From contig OZ237737.1 in NCBI GenBank assembly GCA_965178125.1, forward strand, positions 1,426,001-1,490,000: a stretch of 64,000 bases of DNA, written 5' to 3'. Shown in pieces: positions 1 to 64,000 of the stretch. A program made the position numbers and the translations under genes. The stretch comes from Bilabrum cf. latius. Taxonomy: Eukaryota. The notes beneath the pieces were generated by a model that was not told where the DNA came from, did no database searches, and saw only the letters and a list, made by a program, of their open reading frames with translations. Numbering within the stretch: position 1 is the first letter of the stretch; every line of letters starts with the position of its first letter.

Positions 1-1
1 C

Positions 2-3000
2 ACAAGTGGGAATTAGTCTGGCGACCGAGTCGGCCCGGGGTTTCGAATCGGATCGAGCGCCCGCAAGCCTGAGTACCTTCTTTCGGCAAGCATGCAGCTG
101 AAATCGAAGGCAGCTGGGGATGCTCGAAGTGCACTTCAGAAATTCCTCGGTGGAAAGCACCACAAAGGTGCTGCCAGACCGGCTGGAGCTAGCAAGTCTG
201 CACGGGCCCCAGATGCAGCAGCAGTACCATCAGTGTAGTCGTTCTTTGACCGAGGAGAGCGTGAGGCCGTAGAGCGCCTCTGGAAGAAGCAGAAGAAGGA
301 GATCATGGGCAAGCAAGAGGCAAAGATACTTGGAGCGCAGTACTCTACCGACATGCAAGCGCAGACCGGGCTGGACATCGCACGAATCGCAAGAATGCAG
401 GCCCTCGCGCAGCAAAGGGACGCAGCTGAGTCTACATGGATGGCCTTGCGAGGTCGCGGAGGTGGACACCGACGAGCAAGCCCTCGTGCTGCTAGCTACA
501 ACGCGAAAGGTTTCTCAGCGCTGTTGGCTGCCTCAAGTGCAGCCAGCGGCAGGATTCCTGGCGCCTTGCTCAGGCTCCAAGCCAGACGTGAGCAAGTTGA
601 TCGGAGTGCTCTCCTGGGCACTGAGCTGCGCAAGAGACTCTTGCAGTATTTTCATGAACGAGCTGCATGGCTTCCTCCAATTGTAGATGCTCGTAGATAG
701 AAGATTCGCAGAGACAAAGCCAACGACATCAGCCTTGTTGCAGATCGCGTATCTTTGCCATTGCTACCAATGCATCGCCTTCAGATGGTCCTTCTTCGTG
801 CTGGAGTGCGCACATCATCCTCTGAGCTTCGCATGGTCGTTGAGGACAGTGGTTTAGATCCGTCTTGGCTCGATGGTCCGAGCGGTAGTGTATCCAGCTC
901 ACGTTTCTCGAGGGCATCAAATTTGGCAAGGAGTCCCAGGGGCGGCGGTGAGCCCGACGAGCTGGCTGGGAGATCGATGGACCCCATTGAAAAGGCCGAA
1001 CTGGATACCATTCGATCCAGGGGATGGTATGCTAAAAAAGAGGCTAGGCTATCGGAAGAAGTAGCTCACAGCTCCCATGGGTCGGATCAGCAGCAGCTAG
1101 TCGGGATGCTAACTGCTAGCATGATGTTGTTGGTCGCCTCCAGGGCAAAGCACCTACGCTCTCGATTGGACAGAGCTCTTATGTCGGAAGCCCAGTTCGT
1201 TTGCGCCTGCCAGCACATAGGAGTCCATGGTTTGGTTGACGTTGACCGATAGAAGCGGCGAGAGCGTGCTCGGTAGAACTTCAGGAATGCGATGAAGAGG
1301 GTCCGTCTGCTGCTTGGAAACATTGATGCGCTTTCAAACTTGCTGGATAGATCGCCGCCCCCGCCCGACGCTGAGGTATCTTGCTGGCGCCTGGTCTTGT
1401 CCATCATGTTGTAGAGGTGCTATGCTGGAATGGCGTGCCTGTTTGACCCGGCAGTAGTCCGCCGACTTGGTCAGTCCGTCCCTTCGTTATGCAAGCGCTC
1501 CGAGTCAGCGAACCCGGCCGGGTTTTACCGCCACGAACGAAGAGCTCAGGACGTGACTGGCGTCGGTATAGTTCCGATGTCGGCTGTTCTCATTTGGCTG
1601 CGACACGCCAAACTGCAAAGCGTGAGTTCTTCCAGCGGGTCAAGGGTATGGACACGAGAGAATGTCGTCAGGCAGGCGAAGCATATCATGTCTGCTCGCT
1701 TTGGCGATCCTGGGCAGGCGCACTAGCCTGGCGGGCCAGGAGCGAGACCCACTGGCAGTGGCAGACCGACGCTCCGATTCGAAGTGGAGCTTGGCGGATT
1801 CGGGTTAGACATGTCAACTTCATTCGTTCCTTTCTCAGTTTTCCGCCACTTGATTGTGCGTCTGATCACAGATGAGTACGTGAAAGACCATGGATAGCGG
1901 GAACGCTTCCTGTTTCACGGTCGAGGACCTGTACCGCAGCCAATGAAGTGCTTGCTCGTATCGCTGCCGTGCCCTCCACTGTCTATGGTGCTCTGCGCCC
2001 GAGCAGCCCTTCTAAAGCAATTGTCAGATGTGCAGCACGGCGTGGAGGCCGACGGTCTTGAGTCGTATCCGAGGGACGGCCAAGTGGAGGAGGACGAGGC
2101 ACTGCTTGAAGCGACAACCCATGCAGAGGAAGTTTTGTATCGCACCGAAATTCGAAGCGTTGAGGTCGCTGATGGGCAACTAGACTCGCGCGCAGAAGAT
2201 ACAGCTCCACTGGACTGGACGGATGCTGAAGATACGACGTCGCGACGCAAACGGCGTCGGTAGCTGCAGCGGACCATTAAAGCTAGGCGGGCATCGTAGC
2301 AGCTGGAAAGGCTGCAGGCACGCGAATCTGCGATGAAACTAAACCAAGAGCAAAAAAACGTGTTGACTGGTATGGGGCCGAGAGCAGTCCTGCGTTGGTA
2401 CAAGAGATGGCTTGAGCAGGACTGGCCGTCATCTCCCGCGCTGCGAGACTGCCTGCACTCCCTCGGAGCGGACCTAGGGTCGGAGGTGTTCAAGAGGACG
2501 ATTGACACGCGAGTGGTTGTAGACAAGTTGCCAGGAGGCGGGGCCTCTGCAGTGAGCTCAACCGCGCACGGACGCACCGGCTCTGCTTCTCAGTTTGCTC
2601 AGCTCGGCGAGGACCAAGGGGACGGAACCGTGATCGTTCGGGTCCCAGATTGCGTGGCTATTGCAAAGCAACTGCCACAGACGAACCTAAAGGCGGCTTT
2701 CTTGCCAGCTACGGCATGTTTTGTGGGGAACGACGGGCTCAGTGTGCTTCGTCGCGGTCTTTTGGAGCGCAGGCCACCAACACCCCGCAAAGCGCCCGGG
2801 AGAACTCTCTACAGCAGAACACAAGCCCACATCACCACCGCACGGCGAGTTGAAGCGCACTCTGCATCATCACCGGCGGCACCAGCCGTCCTTCGAGACG
2901 ACGGCACGAAGCTAGAGGATCCAAGGGCAATGACTGCGAAGCAGAAGAGGAAGCACCTCCTTGATACCATCCGCAACCCTTCCAAACGAACGAAAGCTCT

Positions 3001-6000
3001 GTAGGCCACCGAGACTGCAACGGCTCTATCGGACCGAAGTGCGCGTGGAATGGGCTCTACTGATAGCCTTGCATCGCCTTTTGCTGGAACCGGCTCAGGT
3101 GGAGGACTGCCCCCTAGCATCTTCCGCAGTGGATCTTAGTCGCGCTCTTCTGCTGGAGTAGGCCCTGGTACACCTTCTCAATTTAAGCGAGGCGTGACAT
3201 TTAGAGCCCGCAGTGGGATTCATACGCTGCTGCAGGAGGCCAAAGAAGAGGAAGAATCTCGCTTGGCGCGAATGGTGTCTGCTGACAGCTCGACTGCGCA
3301 TGAGCGAAATAACGCGTCCCAAAAGAGCAGCAACTCCCTTCTTATCAGACCTCCTAGTGCAAGCAAACGTCTGGGGTCCTCTACCCCGAGGAGGCCCGGT
3401 AGAAAGCTGGCGCGCGCATCAGGGCATTCAGTGCTGCGCAAACGAATCGACAGGATTGCATCGACGAAGCAGCAGACAGCAGGGATGCGCGCACCGCAGT
3501 CTTCGTCGCAGTACCTCACACAATCGGACTCGCAGGCATCGGCATTCAATAGCGGTGATTCAGATCGTGTTGAGCCTGAAAAGTAGCTTGATGGACCCGT
3601 TGGGGAACCAGTCAAGCCCAGGGTTGTTCCCATTCCACCTACCCACCTTAACGGCATATCTCCATTCGCGAACCAAGTCCGTCGAATTGCGATGCGTCTA
3701 CGGACATCCTTCGTCGTCGTGGTCCCTCGTCGGTTTCAGGACGCAGAGAGGCAGGTGCTGAGCGCGTACCGGGGCTCCAGGGGCATCGATGCGGCGGAGT
3801 TGGTTCTGCAAGGCCCCAACAATGAGTCACAGCAAAGCGGTGGTCGTAGGTTGCGATCGATGCTGCTAGACAGAGACATCGAAGCCCTTGATGCAATTGC
3901 TGATGAATTCGTGTTGAAGGGACCGTCTAGGGAGTAGAGGGTCAATCGGCAGCTGGAGGTCGGCCGCAGTCGACGCGTGAGCATCACTAGCCTCGTATCG
4001 CCTACCAAGTCGCGAGCACTGCGACGCGCACTGGGTACTGGGACCGGGCCGGTTTTCCAAACGCCCAAGGGTAGTGCAGATGGAGACGATGCCAGGTCAT
4101 TCGGTGGTTCTTCTAGCCGTCCCCCGAGTCCTTCCAGTACATAGTCCAGGCCCGCGTCCCCCCTCTCGGATGGCTCATCATCAGACTCATCTGTTGCAGC
4201 ACGCAAGCGCCGCCTGCAGACGTCAACTGGCGACAATTCTGCTGACGAGTCAATCTCCGTCGCAGACCGCGTGATGCAGCAGCTTGGCAGAGCTGCCGCT
4301 ATGAGCCCTGCAAAGCGGCTCGGAAGACGACGCAGCCGACTGGTACGGCAGCGATCGGTGAAGATGATGGAGGTGCCTGGGCAGTCCAAGGCGCAGCGCC
4401 GCGCCTCCATCTCGGCCTAGTCGCTGAGGAATCCCCTGCGAACTTCGACCTTTGCAAACTCTAGACGGCCAGCTTCGATGGAACACCGTCGATCATCGTT
4501 GCCCGACGAGCACGAACGGCCTGGTCACTTGCCGGCCGTATCGTTTGGTGTCAGAGCTAGGAACGTGATGGTGGCTCGAAGGGCTTCGATTCTTGAGGCG
4601 GCTGCTGCCCAGTCCAGAGCTGATTCCCTAAGAGAGCAGACGGCTGGGTCGTCGCCGGGGCCCGTGCCTGGCGACCCGACTCGCAGCACAGCCCGGCAGC
4701 ACAAATATGGCACGCCTGCCCTTCCACCTCCCCAGCTAGCCATGCTTAGTTTTGATGCGCCGCCTGCAGTCACGGTGCTTAGGCCAGACAGCCCAGTGGC
4801 AGGCGGCAAGATGACGATTCCTCGATTGCGTACGTTTAGAGGTGCAAGCATGCTTGCAGCCATGGAGCTCGATAGCCAAGTCAAGAAGGAGTTCTCTGCC
4901 AGCGCGGAGTCTTTTGAGCAGTAGAGGAAGCAGTCGGTCTCGGCAGCGTTGCGGCACGGTGACATCAGCCTCCTCCGCATCAGGAATTCCCAGCAGACGG
5001 CTCAGTCGAAGATCAAGCAACAGTGGGCCTGGCTGTTCCGTGGTATGCTACCAGCTTGGCGAATTAACGAAGGAGGTGACTCATTCTCTGCGAAAGCCTT
5101 ACAGACTCGCCTCGCGCATATCCGAGCAAAGGACGTGATACCCGCTGAAGCAATTCACTCGCGAGCTTCGGCTGCATCTGTTGCGAATGCACGCGCGTCA
5201 TAGGCCGGTCCTGGTTTCTTTCCGTCAGCGAGCGTCGACTATGCTGGTGGGATTGACCCGATTGAAGGGCCCGTGCGTGAGGTGGCCATGCAAGGCAACG
5301 CTCAGCGAGCCAGCCCAAGCAGAGGTTCTGATATGATGTCGTCGAGTGGCTCTGCCACCGGTAGAGCACGGAGCGACATATCCTGGGGCAAGCTGGCGCG
5401 CGAGGCTGTGCGTGCGTTACCAGGGAATGCCGTTGCGGCCCAGGTGGCACGAGTTGCTTAGCAATGGAATCGTGCTGGCCGCCCTTCGAGCTCGCACTCG
5501 AGACACTCGCATTTATCGCGCGGGAGCGCGGCCCGCGAAGCCATACGAATCACCAGAAGGTAGATGGTGAGTACAGCGCAGGAGGACTTCAAGAAGGGTG
5601 AGGCAGCGGCGCTCCAGGCCGTCCTGCAGAGATCCAGAGCCGTCAATCGAGCAGCCGGGGGCGGCTCGTCTCTGGCTGGCATGCAAGGCGCAATCCCAGC
5701 ATTAACCGTCGATGCTCCAAAATCTGCCATTGACCCTGACGAAGCTGAAGTTGCGACTCGAGCAAGGTCTGTCAGTATTCTAGGGGCTGCAGATGGCAGT
5801 GCCCACAGCGACAAGGACGAGCAGTCCGAGTCGGTGCCCGTCGTCTACGCTGACCGCGCGGAGGTACGAGCCCTGCGCACCAGGCCGATTGACCAGCTCC
5901 AAGTGCGCGAGGCGATCCGATTGCGAGACAATGGACAAAAATAGCGTAGGTTTGGGCACTCTAACGGAGAGGCTTCGCCAACTGGCATGTTCACGCCGAG

Positions 6001-6829
6001 CTCTGCGACGTCCAGCCCGCTACGCGCATCCCGAAGGCTGATGCAGCCGAGTCGCGCTTCGAACGAGGTGGCCGGCACCGAGGCAAGTTCTAGGCGAGAT
6101 TAGGGCGAGTTACAGGGAGCGGGATCTGTCAAGTACCATGATACTGTATCGTTCCATTCCCAGTCCAACGGCTCGGCCACAGAGCCGATCCATCCCCTTC
6201 TTGCGGCAATGAGCAAGAGCAAGAGCATACCAAAGAGCAGCCTAGGGCTCTAGCGAGAGCAGGAAGTGCGGCGAGAAATCGGTAGTGTCACAAGGGACTT
6301 ACCGGTGCGTGGCAATGCGGAACGAGAGAATAGGAAAGTGCAGCCGCGGGAGAGTAGACCTACTACTACTGGGATGGACGCAGCGCCCGCCTCACTGCCA
6401 AAGTGGCCACCGCGTGGATCGTTCGATCCTGGCCGCTCTCCCTCTCGGGGGGTTGCATCGCCAGTAACGAGGCGCAGCATTGCGGTGCAGAGAGCCGAAG
6501 CGCAGGCCGAGGAGGCCAGACTTTTCTTGGGGATGGCACCACGGATGGCACCACGCCTGGAAGCAGGGCATCTGGGTGGTACGCAGTCGGGCGGATTTGC
6601 GCCGGCTTTCCTATCGCCAAAAGCTGACAGCCAAGTGAAAAATCTCGCTCAAGCCCCCGGAGTGCTTCTTCGCAGTTCCAAAGGACCTGGAACGGCCGTG
6701 AAAGGCCTTCGCCCGCCGCCTGGATTGGGATCGGCGGCTCAGGCAGAGGCACCTGACGACGATGACCTGGACACGCTGCTCGCGGAGGCAGGGCAACTTC
6801 GCGCAGCGATGGATGATTCAAGCGTTTGA
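2..6829 (+). CDS. Large hypothetical, Ser/Arg/Ala-rich, largely disordered protein (~2,250 aa). First ATG at 92; the frame is open to the window edge, so it may be 5'-truncated
   Basis: ORF fragments starting at 305, 755, 1430, 1943, 2333, 3194, 3692, 4478, 4949, 5273, 5564 and 6266 are all in the same frame. Reading the gaps by hand shows only in-frame TAG (about 22) and no TAA/TGA until TGA at 6827-6829. Confidence 0.8.
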
Positions 6830-6956
6830 GACGCACGTAGGCTACTCGGCTTGGTATACCCCAGGCTCGTTTGGACCCTCTTCGGAGCACTTTTCTTATC
6901 CGGATAGAATACGTGTCCCCACTTCAACGGTCATTCTTCGGCCTGTTTTGATCACA

Positions 6957-8401
6957 ATGGCAGCGGCAAGCAAGGAAATGGTTCGTGTTGGACTCATGGG
7001 CACAGCTGGTATCGCAACCAAGAACTTTTTTGCCGTGTTGGCTTCGGAATCGTGTCAATTCCTAGTGAGATCTTTGCGCTTCATCTCCAATTCTCTGTAT
7101 TTAAACAGTGAGGCTCTGCTTAAGCTTCAGTGGCTGAATATGAAAAAATGTTATCGCAGGGAGTTGCCAGTAGGAACTTAGGACGAGCCAAAGAATGGGC
7201 AGCCCAGCACGCGAGCCAAGCAGTTGCAGAAGGCTACCCAATCGAAGCTGACAAGATCCGCTGCTACGGGAGCTACGACGACTTGCTAGCAGACAGTGAC
7301 ATTGATGTAGTTTACTGCCCGCTTCCAACTGCGCTGCACGACGAGTGGGCCGTCAAGGTTGCCGAAGCAGGCAAGGGGTTGCTCGTCGAGAAGCCAGTGG
7401 CGCTGAGTGGTCCGTCGTGGGAACGCATCTTTGCGGAGTTTCGGAAGCGGTGCCTTCCCATCATGGACGGAGTCATGTTCATGCACCATGAGCGCCTTGG
7501 GGAACTGAAGGCCACCATGGAGGCCGCTCAGGCCGACGGTGGTCTAGACAGCGGCGCAACGCGAGTATCCAGCGGCTTCTCCTTCCCAGCCGACGACGAA
7601 TGGCTAGCCACCAACATAAGGACCGACCCCTCCCTCGACGCCCTGGGTGCTCTTGGCGATCTCGGGTGGTACCAGGCCCGCTTCGCCCTATGGGCGTTTG
7701 GATGGGACCCGCCGGCCAGGGTCCGAGCGGTGTGCATGCGGCACGTAGAGCGCGGCAGCAGCGGCGGGGACGAGGCGTCTGGCGCTTCCGCTGCGAGTGG
7801 TGGGGCAGGGTCTGGTTCAGATGCATCCAGGCCTTGGATAGTGACAGCTGGCTCCCTTCCCGACTCTGGCGCGGTACCCACCGATTTGTCCTGCTCCCTC
7901 GAGTGGTCGGATGGCAGAGCAGCCACCTTCGACTGCAGCTTCCACCACGTGTTCAGGCAGTGGACGGAGGTGGCGGGGAAGGCCGGGTCTGTGACCATGG
8001 ACGATTTTGTGATTGCCCGCGGGCCTGCGGGGGTGGATCTCACAGTGCGGCGGGAGGCGTCCCCTGTCAAAGACCACCGGGAAGTCGAGGCCGAGACGGT
8101 GACCACCACGGCGGGCGCGGGCTGCATCCAGGAGGCGCGTATGTTCGACGCGATGGCTGGGCTGGTGCGGGCTTGTCGGCTCTCCAGGGACGTAGCAGAT
8201 GGTAAGGAGGTCCCTGACGCGGACTGGCCGGCAGCGTTCTGGGCGGAGGCAAGCCTGGCGACGCAGCAGGTGATGGATGCCGCCATGGTCTCAATGCGGG
8301 CTGGAGGGGCGCCTCAGGATCTCTCTGGGATGAAGCGGCCGACGAGTCCATCGGAAGTGGCAGGCAGCTGGTCTTGGCTGATGGGACCTAAGCAGGCATG
8401 A
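6957..8401 (+). CDS. Gfo/Idh/MocA-family NAD(P)-dependent oxidoreductase (2 exons: 6957-7064, 7160-8401)
   Basis: Rossmann start VRVGLMGTAGIA spliced to GVASR. Motifs YGSYDDLLADSDIDVVYCPLPTALH, LLVEKP, MDGVMFMHH and GALGDLGWY. Ends TGA. No internal TAG. Confidence 0.93.
7065..7159 (+). other. Spliceosomal intron (95 nt, GTGAG...CGCAG)
   Basis: AT-rich segment. Removal joins CQFL to GVASR and restores the reading frame of the oxidoreductase. Confidence 0.88.
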
Positions 8402-8848
8402 TCTCGACCGACGCTTGCCTGGTGGGCTATTCGCGGATAGATCTATTTCCACGACAGGTCAAACCGGAATGCGGCGCGGTTCCGGTTCCGCGAGAGACTC
8501 TCTCGCCGACACTGACACTTTGCAAGGGATTCAGCAAATACAACCTAAGTATACCTACAGTTATCCAGATAAATTATTATCAGTCACTGACGCATAGCTG
8601 TTCTAGGAGTTGAACGTGAGGCAGATTTCGTTTTTGGATTTCAATCCATTCGACTTTGCAAATGCACAAGTCGTACCTCAAGTCAAGTTCCATGTGCTAG
8701 ATAACAGTTGCTGATGATGTGTATTGATCAGCTCTGTGCCGGGTGTTGACTCGCTGGATACTAGTAGGCTCAGCAGGGATCGCCGCACCGCCGCATCGCA
8801 TCGTCCAGACATGGCTTTCCGAACTATCGCAGCTGCACTTTCACAACA

Positions 8849-9841
8849 ATGGCAGCAGTTGCGGCTTCTGCTGCAGTATTGCCGAGTGCCTCTCGCACAT
8901 CCTCCGCAAAGGAACAGCTCGAATCGTACCCTGTTGATCAGGTGTCTGATTTCCCTGCTCTTGAAGAAACGCTTGGCCTGGCGTTTGCAAAGTACCCCAT
9001 ACTCAAATTTATCTTTCAAGGTATCAAAAACGACTCGGAACGAGCGGAAGCGGCAGGCTGGACTCTCGTTCAAGACGCTCAAAACGCTTTCAAATCTGCA
9101 CGCGTGTACACAGACCCAGCAGACCCAGAGAAGAAAGCTGCGTTTGTATGTGTTGGTCAGTACCCTGGAGAGGGAGGCAAAAAGCAGGCCTCAATATGCA
9201 GCATGCTCTGCGGTTCGATGCTTTCATTCCCGTTCGCATACGGGATAGCGGCAACGATGCGTGGCATTGAGGTGGAGGAGTACCACGAAGCTGGCATACA
9301 AGAAATATGGGGTGGAGAAAAGAACATGTTCTACCTTGGTTTGATTGGCACACACCCCAGATGGCAAGGAAAGGGCGTCGGCACCCGTGCTATGCGTAGT
9401 GTGTTACGAGAATTCCAAGACACAGTGCCGGCTGGAGAGGAATGCGTGGTGACATTGATCACGCACCTTGAGCGAAACGTCGGGTGGTACAGCCGGCTGG
9501 GATTCAAAGTAGTTCGCAGGGACGTATTCAAGGAACCGAGCGGGGAGGGCGATGACGCCTTTAGCGGGATCACAGCGTGGTTCATGGAGCAGCGCTTCAC
9601 TACTGCAGCAAGCGACACCGCTGGCAGCGAAACCAGAGGTGGAAGAACTACCGCCATCGCTAAGGGTGATGACACGAGTGCTAGCGGGGGAAGCTTTGCT
9701 GGGGTCACCACGGGGGTCGCAAGCGAAGTGGTCTCGGAGCGTGGTGATAGAGGGAGAGGGGAGGCGCCTCAAGCACCCGTTGCCGCGGACGAGATGGGCG
9801 CTGGGCCTGGAGCTGCAGCAACGGGCCGAAAACCTGAATAA
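8849..9841 (+). CDS. GNAT-family acetyltransferase with low-complexity C-terminal tail
   Basis: Acetyl-CoA motif A FYLGLIGTHPRWQGKGVGT and motif B NVGWYSRLGF. Start context cacaacaATGG resembles that of the 6957 gene. Ends TAA. Confidence 0.88.
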   Translation: MAAVAASAAVLPSASRTSSAKEQLESYPVDQVSDFPALEETLGLAFAKYPILKFIFQGIKNDSERAEAAGWTLVQDAQNAFKSARVYTDPADPEKKAAFVCVGQYPGEGGKKQASICSMLCGSMLSFPFAYGIAATMRGIEVEEYHEAGIQEIWGGEKNMFYLGLIGTHPRWQGKGVGTRAMRSVLREFQDTVPAGEECVVTLITHLERNVGWYSRLGFKVVRRDVFKEPSGEGDDAFSGITAWFMEQRFTTAASDTAGSETRGGRTTAIAKGDDTSASGGSFAGVTTGVASEVVSERGDRGRGEAPQAPVAADEMGAGPGAAATGRKPE

Positions 9842-9904
9842 GACATAATTGATCGCACCAGCATCTCTTACGCTCCAGATTGTTTTAAAATTTGCACCGC
9901 TAAA

Positions 9905-11611
9905 TCACGTAAAGTACGTCCATAGGGGCATGCTAAGTGGCCTCCAAGGCGACTCCGCAACCCTGGCCAGCCCCGGTGCCCTCCCAGCCTTGTCCTCCTT
10001 AGAGGCCGCTGCTGCATGCGCCACGAAATCCCCTTCAAACCACCGCACCATCCACGATGGGGAGCTTGGCCAGCTGTTTAGCAGACAGGGCGACACGGCT
10101 GCAACCTTCTGTCTGAACTTCCGACGCCGTAGGTGATACTGGAGGATGCCCTGCTCGCCCGGTAACCCGCTCGCGCGATCCACATCGTTCCAGGCGGCCT
10201 GCAGCATCCGCCGAATCGTCGAGCCCTCCCCTCCTCTCGCCAGTAGCACGCCCCCATTCCTGGCTTTTCCGGCATGCCGAGGCTCCTCCAGCGCCGCAGC
10301 CAGGTCAAACCCAGGCTGCTTTGGCGAGAGATTGCGGGATAGCGGTTGGCCCCGCCACAGCCTCGCGCCCCAGTCGACAGATGCCCGGCGCGCAGCCTCC
10401 ATAGCAGACGGTTGATAGTCATAATTGCTGTCAGCATATCCTGCCATCAAGTTGGACTGGTGCTAGGCGGCCGCTTCTGGAATGATGCGCGACACCACGT
10501 CCAGGTCTACATTGGTGCTGAAGGCGTCCGCGTCCACCCAGAGGACCCAGTCGTAGGCGCAGCTCAAGGCGTGCAGCATGACCAGCTTGGCCCAGTGCGG
10601 CTTGCGAGGGTGCACTGCACGAGCTCTGCGCACCGCCTCCCAGCCCAGCCCATGGGGCAGGTCCCACTCGCGCCACGACTCACTCCCGAACACGTGCCTC
10701 CCCAGCAGCACATCGCACTGCCACCTCCTGCAGTACCGCTCCCATGTGGAGACGGCGAGTCGGGAGGTGGAGTCCACCATGGAATTGTTGCCCTCCCAAT
10801 GCGTGACCACGGCGAGGGTGGGCCTATGACCCGCCCGGCCCGGGTGAGCTAGCCCGGTGTTCCGATGGCGTGGCTGGCCACCTTGAAGGTGAGCATGCGG
10901 ACCAAGGTGCAGATGCGGTTTCTCCCCTGACAGAAACCAGTGGCATTCACTGGCACCTCTACGCGCAGCTGAGTCGTTCACGGCACTGGCAGTTCTGCTT
11001 GGTTCCGCTGGGAGTGGCACCGACAGGTGGGCACTGGAGCTGGCAGCGCTGGTCGCAGCGCTCGTGCTCGCCCATGCACCGGCCTGCCACCAGGCCGGGG
11101 GTGGCCGTAATAGCATCCCTCCTCCCGCGCCGCAGCCAGGACGGATGAGTCTGCCTATGATCGATATTCGAAACACGCTGCCAACTGCAATCATCAACCA
11201 TACGACCACCAAACATAATCTGAGTGCAGATGCGATCGTGCCACACAAACTTCGTTCGTTTGCCCGTAAGGACGGCTTCCGACGCACTGGGGTTCTTAGA
11301 CCGTCAATTGTTTCATTTCGCTTAGCTGGCGTTACAGTGGAAGCATGCTTTCCCTTGCTTGGTCGATCTCTGCACAACAAATGCCTCGCATCGATCACAA
11401 GCCAGGCAACTGCTAATCCAAACCGGATAAATGACCACAGCTGGTGCATCCACGTACTCCCACCGCGACTGCTGAAACAGAAAGTTGGGCATGCAAAGAC
11501 TTGCGGGGCAATTTGTGCCGAATGCAATAAAATATGGCCGAAAGAACCGAGCACAAACGCCGACACACGAGCATAGTAGGCTACAGGACCACCACAGCTA
11601 GGCGCATCCAT
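9905..11611 (-). CDS. Membrane-anchored glycosyltransferase, GT34/MNN10-like
   Basis: ORFs 10463-11611 and 9905-10450 are in frame and joined through TAG 10463-10465. N-terminal hydrophobic helices, HWAKLVML, and YDWVLWVDADA (DxD motif). Ends TGA. Exact start and introns uncertain. Confidence 0.7.
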
Positions 11612-11846
11612 TCAAATTCAATTAAATTTCGACACTGCTGCACCAATCCAGCATACCGATCGTAAAGGATACGACATCAACCGGCAGTATTTTGAATTGC
11701 GTATCCGAATTGTTCACTCATCACACTTTTCGTACCGGTCGCGAAAGCGCGAAACGTCTTTATGGCCGCATAATTTCCCACACGAACGATCCTTGACGCA
11801 TTGGTTCATGTCATAGCGACATGGTATCGAAAATACATTAGCAAGC

Positions 11847-14321
11847 ATGAGAAATACAATGAATGACATCAACCGAAGGCTAGTATCAACAACCATTTCT
11901 GTCGCGCGGGTCTGTCGAAGCCGACCGCCACTACCAGGCCCTCATATGCATCACCGCTCGCGGCATATCAATCAGGCGGATTGGTATGGAGTGAAACTTT
12001 TGGGAGTGTCCAATGGGAGCCAGTAGACGGTTGCTATGTACCGGGGTGGCACAGCTAGGCTGGCGGGCAAGGCAACGGACGGTGGGCGGGTGTCTGCGAG
12101 TGAGCAGATCGCCGCGTCCCAAGCTCCAACGATGCTGCGGCCTGACTATGAAAATAGGCAGCCTTCAACTGCGGCAGCTCGGCACACGCTGCTGGGAGTC
12201 CCAAACGACTTGCCGGTAATGGTGAAGCCTATTCTCGTTCGTCTTCCTCTGCCGCTCAGTCGGGACACATGGAGAAGGCTCCGCCACGCGTTAGGAGGCA
12301 TCATGAATGCCGAGATGAAAAATGATGACCGCCCTGGTATCACCGTCTCTGTGGTTCCGGCGGAATGGACGTGCCATTTGGCTTTCGCACTGCTCGCTCT
12401 GTCCTACCTGAGCTCCGACTTTGTCACGCTTCGTGGCCTTGCAGTCGCTGGCGCGGCGTCCAACATCTTGTTTTAGTTCTTCAGGCCCCAGCCGCTGTAC
12501 CTTCCCATGAAGTGGAACTTTGCGTTCCTGCTGATCAACCTGATTTTTGTCGCCATCCTGCTGTTCGAGGAGAGGCAGGCCTCGGCCGCCCTCGACTCGG
12601 AGCCGGAACTGCAGGCCGTCTTTGACAGCGTGTTCCGGCCTGCTGGCATGTCCATGCTGGACTTCAGGCGACTCATGTCCATCGCTAGGTGGCACGACGT
12701 GGAGCCTGGCGAGCAGCTGTGCACGGAAGGTCACCCGTCCTAGACGCTGTACCTGATCGTGAGGGGGAAGGCCTCTGTCGTCGTGAAACCTTCTCGAGCG
12801 TAGGCGCAGCAGCACAAGCAGCTAAAAGACACGCTCACGGATGACACGCAGGCCCTGGCAGGTGCTTCCCGGACGAGGCTTCTGGGTAGGGCGGTCCGTG
12901 ACATGGAGGCAAAGAAGAACGAGCACAAACAGCAGAAACAGTTAGCCAAGGGCGCGGCGGTGCGACACAGTGCCCTTGCTGTCGCGCCAGAGGAAATGCT
13001 TGTGGCTGTTGGTGGCGCGGGTAGTTTTGTATCGGAGATGTCTTTCCTGCGCGGCTTCGAGAAAGGATGGGAAGACCTGGCAAACTAGTCTGATCAATCC
13101 GTGCCTGCGGCTGACACCGATGTCACGGGCGACGCTGCGATGGATAAGGACGGTGACAGCGATGACATGGGAGACGAGAACACCATGAGGCACCTGCTCG
13201 CGGACTCGCAGGGCCAGGACGCGATCTCCTCCGATGCGTTCGAGACAACCTCGATGGGCATGGGCATGCGCGACATCAGGGCTAGGAGCGAGAAGACTGG
13301 CAGCGAGGCAGGTGCGCGACGAGACACAATGAGCAGCCCCGTGGCAGGCGCTGGCACGCCAGACAGTGACGAGTCAAACCAGAGGAGAAAGCGTCGTGGA
13401 GCCAGTGCCACGGTGCGTGCCTCATCGCAAGAGGATCTAAGGCAAGCCTATGACCTCGCGATCCACGTGGCACAGATCAAGCACCTTGAGTAGCTGTCTG
13501 CAGCTCTGCCTAAATTTGGTCAAGCCGGCGATGAGAGCCGCCGCGTTGACCACCATCCTCGGAAAGGGGTCGTCAAGAGGGGAGAGCGGCAGCACGACAC
13601 GAGGCTACGCGTGGTCAAGTGGGATTTCTCGGAGCTGCGGGCCGCAATGATGGCCAATCCTTCGCTTGATAGCGCTGTCCGTAGCGCCATTGGCCAGGAC
13701 TTGGTGCGTAAGGTAGAGACGCAAAAGTTTACCACCAGCAGGCGCGAGGAGCTCACAAACGGCGAGCTGCTTGAGGAGCAGGGCACTGTGGGTGGCGAGG
13801 AGCGGTTTGCTGCCGAGGTGAGGCAAGCAATCCGCCGGTCGAAGGAGGCGCAGAAAAAGCGGTTGCAAGCCAACCGTGCGAGAGCGCGGCACGCTGCAGC
13901 ATCGAAACGCAAGGCTAGTCAGCCAGTCGACGAAGCCAAGTCGGGCAAAGTCGGTCGCTCGCAGGAAATAGACGGCACCAGCGATGCCAACGCTGACCTA
14001 GGTCCCGTCCAAAATGCGAAGACTGCGAAAGGTGTTGATGGCCGGAAAAGATCGGGTCAAACACACACCGCAGACTAGGAGCAGGTAGAGGAGCGATCGC
14101 CAGCACCCCAGGGTGGCAGCTGGTCGAAACGGCGCCGCTTCGTTTTTGCGTTGGAGGGTGCCCTGCTGGATGGACAAGTGACCCAAGGGGAGCGGGAGGG
14201 GCTAGAGGAAATGCGTATTGATGCGCAGATATCGGAGGACGAGCACGAGCGGCTTCTGGAGTCGTTCGGTTGGACATACGGTGACTACAAGGCGGGGACA
14301 TCTGCGTCAGAACGTCAGTGA
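11847..14321 (+). CDS. Popeye-domain/cyclic-nucleotide-binding-like membrane protein (3 N-terminal TM helices, interrupted cNMP-like fold)
   Basis: In-frame fragments 12036, 12507, 12903, 13101 and 13611 are separated by TAG. TM segment HLAFALLALSYL...LRGLAV...ILF*FFRPQPLYLPMKWNFAFLLIN. cNMP-like strands VEPGEQLCTEG, LYLIVRGKA, GSFVSEMSFL and ASATVRA. C-terminal ALLDGQVT..ER...EHERLLESFGWT motif. Ends TGA 14319-14321. Start uncertain (11847, 12036 or 12303). Confidence 0.78.
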
Positions 14322-14323
14322 AT

Positions 14324-14460
14324 GATCCAAGCAACTGTAGACCGCATTGCGTGGGTACTGCTTGCTTGTCACCCATCTTTGTAACGAAGCTATAGCTAAG
14401 CTAGAATCTCAACGGATCAGCCAATAACGCAAATCTTGCGTGGGACCGAGAGCACCGCTT
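14324..14460 (+). repeat. 137-bp direct repeat, copy 1
   Basis: gatccaagcaactgtagaccgcatt...gcaccgctt aligns without gaps to 24219-24355, with about 13 mismatches (~90% identity by hand count). Confidence 0.93.
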
Positions 14461-15858
14461 CCACGCCGATTGTTGGTCCTTCTCCAGACGCTTTGGATGA
14501 GGTTCTAGACGTAGGCCGTGATTCGCCAAAGCCTTCCTTACCTTGCCCTTATCCTCGGAAGTACGACCAGCCCACTGGCAGTCACCAGAGTCCCACTCTG
14601 CCTGAAGACCGCGTGACTGCAGTGATGACTCTCGGCGAGACTTCTCCGTGGGGCTGCGGCTATTGTACCAGGCAGTTGCTGTTTGATCCTGTGGTTGAGC
14701 TCATCTGGGGTGAATGCCACTGCACGTCCGTTTTTCACGTCATCGTCCGTTCTTCGAACTCCTCACGGGCCAGTCCAGTCGCCATCACGGCTGTCTTGCT
14801 CGTGTAGCCGTTGTAGACTGCCCTGACGCCCAACTCATGGCCAGACTCGTGGTGTTCCATGGCAAGCACTGCTACGGCCGTCAGCGAGCCGCTCTTGCAC
14901 AGCATAGTGACGCCGTAGCCCAAGCCGACTAGCAATCATCACGCAGGCTAGGTCTTCCATCTACACTCGCCGATTCACCGGCGCCTAGCTGCTCCTAGGC
15001 CCTTGCACCCACCCTGGCCATAGCACACACAGATGTACCCCGCAAGACAGGCGCGACCTGACCCTCAAAGGCACGTACCCACCGCCGAAACCATAGTGTG
15101 GGGATCTGATATACTCAATTTCAAATGCGCACGTTATCGCGAAAGCACACTGGCACCCTACAAATTATTCTGGTATTCAGCAACGAGCAGCGTGGGAGAA
15201 AATGACCTTGAACACTCAAATTCATTAGCTACAACAACGCGACCACATCAACAGTCATAGATAGTAAAACTATGGTTGCATTAATTTCTATGAACAGTGG
15301 CGCAGGAAAAGGCCCATCCGTCCCTCAAGATATCGACGCAGGGCTGCAGATAGTTTGGGAAGCCACAGTGAAGGCTTGTAAGTGGACCACATTGTGTCTG
15401 TTTAGACATGCCGATTTGCTTGGCTGTAGGCTTTGCAAGGGTCCAATTCTGTCCCTATGCCACCCATACAACCACTTTATAGTTTTTTGATGAGAGCCCA
15501 GGATCTCCTTTGTGTAATCTTTTTGCCAGATGCTCGCAGTGAGGGAGCGAGTTGCAAAGGCCGCACAGGGGACCCATGACAACTCAAAGCTGTTGGTTGA
15601 CACCAAGAAACGCATGCAGACTGGCGAGAAGCACGGCAAAGGATTCGGTAGTCTCAACGAGCAGCGTGCTTCACCCAAACGGCAGCAGCGAAAAGTGCAA
15701 AGCGTGGGCATATGCACGTGAGATGAAAAGAAGATGCCCATAGACACACTAATGCATTATTCGGATAGAACGAAGTGCGCGTCGGAAAAGCATAGAATAT
15801 GTTCACTGACCAGATCCGAATGACATGACCTCGCAGATACTTTGTGTTACTAGTAGCG

Positions 15859-18800
15859 ATGGCTCTTCTCGGCTGCAGCGCTGCTACCGTCGTTAGCGGG
15901 GACATTACTACTAACACAACGTTTGGGCCAGTAGGAAGCCCATTTGATGTTCAATCTACCCTGCTGGTCCACTAGGGCGCCACGCTCACCATCAGTCCCG
16001 GCGTCGTGGTTCGCTACGATGGCCGGGGTGGTACGGATGAAGATGAAGGTGCCACGATCGTACTGAAAGGGAATCTGGTGGCTGAGGGAACCGAGCAGGA
16101 TCCCATTCGCTTCGAAGGGACCGCTGTCACTGCGGGCACGGGCACGTTCAATAGTCGCGAGACCGGCATCACCTTGCACAGGGGGGGAGATGGGCAGCAT
16201 GCCTTTGTTCGAGTCAAGCACGCAGAGTTTCGTGGTCTTTCTGTTGCTGTGAATGACAACTATGCGACGGGCCGTACAGTCACGTTCAGCAACTGCGTAT
16301 TCCAGCGCAATTGGGTCAGCTTCGCGGGCTATGGTGCTCGCACCACCATCACTGACAGCACCTTCAGCGAGCACGAGTGGTGCGCTGTGCGGAGCTCCTA
16401 CAGTACCATACGTAGGAGCTTGTTCAAGAACCAGGCATGTGGCATCTCGACCGAGTCAATCACAGTCAAGGACAGCGTGTTCATCAATCACACGCAGGTG
16501 GGCGTTGCTACGCGGGGCGTCGTGGAGCGATCCCTCTTCTTGGACAACACGCTTGCCGTGGGTCGATACAATGGAGGCGCATATGTGCGCAACTCAATAG
16601 TGTTGGGTGGCTCGCACGGTATCAAAGATGCGCGTGAGGTGTCTGGAGGCTGGTTGTGCGGGTAGAACACCTCACTTCTCACCATGGGCCGTGAATAGAG
16701 GCAACCTGTTGACATGGACCAAGTTTGGTATGGCACTCCCACGGATTCGCAAGAGGGTCAAGCCCTTGTTCGTCGTGGCATACTCGATACCTTCCATGAC
16801 TCCAGCTTGCAGCTGTTTAGGTTCATTCGGCCTACTGGAGCGGCGACTGCTTGGCCCCAGTCTCTGCAGTCATACTACAACCGGTACTCCCATCTCTGCG
16901 TAGCCCCGTCGTGGTCCCGCGTCGACCTCAGTAATCCTCCGAGTGGTGTTATCCTTCAAGACATGGTTTGGACTGCAGATGTGAACCTCACGAGAAGTGT
17001 GACGATTGGCTCCGGTGTCAACCTCACCATCAGTCCCGGCGTCGTGGTTCGCTACGATGGCCGGGGTGGTACGGATGAATATGAAGGTGTCACGATCGTA
17101 CTGAAAGGGAATCTGGTGGCTGAGGGAACCGAGCAGGATCCCATTCGCTTCGAAGGGACCGCTGTCACTGCGGGCACGGGCACGTTCAATAGTCGCGAGA
17201 CCGGCATCACCTTGCACAGGGGGGGAGATGGGCAGCATGCCTTTGTTCGAGTCAAGCACGCAGAGTTTCGTGGTCTTTCTGTTGCTGTGAATGACAACTA
17301 TGCGACGGGCCGTACAGTCACGTTCAGCAACTGCGTATTCCAGCGCAATTGGGTCAGCTTCGCGGGCTATGGTGCTCGCACCACCATCACTGACAGCACC
17401 TTCAGCGAGCACGAGTGGTGCGCTGTGCGGAGCTCCTACAGTACCATACGTAGGAGCTTGTTCAAGAACCAGGCATGTGGCATCTCGACCGAGTCAATCA
17501 CAGTCAAGGACAGCGTGTTCATCAATCACACGCAGGTGGGCGTTGCTACGCGGGGCGTCGTGGAGCGATCCCTCTTCGTGGACAACACGCTTGCCGTGGG
17601 TCGATACAATGGAGGCGCATATGTGCGCAACTCAATAGTGTTGGGTGGCTCGCACGGTATCAAAGATGCGCGTGAGGTGTCTGGAGGCTGGTTGTGCGGG
17701 TAGAACACCTCACTTCTCACCATGGGCCGTGAATAGAGGCAACCTGTTGACATGGACCAAGTTTGGTATGGCACTCCCACGGATTCGCAAGAGGGTCAAG
17801 CCCTTGTTCGTCGTGGCATACTCGATACCTTCCATGACTCCAGCTTGCAGCTGTTTAGGTTCATTCGGCCTACTGGAGCGGCGACTGCTTGGCCCCAGTC
17901 TCTGCAGTCGTACTACAACCGGTACTCCCATCTCTGCGTAGCCCCGTCGTGGTCCCGCGTCGACCTCAGTAATCCTCCGAGTGGTGTTATCCTTCAAGAC
18001 ATGGTTTGGACTGCAGATGTGAACCTCACGAGAAGTGTGACGATTGGCTCCGGTGTCAACCTCACCATCAGTCCCGGCGCCGTGGTTCGCTACGATGGCC
18101 GGGGTGGTACGGATGAATATGAAGGTGTCACGATCGTACTGAAAGGGAATCTGGTGGCTGAGGGAACCGAGCAGGATCCCATTCGCTTCGAAGGGACCGC
18201 TGTCACTGCGGGCACGGGCACGTTCAATAGTCGCGAGACCGGCATCACCTTGCACAGGGGGGGAGATGGGCAGCATGCCTTTGTTCGAGTCAAGCACGCA
18301 GAGTTTCGTGGTCTTTCTGTTGCTGTGAATGACAACTATGCGACGGGCCGTACAGTCACGTTCAGCAACTGCGTATTCCAGCGCAATTGGGTCAGCTTCG
18401 CGGGCTATGGTGCTCGCACCACCATCACTGACAGCACCTTCAGCGAGCACGAGTGGTGCGCTGTGCGGAGCTCCTACAGTACCATACGTAGGAGCTTGTT
18501 CAAGAACCAGGCATGTGGCATCTCGACCGAGTCAATCACAGTCAAGGACAGCGTGTTCATCAATCACACGCAGGTGGGCGTTGCTACGCGGGGCGTCGTG
18601 GAGCGATCCCTCTTCGTGGACAACACGCTTGCCGTGGGTCGATACAATGGAGGCGCAGATGTGCTTGAATCGACTGTTGTAGGCGGTGATGGCGTACTTC
18701 TTGAGGACAGTAGCTCTATCGTGGATTCGAACGTCTGTGGGTACCTCCACAACACATCAATTCGCATCTGGCGAAGTGAATCGCAGGGAGGACGAAACAT

Positions 18801-21800
18801 CCAGCGATCATGGCTCGGATCGGGCTCCATATCATAGGCATAGCTTCGTGTTCAACCAATAGCTCCAGTCTTCAGCCCGGCTAAATTGAGAGTTCGTCCA
18901 GCACCCCTTCATTCAGTTGCCATCGAATTAGCAGAACGCGCAAAGGTTGACTTGGAGCAGTATCCTTGCTTGTAGGACCCATGCCTTCCTAGCACGTCCT
19001 GCAGCTCACACGGTGTTTGTAATTCGTTTGGTGGCTGCAAGTGCATTGAAGGCTGGTCTGGCGTCGATTGCAGCGTGTGCCCATTCGACATGCTCGCCGA
19101 GTACGAGTGCAAGGTTCCTTGTGAGCAACTAGCCTCTTGCAGCGAATGTAGCATGCGATCCGACTGTGGTGTATGCCAGGTTACCTAGGATTCTCAGTTT
19201 GGAGGCGATAGCACACCCGTGTGTGTCAGTATTGCTAGGAGTACGAACGAAGGCAGTTGGAGCTGTGCCACAGTCATGCCGAACTGCTAGACAATGGCAG
19301 GCAGCACAGATGTGGTCTAGGGGGCTACTTTATCTGACGTGAGCAAATCTATTCTTCTACGATTCAATGGGAATACAGATGCTGCTGGGCATGGCCTTTC
19401 CAACTCGTTTGACTGCTTCGATGTAGTCGACCTACGATCGTACCAGTCCATTGGGCATGGGTCGAGCTGTGAATTTGTTGACTCCCAAACGCTAGAGATC
19501 GGTCTAGGAGTATCCTACTCGCACAACCTCTTCACTGAAGGGATCACGCTCTTTGCTGGGAGGATTCTAGTCGGTGGTGCTGCAATTGAGTAGTAGACAG
19601 TTCGCGTACCCCTCCCCGACAAGCTACCATCCACAAAGGCAGTTCTTGTTGCGCCAAGCACGCATCCCGCCTGTGCTGATCTCCTACTGGATGCTTCGTC
19701 CTCTATTGATGTGCTTGGCGAGATACAGTCAGCTTGGTGGAACTGCACTGGAATCCCTGGCTATGCTGACGGTTGCACTTTGGAGATATCACGCTTCCTC
19801 TGGGCTCAAAACGGACTCACTGTCGAGCTTCCAGCAAAATTTCTGGTTCATGGAACTCGTATTCGAGTATCAATTGAGATTGTCAATGCATGGGGCGTAT
19901 CGTCTGGACAGACTCAGGATATCCAACTAGTTCGAGATGCTCGGCTTGTGCCATTAATTCGGCAGCCAGTATCAACTATGCTGCCAACAGATGATATTAC
20001 CGTGATGGCAGCTTCAATTGGGTTCCAGGAATGCTCAACCACGCTAGAAACTGCGCCTCAGTATTTGAACGGACGATTGCTATACCGTTGGTTACTGTTC
20101 GATAATGCGAGTGGTATCGTTATCGCATCTAGCAGTCAGAAGTCGTTCGCAATCCAGCCGAAGCAAATCGCTAAGTCGCTAGGCAAGATCGATGGACCGC
20201 TTGCAGTCGTTCTAAATGTGTCTGCACCGCGCACAGAGGGGATAGAATCTGCCACAGCGCGAACCGAAGTTGAATTCTTGCATGCATCTGAGCAATCCAC
20301 GTGGTTGTTGGTTTAGCCACTCGCTGCGTCGGTTCCAGCAGCCTCTACGGCTGTATTTCGGGCAGGAATGAGGCCATGGAGGGCAATTCGGAGTACAACA
20401 GACCTGTAGTGTACCTGGTCTTGTCATGTCCATTAGTACTAGTCGACAGACAGAATCAACAGATTGTCGACACAAGACCCGCTGCACCGAGGCAACATGA
20501 CGTCATGCAACCCAATTATGAACAATTAGCTACGTCATGCTAGCAGTTCTGTTATCTCCCTCCGTATGAGTGCAGAGCATATTGGTGACTCGCTCGCTAT
20601 TTCTGCCTCATGTGCAGATTCAAGCCGCGGTTCCCCTAACCGAACCATGACTGGTAGCGCACGCGTACGAGTCTTGCCTGCGGCGAATATCGGGCGTACT
20701 CTACAAGCAGTGTCTCTCGCTGACATTGAAACGGACAAGTACACTGGTATTCTTACAGTTGCGCACAGTTCCCGATTCGAATTGTCTTCCTCGATCGATG
20801 CTCTTGCAAACACTACCAGTTCATTTGAGTGTTTGTGGGAAGCAGAATCTTGGGTTGATGGTAAATGGTCCCTACTACAGATTTAGCGCGACGACTGGGT
20901 TATACGATCGAGTCGCTGTACACTTACTATTGATGTGCCCGACACTGGGGTCTTCATGCGTGTGGTTTCTTTAATGACCCCGCTCGACGGAGAACCTCGC
21001 AATGCCACCCACCTTCATGCCGAGGCAAGATTCGATGCAGAGCTTGTCACCGTGTTGCGACTTGGATCGTCCCTATCAGCAGGAGAACTCGTTGTGCAAC
21101 CGCCGATTGGCAGTCCGCTTGACACTCGATTCAGGCTTCGCCTTCCAAGCCCAACTGCGCCATCGGTAGATGCGGTACGATACAGGTTTGGATTCTTGAC
21201 ACCATTTGGTGATGAGGTGGTACTTGGTGCTGGAGTGATGCAGACAGTCTCTGAGGCCGTTGTCATTGCCCCTTCTGGTTACTCCAGCTTAGAGGTGTGG
21301 GGGGAATGCAGTAGTATTGTGTCTGGGGAAACATCACGGGTTTCTCGCTCCGTTCAGCTGGCTGCGAGCCGTCCAGAGCTTGGAAATGCAGCCGGTCTGC
21401 GTACGTTTATCGAATCGATTGGCGCAGATCCAGTTGTTCGGGATGCTGCCATCACAGCAATCGCGTGGTCAATATTTGGCAGTGCTTCACAGTCTTTGAT
21501 AGGGTTGCACCCGGAGTCTGTTCCTCTTGCATCTTCCCAGCTGTTGCGCGAGATCCAAGAGCAGTCTAGCATTTTGGCATTTGAAGGGTCTTTTGTAAAC
21601 AGAATGGACCTATTTGCGCGACTTCAAGTAGCCTAGCACGAAAGCGGTGTTAATGCGGACAGTGGTCTTCGAGATGAGTCTGTGGCAGCAATACTGTACG
21701 GCGTTTAGACTGCGTTGGATGCTGTGGACAGGTCAAATTCCTCTTTGAGTGTCAAGGCACTGGAACGGGTGACTCTTGCGTTAGGGGCAGCAGGCAACGC

Positions 21801-23484
21801 CACCCGCGGCGTTTCGTTCGAAGCTGGTTTACAAGCACTTGACTAGATCGCAACCGCAGGGTATCTTGCAGGTAAAGGAGCTGCGGCTCTTCATCGCGAG
21901 TAGAGTGATGAGTTGGTTGCAGACCTCTACGGTGACGTTGCTCCTGCACAGCTGAGCTCCGTGAATACTACGAGGTCGTGGGAGCCGATTGAAACGAGAT
22001 CCACAGAAACACGCAGCGCTGTCGCGGTCCTCGTGGGTTCTGCCAGCTCACAGAACTCGTCCAATCAGCACGCGCTTCTATCGACGAACTTGACAAGTCT
22101 GAACTCTTCTGATGGAATGTTTTAGGTGAGTGTATCGACTCCGCTACTTCAAGCAAACGGGAGCGAGGAGATAGCTGTCGTGCAAGTCCATCCAATTGAT
22201 CCATCCGCACCGGTTCTAGCGGTGCCTGTTACCCCTATTGTTGACGTTTCATACTGGGGGGATGCCCGCAATGAGCGAAATATCACGTTTGAGATCCATG
22301 ATAACCTTTGGTCGGATCAACCTTTGCGTTTTTCACGTCGCCTTCAACAGGAGTATCCGACCGCAACGTGCGGCCGACGAGACAGGGCTAGTGGTATCTG
22401 GGATTCTAGCAGCTGCGTAACCACAAAATTCTTTGATTAGATTCGGTGTGAATGCACTGAAGCTGGTGATGTGAGGGCCAGCTTTGCGGTGATAGTCAGT
22501 CAGGGACAGTGCCAACCAGGGACATTCCTGGACAACGCACAGACCGAGTGCGCACTTTGCCCGCGCAACACGTATACTGCAACTAAAGGGGCTCGTTTCT
22601 GCGAAGACTGCCCTTTCGGCACTAGCACGACTTCTTAGGGATCTTCAAGTTGTTAGTCTCACTTGGAAGCTGTTATTTCAATCTTTGGGCTCCAGCTGGA
22701 GGTTTTAAACGCTACGAATGAGTTGAAACACAGCCAAGTACTTGGATCGATTCGTGATGCTATTGCGAATGTCGTCGGGATTAGTACTTCCGCAATAGAT
22801 GTGCTTGCTATTGTTTCTGGCGGATTAGTCTCTGAATAGGAACAAAGACGCTTGGCTGGGGCGCATGTCAGCTTCAGGCTTCGTATACGGGTAGGTGGTA
22901 CTGCAGAATCCAGTGATCTTGGAAACCGAGCGACGCAGGCAACAAGTGTACTGAGCCTTCCTCAATAGATTGCTACAATTCTTGGGGTGAGCAGTCAAAC
23001 GTGGTCTGTAGCAGTCTCCTTCATGTCGCCCTCAAGAGATTCTCACCCACCTTCGCCGGGGCCAACAACATCTCCCACGCCTTCGCCGCGGGCAAATGTA
23101 ACACAGCCTGAGGCCGGAACCCCGCCCCCAAACCCCTCAGTCGAGGCCGGAACCCCGCCCCCAAACCCCTCAGGCGAGGCCGGAACCCCGCCCCCAAACC
23201 CCATTGGAGAAACCGGTCAAGGCATCACGCCATCCTCAGGAGAGACTAAGTAGACTAGCTCGTTACGTTTGAGTACCTCTGCTATCATTGGAATCGCCAC
23301 AGGAGTTGGTCTTGTGTTAGTAGTTGCAGCGGTTGCGGGTGGACTGTACGTGGTCAAATGCTGTGGGGTTGCGGACAGTCAAGGTTCTCAGCAGGACGTC
23401 CATACCGGAGGCAAAAGCTCATCAACGACGCACAAGGGGAGCTAGCGCATTCAACGCGCCATTGTGCAAGCTGAAGCGGTGTAA
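15859..23484 (+). CDS. ~2,540-aa single-pass surface receptor/adhesin: tandem right-handed beta-helix repeats, EGF, PSI, REJ/PKD-like region, GPS-like motif, Cys-rich (TNFR/ephrin-like) repeat, Pro-rich stalk, TM helix
   Basis: One frame for 7.6 kb with about 31 in-frame TAG and no TAA/TGA until TAA 23482-23484. Motifs: GATLTISPGVVVRY..LKGNLVAEGTEQDPIRF; CSSHGVCNSFGGCKCIEGWSGVDC; CSECSMRSDCGVC; C...GIWDSSSC.....IRCEC; CQPGTF..CALCPRNTY; TM AIIGIATGVGLVLVVAAVAGGLYVV. The 5' end may include an upstream exon (15530-15717, intron 15718-15836). Confidence 0.85.
15985..18664 (+). repeat. Intragenic tandem repeat, 1,038-bp (346-codon) unit, ~2.6 copies
   Basis: Units start at 15985, 17023 and 18061. 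Only about 5 substitutions were seen between copies. Confidence 0.97.
23110..23202 (+). repeat. 33-bp coding minisatellite x3 (EAGTPPPNPSx)
   Basis: gaggccggaaccccgcccccaaacccc at 23110, 23143 and 23176, in the membrane-proximal stalk. Confidence 0.95.
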
Positions 23485-24218
23485 ACTATGGATCGAAGAC
23501 TCGAACATCAGACAAATCCTGTGAAGGTGTCCTACGGTCTGATTGGGCAGGTAGCAGGTCCAACAGCTGGAGAGGCGCCTGGAGAAGACGCAGCCAGGCA
23601 GGTGGCGCTCAGCTGCCCCACGACAGGGCCAGTCTTCGTGGGGAACATGCGGCAGATCGTCAAGGCGCAGGTGGTACGGACGCTCCGCAGCTTCTGTTCA
23701 AGAGAAGCTGCAAGCGAGGTACACGGTCACTCTATCCGCATTGCAGCATTCATAGTGCGTGAGGGGCTTGCACCTCTAAGGCTGAGGTCGCGCGCTGGAT
23801 ACTGGGCGCAGCGCTCGATCATGCGGGAGGCGCCTTTGGGGTCATCAGGCGATTTGGCAGGTGGAAGTCGGCATCTGCATGTGAGGTGTACTTGCGGGGC
23901 TTAAGGGAACGCTTGCCTCCTCTGGAGCTTGGTGGCAGGAGCCTCGATTTGAATAGGCCAGTCTTGGCACTGGCCAGCGCGCTGCAGCTGAACTTGGAGT
24001 AAGCCACAGCAGCAGCGTACAAGACATGGCGTAAAGGTTTGGCTGAGTATTGCACGTGCTCTTCCCAGCCCCGGTTAGTCCGGTCAAGGGTCGCGCACAG
24101 GCACAGCTTTGTCAGGTCTTGCCATGTCCGATTGATTTTGAGACTGGGTTGCGCGTTACGATTGATTGATTTTAAGACTAGGTTGCGCATACACTCTGGC
24201 ATCAGTGAACGATCCACA

Positions 24219-24355
24219 GATCCAAGCAACTGTAGACCGCATTTCATGTGCACGGCTTGCTTGTCACACATCTTGATATCGAAGCTGTAGCTAAGCTAGA
24301 ATCTCATCGGATCAGCCAAAAACGCAAATCTTGCGTGGGACCGAAAGCACCGCTT
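24219..24355 (+). repeat. 137-bp direct repeat, copy 2
   Basis: Matches 14324-14460. Both copies are preceded by tcagtgaa(t/c)gatcca. Confidence 0.93.
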
Positions 24356-24456
24356 GCGCGATGCTGCTCGCCCATACCGCAAGACTCGCGTGCCAGACCC
24401 CTTAAGACAAAGTCAATCTTGCTCCTGGGTACCATCTCGTCCCAGGGTTGACAACC

Positions 24457-27400
24457 TCATTCCGTTTCGTTCAAAGGAGAGCCGCTTCCGATGGCAGCCG
24501 GCGTCGATGACTCTGTCGGTGTCTCGGCCGGTGAGCCGGACGCAGCGCTGCCCATCCTCTCGTCAGCAACGGCAGAGCCAGTGCCAGCCTCGCTACTCGC
24601 TGCCCCAACGGATGACGTCGCAGATGAACCACCGAGACTACGTCCGGAGATGCTCCTCTCTATCTTGGCATCGTCAGTGTCGTCCGCAGCCCCAGCCCCG
24701 AGGCCCTTCGACGCAGCCCTCGTGTTCTTACCGCCAGCCCGACGGCGCCTGCCTCCTCCTGCGCGAAGCTGCCGCCTGCGACCCTTGCCGCCGGAGGCAA
24801 AGGCTTCTAGGGCGCTCGTGGACGTGGCTCCGCCACCTAGGGGTGACGGACTCCCCAAGTGACTCGAGACGCTGTCGGCCGCCTGCATGCGAGCCCTGCT
24901 AGGTGACCGCGAAGGAGACACCGAACCGTCCATAGAACCAGCCACAGAACGGATTCCGTCGCCGTCAAGCTCTGCCTCGCCCTATCGCCGCACTGCCCGA
25001 AGATTGGCTTGCACTTTCGCGGTTTCATCCTGCATCTTCTTGAAGTGCTCGCTAAACTGAGCAAACAACCGATGCGGCGGCGCATCACCAGGCATCATGG
25101 ATGCATTGAGCTCCAGGTCGTCCAGTTTGTGCTTCTTCGCCGCGAGCTCCTTGCGGCGCTTGGCTGCCAGCATCGCATTCATGCCGACGCCGGCATTCTC
25201 GTCCGTGCCGTCACTCATCATGCTGTTGCTTCGCTGCCTCGTGTGCAGGGGTGACACCGTGGCGCGCAGCGGGTTAGACATCATTACAGACGAGTCTTGC
25301 TTCGTTGACCCCGAGCTGCTTGCTCCACCAGCACCGCTTCCTCCGAGCAGCTCGTCCGCGTCTTTCCGGCGGTTGCTCGCACTCTCCATGGCAGCCTTGC
25401 GCGCTGCCGCCGCCTTCGGCTTCTTGCATGTCCCTGGAGACATCTCGGCCAGCACGGCGATGGATATTGCACCGAAACAATAGAGCAAGCTGCCCACTAG
25501 CACCATCACGATGATGGTTGTGATCAAAGTCCTCTCAGCTCCTTGCTCGCCCTCCGACTGCTCTCCAGCGTCGTACAGCAAAGCTCCCAAGTTGATCATC
25601 ACTGCAGATGCCATGAGGATCGAATCAACAGTGTTTAGGTTGGTATGCATGGTCTCCTCCAGCAGCTTTTCGTGCTCGAGGCGCTTCATCGCCCCCGTCA
25701 GCTGCTGCGTGGACTTCTTGCCGCTCTTGCCCTTGCCTTTATCAGACGAACCAGAGTTCATCATCTGGATCCATAGGCTGTTGCCAGTCTGCCCGCCGTC
25801 TCGCCGACCGCGCCCCTGCAAGCTGCGCTTGGCCTAGCGCAGCGTGTCCAGGATCTTGGCGTGGTAGTGGTCTCCTGCCCTGGCAAGCCTGTCGTTCTCG
25901 CTGAGCACTCGGGCGTGCTCTCCGTAGCACAAGTACGGCCTCCAGCTCACCGTGATCACGAACGAATAGAAGGTCACCAGCAGGGCAAAGGCCAGCTGGA
26001 ACGAGGCGTTCGACTGGAACAAGATACCGGTGGCCGCAAACAGGAACTTGCGGGCAAGAAGCACGAGCATGAACATGTACGAGTACTTCGGGACGAAGAA
26101 GGAGTACATGCGGGAGTTTGCCCTTCTGAACTCGTAGTGCGGGTTGCTGCTCTTCGTGTTGCCCAAGTTCGCGGCTCGCAAGTACTGGTCCTCGATGACC
26201 GCGTCTCTGTTGGTGTATAGCCACCACCCGATTAGAATCGGAATCACACCATTGTACACGAGCAGGGCGATGATGCCAACAGGAAGCAGCTGCATGTGCA
26301 ACCCCCCCGGCTCGTAGCATGGCACGGCCGTAGACGTCATGTAGAGGATCCCACGACCATCGCTGGGCAGCGGCGGCTCGCAAGCGAACACGTCCAGAGC
26401 TGTGCGCGTGATGAGAAGATGCGTCACGTAATACAGCATGAACAGCGTGCTGATGGTGGGACCCAGGTGGTTGCACCGTGTGTCTTTTCCCGCACCCATA
26501 ACGATGGACCTGTAGATGTACACTGCCAGGAATACTACTCCGAGGATGGAAGCAGCAGCAAGGGGTAGGACCATCGTGCCGAACCACCGCAGACGGAAGT
26601 CAAGGCCGTTCACGAGACACTCCGGGGCGGTGATGTTGATGTCGAGGGAGAAGGCTGACAATACATCGAAGAAGCGCAGCAACCAGACGGGCCAAGTGAT
26701 GTCAGCTCTTGCAAAAATGGCCAGCAACTACAGGTAGTCGACTGCTACCGTACCGTAGTTGACAGTCTGCAATCCCTTCACGTTGACGATGTACGCACCG
26801 ATGGCAACAAAGATAACCATCAGCACGAAGAGAGCCATGAGAAGCTCGGGGTTCTGCGGACACTCTCGGCAGTCGCCGGTCACGTCACGGAAAAAGCCGC
26901 TGCTGCAATCACCGCAGAGATCTCCAGTGTACTCAGCCGCGCAAGTGTTGTTGCCCAGGCATGCATCGGCTGGCTAGCACGAGGCAAAGAACGGGCAGGT
27001 GGGGCGCCCTTGCCGTTCCTCTGGGCACACGCCGTAATACCTGTCGGTAGGCTCGAGCTCCAGCCTCCAGAAACCCGGGAGTGAGAACGGTTCTTCGAGC
27101 TCGCCGGGGCACTCAGCTCCCTGTGGGCAGCTGAGGCACAATTCGCCTTCCTGCCCGTAGTAGTTCACTGGGCACAGCGAATAGAAGAGGTTGTTCAGCT
27201 CTGCATCGAAGAAGCGTGACTGCCCAGCCACGACAATGGTCACGTTTTGGCTGCCAACAGGGATGCGGGGCACTGCGCATCGCAGGAACGCCTGACCGCC
27301 ACGCTCGCCCGTCTGCTCATCCCTGACCCACTCAATCTCAGTGCAACGCTGCCCGCTGAGAAGCAAGTCAAGCAGCACCGGGTGGGGCCTTGCCGCGAGA

Positions 27401-30400
27401 GGCTCATCGTCCGCATTCTGCAGCGCCCTGCGGCTGGAGGATTCCGCTGCATCGTCTCCTTCGGCACGGCTGGCCTCTAGATCTTGGGCCCAGTATTCCA
27501 CCGGGCTGAGTCGCAGCAGCTGCTCGTCCGATCCATCCATGAATCGCTACAGATCATTTGGAGCTGGTAGCGAGCTCGGATCGAACAGCAGGGCATCGTG
27601 ACCAAGATTGGCACCCATGATGATCAAGTCGGCACCTGTTCCGTCAAAGGGAGTTGGCTCTACAACGCTGAGACCAGGCGCGAAGTACGCAAACTCCCCA
27701 ACCGGCGCTCGAATGAATTCTCCTGTGGGTCCCCACTCAGCGAGTCGCTCAACATACAGACTGACCTGCAGCCCACCACCCTGTCCCGGCGGTAAACGGA
27801 TAGCAACTTGATCATCGGACCATGACGCGATGCACGGTGTGCGCGGGACGCAGCCTGTGCTCTCCAGTAGCAGAGCATCGCCCCATCCCGCCTGCACCTA
27901 CGCCTCCACCTCGGAGCACAGAGACGTAATCACAGTATCCTCCCGACTGGGGGCACCCAGCTCCGGGTCGCCAGGCCCGAAATTGCTCGTGCTGACTACG
28001 GCATCACCACTAGCAGGCCACGTCCGAAGGCCACTGGCCAGCTATCGCCTGGATTCTGCAGAGTTCCAGGAGGACGGGGTGTTCTCACTGACAAGCGCAC
28101 TCGTGTTGGTCGGGTCGGCGATCAGCGGTAGGCCGCTTGGAGGGGCGTTGGCCACTTGCCGGTCGGGGGCCAGCATTGTCAGCACTTCTTGGGGTAGCGT
28201 GGTGGCAGCATGCAGCACGATGGCCGGGGGTCGCACAGAGCCAAGAGAAGCCCCGATGATCGTCATAATTTCGGGCGAGCAGCACAGTCGTCTGGTATCG
28301 GATCCTGCCGGCAGCCGTGTGATCCTTGCGCGGTACGCAGCGACGCTCTCCAGCCGGATGCAGCCGTCAGTGCGACCTTGAAGTGGGAACGCGCCCTCGA
28401 TTGATGGCTCGCTGTACGTGACCTTCACCTCATTCGGAAATGTCTGCGATGCCGCAAAGAGCCGAAGGGTAGCAACGCCCTGTCCTGGGGGCAGCACAGC
28501 AACGACGATATCGTGAGTGGCCTCGAGCACTCGGATCGGAGCACCACCAAGAGTGACGTCAGCACTTGGACCAAAATCAGACCCACGGAACGTGACTGCC
28601 ATGGGCACTCGGCGGGTGCGGGGAGTCTCGCCGCTGTCCACCGCGATGGAGTCGAGCAGATCAGGTCGTGCTCCAGGAGCGGAGTCTGGCACGAGACCAT
28701 CGGTGTCAAGTTTCAGAACAGCTGGCTCGATGGAGTCCAGCCGTGGCTCGCGGTAGTCGATCCGAAGCGGAGGGAACTCCGGCTCAGATCCCTCTTCTGC
28801 GCCTGGTGCCGAAGAGTTACTGGACTGACCATCGACAAACACGACGATTTGAATGTCCTCGCCCTGTCCCTCTGGTACGACAAACTCGATTTCATCATGG
28901 CTCCAGCTGGTCACGTTCACCCGCTCGTCGCCCATTACAACGAAGCTGCCAGGCACGCCAGCGATGGGGCCCGCTCCGAAGTTCCTGCCGCGGATAGTGA
29001 CTGATTGCCCACCCGCAGTGCCAGCCAGCAACGGCCAAGGCTCAGTTTGCTCTGCAAATATGCGGGGCGGCCCGTAGTCCAGTACGAGGGAGTTGGAAAC
29101 CTGGTTTGCGGCTCGCAGCTGCACCTGATTTGCTCTGCCGCTGCCTTCCGGCACCATGAAGCCGACAGAAGTGTGCCCGCTCGCGTCCAGACGCACGACT
29201 TGCGGCAATGGCAGTGCCACACCGTTGACGAGTACTTCGGGAACGATACCCATCGAAGAGCCCCGCAGCGTGACGTTGTAAACTGCGCCCCGAGTCGGCC
29301 AGCCGCCAGTGGGGGACAGCAGCTGCGAGGCATCGGGTGCGTCCCAGCGCAGCGTGTCAAGCCTCGGAGCATCATAGTTGAACACCTGGCTAGACTCGAG
29401 GCTCCTGTCCTCTCCACGACTGACAGTCATGGAGAGACCCGCGCCCTATCCCTGCGGGATTGTGCACTCGAAGCGGGCCCACAAGTCCCTCCGCGGTTCG
29501 CAGTCCCCTGTCAGGGGACAATCCAGCCCTCCGTCCTAAAGCTCCTCGAAGCTGGATGGATCCACGGCGCACTCGAAGGGTCCAATTGAGGCTCCGATAC
29601 GGTCGGCACTGCTGCGGCTGGCCAAAAATCTGGAAGTAACTGAGACCTTGCCGCCACCTTGGGACGCTGACGACGGTGGCGAGAAGCTAACGACCACTGG
29701 AGAGCGTTGGCGGAAGAGTAGCGGCTCCGTGAGCACGCCATCGATCCCCTGCTCCAGGACCACGAGCCCTGCCTGCACTGGCTCCATGGAAGCAGGTAAC
29801 ACGTCCAGCATGCACCGCACCTGCGTATGCGTCCAGAAGGTCGGGTCCTGGGTATTGGATGACAAAGAATCGCCAACACCAGAACCAGCGCCCGCCGCCG
29901 ACTGAACTGTGCACTGCACGACCGGAGGATCGCTAGAAGGCGGTACACCAGCAGCTGGGGGCTTCAGGCCGTCAAAATCGGCCACAATGGCGGCCGGGCT
30001 TGATGTTGTGTTGGTGTCCAAGACACTTCCGTCCTGTGACACTACTCTGACAGCAACAAGCACCCGCCCCCCCAGGCCGAAGTTGCCACCGCGAATGATG
30101 AGTACCCGACGAGCGCTGGTGGGCTCATCGGGATCTTCCACTACGATCATCTCGCGGATGAACGGATCAGCATAGGAAAAGTGAAGCTCATTTGAGGTCC
30201 TACCACCAACCTGTGCCCGGATGACACGGTTCTTGCCGTCGGCCGGAGGCACGATTATGTCGGCACAATAAAGGTCAGGATCTTGCGAGGCCGATGCGAT
30301 GGGTAGGGCCGGCTCGGCTCCAGAAGCGATGCTACCAGGCTCTGCCACAGCACCGCCGGCGCCTCCCACAGCGGCAGTCCACGCGGCAAACGCCGGGGAA

Positions 30401-33400
30401 TGCGGCATCGGGTCGAAGTAATCAGCAAACACCCTTGCAAACGCATCCGCGTCCACACGCGTGGAAGCGTCACACGGTATCTCCGAGTACTGCTTCTGAA
30501 CGGGCTGCTTGTTGCTCGGGGAGGTTGCTGCACTGACCACGAGCCCGTCTACTGCACGGCCGATGTCCTGCCCAACGATGCGGATCACACCGCCAGTCGT
30601 TGGTACTCGGTTGTAGGTGTACTCGAACTCGGCGGGATTCTCGTTCGGGGGAATCGCAACACCAAGTACGCTGGCGGCACGCAACTGAATGGCAAGAAGC
30701 CTCGGCGGGGCGTAATCCATCGACACAGGGGACTATGTCTGTCCCGTAGAACCAGCCGCCGACTGCGAGTCCTGTCCACCCACGCTCACAACAGCGAGGT
30801 GATTGCTGCCCACCCCTTGTAGAGTTTGGCAGGAGATTTGACGGTGCTCAGCTGTGATGTTGCAAGCCGAAGCCGGAAGGATGTACGGGCCCAACGCAAC
30901 CGAATCGAGGTACGTGAAAGAGATTCCATCCCCGCCGCTAGCTAGAGAGCGCTCCGAGAGTTGTTGCAGAGACAAGCTATGCATTTCATCAGCACCGTCC
31001 ATGAGGCTCAAAGGGTCCTCGCTAGTGTTCAATGCCACGTCCTTGATGGCCTACCTGGTGATCGATTCAAGGGTAAGCCCTTTGTGCACTGGCTTGGAGG
31101 CATTTCCAAAGTTCCGACCGTCGATGACCAGAGGCTCACCCCCACGGGTCGAGTAACCACGCTCGCGAGCAGGTGCAGATACGGCGGAGATCTGCGGGGG
31201 AAGGTAAGACGTCCTCGGAGCTGCCGACTGCACGCTGTCCACCACCACATTAATGCGGAGGCCACGGCCTGCACCCTCAGATGTGGTGCACTGAATGGCG
31301 GTGTGAGCCTCAAGGATAAAGCAGCCAGCACCTTCAAACTGGGTGCCGTCCGACTGGCCCCAGGATACTCGATCAAGCGTCAGTGAGGATTCCCCTAAGT
31401 TGGCACCGTGCAGCACTAGCGTCTCGCTTCCTGGTGTCGAGGCCGCGGGTGATGCTTCGCCGCTGGTGTGAGTGATAAAGGGGGGAGCATAGCGTACGTC
31501 ATTCCGCAGGAAGACAGGAGAGGTCTGGCCACCCACAACGATCTGAGTGAAGTGGTTCCTGCCGGTGCCGCTCTACGTCAAGCAGACCAGCGTTGTGTGC
31601 TCCTGCTCCATGCGACAACCCCCGGCGACGTACCAGCTCGTGCGTCCCCTGCGTCGTTCAGAGATTGGTGTTGTCGAGGCTGGACCGGCCCCGGGACTCG
31701 GATCCTCCGGGTTCAACGAGGGCACCGAGTACGGCCCGGCGTATTCGAATGATCCGTTCGCAGGGCCACCGGTCTACTGGATCCACGACTGGATGGCGCC
31801 TCCATCAGAGTGAGCACTGAGCGGGCCGTACGCCACTGCATCCCTCGCCACGAGCATGCGGGAGCGGTACCAGTCCGCGTCCAGCTGCCTCTAACTATTC
31901 TCCATTTCTACGACATCAGCCCCTGGCAGCGAGTTGAGCGCCAGACCCACAGATTCTGCTTCGAGATCACTCGCTGCGGAGCGGAGAGTCCTGGTCCGGA
32001 CTGCCATCGCACCCGTGTCGGCCGATTCAACGTAAAGCTCGGCAACTTCAACCGTGAGTGGGCCGAACCCTGTCCCGTTAACAACGATTCTCGCCCCACC
32101 CGAGGTAGGCGAAGCAGTCGCACCGGCCCCAAATATCTGCGTGATGCGGGGTTCCTCGTAGCTTGTGCGAGTGGTGGTCAGCTCGGAACTTGTCTGCCCA
32201 CCGACGAGCAGCCGCCACGAATACCTTGTCCCGATCCCGCGCGGTGTGGTGCAGACAGCGCCCTCGTGCGGCGCCGTGACCACGCAGTCTGCCATCATGA
32301 GAACCTCTTGCTCGCCCCCGATCGCCTGCAGAGCTTCTTGCCGCCTCTGCAGCTGCAAAGTTGCGGTACCATCAGCACCAGAAAGGAAATCTGGACTGTC
32401 GCGCATCGAATCCCAGACCTGGTCGCTGCCAATGAATCCGCGGAGAATTGCCACCAGTGGCGCGGAAGAGCCACCTGGGCCAAAGTTGGCCCCCGAAACG
32501 AAGATCTGGTCACCTCCGCGGCCGGAAAGACTGTTCAGCGCAACTGTTGGCGTTCCATCAGGGTTGCTCTGGGCTGACTCCAGAGAGGTGAGCACTGGCG
32601 CTCGGAAGGACAAAAGCAGAGTGCTGCTCTCTGGCCGAGCCGCACCGATCGAGATTGACCCGGACTGCAGCTCCAGTAGCTCTGACTCCCTAGCAGCTAC
32701 ATACTCCTCCCGTGTTTCGCTCCGCTGACCAGCCACCGTAATGATGGGCCAGTAGCCAGTTCCAACCCCCTCAGAGCTGCGGCAAGTCGTGGTCTGGTGG
32801 TCGACCACCTGGCAACCGGAGAATGCAATCGTTCGACCTTCGCTAGACTCTGCCATCGCGGATATCTCTGTTCCGACTGGCCCGAAGTCTCTGCCCTCGA
32901 ATTGTACGAGGTCGCCTCCCTGTGTTCGAAGCAATGGCGCGTCGACTGTGAGCACAGTCGGGGGTGCATAGCTGGTGGCCTACGGCCTCTCCGGACTGCC
33001 TGCAGCAGGGAGCGTGTGCCTCTCCGAAACGATGCCTCCGTACGCCGTAGCATCGATGCTCAGGCGCCAGCGATGATCCGCTCCGGCTCCCTCGACGGTA
33101 GTACACCGCACGATGGTACCAGCCTCTACTACTTGGCAGTTGGCCGCCTCGTATTCGCAGCTGCTGACGAACGGGTCAGGCTCCACTGTCCCTGGAATAC
33201 CAAGCGACCAGTCCGGGGCACCGCTGGAGGCATCAAACGAGCTTGATGGACCAGAGGGCTCGCACGAGTAGAAGGCACGCACCACCGGAGGGATTGCGTC
33301 GATGCCTTGCTGGCCAATGCCCGTGCCGGTGATCTCGACTTCCTGCCCTCCCACAGTTGCCAGGTCGTCTGGCTGCGCTCCTACCACCCTCAATCGCTCG

Positions 33401-36400
33401 ATAGTCAGGTCTACCACATCCTCCACCTGCAGCACCACCACCATCTCAGCATAGAGAATGTCAGGGTGGCTGTCGAATGGCCTGTCGACACAACGAATGG
33501 TTGCATTATACTAGGTATACTTCTCGAAGTCGAGCACGCTCCTGGCACCGAATCGCGGAGACCGCAAGCTCACCTGCCCGGTGGCCTCGTCGATCGCGAG
33601 GGTTTCGACCAGCTGCTGCGAGGCCTCGTCTCGGGTCTCATCAGAGAATGTGCCGTCGTGGAACACTCGCCGGACTTGGTGCAGGACGTACCTGATTGCG
33701 TCACTATCGGGATCCACGCACGACACATTCATGAGAGTTGTACCGGCAGCGCTACCCTCTGGCAACGAAGAGTGGTACACAACAGGGCCTTCTCCGAACG
33801 GAACTGGTCGCCTCTCGCCGCCACCAACAGAGCTAGGCGGCTCTAGTGCCATAGGACGTTCCAGCACGTCTTCAACCCGCACCGTGATTGGCACCTCGCG
33901 GACGTTGCTCTCTGTATCTTCTACTCGCAGGGTTGCGTTGTACTCGGAACGATGCTCGAAATCGAGCATGGCCAACGTTCGTAGGGCAGGGTCGCTCGGA
34001 CTCTCCGCGTACCCTGTTGCCACAGAGGCAGGTTCCACGGTAGGGATGGTCGGGGTCAGATAGAATCTGGGTGACTGCATGGGCGGGTTCCGGATCAAAG
34101 ATCGCTCCTCCGCAGACAAAGTTCCGGGTGTGTTGGAGCCACCGCTCGTGATTCCTCCGTCAATCCCACCATCTGCTGTCGTAGTGGCGTTCTAGGCAAT
34201 GACAACGAACATGGAGGAGAACTCAGCCGCTGCTGCAGTCCTGTCCTCAGCATCACCAGCCATTGCAGACGTGTCTGGCGACAGCAAGAAGCTGAGTGGC
34301 TGGCGTTTCTCATCGTAGAAATCAGCGAGGAAATCAGAGGGGTGCCGCATCGAGTCGAAGCTCAAGGGGAAGTCTGGAGCCGACAGCTCTGGGACAACCA
34401 TGAACAATCTTTCTGACGGCACAACCGGGGGCTCTGACACATCGGTTACCGCAATGCTGAGCACACCGATAGCCGTGAGGTTCCCCACACCTGAATCCGT
34501 CACTGAAATGGTGACAGTGAACGTGCGATGCAAGCCGGGGCATCCATACAGGGGCTCTTCCCTGTCACACTCGAAGTTGAACACTGGAAGGTCCACTTGC
34601 TGCACCGAAATGACTCCAGTACTCGGGTCGATCACGAGCACATCAGCAGCCTGAGACGGATCGACGGACACGATGCCAAATGTGAGGACATCCCCCAGAT
34701 CGACATCAGTCGCCATTACTGCTGGACCAGATACAGCTGTGCCGTCTGCTGCGTTCTCGGGGATCGACCTTGTTGCGCCCGCGTTCGTGATCACTGGCCT
34801 TGAGTTCGAGTTCTGGACAGGAACCTGCACCAAGATTCGGGACGAGAGGCCATCAAAGTCCCTGCATTCAATGACCAACTCGAACTACTTGGGGAACTGC
34901 TTGTCCATGAACAGCAGAGAACGGAGCAACCCAGTTTCGGGATCAAATTCGAAGTATCCCGGATCAACTGGATCGTCCTGAACGAACGACATGCTAGCAT
35001 TCTGCACGCCAGCTTCCACGTCTTCATCCCGGCAAATGATGGGCAAGCCCAGAATAGTCTCGTTGGAGTCTCGCTCGACGATGCTACGGTTCGTCTTCAC
35101 GAGAGCACCGCTAGAGTGCGAGGTTTCGAGCTCAATGACATCATCTCCACTAAAATATGGCATCTCGTTCATATCATCAACGTGCAGAACGAAGTCGGCG
35201 GTTGCGGTCGTGCCATCGGCACTGAGATCAGTTGCAATGACCTGAATGAAACGAGTCTCGGCATCTTCGTGCGAGAGGACTTTTCGAGCGCCTGCCAGGT
35301 CGAGCTCGAGACGGAACCAGTTCGCAGTGCCGCTGCTGGCCAGAACGTCATCACTGGGCGAGGGGCTGCGAGAGGCAAGGGATGCTATCGCCGACGACAC
35401 CGCCGTGGCATTTCCCGTAAGGTTCACGAGCTTGAACATGCCCTCCTGGTCGCTGGCACGACCCCCAGTTCGGACCTGGGCGGTGAACAGATCGGCTTCG
35501 TAGTCCAAAACGGCGAACGGCATGGACACCCATGTGCCCTTTGCCAAGTTCTCATCCACGCGCCGCAGCTCGCAGCTCCGAACCTTGGATCCAGAGTGGA
35601 GAGTGAAGCGCGCATCATTAAAAGATGCCAAAGCTGTGCTGTTTGTATCCTGTTGTGCACGAGCAGCCGCACGATCCACAGGGGACATGATTTGAGCGAA
35701 AGCAGAGCGTCCGAAGCACGAGCCGCGAAGTCCTTGGATAAAGTATTCGCTCCCGAACAGCGTGTAGGCTTGGCAGGTTGCAAGACCAGTGCAGGCTCGT
35801 TCGCAGCGCTCCCAATCGTCCTCAAAATCATCTTCTGCGGACAGCAGGAAAACATTGACGCCGTCTGCATCTGTCTGGGAGTTGGCTAGGCCCTGCACGC
35901 TGGAGAAGCCAGGGTAACGCACGTACGCAATGTCGGCATCGTCTGCTGTAGGGCATGCCGGGAACTGGGGCGGGTCATTGGCATCCTCAACAGAGATAGT
36001 GTAGGTGCACGTCACGTTGCGCGCCCCGTTGCTGTTGCTACCACCGGTGCCATCAGGGTCGCCCGCCCCGCCACCGGAGAGGTCCCCGTTGTCCCCGCCC
36101 GAGTCTCCTCCAGTGCCGCCGGCGTCACCGCTCCCGTCGGTGCTACCAGTATCACCTCCACCGCCGTTCGAGTTCTACGAGTCTGGGTCATCCAACTCGC
36201 CATCGGCGACCATCACAGTCAGAGTGTACGAGCTCTGTGTCTCAAAGTCGAGCGGGCGAGCAACCGTGATGTTGCCGTCAGGCAGCACCGCGAACGCATC
36301 TCCCAAGTTGCCCTCCTCGATGCTATACACCAGCACGTCCCCTTCGTCCTAGTCGCTGGCCTCCACTTTGCCCACAAAACTGCCGGGGAGCGCCGTTTCG

Positions 36401-39400
36401 GGGATGTTGAACGAAAGATCCGAGCAGATTGGAGGCTCTTGCACGTCCGTGACGGACACCGTTACGTTAAAGTCCACGAATCGTTCCGTAAAGGCACCAC
36501 TTGGGCCGCCAGAGTCGGTCGCACGAACCGGAACGATCCACTAGTTCACGTCCTCGCGGTCGAGCCCACCACCAAACGCTTCTGCCCCGGCGCCGGTACT
36601 TGCGGAGAAGCCAGGCACAAGAACCACGGAGATTACGCCCGATTCCGAAATGTTCAACGGCAGAACTGCGTGATCAAGCAATGGATCGTAGCTGTCACCA
36701 ACAGACACACCCACTGCACCGGCCACAGTGGAATAGTGAGATCGGACCGTGTCCCACAAAATCGAATATCGACGCCGGTCGATCCGCCGAGTCGATACCA
36801 ACGCAAGGTTCGCTTCGTCTTCATCCGTTGAAGCGACGGGCTGTCCCGCTGCTGTTCCAGTCAACGAGTTTTCCTCAACAGCGCGCTGCTAGTTTACGGC
36901 TCGGGGCGGATCATTGCGATCGCCCACCAAGATAGTGAAGAACTCTGAATCCGATCGCAGCTCGTACTGTGGCGTGCCGCTGTCGTCCTCAACCTGCACT
37001 CGCAAGCGGAACTGGAGCGACGGTCTTAAGCCATCCTCATAGTTGAGGATAAGCTTGCCGGCGGTCGCATTTTGCGACAGTCCAAAGCCAGTTCCATCAC
37101 CCTCTGCAATGAGCCTGTTTGTCATGGCCAGGTAGTAGGCAGGATGACCAGTGTCTGGATCCAGGTCGTAGCCGCCCAGATCAGACGGGGAGGTCAGGAT
37201 TGTGAAATAGTTTGACGGGTCACCAGACACGATGCGGAAGGACAGCGTGTCATTGTCTTCGTCGAATGCAGGGAACCTAGCCACTAAGGAGTTGGCGAGG
37301 GCGTTCTCGGGTGCCACAAACACGACAGACCCATTCAGGGTAGGAGCATCGTTGAGATCACGCAACATTATTTCGACCACTGCGCTGTCGTTCGTTGGAG
37401 GCTCCCCATCGTCAGTTGCAATCACAGTCACGCGGTGGATGGGGTAGACCTCATAGTTGATCATTGCCTCGTTTTGCACGCGCAGCTGACCAGAGCACTT
37501 GTTGATGGCAAAGGCCCCGTTCGGGTTGGTGCTCTCGTCGATGCTGAACAGGGTAGTCTGGTCCTCGTCCGGATCAGACGAGACCATTGGACTACCCACA
37601 AGAGAAAACATCGGGAGATTTTCGTCGACGGTGAACTGGGCCGGTTCGATCGTCACTGGATCGTTGGTATCAGTGATGCGGACGAACAGCTTCACAACAG
37701 TAGAGAACGTACCGTCGCTGACTCGCACAAGCATCTCCTTCCCACCGGCTTCACCACCAGCCTCGAAATCGATGCCAGCCGTATAGTTTACCGTCACCTC
37801 GCCCGTGCTAGAGTTAACCACGAACGTGCCGTCGATGCCGTTCCCGCTCGACTCTAGCACCTCAAACGACAAGGAACCAGCCTAGGTGCCGCTGCCCGAA
37901 GTTGCGCCGTCGTCGTCCCTGGCGTCCACGAAGCCGATCGACTCACCGCGCCTCGAAGCCCCCCCCGCGACAGACTCCTGCACTACAAGCTCCGTATCCC
38001 TGGCAAGAGGAGGCTCCTGCACGTCTGTCACGTCCACACGCACCTCGATCTCGTCCTTCTGCCCGGGGTGCACGGCGAACACCTTTGCTCGAATCTGCAC
38101 AGAGTCAGCGTGGAACTGCGTGTAAGTCCCACCGAAGCCATCGTACGTATAGATTGGGCGCATGTTGGTGGACGGAAAAGACGGATTCTGCGGGTCGGAT
38201 CCGGGCGACCAGACACGTACGACAAGACCGGTGTCTGGATCGCTGGCGTCGGTCGAGATGGCCGCGCACACCCCGCCCGCACCAGACCACGGAATGACGT
38301 TGCCGTAGTTTGAGATGCATGCAGAGTCATACACTGTGAGTGTTTCCGCAGCATTGCCGTCGAGGTTTCGGATCTCGATTTGCACGTACTCTGGTCGCAT
38401 CCCACCAAGCCCGCCTCGCGACACTGGCTCGGCAGTCTTGGGGATGCGAATTTCATCAAAGAGATCTCTGCCCCGGATCAGACTAGCATCCTGCCAGTTG
38501 GTCGTGATGACAGGGTCCTGCATGCGTTGCGCAGCCCATGCTTGCACCCGAATCTGGCAGAACTGGCTAGACTGCAAAGCGTGGTTATTACCATACCCAG
38601 TCCCGATGTGGACGCAGAATGATTCACTGGAATCCCAACGAGATGCGACAAACACATGAATCTCATCGGCGTCTGCCACTGCCACGACGCCACCGTATTC
38701 ACGAGTGTAGTGGTCCCGTGTCTGCCCATCCGCCCTTGCCTCGAAGACCATCCCAGCGTTTGGACCATCGATTGCACGCACCAGGACCCTGTACCGAGCA
38801 GGAGTGCCCTCAAGGTTGTGCTTGACCCGCCTTTGGGACTCCCAGCGCTCCGTTGCCTGGATGTCAAACCACCCAGAGTCGTAGTCGGGGGCGGTGATGG
38901 GCCGGGCCGTGATTCGCACCTCACCCTCATGCGTCTTCTGCATGTACCGTTCGCCGAGGAAACGCCGCTGGCTGTCGAACACGGCGCCCATACCAATACC
39001 AATATTCACAAGGGAGCCCTTAAGGTTGTAGTAGGCGCTCGGAGCCCAGATGCGCACAGAGCCAGGGTGCGTGGGGGCGACTCGCTGGCCTGCATGCATG
39101 GCCGCATCGTTTGACGTCGGATCGGCCTCACCGCCCACAGCGGATTCCGAAGACACAATTCCAGTCCCAAACGAACTGGTCTGGATAAGATTAGTGCTGG
39201 TGCTCCGACCCATTCGGCTGAACCCGAGCGCCCTGTCGTCCGCTTTGTGGCGCATGTCAGCTCGAGGCACGGCGAAGCCTGTCCTGTATCCGAACAGAGC
39301 CCCGCCATAGTACGCCCAGTAGGTGGAATCATCCTGAAACACGCTTGCACTGCCTGCACGGAACTCAAACCCAGCATTGGGCCCTGATGCAGCTCGCACC

Positions 39401-42400
39401 CGCACGTGCACATCCAGTAGGGCCGGGTCCATAGAAGCGAGATCCGTTGGCAAATCAACCTCGCGAAACGAACCGCCGCCAGCGGGGAAGTTCTCCTCAT
39501 GTGAATCATCCGCGAGATGGGATGCAATCGGGAGCCAGCCGCTGTCAAAAGCACGGGCAGTGGTCCGAACCGTCAAGTTGTAGCCGGCGCGTGCCTCTCT
39601 GTCGATCTGCTGGGCATCAACGGCAAGCCCACCAGTCTGAGCATCGAGGTCGAAAGCCCGCTCGGCGGTGCCTGAGGAGGCATCTGCTGATAGCTCGTTG
39701 CCCCTCACAATCTCGAACGACCTGGCAGCCCGTCCGACTTCGCCACGCAGGGGGACGGAGGTAAGGGTGCCAGTCAGAGAGTTCTCAGGGATGCGCAGGC
39801 GCTGGTGGGGGCACGCGACAGACGTGCGAACGGTGACGGGACCGTCGCCCAGGTGACCGATCGCACTGCGACCGAGGCCACGAGTGATAGGGTCGGCGAC
39901 CTGAGACCCATTCTGACGAACACGACCGATGAAGGCCCAGGACTGCTCGCCACCGAGCTAGGGCTTCTGCTGGGAGAACGTCTTGACGCGGTTGCGTGGG
40001 ACCGGGACGGGCGGGGCGCCGACGTTGGCCAGCAGGTCATCAACCTCCCGGGCCAGAGGGTCAAAGGCAGTCTAGTTGACAGGAGGGCCAGAGAAGACCA
40101 AAACTTGATTCAGGCGGTGCAAGCCATGGTAGCTGATCATCCCAACGGAGCCTCTCTCAAGCCTGTTGGGACTCGTGTCCGTCCACTCAGCCATGAGCTT
40201 GTTGTCGTGCCAGATGCGGTAGGTGTCGCCCTACGCATCCACGCGCATCAGCTCCCAGGCGTACCGATCCAGGGTCATCTTCTCGTCCGCACGCCACTAC
40301 CGCTGGAACGTAGCATCTCCATCATCTTCGCTGCGACGAACGAAGCTCATGCACTGCGCCCAGTCCTCCACGTCAAACCGGAACGCGATGTAGTTCTTCG
40401 GATCCTTGTATCGAAGGATGATGCCAATCCCACGGACATGTGTGTACATGTCAAACTCCATCGAATAGTCGCGAAGCGCAAACGCCGCAGGTGTGTCCAT
40501 ATAGATAAGCGTGCCAAACGCGTGATGGCTGCACCGCGCTGGGTGTCCGTACCACCCGTGCTAAACTTGCGTCATATAGTACGACTCGCAGTATAGCTGG
40601 TCGCCTGTCCACTGCCAGTGCGGGTTGTTGTTGACGACACGGCGGTATTGCCCCGATACGACAGGAGGAATTTCCACGTGCTCTGCCCAGTTGATGGGCG
40701 CTGCGTCCCGGCAGCACACGACCACGCCACCGTCATCAAACCCAGTCGTTTCTCCCCAAGAGGGGGCATTGCCGAAGATATCCTCGTGCTCCCTGCACTC
40801 ATACGCATCGTAGGCCTGGCCAGTACTCACCCAGCGGTTCGGACCGTCGCTAATGGGTGTCCATCCCAGCCCTTCAACACGGCCTACCCCAGAGTAGTAC
40901 GTGCCGGTGCCACGCACCCGACAGATGCTTCGGAAGTCGCACAGCCGGAGGCCCTGTGACTCGCAGTGTCGCTTGGCGCCGGACCAGGTCTTGCTCTCGG
41001 TGTATGCTGCCGAGTTCATGTCGATCCTGCCAGTGTATCTTTTCGACACGATGTCCTCCGCGATCAACGGTGAGATGCGGTCCTCGAACAGCAGCCTCCG
41101 CCGGGGTAAATGCTCCCGCCTACCCGGGTGCTGCGGGGCCCTATGCACGCCAAGCACAAGGGACCCAGGGGCCATCTTGCTCGGGTCGTCCAGGAACGTC
41201 TTCATGTTGCCCAGGTGCTAGAGGGCGCGATCAGGGTCGAGGGAGTTCACGTCAAACACTCCAGAGGCAGTCACTTCAAAGGAGTTCGGATCCACCACCC
41301 AGAGGCCAACACCACCCACCCCATCTGCAAGGGAGATCTCCTGCACGGGGTCTGACGAGGTGCTTTGCGAGGCCGTACTGGCAGGGAGCCTGATTGCGGC
41401 GATCGAGCCGCCGCTGCTGGCACGATCTGACCAGGTGGACGAGTATGGCCTTGCGTTCGCAGCTAGCACACCAGGCAGCACATCACGGTCGTAAATTGCG
41501 AGGACATCTACCACCATACCAGTGCGACCCTTTGCGCCATTGCTTAAAGAACCAAGCGGGATGGAGCCACCACCACCGTGCGTTCCGCTTGTGGCCGTGC
41601 TGTACCCGTCGAAACCGACGCGGAGCGGACGATCAAGAGCAAGTGGAGTCCCGATGTTGAGACCCGGCGGGGCGTTTGAGCCCGTTGTGCCTGATCGGTA
41701 CGCGATCAAGTCCTCCTCACCGTCCACAACGAGGTACGTGAGGCCAGTCCGCCCGCGGTAGATCACGGCAATATGCATTGCAGTCTGCACCCGCACAGGC
41801 CGAGTCGACACGAGCAGGCTCACTCCATCGCTGGATTGCCGCCGAACACACAGACTGCCGTTCGTCATCAGCTGGACCATCAGGCCAAAGTCGTTGGCAT
41901 TTGCACCTCCGGCCCTATCCGACAAAATGGTCGCAGACCCGTCCGTCGGTAGAGCGGCGAACGCCACGAACATCTCGATCGCAAACCCGGACCTGGGATC
42001 GAACCTCGAGAGGGCAGGAATCTCGATGTAGCCCCTGCTGGGGTCGATTGCGACGGCGGATTGAGCGCCAACGGTGGACTGACTCGCACCCGCGAGGGCG
42101 ACAGAGCCCATTCCGCCGGACGCAAGTGGAGGCGCGCCGACGACGATGGCCGGCTGCCCGCCGATGGTGCTGGTGGAGTACGAGCCATTGCTGGGCGAGC
42201 CAGACACCGCACCGAACCCTCCAAGCCTGCGTGCGGCGGTAGCCTCCGCCACCGGCTGCGATCTGTCCGTCTCATCCAGCAGGTACAGAGCAGCGGGCGA
42301 GTTCATGTATGACGCTGCTAGCGGTCCATCGATAGCCAGCGAGGTTGCCTCAATCGCGGGGCACACCCCCATCCCTTCGAAGCGCACCACTCGGATTTCG

Positions 42401-45400
42401 TCCACAAATGACTCTGCCGGCCCGTCACCGGCAAATGCCGCAAACTGCAGGATCACGCGCTCCGGAACACCGCCTCGGGTGCCCCCGAGCAGTGCCTGCG
42501 CGGCATCCGCGTCGTACCCCGGAAGCCCGCTCGGCGGCTCGATCGCAGTCTCGCCGCTGAATGGCTCACCGACAGCGCCGGAACCGACTGCACGGGAGGC
42601 GGCTGCCTGCCCCCTGACTGCAGCCACCGTTTGCGGCACAGCCGAAACGTTGTACTTGTTCCTGAAAGCATCAGCGACGTGGAACCACTCCTGCTTCCAA
42701 GCGCCCGGTCGCACTGACCTGGACTCATCGCAGTGCACGTCTGCAGCACCGCCGTTGTAGCAAATTGTGTAGAATCGCCTGCCCCCGCACAGGCCCGGCG
42801 TGAGAGCTCGGACCGCGTCGCTGCGTCTCTCCTTCAGGCTGCTCGTGGACGCCGTGATGGGGTCTGTCGGGCCGTACCCGGCGCTTCCACGGGGGCTATA
42901 GGGGGTACCGCTGGCGACCCTGGCGTGGCACGCCTCTGCAGGAGGCACGGTCGAGTCGTACGCGCTGGCAGTCTCGCCGACAGCAGTGGCATGCACCTGG
43001 GCGGCCGTGATGTTGACGGGATCCTTCTCGATGTACATGGCCACGAGCGGGGCACCGAAGGACCTTGGTGCCTTGCTCACCTGCACCGACATGCGCACCC
43101 ACACCTCGTCAGGGAAGGCAGAGAGTGGGGCGCCGTCGGCCGGCACGTGTCCATTCAGCGATGCATCGATCGGTTCAGGCAGAGTCACGTTCAGCTCAGT
43201 CATGGCCCTCGATACGTACCTAGACTTGGCCTGGTGCCACAGCTGGCCCATGAGCTGCATCGGACGGGCATTCTGCGTCCGGCCGCCGTACCTCTGCGCG
43301 AAGTACTGACCGATCTGCAGCACCTCCGTCTCGTCCAAGGTGCGGTTGAACACCATGATCTCTGCCATCTCCATAAATCCACGCGATGGGAACCTCACTC
43401 CGTCGTGCATGGCCAGGAAGCCGGGGTCCACTGGCCGGCTGGTTGTCTCGATATTCTGCAGCGTTGAGTCCCTCCAGACGAAAGTCTCGCTGCTCGAGGC
43501 GCCTGCCACTGCCAAGTGCCACTGGTTTAGCGACAGGTAGAACCACGGGTAAGTGTTGTAGTCTCTGCGGCGATCGATCCAGCCCAGCCCGTCCTGGTGA
43601 AGACCGAACACGCCGGTGTTGGTCCCGATGAGGAGGTTGTTGCTACTGCTGCCCAGCACTCGGCCCGAGGTCCGGCGCTCGTACATGCGAGAAAATGACA
43701 CGACTGTCCAGGGTTTCTTGAGAAAGCAGGGCGAAGATGTTCCACCCGTCTGCGGCTGCATCCTCATACCGGTGTTGTCGTTTTCGTATCGGATGGCCGG
43801 CCTGCCTCCGATGTCAGCGGGGTACCCACCGGCGCCCCGCAGAAGCTTCATGCCGTCCTAACCGTCCATCTCGCCCTGCTGCGTCTCGTACACCGCCTCT
43901 GTCTGGGTGGACGACAAGAAGAGCGGGCCTTTGTTGGCGTCGGGGTAGGCCTCGAAGCGGCACTCGGTCGGCACTGCCGAGTCCCATTTAGTCACGCGGA
44001 TCTTGCGACCCACCACGCTGGTTGTAACGTTCACGTCGGGCCGGAACCACATCTTCATATTGGCGCGTGCAGGAAGGTCGTCGATCGAGTCCATGGGCTT
44101 GGAGGACTGCAGCCCCGCCTTGCGCACGGGCTGCAGCAGGGGCGGCTGGAACAGGCGCAGCCCGCGCTCCCCATCAAACCTGGCACGCACGCTTGCGGCA
44201 GCCATGCCAGCAGACGGCCTTGCATCCGTGGACGGAATGCTGACCCCGCTCCAGTCCACACGCTCGCCCGCGTGCACTCCTTTCCAGCGAGTGGCCTCCG
44301 CGCCCGCAGCCGCCGAGGTGCTCCCCAGCGTAGCCAGCGTCTCAAACCTGATCTCGTCCTCGAGAGCGCCTCGCTCGCACACGTCAGTCCCCCCGGGAAG
44401 GCCAGGCAGGCAGAAGAATCCGGGCTCTAGGGTGCATGTGGAGCTGCACCCATCCCCGCTAGAGGTGGCGCCGTCGTCGCACTCCTCCTGGGCGGACCGT
44501 CGGCCGTCTCCGCACACCAGCTTGCGCTCGTTGCCCATGGGGAACACGCACATGCGCACGTCGCGGTGCTTCGAGTCGCTGCACCGCAGCATGCCAGCCC
44601 GCTGGCCCGCGCTTGTTCCCCCGCCCTGGTTCGGGATGGTCGCAACCGTCGGAGGACCGACGCCGTCAGGGTCGCGGGCGGCGGAGGCGACGGCTGGGCT
44701 GAATAGGTCATTTCCTGTCGAGGTTTCGGGCTCGTCAAAGTCGTAGGCAACTAGGAGAGAGCTGGGAGGGGAGGAAGGAAGGGCCTCCTGGGAGTACCGG
44801 CGGATCTCCTGCTCGCTCCGGGCCTGGGACCAGATCCGGAAGTCGTCAACCAATCCTGCGAGGACAATAACCACAAAAAAAGCATGATGAAAAGCTTGTA
44901 ATGCGCGGAATCGACCCATCGAAAGAGATGCATTTGCTATAGAAAGCTCACCGTCAAAGCCTACGGTGAAGCCCTGAAGGCCCAAGCCAAGTCGGAACGT
45001 TGACCTGGTCTTTTTCGGGGGAGAAGGGAGGTCCGTCGAGCTGGCAGCAGCAACACCATCCAACATGATGGTTGTAGTGGCTGCAAGCGACGATGCTGCT
45101 CGCCTGTGCACGAGAGCGACGTGTACCCACAGCCTCTCAGGCATCGAAAGCCGCGTCGAGACGCTTGATGCGCGTTGCGACGCATCAGCGATCGTAGCGA
45201 TTAGTCTACCCGATCCTGGTTCAATGTAAAGGCCAACTTGGTCTCTCACTAACCCTCCAAGCGAGCTGCCAGTCTCGAACACTGTCATCCTCTGCGTAGA
45301 AGGTATGCGGCGAAGCATTAGCCACTGCTCGACAGTGAAGTCCGTTGCATCCAACGCAATACTCGGAATATCCACAGAAGACCCGTTTATAGCGATGGCA

Positions 45401-45528
45401 TGGTCAGCTGCTGAGGCAGACTTGGACACCAATAGCAGAATTGCGAGGGCGCACGCGAACCTGCGTGTCACGGCCCGAGCATATCCGATCGAGAGTGGCC
45501 GTGCACCGAGGTGCCCACGGTTTGTCAT
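24457..45528 (-). CDS. Giant (~7,000 aa) cadherin-containing nine-pass membrane protein (Nonagonal-like): signal peptide, LamG domains, Cys-rich repeat, lectin-like module, cadherin repeats, PAN/apple, many IPT/TIG domains, Cys-rich repeats, 9 TM helices, cytoplasmic tail
   Basis: 21 minus-strand ORF fragments from 43858 to 24457 share one frame. Those inspected end in TAG except the last (TGA 24457-24459). Motifs: FDGLVDDFRIWSQARSEQEI (LamG); CGDGRRSAQEECDDG; cadherin Ca-binding motifs DTNDP, DLNDAP, DRNDPP, DMNEMP, DPDED, IDFE and LDFE; IPT motifs TxGG..I.G.NFG; nine hydrophobic segments between about 26860 and 25450. Not every gap codon was checked. Confidence 0.87.
44856..44951 (-). other. 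Spliceosomal intron (96 nt, in frame, GTGAG...CGCAG)
   Basis: AT-rich segment. Removal gives the canonical LamG motif FDG/LVDDFRIW. Confidence 0.82.
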
Positions 45529-46572
45529 TCTCGCAAATATGTATGTCGGACGCCCTGCCACTGCACCTGTGGTAGTGTGATGGGTGTGGGAGGCTTGCAC
45601 AACACAGATGAATGTGTGCGTGGCGCGCAAATCTTTAGCCCAGAGACAGTCCGAGGGGCTATGCTTGGAGTTATTCAGCGAAACTATGCGTTGGATTCAC
45701 ATAGATGGGTAGTTATGAAGAAATCCGCAGAATAGAGAACTGAGGGAGATGCCCTATCGGCGATGAGGCCACGGGCGTTCCCCGATCGCATGCCAAATAC
45801 GGCCTAGACTCTCGGAGGCACTCGATCAGCCGGCAACTCATCCGAAACTATCAAAATATTCAAATTACTCACCGCAGTAAGGAATGGCTGGACTGTAAAT
45901 ATTGTTCGGCGCTGAGTCTACGGCGGGCAAGAAATTATTTATCTTCATTATTCATACTTTGTCGCAAGCGCAGGCCAACATTAGACTAGGCCCTCGTGGT
46001 CGCTGAACCCTCTGGAGGCTATAGCTAGAGGAGGCTGTAAGGGCTGCACGGCGGCACATCGACTTACGATGATAGGATCCTTCAACATGTGAAATCGCAT
46101 ACTGCAAAGAAACAGGCCCCGCATGCGATGACGTACAATCTGAGATAATCTGATATAATGTTAATAAGGTGTCGATTCATTGGCGCGAAACCGCTTCTGC
46201 TATTCTATTGAACCAGCGAGGCAAGACTATAGCTACGTTGCTGCCACTAGGTATTGGTGAGATTCATGAGGTATTGTAGATATTCTCAAATTGGAAGTTG
46301 GATGAGCTGGGTTTCGAATTTCTTGCTGTGATGCACGCGAGCAGCACCTGCTTGGTCGGGCCGGTGTGGTGCACTTCCACCAAGTCTGTGCCATGAATTT
46401 GTAACAAGCAATGGATGGGAAATAAAGCAAGTATCTTGCTTTGCATACCATCTGATTTCCTTCTGTGCAATATTCATTATTCGCACAGCTTCCCAAGTTG
46501 CCGTTCACCTGTGCAAGTATTCTGATCTGTTGCTCCTCGGTATTGCAGCTTAGAACGACTATTAACGACTAG
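45529..46572. promoter_or_regulatory. AT-rich divergent intergenic region, putative bidirectional promoter
   Basis: Lies between the head-to-head starts at 45528 (-) and 46573 (+). Markedly lower GC and no convincing ORF. Confidence 0.45.
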
Positions 46573-49521
46573 ATGTCAGCAGCTGAGGTTGATGATAATG
46601 AAAAAAATGTGGATGTTGGTGCCACAAAGGAAACAGTGGAAGATGCCAAGGAGGGGAACGAAGAAGGCAGCCCAGGCGCTGCTACTTCCAGTGATGCTGC
46701 TGCAGGCGAAGCCGCTGGCGCTGAAGATGCTGACAAGGTCGCTGAAGACACAGAATAGCCAGCCAAGTATCTAGAATGGGCTCCGCCTTTACGTGAGTTC
46801 AGAAATCTGGGACCGGGTGCTGCGAAAGGCCCGGCGGCCAACGGAACTTCGTCGGCAGGCACAGCCCCTCCCGTACCCGACAAGGACGCCGTGAGATTGT
46901 GGCGCGGCGCAGCTGGAACTCAGGCTCAAGCTGCCGTTGCGCGCGCAGAGTTCAAGCGCCGAGCTGGAATCATGCTTGCCATCGAGGAGGAGCGATAGAA
47001 AGCCGCGATCGCGGAGGCAGAGAAGGCGGACGCTGAGGCTGAGAACGGCAAGGAGAAGAAGGCAGCAGAGGGAGACGATGGGGAGGCGGCCAAAGGGGGC
47101 GCAGACGCGGAGGGCGAGCAGGAAAAGCCCAAGCCCGAGGAGGAAATCGAGAGGCCGCCTGCATTGCTGACCGCTGCCAAGCTCAGCAGTCTGGACGACG
47201 TGGAGGACGAGGGTGCGGCGCCGAGGGCGTGGGGCGAGCTGAACCAGGCCGTGGATGCAATGCCGGGGCAGTACTGGTGCGACAAGGAGGGCAAGCCCTG
47301 CGTGGTGGCAGAGGGCTGGGCGAACCGCGTGAAGGATGACGTCAAGAAGCGACGCTACTTTGTGCTCACGAGGCAGAGGCTGTGCTTCTTCTTCAAGGAA
47401 GCAGACGCCATGATCAAGCCGGGCGAGTCGTGCCAGACCATCCACTGCGCAGCCTCAAGGGACGGCAGCGAAGACGAGCTTGCCAAGGCGGCGCACCACG
47501 AGGAGATCAAACGGACCGAGGAGGAGGAGGGTGCAGCCGGAGCCGGTGCGTCGGGAAGGGCGGGCCGACTCAGGCACAAGTCCTCATCATCTACCAGCAC
47601 CACCCAGTTCACGGTCAACACGTTCTTCCCCTCTCCCCCGGGTGGAGTACTGCACGGCGAGTTCATGCACGACCACCTGTCATCCTTCTCTACCCACGGG
47701 TCCTCGGTCCGTCTGGCGGACGTGCGGCGCGTGAGCTGGAGGATCGGGCGGTCCAGCATCCGGCTGAAGTACTTTGACGGCCACGAACCAACCATAATCG
47801 AGGCGGACTCGCCCGATACCGCCCAGGTGTGGGCAGAGGCGATCCAAGAGGCCGTGGACGCAGAGCGACGAACAGCGGCTGGGTATGCCGGGGACAAGAA
47901 GCCAGACACCCCAACTTCGACCAGAGGCGGGGGCAAGGGCAGGGCAGATACCGCGGACAGCGAGGCAGATTTAGCGTCGATCGGAGACTCGCCCCCGTCT
48001 GGGAGGCGCCACACGGTGGCGTCAACCCCTGACCGCAGCCAGCAGGCCCGGGGCAGCATCTTTGGGTCGCTTGGGACTGCGCTGTCCTCCCCCTTCCGCA
48101 TGTTTGGCGGGCCCGAGGACCCCAAGGCGGCCGAAGCGGCGCGCAAGAAGGCGGAGGAGGAGGCTCAGAAGGCCAAGGAGGAGGCTGCGAAGCGGACCAA
48201 GGAGCAAGAGCTCAAGATGAAGTGGGACGATCGCAAGGCCGACGTCGCCAGGCGCAAGGAGCTGCAGGAGCTCAGGGATCACCGGTTGGAGAAGTTCACT
48301 CCCGTCGGGTGCCGCTTCGTGTCGGAGAATGAGGGCGGTCTCGCGCCGGCGGATGGCGAGAAGACTTCGATCGCGGAAGGCGGGTGCTTCAAGCGCGAGA
48401 AGCAGCTGAGGGACTCGAGGAACCAGGCGTGGCTCGAGGATGCCAGCGGCAGGCCGCTCGTGCTGCTTCACGGGTGGTGCTCCAAGAAAGACGTGGGGTC
48501 TACCCTGTTCGGGGACGCCGACAGAGACCGCTACCTGGTCTTGACTCCTTTCCATCTGTGCTACTACTGCTCCAAGCAGGACGCAGACTGCTAGGCGGAC
48601 GGTTACATGCACGGGAAGTCGTCAGGGGCCCATCCTTCTTCGTTCATGGGGACGGGCGCGCGCCTGGCGCTCGAGGCCATCGTGGACGTGGAGGTGGTGA
48701 GTGCCACGTACGAGGACGAGAAAAAGGAGGAAGTGGCGGGGGAGGGAGAGAAAGGAGGAGCAGGGGAAAAGGAGGCAGAGGCCGAGAAGTCCGAGGGCGA
48801 CGCAGCGAAGAGCAAAGGGGAAGACGGAGACAAGGAAGCGGGCGACGGCGCGGATGGGGAGGACAAGGCAGACGCTGGCAAGGCGGGCGATGAAGGAGAT
48901 GCATCGGCTGGAAAGGCGGCTGATCCTGCGAAGGAGGACGCGGGGGACGATGCGGGCAAAGACACCACCACCGAGGGCGAGAAGGAAGGCGAGGCTGCCG
49001 ACGGCGAGAAGGAGGACGGACAGGACGGCCCTGCTTCTGGAGCTGGTGCCGGTGCGGGTGGTGATGACGGTGCTGCCGGCGCAGGCGTAGACGTCGAGGT
49101 AGACGAAACCAAGGTTGACCCGGACTCGCTGCCCAAGGTGAACCTGGTCAGCGACGGCAAGGGGCGCTTCGAGCAGTCGCACATCGTCAGTCTGGACATG
49201 GGCGACAGGACCATCCGGATCGAGCTGTACTCGAAAGCGTACGCTGAGAGGTGGTGCAGCGCCATCGAGACCTGGAGCAAGTGGTGGAAGGTCCGCATGG
49301 ACGAGGCCGCCATGAATGCGTTCGGGGATGCTGCTGCCTACAGGTCCATGATGCAGGCCAGCGGCGATGGCAGCATCGACGACGAGGCCAAACAGAAGGA
49401 AATTGCGGCAATGAAAGCGTCTAGCGGGGGTGGTGGGCGCAAATATGTCCAGGGATCGCGAAGGGGCAGGGGAGGCAAGACCCGAGGGCGAGGGCGAGGA
49501 AGAGGTCGGGGAGGCAAGTGA
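46573..49521 (+). CDS. Two-PH-domain protein with acidic low-complexity inserts and an RG/RGG-rich C-terminus (~980 aa)
   Basis: Fragments 46573, 47164 and 48607 are in frame, joined through TAG at 46756, 46996 and 48592. PH motifs EGW...KKRRYFVLTRQRLCFF...EADSPDTAQVWAEAI and HGWCSKK...DRYLVLTPFHLCYY...AERWCSAI. Ends TGA. Confidence 0.83.
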
Positions 49522-49727
49522 GGCCACTGCTCACGCAGCTGACATGCTGCTCGGCGTATTGTGTCGTACACCAAGCCTGTTGATGGACAGTCATACTGCT
49601 TCGTAGTACATTAATGTCACTCGAGATCCTTCGCATTGCCCCATCACACATTGCGCCACCAGGCCGTGGACGTCGCTGCCAGGCCTCACATCCCGCCTAG
49701 ACTGCCAGCATCTTTGAGCTGCACGGT

Positions 49728-52700
49728 TTAGTCTTTCTCCTAGTACCGTTCAACCACGACTGCGTGCCTCCAGCGGAGGAGCCGTCGAAACTTCGCGCTG
49801 GCCAGCTGCATTCGCACGCCTCCAGCACCGTGTGAGCTCTGCCACCCAATCCGGTTAAAGAACCACCTCGAGCCACTCACGGACGAATCAACGATAGCTG
49901 TTTCCAGGGCTACCATCATGTCGTGCATGCCTGTCGCGCTTGGTAGAACCGGCGGGCCAACCGCAGATACTCGGTCTGGAAGGCTGCTGCTTTCGCTTGT
50001 GGGCGTGCTCGCTCCGCTGCTGGCGCTGGGCTGCAGGGCCACTACCATCTGCCCAGGCGCTGCCAGGGGGTCCTGTTCTGAGTCGGCGTGCGGCTAGTAG
50101 ACATTTGAGCCACGCGGACAGCACATCGGCCGTAGTCCTGCCGTTGCCGATGCAAGCGTTGCGGTAGCCAGTCCTAGCGGGCCCCCGCAAGCGATGCGAT
50201 AGACAGAACTGCCAAAAAGAGCCGGAAATGGCAGACAGCCCAATGCAACTAGGATCATGGCGCACTTGGCTGCTTCAGCCTGGTCTAGTGCAGCGCTGGT
50301 AGGCAGCTGGATGCCCGGAACCCCGCAGGGTCGAAGCGGCTGACTGGCGTACCCAGCAGGCTCGAAGCTACCTACCCCGACGGTATCATCCTTGCTGATG
50401 GTGCTTCGAGCAGACAGGACGACGTATGGGTCAACATTGTACGCCTCGCGCGGTGTAAGCAGAGGTACGAACCGGCGCGGTAGCTAGCTCGAGTTCTCGC
50501 AGCGCAAAGGCCGCGCTGCCAAAACCAAATTCCGCGCTTCGGCAAACCAGGCGCGACCCCCATCTCTTAGTCTGGAGTAGAAGCCCACTCTAACAGCGGC
50601 CATCAATGTTGCTGCGTTCGGTACTCGCTGGCAGAGCCTGGCGAGGCTAGAGTCGAAAGGACCACCAGCCCGCTGCGCATGCACTACTCGGGGTGACTAC
50701 CAGCGGAGGGAGCGTTCCACCAGACCTTGAAACGAGTCTGATTGCAAAGAAATGTACCGCAAGCACAGTGTCGCCCCGTGCCGCATCGCTTCGAAGATTG
50801 GAATAGAGTCTGGAGCCCCATCGTTGGACGCGAGAGCTCCAGCAATGTCCGTCTCTCTAAGCCCATTCCCGGAGCGGATGCATTGATGAAGTACCGCTAG
50901 TGCTGATACATGGTCTTCCACGCAGCACTTCCTGATAACCCATCGCAGGTAGGTGCGCAGTCTTTCAATTTGGAGGCTCGACTATGTGGGCACACTCTCA
51001 GACACACTACGCAGTATGTGCTGCACACCAAGAACGAGGGATGATATGGGATGCTATTGAAAGTCTGAGAATAATCTCGCTTTGTGCATCATGTCTAGAT
51101 ATGGCAGGTCCAAGGCTTCAAGGTGCAAGCGAGTCACCACAGCGAATGGAGGTGAGCATCGCGGCGCCGGTTGTAACCTCAGATTCAGCCTAGAGCTACT
51201 GAGGTCAGAATCAGCGTTGTATTCGTGGGATGACCCAGCAAGCTCAGCGAAGGAGCTCGCCGCAGTCTTCAAGGAGCGCCTCGGCAGCTCTCCTCACCTG
51301 CACTGGCGGGTCCTCTTCCACAGCCGCAAACACGGAGCCCACCGCCGCGGCGATGTCGGCCGAGCGATACGCCTTCATGCTATCGAACCACTGGGAGCGG
51401 TCAAGGACAGCGTGCAGCAGCCGGAGGAATTGCTCCTTCGATGGATCGATTTCCTCTCGATCCGTCAAGTGGGCCAGGATGGCGTCGATCAGCACTTTCA
51501 GGTCCGAGTCTGGGACGAGCTGCCTGCCAATAGGTTCGGTCGCAGCGTCGGCATCCGCGGGCGAAGACTTGTCAGCACTCGACACGCCTATTGACCCACC
51601 AGTTGCCATAGAGTGGTCTTCTATCAGACTGCTTGCTTCGGCCTATCCCTTCGCTTCCATAATCCTGCGCCGCAATGCAGTGCACGCCATGGCCTCGGGC
51701 GCCTCCGCAAACAGGAGTCGGCTCAGCAGCCGGCAGGAGGCGCCCACAGCCATGGCGGGATCTTGCACACCCGTCACCAACGTATCCCCATCATCAACAC
51801 GAGACCCGTCCTCGCACAGGTCCGTGCCACCGCTCTAAGAGTCCTGTGCCCTGACGATCGCAGACACGAGCGACTGCACCAGGCATTGCCGGAGCATGTC
51901 GCTGCCTGCGACCACGAGCAGCGGGAAAGGAATACACGATATACTAGACTGTGAAGTCACTTTCCCTAGGCCGGGCTTAATATGATAGCCGCCGCTGCTG
52001 CTTCCTCCCGCGGCGATTACGCCCTCGCCGGCGTCCTCACTATCCACTCGGTACTCACCTGGAGCATGGGACCAGACTCGCGCGCCCCCGCATGCCATCA
52101 CGTCGAGCTCCGCAAGCGTGCAGACAACCGTGCTTGCCAGTGATTCGTCCCCGCAGCTGCCAACGCTCGCGACCAGGGATCGCCCCAGCAGCCCGTATAC
52201 CTCCAGCGATACGCCACCTGCTCTGCCGACTCCTAGTGAAACCTCGGCCGCGTCATCCTCGGCCCCACCTCGAAGCATGCATCGGAGCAGCAGCAGAGAT
52301 GTGCGCAGGTGCTATGCCGCCGAGGGCACGACCTTTAGGCTCTTGGAAACCCGCCTATCCAGCTGCTCGATTTCTTTCTGCTCTTGGCGGGCCTCGAGGC
52401 TGCGCGAAAGCTCACGGTGAGCACTCTCCTGCGACTCAGCGGAGCTGCACAGGCGAGAGACCAACAATGGCGCCTTTAAGCCGTCCTCCTCGAGCTCATC
52501 GTGCTCGCTCCCATCATACTATCCATCGCTCAGCCCGTGCTTTTGCGCCGCGGCACTTTGCACCAGAATCTACAGGCTGCAGCAGGCGTGGACAACCTGA
52601 GACTCTTGGCCTGCAGGCTGCAGCTGTTTACCACCGGCAGCAGACACGACCGAGACTGCTGGAATCGTAGAATCTGGACTGCACGGCAGATCAACGTCCC

Positions 52701-55497
52701 AACCGCCCACTGCAAATAGTGTCGCTTCAGAGCATACCCGAATTGCGTCCTGTAATGACCAGCTCTACTTCTTGACGGTGCACGGAGCTGGAAAATGGCA
52801 TCGGCGGAGAGAGCATCGGATTGGGTCGAGCGCCGGAATAGCATCCCTGGAATAGATGCTGTCTGCACGCCCATTGGCGTCAGGTGCGGCAGGAGACGCG
52901 GATCCGCTGTCCTCATCTTCGTTGCGGGATGCTTTGTCTGCGCTACCTATGGAGGTCCAATCGTCAGAGTCGGTCTAACTCTGCGCGAGTTTAACGTCTT
53001 TCAGGCTCTCCTTGGACTCGTCACCAAGCGCCGATGACTCTTGGGCACCCCTGCCGCTGTGTTCTCCAGCTGCGTCTGCACTGTTCACAGCAATGGCAGA
53101 CAGGTCTAATTCAAATTCGATAGCACCCTCTTGAGAGCTGGGATCAGGATCGCTCGTACCTTGCGCATCGGCAGCGCCAGCACCAGCCGCAGCTGCAGCA
53201 ATCTCAGCCAGATCCAAGGAGAATTCAGGAATGCCATCGTCTCCAATTGTACCCTTGGAGTGATGAGGTGACGGCACATCGCCATGGCTGCTTGGAGACC
53301 CTGTAGACTCGCCAGCGCGGCTAGAAGCCCCCGGCAAGCTCACATCCTTGCACGATGCCAGTACTCTATCCGAACCCCCACAAGCTACATTCAAAGCCGA
53401 GCTGACGTGTACAAGACTAGCCTGACGCACAGGAACAGCAGTACTACCGATGCCTTCTACCATTCGAGTAACTGGGCGATCCCCAGGTGCGGGATCTGAG
53501 CCCGCTCCTCCCCCCGATCCTGCGTGGGCTGCACTTGGTCTGCACAAGGTCTCCATGGTTTCGGACAAGCCTTTCCCTGCCACCTCGTTGTAGTCAGACA
53601 ATGCTTGCATCAGCAAGAATAGGCACTCTAGACATACGCAACGCGCAACTGGCGGCGTGAAGGCGCCGGCAAGCATCGACCACAACATTTGAAGCATAGC
53701 ACCTCCATGTGAGGTGGCAATGCAAGCCCATGTGGACGCGTCGCCACTGCTCTGGAGCATTTGAAGCAATGTCGAAGCAGCATAGAGTGCGCTCCCTGGT
53801 TCGATGCCTGCATCTATTCCAAAGTCTAAACTAGGACCAGAATCGGTATCAGGAATTGCGATTTCAGGAGCTGGTTCGGGAGGAACAGTAGCCCCGTGCA
53901 GGCGCAGGACAGACGTCCACAGCGCGAGTGACATGGTAACCGGACCGCTGTGCTGCTCGCTGCAGCTCGACGAGCCAAGAGCTCCGTCCTCACTCTGAGA
54001 GGGACTCGCACCCGCACCCGCACCCGCACCCGCACCCGCACCCGCACCCGCACCCGCACCCGCACCCGCACCCGCACCCGCACCCGCACCCGCACCCGCA
54101 CCTGTGCCTGTGTCTGCACCCACGATCCCAGCAACACCTAAAACCCGGGCTGCCTGTGCCAGGCCACCAGGACTCAGACCCGCCGTGCCGAGCGCGAGCA
54201 CGATTGCCATCCCCTCTCTGCCGAACGCTGCTGGATCGAGTGGCTGCCCAATGCTACCTGGCTCCACCTCACTGTGTCGACTAGGCGCGCCGTCCGCATC
54301 AGCCTCTTCGTAGTCTTCGTCTACGTCGCTGTCGTCATCGTCGTCATCTCCACCGCCCGCTGCCAATCCGAGAATCCGTCTCCAATCCGACAGAGAGGCG
54401 CGAGAAGCATCCATGCCCTTCGCTACCCAGCTGCAGAATCTCGAGCACGCCTCGTCGATACCTAGCTGTAACTTTGCCACTGGGCTGCTACCATCTGCTT
54501 TCAACCATTCCTTGGCTGCACTCAGCTGCCTCAGGGCACTGAACCTGCTTGCCATCAGCAGCATCGCTGCACACTGTGGGCCCCCAACGGAGGACGTCTC
54601 GGGGGCTACAGACAGCAATCCGGCAATTGCATGCAAAGGGCGACGTGCATCGTCAGGAAATCGATCGCTAGCTATTGGCTGGAGCCTCATGATGTCACTG
54701 GATCTGTCCCAAATGCACCCGACGACCGTCTTGCGATCAGTCCCCAGCCCAGTCGGAGGACAGCTCGTCTGCATCACAGCAGGAGCAGCAAGCTCTTGAG
54801 CTGCCAAACTATCGCCTCGGGAGCAAACCGATGCAGCAAGTGTGCCGCTCCGCTCCGCAATGGATTGTGATTCTTCCCCTCGAGCTGCTGTTCGGAGATG
54901 CAGCAGCCTCTTCAGCATGCCAGACTCTCTGGGCTCCAAGGCCTTCAAATCCTCGATCGGGGAGTCATTCCAACGTCGAGTTTGACAGTAGGTCTAACCC
55001 GCCAAGCAAAGGCAAGAAATGCCACGAGCAGACTCGGCCGCCTCGCGAGAGAGCAAAGCGCACCGGTGGATAGATCGCGTGTACTCCGAGGCGGCTCTGA
55101 TCCACTGGCTCTCAGGCAATGCGTCAGTAGGCTCCTACCCAATTTTCAAAACTGCTGTAGCAGATATACAGCCTGCGATGTCCACAGCTCGTAAAAGACT
55201 GCCAACTCGGCTGGTCGTTGTTGCAACTGGAGCAAGGCTGGCACTTGTCCTGGTGCTGAGACTCAGTGAAGCTGAAACGTCTTCTGATAGTACAACCTGT
55301 GTATCTGGCTCCAAATCTGGGCTAAGCTTATTGTGTGGGGCCGGCTTGGTGGCATCAGCAGGCATCGAGCTCGTTTGCAGCAAGGGATCGAATCCATCTG
55401 GCAAATCCCAGGATACCTATCTGGTCTTCGAGTGATAGTAGTACGTTTTCCCAGTCTTGGGATCTGTGGTCTGCTTCCACTTCCCTTTCTTGGGCAT
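49728..55497 (-). CDS. Large hypothetical protein with an N-terminal WW domain; unresolved frame change near 51240-51300
   Basis: ATG 55497 gives MPKKGKWKQTTDPKTGKTYYYHSKTR*VSWDLP (WW). The frame is open except for TAG down to TGA at 51244. A second frame is open except for TAG from about 51290 to TAA 49728-49730. Probably one gene with an intron or an indel. Confidence 0.65.
54007..54102. repeat. Perfect hexanucleotide microsatellite (CGCACC)16 encoding a poly(Gly-Ala) tract on the minus strand
   Basis: Directly visible. Translates as GAGAGA... in ORF 52975-54948. Confidence 0.97.
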
Positions 55498-55633
55498 CCC
55501 GAGATATGCTAAGGACGGCCGTGCGCTCGATCATCGCAGGTTCCGCAAGTTGCAGCTTGCCCCCGAATGCCAAACGTCGCCCGCACACACCGTCAGAATC
55601 ATTTCGAAGTGGATGGGGATGCTTTAATTCAAT
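55498..55633. promoter_or_regulatory. 136-bp bidirectional promoter region between the WW-protein gene and MCM9
   Basis: Head-to-head ATGs at 55497 (-) and 55634 (+). Confidence 0.55.
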
Positions 55634-58600
55634 ATGCAGCATGATTCGGGAGACGATCCACTCGCGCAAGAGCTGCTTGCGATTGTGCGAGTGCTATCAA
55701 AATTGAAATACAGGCGACGATTAATTGCCATTCTGCGGGACGACCGGGACCCCGACACCAAGCACTACGGATTCCCCATCGAGTAAGCTACTTATCCCAT
55801 GGCCTACACGTGGCAGGTTCTGTGCACTGTGCTGATTTCGGGTTGTTTCATGAATCTTGGCGTGGAGCAGTTGCGCAGGTGCTTTCTTTCCAAGCCAGGA
55901 ACAACATTTGTACTACCATTTCCCCCACCGAACTCGCAGCCCTTGTGACATTTTTGAGAGGGCGCCGCAGCTCGCGGCGTCGCTTGCGAGAAGCTCGGAT
56001 ACGGTGCTTGCAAAGCTTGATCACTGCATCGACGAGTGCTAGCGATTGTGGATGCGCAGCCCTTCCATTGCGAGAGTTGACGTCGGGACATGTGAAATTG
56101 ATCCAAGTGAGGACGACCAGCCGGCCCCAACGATGACGTTCAAGCATCACGTCCATGCTCGCCTCGGGCCCATGCCTGCCATTCCAGAGCTGTGTCGGCC
56201 GAACGTGTCCTCCATCCGCGCGACGGACGTCGGGATGTTTCTCCAAGTCACGGGGACCGTCATTCGCACCGGATCCATCCGAATGCTCGAATCTGCTTGC
56301 GAGTTCGAGTGCGCGAAGAAGAGCTGCGGGTTTCGGTTTACGGTGCATGCCGACGTGGAGCAGGACAACACCATGGAGCTGCCCCAGACCTGCCCTTCCC
56401 CGGATGGCAAGTGCAACGGAAGGAAATTTCTTCCCGTGGCGGGCACCAAGCTACAGGAGGACTACCAGGAGGTCAAGATCCAGGAGCAGGCCCAGTCGCT
56501 GGCTGTTGGTAGCATCCCGCGGTCGATCGTGGCGGTGCTTCGCAACGACCTCGTGGATGCCCTTAAGGCGGGCGATGACGTGGTCGTGGCGGGCATGGTG
56601 ACCCGCCGGTGGACCCGCATCAACAAGGGATAGCGATGCGACCTGGAGATTGTGATCAAGGCCAACTACGTGGACGTCACCACAGAGATGAGGGCCGGAG
56701 GCAGCGCGGGGGGTGCGGCTGGTGGGGCATTGGCCGGTGGGGCGGCGGACTTGAGTGCGCTGGGCGCCAGCGAGTCGGGGGGGGCTGCTTCGGAGGAGCT
56801 CCGGCGCGATTTCTAGGACTTCTGGCGGTACTTCAAGGACGAGACTCACTGCCCGCTGAGGGGCAGGGACGTGCTGCTGCGGTCCGTGTGCCCCAGCCTG
56901 CACGGCATGTACCCGGTCAAGCTGGCGCTTGCGCTCACTCTCACCGGTGGGGTGGGGCGGCGTGCCAGGGATGGGACCTAGGTACGTGCAGAGCCGCACA
57001 TGCTCATGGTGGGGGACCCGGGCACCGGCAAGTCCCAGCTCCTCCGCTTCGCGGCGCAGGTGACCCCGAGGGCTGTGCTAACCACCGGCACGGGTACGAC
57101 GTCTGCGGGGCTCACGTGCACTGCAGTGAAGGATTCTGGCGAGTGGCAGCTGGAGGCCGGCGCGCTTGTCCTTGCAGACAGGGGCATTTGCTGCATCGAT
57201 GAGTTTGGAAGCATCAAGGAGCACGACAGGGCTACCATCCACGAGGCCATGGAGCAGCAGACGCTCTCCGTGGCAAAGGCCGGACTGGTGTGCAAGCTGA
57301 ATTCCAGATGCACGATTGTGGCAGCCACCAACTGCAAGGGCGGATACTCTCCTGACGTGGACCTGGTGACCAACACCGCCATCCAGGGGCCGCTGCTCTC
57401 CCGGTTCGACATCGTGATGCTGATGCTTGATGTGCCCGACCCCTCGTGGGACAGGGACGTGTCCTCCTTCCTGCTGCAACAGGCTTGCGGGGAGGATGTG
57501 AGCGCCCCGCCAGCAGATTCGGACGAACCACGAGCGCTAGGTGTGTCCAGCAGCAGCAGTTCGTTCGCCGTATCGAGTACCTCGCCGACAAGCGCAAGAT
57601 CCGGGCGCGGTGGCGCAGGGCAAGGGTCCGATTTCGCGCCGTAGCCAGTCGTGGAGGTGGGCATCGGCGCGGGCGTCGATCAGACACGCGACCCATCGAC
57701 CGGAAGGCGGGTAGAAGACCCACCTGCCAAGCGGCAGCGACACAAGATTCCACAGTCGCAAAGTTCGGGGCAGCGAAACAGAGACAAGGCCAGGTGGTCG
57801 ACCGAGCGGTTCCGAGCGTACTTGCTGTGGTCCAAGGCCGCGTTCTAGCCTCAAGTATCGGAAGGCGCCTCCGACGTCATCGAGGCGTACTATGCCGAGC
57901 AGCGGTAGCTGAGCGCGAGTGGGATGTCTGGTGGGGCGGCCAGAACCACCATCCGACTGCTTGAGAGCCTTCTGCGGCTCACGTAGGCACACGCAAGGAT
58001 GCTTACCAGGCACAACGCGACAATCCAAGACGCGGTCATTGCGGTGCTAGCCATCGATTCGAGCGTGGCGCCCGACGGCGTGGGGCTAGCAGCTGCCTCT
58101 GCGGTGCACAAGGCGTTTCCCGACGACCCTGACCTGGCGTACGAGGAGCAGGAGGAGAGCTTGCTCCAGAGACTCAGGCTGCCCGGTCTGGTTGGCAAGT
58201 GGCGGAAAGAGGACGAGGAGCTTAACGGGGTGAGATCGCCTGGACGCGGTGCTGGTGACCCCAGGGGAAGTGGAGGTGCCGGCGGCATGGGTGGCACCGG
58301 AAGATCCAATGCCGGATCCAGCCAGGGGATCGGCGGGTCTCTTGGTCAGAATACGGACCCGGTGCAAGTTCGTGATGGGGAGCGTGACAGGTACGGGGCA
58401 GCAGGTACTGCAGAGCTGCTGCAGGACTCTGCGTTTGACCTGGGCCTATCCAGCGATCCGCCGGGTGGCCCCGCTCGCGCTTCGTCAGGGTTCTCGCCGG
58501 GCCGTGCCATGGAAGGGGTCAAATTCGATGACACGGATTTCGACCGGATCGGGCTGAAGGGCAGCAGCTCCTCTTCCGCGTCGAGTGCGGGCGACGCAGC

Positions 58601-59678
58601 TGCTAGACAGAAGGCAGCTGCCCGGCCAGAGGCCGCTAGAGGCTAGGCTGGTTTCTACGCGAGGTCCAAGCCGATCGGGGCGCCCCTGCCGAGGTCGGCC
58701 GGTGATACCCGGGCAGGAGCGGGAACGCCAGGATGGGGACCTGGCGCTGCATCTGGACTGGTCGGAGCTGCAGCCGGCTCAAAGAGACCAAGGCCGCAGT
58801 CTGAAGCGGTGCAGCTGCCGACCAGGGCAAGCGACCCGCAGTCTAGCCCATCACACGCGCGTGTGCAGCAGCAGGACCCTCAGGTCGGCACGCCGTCACA
58901 ACGCGGGCAGCCACCAGGCAAGAGGAGGCGCTCCACTCCACGGCAGAGGAGGAGCGGGCTGGACGCCACCAGCGACCCAAGGAGCGCGGGAAGGAACAGT
59001 GCGAGCGCCACCCCAGCCTCTGCTCTGGATCGCGTGCTGAAGCTGGCTGTGGAGGACGGGATGGAGGGGCTGGGGGCACTCGTGGTGGACGACCTCGATC
59101 AAGGGGGCAACCAAAGCCGGGGTGAGACCGGTGCAGCGCGAGAATTTGCACCAAGTGGAGCTGGTGCGCTGCCTAGGAGGGCTCTAGGCATCCGACATGC
59201 TCGAGGGGGCACAGGTCTGGCGGCCGTGCAGAGGTCGATGCTGTTCGGGGGCACGCAGCAATCTTCGATGCTCTCCGACTCAGTAGCAGACCGCAGGCCC
59301 AACCCGGACGCACTCAAGCGATTCGATTCGATTGAAAACAGAGGCAACCAAGGCGACGGCCGCGATGCCGGGGCGAATTACGGGCCACATGTTGGTGCGC
59401 CCACGGCACGCCACAGCAGCGGCATCCAGTCAGATGCCGGCCAACCCGCACCGCAGCACAATTTGGGGTAGGACCCAGGCAGGAAGTCCATCGCAGTTGG
59501 TCTGGGGGTGGGCGAGGGCCCAGTGGGCAGCAGCACATCACTTGACGCTGCTGCCGCGCCTCAGGTTGTGCAGCCACACAATCAGCCGAGAGGTGTGCAG
59601 GACGATCCTGCCACCAGTGGTTACGTAGACGATTTGATGGCGGGTCTGGAAGGCGACCTTGATCTGGAGAACATGTGA
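55634..59678 (+). CDS. MCM9: DNA helicase MCM9 (exons 55634-55782, 55940-59678) with a long disordered C-terminal tail
   Basis: OB/Zn finger region [21 protein letters not shown]; Walker [48 protein letters not shown]; arginine finger [23 protein letters not shown]9-type features are [19 protein letters not shown] and the long tail. 10 in-frame TAG. Ends TGA 59676-59678. Confidence 0.9.
55783..55939 (+). other. Spliceosomal intron (157 nt, GTAAG...CGCAG)
   Basis: Phase-2 join gives HYGFPID/PCDIFE and links the two MCM9 frames. Confidence 0.78.
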
Positions 59679-59834
59679 ACCGCCTAGTGTATTGTTCGAT
59701 TTCAGTCCATCCTTCCATCACTCAAGTGCAGGTCAACACATCTTTCTTGTGATTGCACCGCGTGAACGAGCCCGGCGGCGGTGTCCTGTGGCATTCGTTT
59801 AGTATTAGGTACAAGAGTGTAGATTTTCAGTCGC

Positions 59835-60689
59835 TCAAGATCCCATCCTACCCTTTGCTCGCATGAGGGCCTCCACGTACTCTGTGTAGTCGGTCTTGCG
59901 AAGGTGGTTGCGGTGGTCGTGGTGCTTGAGCTCGTGCACCATCTCGTCGTCTACCTCGAACCGTTCCTGCTGCTCCGTCTGGATCTTGCCCCGCGCCGTG
60001 GAGAACTACCGCAGTTTTTGCACGTGGTCCACCAGGTGCTTCTTGGTCTCCCCGCTGTCGTCGGGGCCAGACCGGCGCACTACCCCCATCCCTTGCAGCA
60101 CCTTCTTCCGGGCCTTTGCCTCCGCAATCCGCATGATGCGGTCCTCCTCGGGCTCTGCAGCGATTTTGGCTCGGATGGACGCTTTTCGTGCCTTCTCTTT
60201 CTCCTCTTCCTCCTCATCCATTACCTCCCAGATGTCTTTGCCTTCCCGAGCCGATCTCTCCTTCACCCGGATAGACTCAGAGAGGGCCGCGCCCTGCGCA
60301 TCACTAGGCACGGGCAACCCTTTCCCGCGTAGCTTTCTGGCTGCTTCCTCCCACTGTCTACGCTATTCCTGCACCACCGGATGATCCCCTGGAGCCGCCT
60401 CCATACCCCCCCTTGCATAGATCGCTTCCGAAGCTGCCCTGCCACCAGGCCGGAGGCCTTTGTGAAACATGCTTCCAAGAGGCACCTTGTCTCCAGCCGG
60501 TGGTCGGCTCTTATCGAAGGTTGCTCTGTCAAGTTGAGATAGCGCGCTGACATGATGCAAAGTCTCTTTCATCCGCTCCTGCTCTTCTCTCAATTCTTCT
60601 TCCGCCTTCATTCTACGTTTTCTTGCTGCTTCTAGCCTAGGATCCTCTATTTTTCTGATCTCATATGCATCTTCGCCTGGAAAGGCCAT
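59835..60689 (-). CDS. Hypothetical charged/coiled-coil protein (284 aa)
   Basis: ORFs 60363-60689 and 60006-60317 are in frame, joined through TAG at 60363 and 60006. Continues to ...HLRKTDYTEYVEALMRAKGRMGS and TGA 59835-59837. Confidence 0.75.
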
Positions 60690-60819
60690 GGTGTTGAAGC
60701 TATAAACGCAAGTCTTGACATGCGAACGGCTAGCCGCAGCGGAACATTATCGCGACCAAAAATGCGCGGCGCCAGTTGCGTCCCACGTCGCGTCGGTCCA
60801 TTCTTTTCTCTCGCTTGCC

Positions 60820-63800
60820 ATGCCCCGGAGAACGGGAGGCAAGTCCAAAAAGAGCAGCGGTGAGTGCAGATACAGAACTTTCAAGATTCGTCGCGTGTAC
60901 GCGGGTCTGGCCGTCGCAGTATTGCCTCTGGTCGACGCAGTACATTCGGATCCAACTGAGCAATCCGATATTTGTTTGCCCCATCAAGCGACGCAGGCGT
61001 AAAGGAGCTGGTCGCTTCTGTAAAGAAGCATAAAAAGTTCCGTCAGCTTGCCAGTTACAGCGTGCAGTGCCTGCAGAAGGCAATCAGCCCCCCTACCGTG
61101 AGCATGGAATTGACCGGACCCAAGGGCTTGCGCTGCCACAGGAGAGCCATTCCTGAACATTGCGTCGTAGAATGGCCTCATGGGATATAATTTTTGCTGG
61201 CTGGGATTAAGGGTATCCAGATTGCTCGCGGCTAGCTCCATTTTGAGCATTCAGCCCGGTCTGCGAAGCGGTCGTCAACACCACGTGTTATTGTTTCCCC
61301 TGCCCTATCACGCCTTGAATTCTCTCGTAGAATGGATGGGAACAAGCCCGCAAGGAAGCGTACGAGGGAGGTGCTCTGGATGCCCTGACTGATGTGCTGA
61401 AGCGCCACAAGGGCGATGCGACGATCCTTGCGGCGGCCTCCGGCTGCCTCACGTCGATCGCGAGCGAGCCGCAGTACGCCGGTGATCTCGTCAAGTCCGG
61501 CGCGCTGTCATCCATGATTCAGAGCGTGGAGAAGAACCCGGAAGCCCCCGAGGGCGCCGACGTTGTGAACCTCCTCGAGACGGTGGCGGCGAACAACCCC
61601 GAGGCACTGCTTGGCTTCAACGTGACCGATTCCGTGGTCGGCCTCATGAAGGCGGCCTCGGACAACCCACAGGTGGTGGGCGCCTGCGTGCGAACCCTGG
61701 AGCGGATCAACAAGGTGTCGGGCGGACCCAAGGCGCTGATAGACTCCGGGATCGTGCCGGAGCTGATGGAGCGCATCACCAAGCCGGTCGGTGCAGCGGC
61801 CGGGGAGGAGGCTGCCTTCCAGCAGGAGCTGCTGGAGGCCTCCTTCCGACTGCTGGAGAGGATGGCCCGCGTGCCCGATCATGCTGAGTACATCCGCAAC
61901 GAATGCGATGGCATGCAGTCGCTGTCCTCTGCTCTGGAAGTGCACGCCAAGAACGACAAGGTGTGCAGGACGGGGGGGCGGCTTCTCACCAAGCTGGCCT
62001 CGGGCAACGTGAGCGACCTCATCTCGCGGATGCAGACGACTGAGAAGCCAAAGGAGAGGGAGTTCCTGGCTGGCCTGCTGTCCAACCTGGCCCTCGAGGA
62101 CGAGTCAGCCCAGAAGATCGTGTCCGGCGGCGGCGTCAGCGCGCTGATGGGCTGCTTCGACAGCACCTCCAAGAAGACCGTCAAGGCGGCGTCCAAGGCC
62201 ATCGGCCGCATCGCCGATGACCCCGCGAACATCGATGAGCTGGTGGACAGCGGAGCCGTGGGAGTGCTGGTGAAGACCATGGAGGAGAACAAGGGCGACG
62301 CCGAGGTCTCCGCCTCCGTGGTGCCTACCCTCCTGCGCTTCGCCACCTCCCTGTCCAACGTGGCCAAGATTACGGAGCAGAGGGGCGTCAAGGCCATCCT
62401 GCAGCAGATGGCAGAGCACCCCTAGGATGCCCAGCTGGCAGAGCAGGGCCTCGCTTTCATCGAGAACCTTCCCACCATCGGCTTCAGCACGTCCCTGCTC
62501 GTGGGCGAGGGCGCTGTGCCGGCCACGGTGGCCTGCCTGAAGGCGCACCCCGACAGCCCCACCATCCAGCTGAACGGCGCCCGGTGCCTCGTGTACATGG
62601 CCGACTGCGAGGACCACGTGGACAAGATCATGGCAGAGGACGCGCTCGACCACATCCTGGCCGTGCTGGCCAGCATCACCGAGGGCAAGGGTCGCATCGG
62701 GGGGGGCGCTGGGGCCGCCTCGGGTGCGGGTGCCAGCGGGGCGAGCAAGGGCAGCAAGCGCCGCGGCAAGTCGGCAGCCGCTGCCAGCGCGAAGAAGAAG
62801 GAGAAGAAGCAGCGCGAGCAGCTCGTCTCTACCTTCATGTACCTTCTGACGTCAGTGTCCATGTGCGACGACCACAAGACCTAGCTGCTGAACTCGGGCG
62901 GCGTGGACACTGTGCTGTCTGCCATCGCCCACTTCGCCCGGCACGAGTCCGTGCGCGAGGGCGCCCAGGAGCTCATGCAGGCGGTGGTGGGTGCAGAGGA
63001 GGTCGCAGAGACACTCGCGGCGCTGGGGAGCACCCTGGAGTCGCTGATGAAGAGCAAGAGCGCGAGCGACGCGAAGGCCGCGATCGAGCAGATCGGACGG
63101 TGCAACGCCTTTTCTATCCTGCCCAGCAACGCCGACATCATCGTGCGGTCCGGTGCCAACGCCCCCAAGGGCGAGGTGGCAGGCCTGGGCGTGATCGTGA
63201 AGGCCATGATGGATGTGTCAAAGGCCGGGCACACCATCCCCAAGTAGGAGAGCATCCTCGCCGCGTGCTCCAACTGCCTCTTCGGCATCTCGTCTTGCGT
63301 GGGTGACGACGAGGAGCTCCGGGACATGCTGGGGAACAGCGGGGCCCTCGAGGGCGTCATCAAGGCCATCAAGGCCAACCCCAGGCTCAAGAGCTCCGTG
63401 GCGGCGGGCGTCGAGTTCCTCGACAAGTACGCCACCGTGGGCAATGCCTCCAAGGTCATCCTAGAGACGGGCGGCGTGGAGTCTCTCGTGGCTGCCATGC
63501 GCGCCAACCCGACCGACCCCAAGGTGACTCTCGCGGCCGTGGACACCATGTGCCGGCTCGCCTCAACGGACGAGGGCGCTATCGCTGTGGCCAAGCACGG
63601 CGGCGCCAGGCAGGTCGTCGCCGCCGTGACCTAGAACACGAGCACTCCGGGATTCCGGGAGCCCATGGAGCGCATGCTCAGCCTGCTGCAGCGGGTGGCG
63701 GGCACCAACGAGGGCAGCGACCAGCTGGTTCGCGTCGGCGGCGTGGATGCCGTGATCGCGGCTGCGGATGCCGTGTCGGACTCGGCCCGCGTGGCCCAGT

Positions 63801-64000
63801 CATCGAGCCGCGTGCTCGGCAGGCTGCTCATGGATGAAGACGTGGAGATGGCCGTGGACGACCTGGACGAGATGATGAAGCTCGTGCGCAAGGGCAAGGT
63901 GCCTCCGGTGGACCAGCTGAAGCCCATGCTCAGCCGGATGGGGCACATGGCAAACGTGGGCGACTTTGGCGCCTTCATCAGCAGCAAGGGCGGGGTGGAG
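60820..64000 (+). CDS. Large armadillo-repeat protein, possibly glideosome-associated-connector (GAC)-like; 3'-truncated (exons 60820-60859, 60997-61097, 61331->64000)
   Basis: Repeated ARM signatures (IVSGGGVSALM, LVDSGAVGVLV, GALEGVIKAI, GGVESLVAAM). In-frame TAG at 62423, 62882, 63245 and 63632. Introns 60860-60996 (GTGAG..CGCAG) and 61098-61330 (GTGAG..CGTAG) preserve the frame. Confidence 0.85.

Follow-up and report, generated by a model that had tools for sequence, protein, structure and literature searches.

Does TAG specify an amino acid in the genes of the 64,000-nucleotide stretch of DNA analyzed here (the window), and, if so, which one? The initial annotation proposed that TAG is a sense codon throughout the window, a view that the reading frames and codon counts described below bear out; TAA and TGA remain terminators. 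The present analysis adds three points, namely, that the amino acid is glutamine, that the code extends to at least one related species, and that the literature searched contains no such report for stramenopiles. The explanation that very probably applies is that the window comes from the nuclear genome of a stramenopile related to Cafeteria, in which UAG is read as glutamine while UAA and UGA still terminate translation, a combination that we take to be a code of the table 15 type.

The longest frame in the window under the standard code has 879 codons. Taking TAA as sense leaves this maximum at 879 codons without extending any long frame, and taking TGA as sense yields no frame above 1025 codons; the three longest frames (7079, 2551, and 2275 codons; Table 1) are obtained only with TAG as sense, and all three are free of internal TAA and TGA, as had been claimed for frames of 7 to 21 kb. 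In the coding frame of eight genes, which together comprise 17,061 codons, there are 117 TAG, 1 TAA, and 6 TGA codons. All seven TAA and TGA codons are terminal, leaving none inside the genes, whereas the two off-frames of the same genes contain 39 and 46 TAA and 289 and 437 TGA codons (∼42 and ∼360 per off-frame, respectively). Given the off-frame rate of TAA plus TGA (0.0238 per codon), a 7024-codon frame without either has a probability of ∼1e-73. The pattern is confirmed as real and far beyond chance.

Readings in which other stop codons have changed meaning were considered as well. TAA as sense is ruled out by the lack of any gain in frame length together with the zero internal TAA codons, and TGA as sense is ruled out by the zero internal TGA codons, in each case in 17,061 codons. 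Codes of the table 6 type, with UAR read as glutamine, require a sense UAA, and codes with all three stops reassigned (as in Condylostoma and Blastocrithidia) require a sense UGA, neither of which is found here.

Table 1. Likely genes of the window when TAG is taken as a sense codon, together with the single TAG that is most informative
Feature	Coordinates	Strand	Details
Low-complexity protein gene, extends beyond the 5' window edge	2-6829	+	2275 codons, 23 TAG; TGA end
GFO/IDH/MocA-type oxidoreductase	7124-8401	+	0 TAG; TGA end; one of two TAG-free genes
GNAT acetyltransferase	8750-9841	+	Both TAGs of the frame (8762, 8765) upstream of first ATG; TAA end
Frame with weak GT34 glycosyltransferase match	9905-11611	-	1 TAG (10463-10465); TGA end
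Popeye-domain (POPDC) protein	12300-14321	+	6 TAG in likely coding part; TGA end
Secreted/membrane protein	15829-23484	+	2551 codons, 31 TAG, tandem TAG TAG at 19591-19596; TAA end
Giant adhesion-type membrane protein	24457-45696	-	7079-codon frame, 30 TAG; TGA end
Most informative single TAG, in membrane module of giant protein	26728-26730	-	All 145 aligned homologues have Q in this column
Acidic protein with weak PH-domain matches	46456-49521	+	3-4 TAG; TGA end
Frame without Pfam family	49728-51293	-	521 codons, 6 TAG; TAA end
WW-domain/SPIN90-like protein	51244-55530	-	10 TAG; TGA end
MCM9 helicase exon	55854-59678	+	1274 codons, 10 TAG; TGA end; preceded by intron 55783-55939
Small charged protein	59835-60689	-	284 codons from ATG, 2 TAG (60006-60008, 60363-60365); TGA end
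Armadillo-repeat protein, runs off window	60996-64000	+	Exon 60996-61097, intron 61098-61330, exon from 61331

The individual TAG counts of the initial annotation hold up. The ∼22 codons reported in 92-6829 number 22 when counted from position 92 (23 from position 2), the ∼31 in 15859-23484 and the more than 20 in 24457-45528 correspond to the tabulated 31 and 30 of slightly longer frames, and the 10 codons of MCM9 as well as the tandem pair are present. Its statement that 10 of 12 genes carry in-frame TAG codons differs slightly from the count obtained here, which is 11 of 13 likely genes with TAG within the likely coding part. The POPDC frame, if taken whole (from 10893), contains 10 TAG codons. 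Two of the 31 TAGs of the secreted/membrane protein are copies that come from a 1038-bp tandem duplication; the tandem repeats of this protein are beta-helix-like, and it further has an ephrin-receptor-like domain and a membrane span at the C terminus. The giant protein combines LamG, DUF7495, cadherin, IPT/TIG, and DUF7630 domains with a multispan C terminus. Pfam searches with the products of the 5'-terminal low-complexity gene, the 521-codon frame, and the small charged protein gene returned no family; the gene model of the 521-codon frame, which shares 50 bases with that of the WW-domain protein, is unsure. The part of MCM9 that aligns to human MCM9, its first 749 residues, contains eight of the TAGs.

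Twelve of the frames are complete, and 9 of them end in TGA and 3 in TAA; having been delimited stop to stop with TGA and TAA, they end in one of these codons by construction. A terminating TAG would be invisible to such frames, and it could be supposed that UAG has a double meaning that depends on position, being read as glutamine within a gene but as a stop where the gene truly ends. In Condylostoma and Blastocrithidia, double meanings of this kind have been reported for UAR or UGA, and in the window one TAG lies 12 codons before the TAA of the secreted/membrane protein gene and another lies 3 codons before the TAA of the 521-codon frame. However, with in-frame TAG at ∼0.7 to 1.2% per codon, chance alone would place a TAG near the end of one or two of 12 genes, and every complete frame has its TGA or TAA. 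We consider such a double meaning improbable.

The assignment of TAG to glutamine comes from conserved alignment columns and from close relatives. Apart from the invariant column of the giant protein (Table 1), the MCM9 TAG at 57984 falls in a column (711) that is Q in all 34 stramenopile-like homologues; over the full set of 120 homologues, 41 have Q there and 79 have E. L001, a metagenome contig from a relative with 87% protein identity to the window, has CAA and CAG at the window MCM9 TAGs 56040 and 56631, respectively, and, reciprocally, TAG at a window CAG, so that all three of the exchanges with this contig are between TAG and CAR. Two further window TAGs correspond to Q in the near relatives P0247 (95% identity) and P0248 (82%), and MCM9 TAG 260 corresponds to Q in P0129 (60%). 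Among relatives with at least 78% identity, Q is found in 5 of 8 comparisons; the other three, all in variable stretches, show the mutually different residues S (P0245), T (P0360), and V (P0174). On these alignments, the TAG codon of the window is read as glutamine. In MCM9, several of the TAG columns vary and do not have Q as the main residue (V, E, K/R), and some TAG columns are mostly E, including MCM9 column 321 (81 of 120) and column 342 of the giant protein, where E is the commonest residue (62 E versus 7 Q among 128). These columns, and the S at one TAG site in one near relative, would be the grounds for assigning UAG to another amino acid, for example, glutamate, leucine, or serine, but such an assignment is very unlikely in view of the Q columns (145/145 and 34/34), the exchanges with L001, the Q residues of P0247, P0248, and P0129, and the lack of agreement among the three exceptions; the Glu, Leu, and Ser meanings were rejected on the basis of the Q columns and the L001 exchanges.

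The concern that the TAGs might be artifacts of the assembly is met by a DNA-run contig of 62 kb that carries the stretch with 0 differences. Contigs from two further runs (X5 and X6), which belong to a different study than the DNA runs (X1 to X4), resemble transcripts in having three GT..AG joints (55782>55940, 60858>60996, and 61097>61331). They cover 18 of the 19 in-frame TAGs in 54200-64000, all of them unchanged and with no bases skipped there; this evidence consists of assembled contigs, and X5 is labeled "RNA? (probably DNA)." None of the runs listed as carrying the stretch is recorded as RNA, and it is the splice joints, together with gene-wise depth, rather than the record that lead us to read X5 as RNA. 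The contigs retain three TAGs of the WW-domain protein gene (in 54994-55419), span the whole length of the small charged protein gene, and, in both runs, retain after splicing all four coding TAGs of the armadillo-repeat gene (62423, 62882, 63245, and 63632), the fifth TAG of that frame (61328) being inside the intron. A homologue search with the armadillo-repeat protein gave a single match (31% identity), too few to be informative. Among the other runs, X7 has mainly pieces of 22 to 35 bases from conserved parts and one identical piece of 668 bases, and X8 to X12 have small shares of the stretch only.

That TAGs are retained in these spliced contigs, which stem from a second study, speaks against RNA editing, against tiny introns, and against errors of assembly, all three of which the initial annotation had named as possible objections to its proposal. 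The least likely of all the readings, namely, that the TAGs are untranslated owing to assembly or sequencing error, DNA damage, RNA editing to CAG, tiny introns, or pseudogene formation, has no evidence found in its support (although the X5 record does not give this run as RNA) and is largely refuted by the unchanged 62-kb contig, by the 18 of 19 TAGs kept without skipped bases, by the zero internal TAA, TGA, and frameshifts in 17,061 codons, all of which decay would also produce (damage and pseudogenization had been judged unlikely before on the same grounds), and by the presence of TAG in the same gene of a different species (L001).

The earlier guess that the source is a stramenopile is supported by MCM9, whose best matches are from Cafeteria roenbergensis (47 to 54% identity), followed by those from oomycetes and brown algae. 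In a quick tree search with this one gene, the window falls in a six-row clade with Cafeteria (SH-aLRT support of 99) within a stramenopile clade (97). These results support a heterotrophic-type stramenopile, probably related to but distant from Cafeteria, as the source. Scans of the window for tRNA genes and Rfam families, including rRNA, found none. Some public protein predictions from relatives have ends that coincide exactly with TAG codons: P0139 terminates at the TAG of L001, both ends of P0245 fall precisely at TAGs of the window, and P0174 terminates just before MCM9 TAG 665. The end of P0174 suggests that TAG 665 is common to its source, the contig of which is absent among the 80 loci. 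Judging from these sequences, the reading of TAG as glutamine is evidently common to at least one other related species. The more distant MCM matches L016, L018, and L019 (35 to 45% identity, L019 being a short piece) have in-frame TAGs opposite assorted residues.

If UAG is decoded as glutamine in cytoplasmic translation, with UAA and UGA remaining as stops, the likely requirements would be a dedicated tRNA-Gln with the anticodon CUA, for which a mutated tRNA-Gln(CUG) copy would be the simplest source, and an eRF1 that may have lost its affinity for UAG. The genome has a G+C content of ∼59% and its usual stop is TGA; in such a setting few genes may have ended in UAG, and its capture would therefore have been cheap.

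The code itself, with only UAG read as glutamine, is already known from Iotanema and some ciliates. A close parallel is the fornicate Iotanema spirale (Panek et al. 2017, PMC5304391), in which UAG alone is reassigned, likewise to glutamine, UAA and UGA are the stops, and the same mechanism, tRNA-Gln(CUA) plus an altered eRF1, is proposed; the eRF1 change in Iotanema is T32G, which faces the third base of the stop codon. Unlike the stramenopile source predicted here, however, Iotanema belongs to the Metamonada, its main stop is UAA rather than TGA (9 of 12 here), and it is represented by a transcriptome only, compared to genomic DNA with long genes in this study. UAG-only codes of ciliates assign glutamine in Protocruzia tuzeti and two phyllopharyngean lineages and leucine or glutamate in others (McGowan et al. 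2024, PMC11687900); they share the decoupling of UAG from UAA and, in several lineages, glutamine but occur in alveolates, which have a long record of code changes, in contrast to stramenopiles, for which the literature found reports none. The rhizarian exLh (UAG = Leu) and the green alga Scotinosphaera (UAG = Ser) also have nuclear UAG-only reassignments (PMC11687900, PMC5304391), but neither Leu nor Ser is compatible with the invariant Q column or the TAG/CAR exchanges seen here. The initial annotation was right in calling UAG-only reassignment rare, but its list of cases should be extended to include Scotinosphaera and P. tuzeti (PMC11687900). Reassignment of UAR to glutamine, as described for hexamitin diplomonads, oxymonads, ulvophytes, Amoeboaphelidium, and many ciliates (PMC11687900, PMC5304391), is also a stop-to-glutamine change, but one in which TAA is sense, whereas here no internal TAA is found against ∼42 expected off-frame and TAA ends three genes. 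The crAss-like and Lak phages (code 15, TAG = Gln) share the codon table but are viruses of bacteria, whereas the window has spliceosomal introns and genes of eukaryotic type (MCM9, cadherin/IPT, and POPDC).

No report of nuclear UAG reassignment in a stramenopile was found in the literature searched, coverage of which did not extend to subscription journals, and the reassignment is probably undescribed for this group. On balance, we favor the view that this is the first nuclear code change of stramenopiles, an independent and undescribed change of UAG to glutamine in a small Cafeteria-related clade of heterotrophic flagellates with a G+C-rich, TGA-stop genome, comprising at least two species, and that the gene predictions publicly available for this clade break off wherever a TAG occurs. 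Standard-code gene callers shatter such genes, and database proteins of the relatives end exactly at TAG positions; annotation, phylogenomic matrices, and metagenome binning that involve the lineage need the right codon table. Nuclear code changes are rare, and even fewer of them separate UAG from UAA, the known cases being a fornicate, a rhizarian, a green alga, and some ciliates (PMC11687900, PMC5304391). A stramenopile case would mean that the change also arose independently in a large group for which no deviation is reported in the literature found. Its G+C-rich setting would bear on ideas that tie stop codon capture to base composition and stop usage, and the lineage, whose genomic DNA is already available, would become a new natural system in which to study how eRF1 and tRNA-Gln come to separate UAG from UAA.

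With the standard stop codons, the longest stop-to-stop frame in the whole window (G+C content, ∼59%) has 879 codons. The three longest frames in the table below exist only if TAG is read as a sense codon, as the initial annotation had proposed, and further frames of 1428, 1274, 1142, and 1021 codons appear under the same reading. Treating TAA as a sense codon brings no gain (the longest frame still has 879 codons), and treating TGA as one yields no frame of more than 1025 codons. Codons were counted over eight gene bodies (17,061 codons), with the two off-frames of the same stretches as the control. The coding frames contain 117 TAG, 1 TAA, and 6 TGA codons, all seven of the latter being terminal, in agreement with the earlier claim that internal TAA and TGA are essentially absent; the off-frames contain 124 TAG codons each, 39 and 46 TAA codons, and 289 and 437 TGA codons. 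At the off-frame rate, the probability of a frame of 7024 codons free of TAA and TGA is ∼1e-73. TAG is equally common in frame (0.69%) and out of frame (0.73%), and its share of TAG, CAG, and CAA combined is 16%. In the 12 complete frames of the window, the observed terminators are 9 TGA and 3 TAA. A recount reproduced the numbers of TAGs reported initially, along with the tandem pair TAG TAG at 19591-19596.

Features of the window (TAG-as-sense frames, Pfam matches, and introns)
Feature	Position	Strand	Details
Giant protein; longest TAG-as-sense frame	24457-45696	-	7079 codons, stop-to-stop; Pfam: LamG, DUF7495, several cadherin and IPT/TIG, DUF7630
Repeat protein; second TAG-as-sense frame	15829-23484	+	2551 codons, stop-to-stop
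Third TAG-as-sense frame	2-6829		2275 codons, stop-to-stop
GFO/IDH/MocA oxidoreductase			Pfam match
GNAT acetyltransferase			Pfam match
Popeye-domain protein			Pfam match
WW-domain protein	51244-55530	-	Pfam match
Armadillo-repeat protein	60996-64000	+	Pfam match; runs off the window
Intron	55783-55939		joint 55782>55940; 157 bases skipped; GT..AG; X5/X6 contigs
Intron	60859-60995		joint 60858>60996; 137 bases skipped; GT..AG; X5/X6 contigs
Intron	61098-61330		joint 61097>61331; 233 bases skipped; GT..AG; in both X5 and X6

Judged by their domain content, these frames are real eukaryotic genes. The MCM9 product contains a P-loop domain (Pfam, E = 3e-71) plus OB and lid domains, and part of it aligns with human MCM9 at E = 2e-156. 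The giant protein, a membrane protein with a multi-span C-terminal module, is encoded by a single exon of ∼7000 codons, and its C-terminal 1180 residues have 3216 database relatives, many of them within proteins of 3000 to 7800 residues. TAG density differs with codon bias among genes: the armadillo-repeat gene (61331-63999; high contig depth) has 4 TAGs in 889 codons at a third-position G+C of 0.89, and the repeat protein gene (15829-23484) has 31 in 2552 codons at 0.54. The latter starts (about 15970-19000) with tandem repeats of a 1038-base period, of which copies 1 and 2 are 99.6% identical and copy 3 is about 72% identical; the TAG pairs at 16663/16696 and at 17701/17734 duplicate one another. 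The WW-domain protein gene contains a Gly-Ala dipeptide run of ∼17 units (about 53900-54030, minus strand) derived from a short hexanucleotide repeat.

The MCM9 TAGs align with Val, Glu, Arg, Gln, Gln, and Glu of human MCM9. Among 120 full-length MCM9 homologues, column 711 (TAG 57984-57986) holds Gln in 41 and Glu in 79, with Gln in all 34 stramenopile-like rows. Among 150 matches to the giant protein C-terminus, the column of TAG 26728-26730 has Gln in 145 of 145 aligned rows, and that of TAG 26974-26976 is mixed (Glu 62, Asp 20, Ser 15, and Gln 7 of 128). A search for shorter proteins retrieved truncated predictions from near relatives. P0139 (85% identity) has Gln at the first MCM9 TAG amid identical surrounding residues, P0129 (60%) has Gln at the second, and P0174 has Val at an MCM9 TAG in a poorly conserved stretch. 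At four TAGs of the giant protein C-terminus, Gln is found in P0247 (95% identity) and P0248 (82%), Ser in P0245 (96%), and Thr in P0360 (78%). The 1759-base metagenome contig L001 matches window positions 55935-56718 with 75% DNA and 87% protein identity; the TAGs at 56040 and 56631 correspond to CAA and CAG in L001, and the CAG at 56481 corresponds to an in-frame TAG, so that all three exchanges are between TAG and a glutamine codon. On these alignments, glutamine is the sole residue compatible both with the columns that are invariant and with the exchanges seen in near relatives.

P0139 ends exactly at the TAG of L001, P0245 covers exactly the interval between two window TAGs, and P0174 ends at the residue preceding window TAG 665. 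All three are gene predictions made with the standard code and truncated at TAG, and the organisms they come from are 82 to 96% identical to this one. Fragments starting or stopping at TAG positions also make up the public predictions P0247, P0248, and P0360. As predictions from close relatives begin or end at TAGs, the standard-code public annotation of this lineage is shattered; by this comparison, the code is common to the relatives and has been overlooked by annotation. No in-frame TAG was found in the next-closest MCM9 loci (L002, L003, L004, L007, and L079; 47 to 64% identity), and the change therefore looks restricted to a small clade. The distant metagenome MCM loci L016, L018, and L019 contain 3, 7, and 1 in-frame TAGs, respectively, opposite assorted residues; these loci could come from further organisms whose code is altered, or the TAGs could lie in introns.

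The MCM9 stretch is present wholly or partly in 12 public sequencing runs, four of which were compared with window positions 54200-64000. The 62-kb contig from the DNA run X1 shows no differences from the window and is possibly its own source, hence not independent support. Runs X5 and X6, from another study, yield short contigs restricted to genes, with widely unequal depths (about 7, 60, and 87). Because splicing and gene-wise contigs are what cDNA gives, we read these contigs as transcripts (the run record has no RNA label, and X5 is flagged "probably DNA"). The three spliceosomal introns are all close to gene 5' ends (MCM9 and the armadillo-repeat gene); apart from them, the long genes appear to be intron-free. 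The listed X5 and X6 pieces span 18 of the 19 in-frame TAGs in this region with no changed or skipped letter, the sole uncovered one (56814-56816) being one base beyond a contig. It is therefore very unlikely that the TAGs are edited to CAG or spliced out as tiny introns, two possibilities that the initial annotation had wanted checked in transcripts. A low-depth 668-base piece identical to window positions 57662-58329 comes from X7, a run of a different study labelled as a different organism; this organism, or one nearly identical to it, seems to be a minor constituent of other samples.

Scans of the window found no rRNA or tRNA. Two proteins of Cafeteria roenbergensis (47% and 54% identity) head the MCM9 matches, ahead of those from oomycetes, brown algae, and Chrysoparadoxa. 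A quick maximum-likelihood MCM9 tree (37 rows, one gene, search unfinished) places the window in a six-member clade with Cafeteria and three other sequences (SH-aLRT 99), nested in a stramenopile clade (SH-aLRT 97). As initially guessed, the organism can safely be considered a stramenopile, with the bicosoecid Cafeteria as the closest named, but distant, sequence on this quick one-gene tree.

Sequence comparison shows UAG to be decoded as glutamine, with UAA and UGA terminating. Because UAA remains a stop, the decoding tRNA would be expected to have the anticodon CUA, one mutation from tRNA-Gln(CUG); the synthetase would have to accept this anticodon, and eRF1 would be expected to have lost its hold on the G of UAG (reasoning after section 9 of PMC5304391). 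As a conjecture, codon capture would be consistent with a G+C-rich genome that prefers TGA and had seldom used TAG to terminate. Nuclear UAG-only changes described by McGowan et al. (2024, PMC11687900) include those in the rhizarian exLh (Leu), Iotanema (Gln), Scotinosphaera (Ser), and Protocruzia tuzeti and phyllopharyngean ciliates; in one ciliate, UAA encodes Lys and UAG encodes Glu. The literature searched by full text contained no report of nuclear UAG reassignment in a stramenopile, the stramenopile reports found being on mitochondria or plastids; absence from print cannot be claimed outright, as most subscription journals lie outside that literature. The finding stands as a new lineage with a code of an already known type, which has clear value for studies of code evolution and affects annotation immediately.
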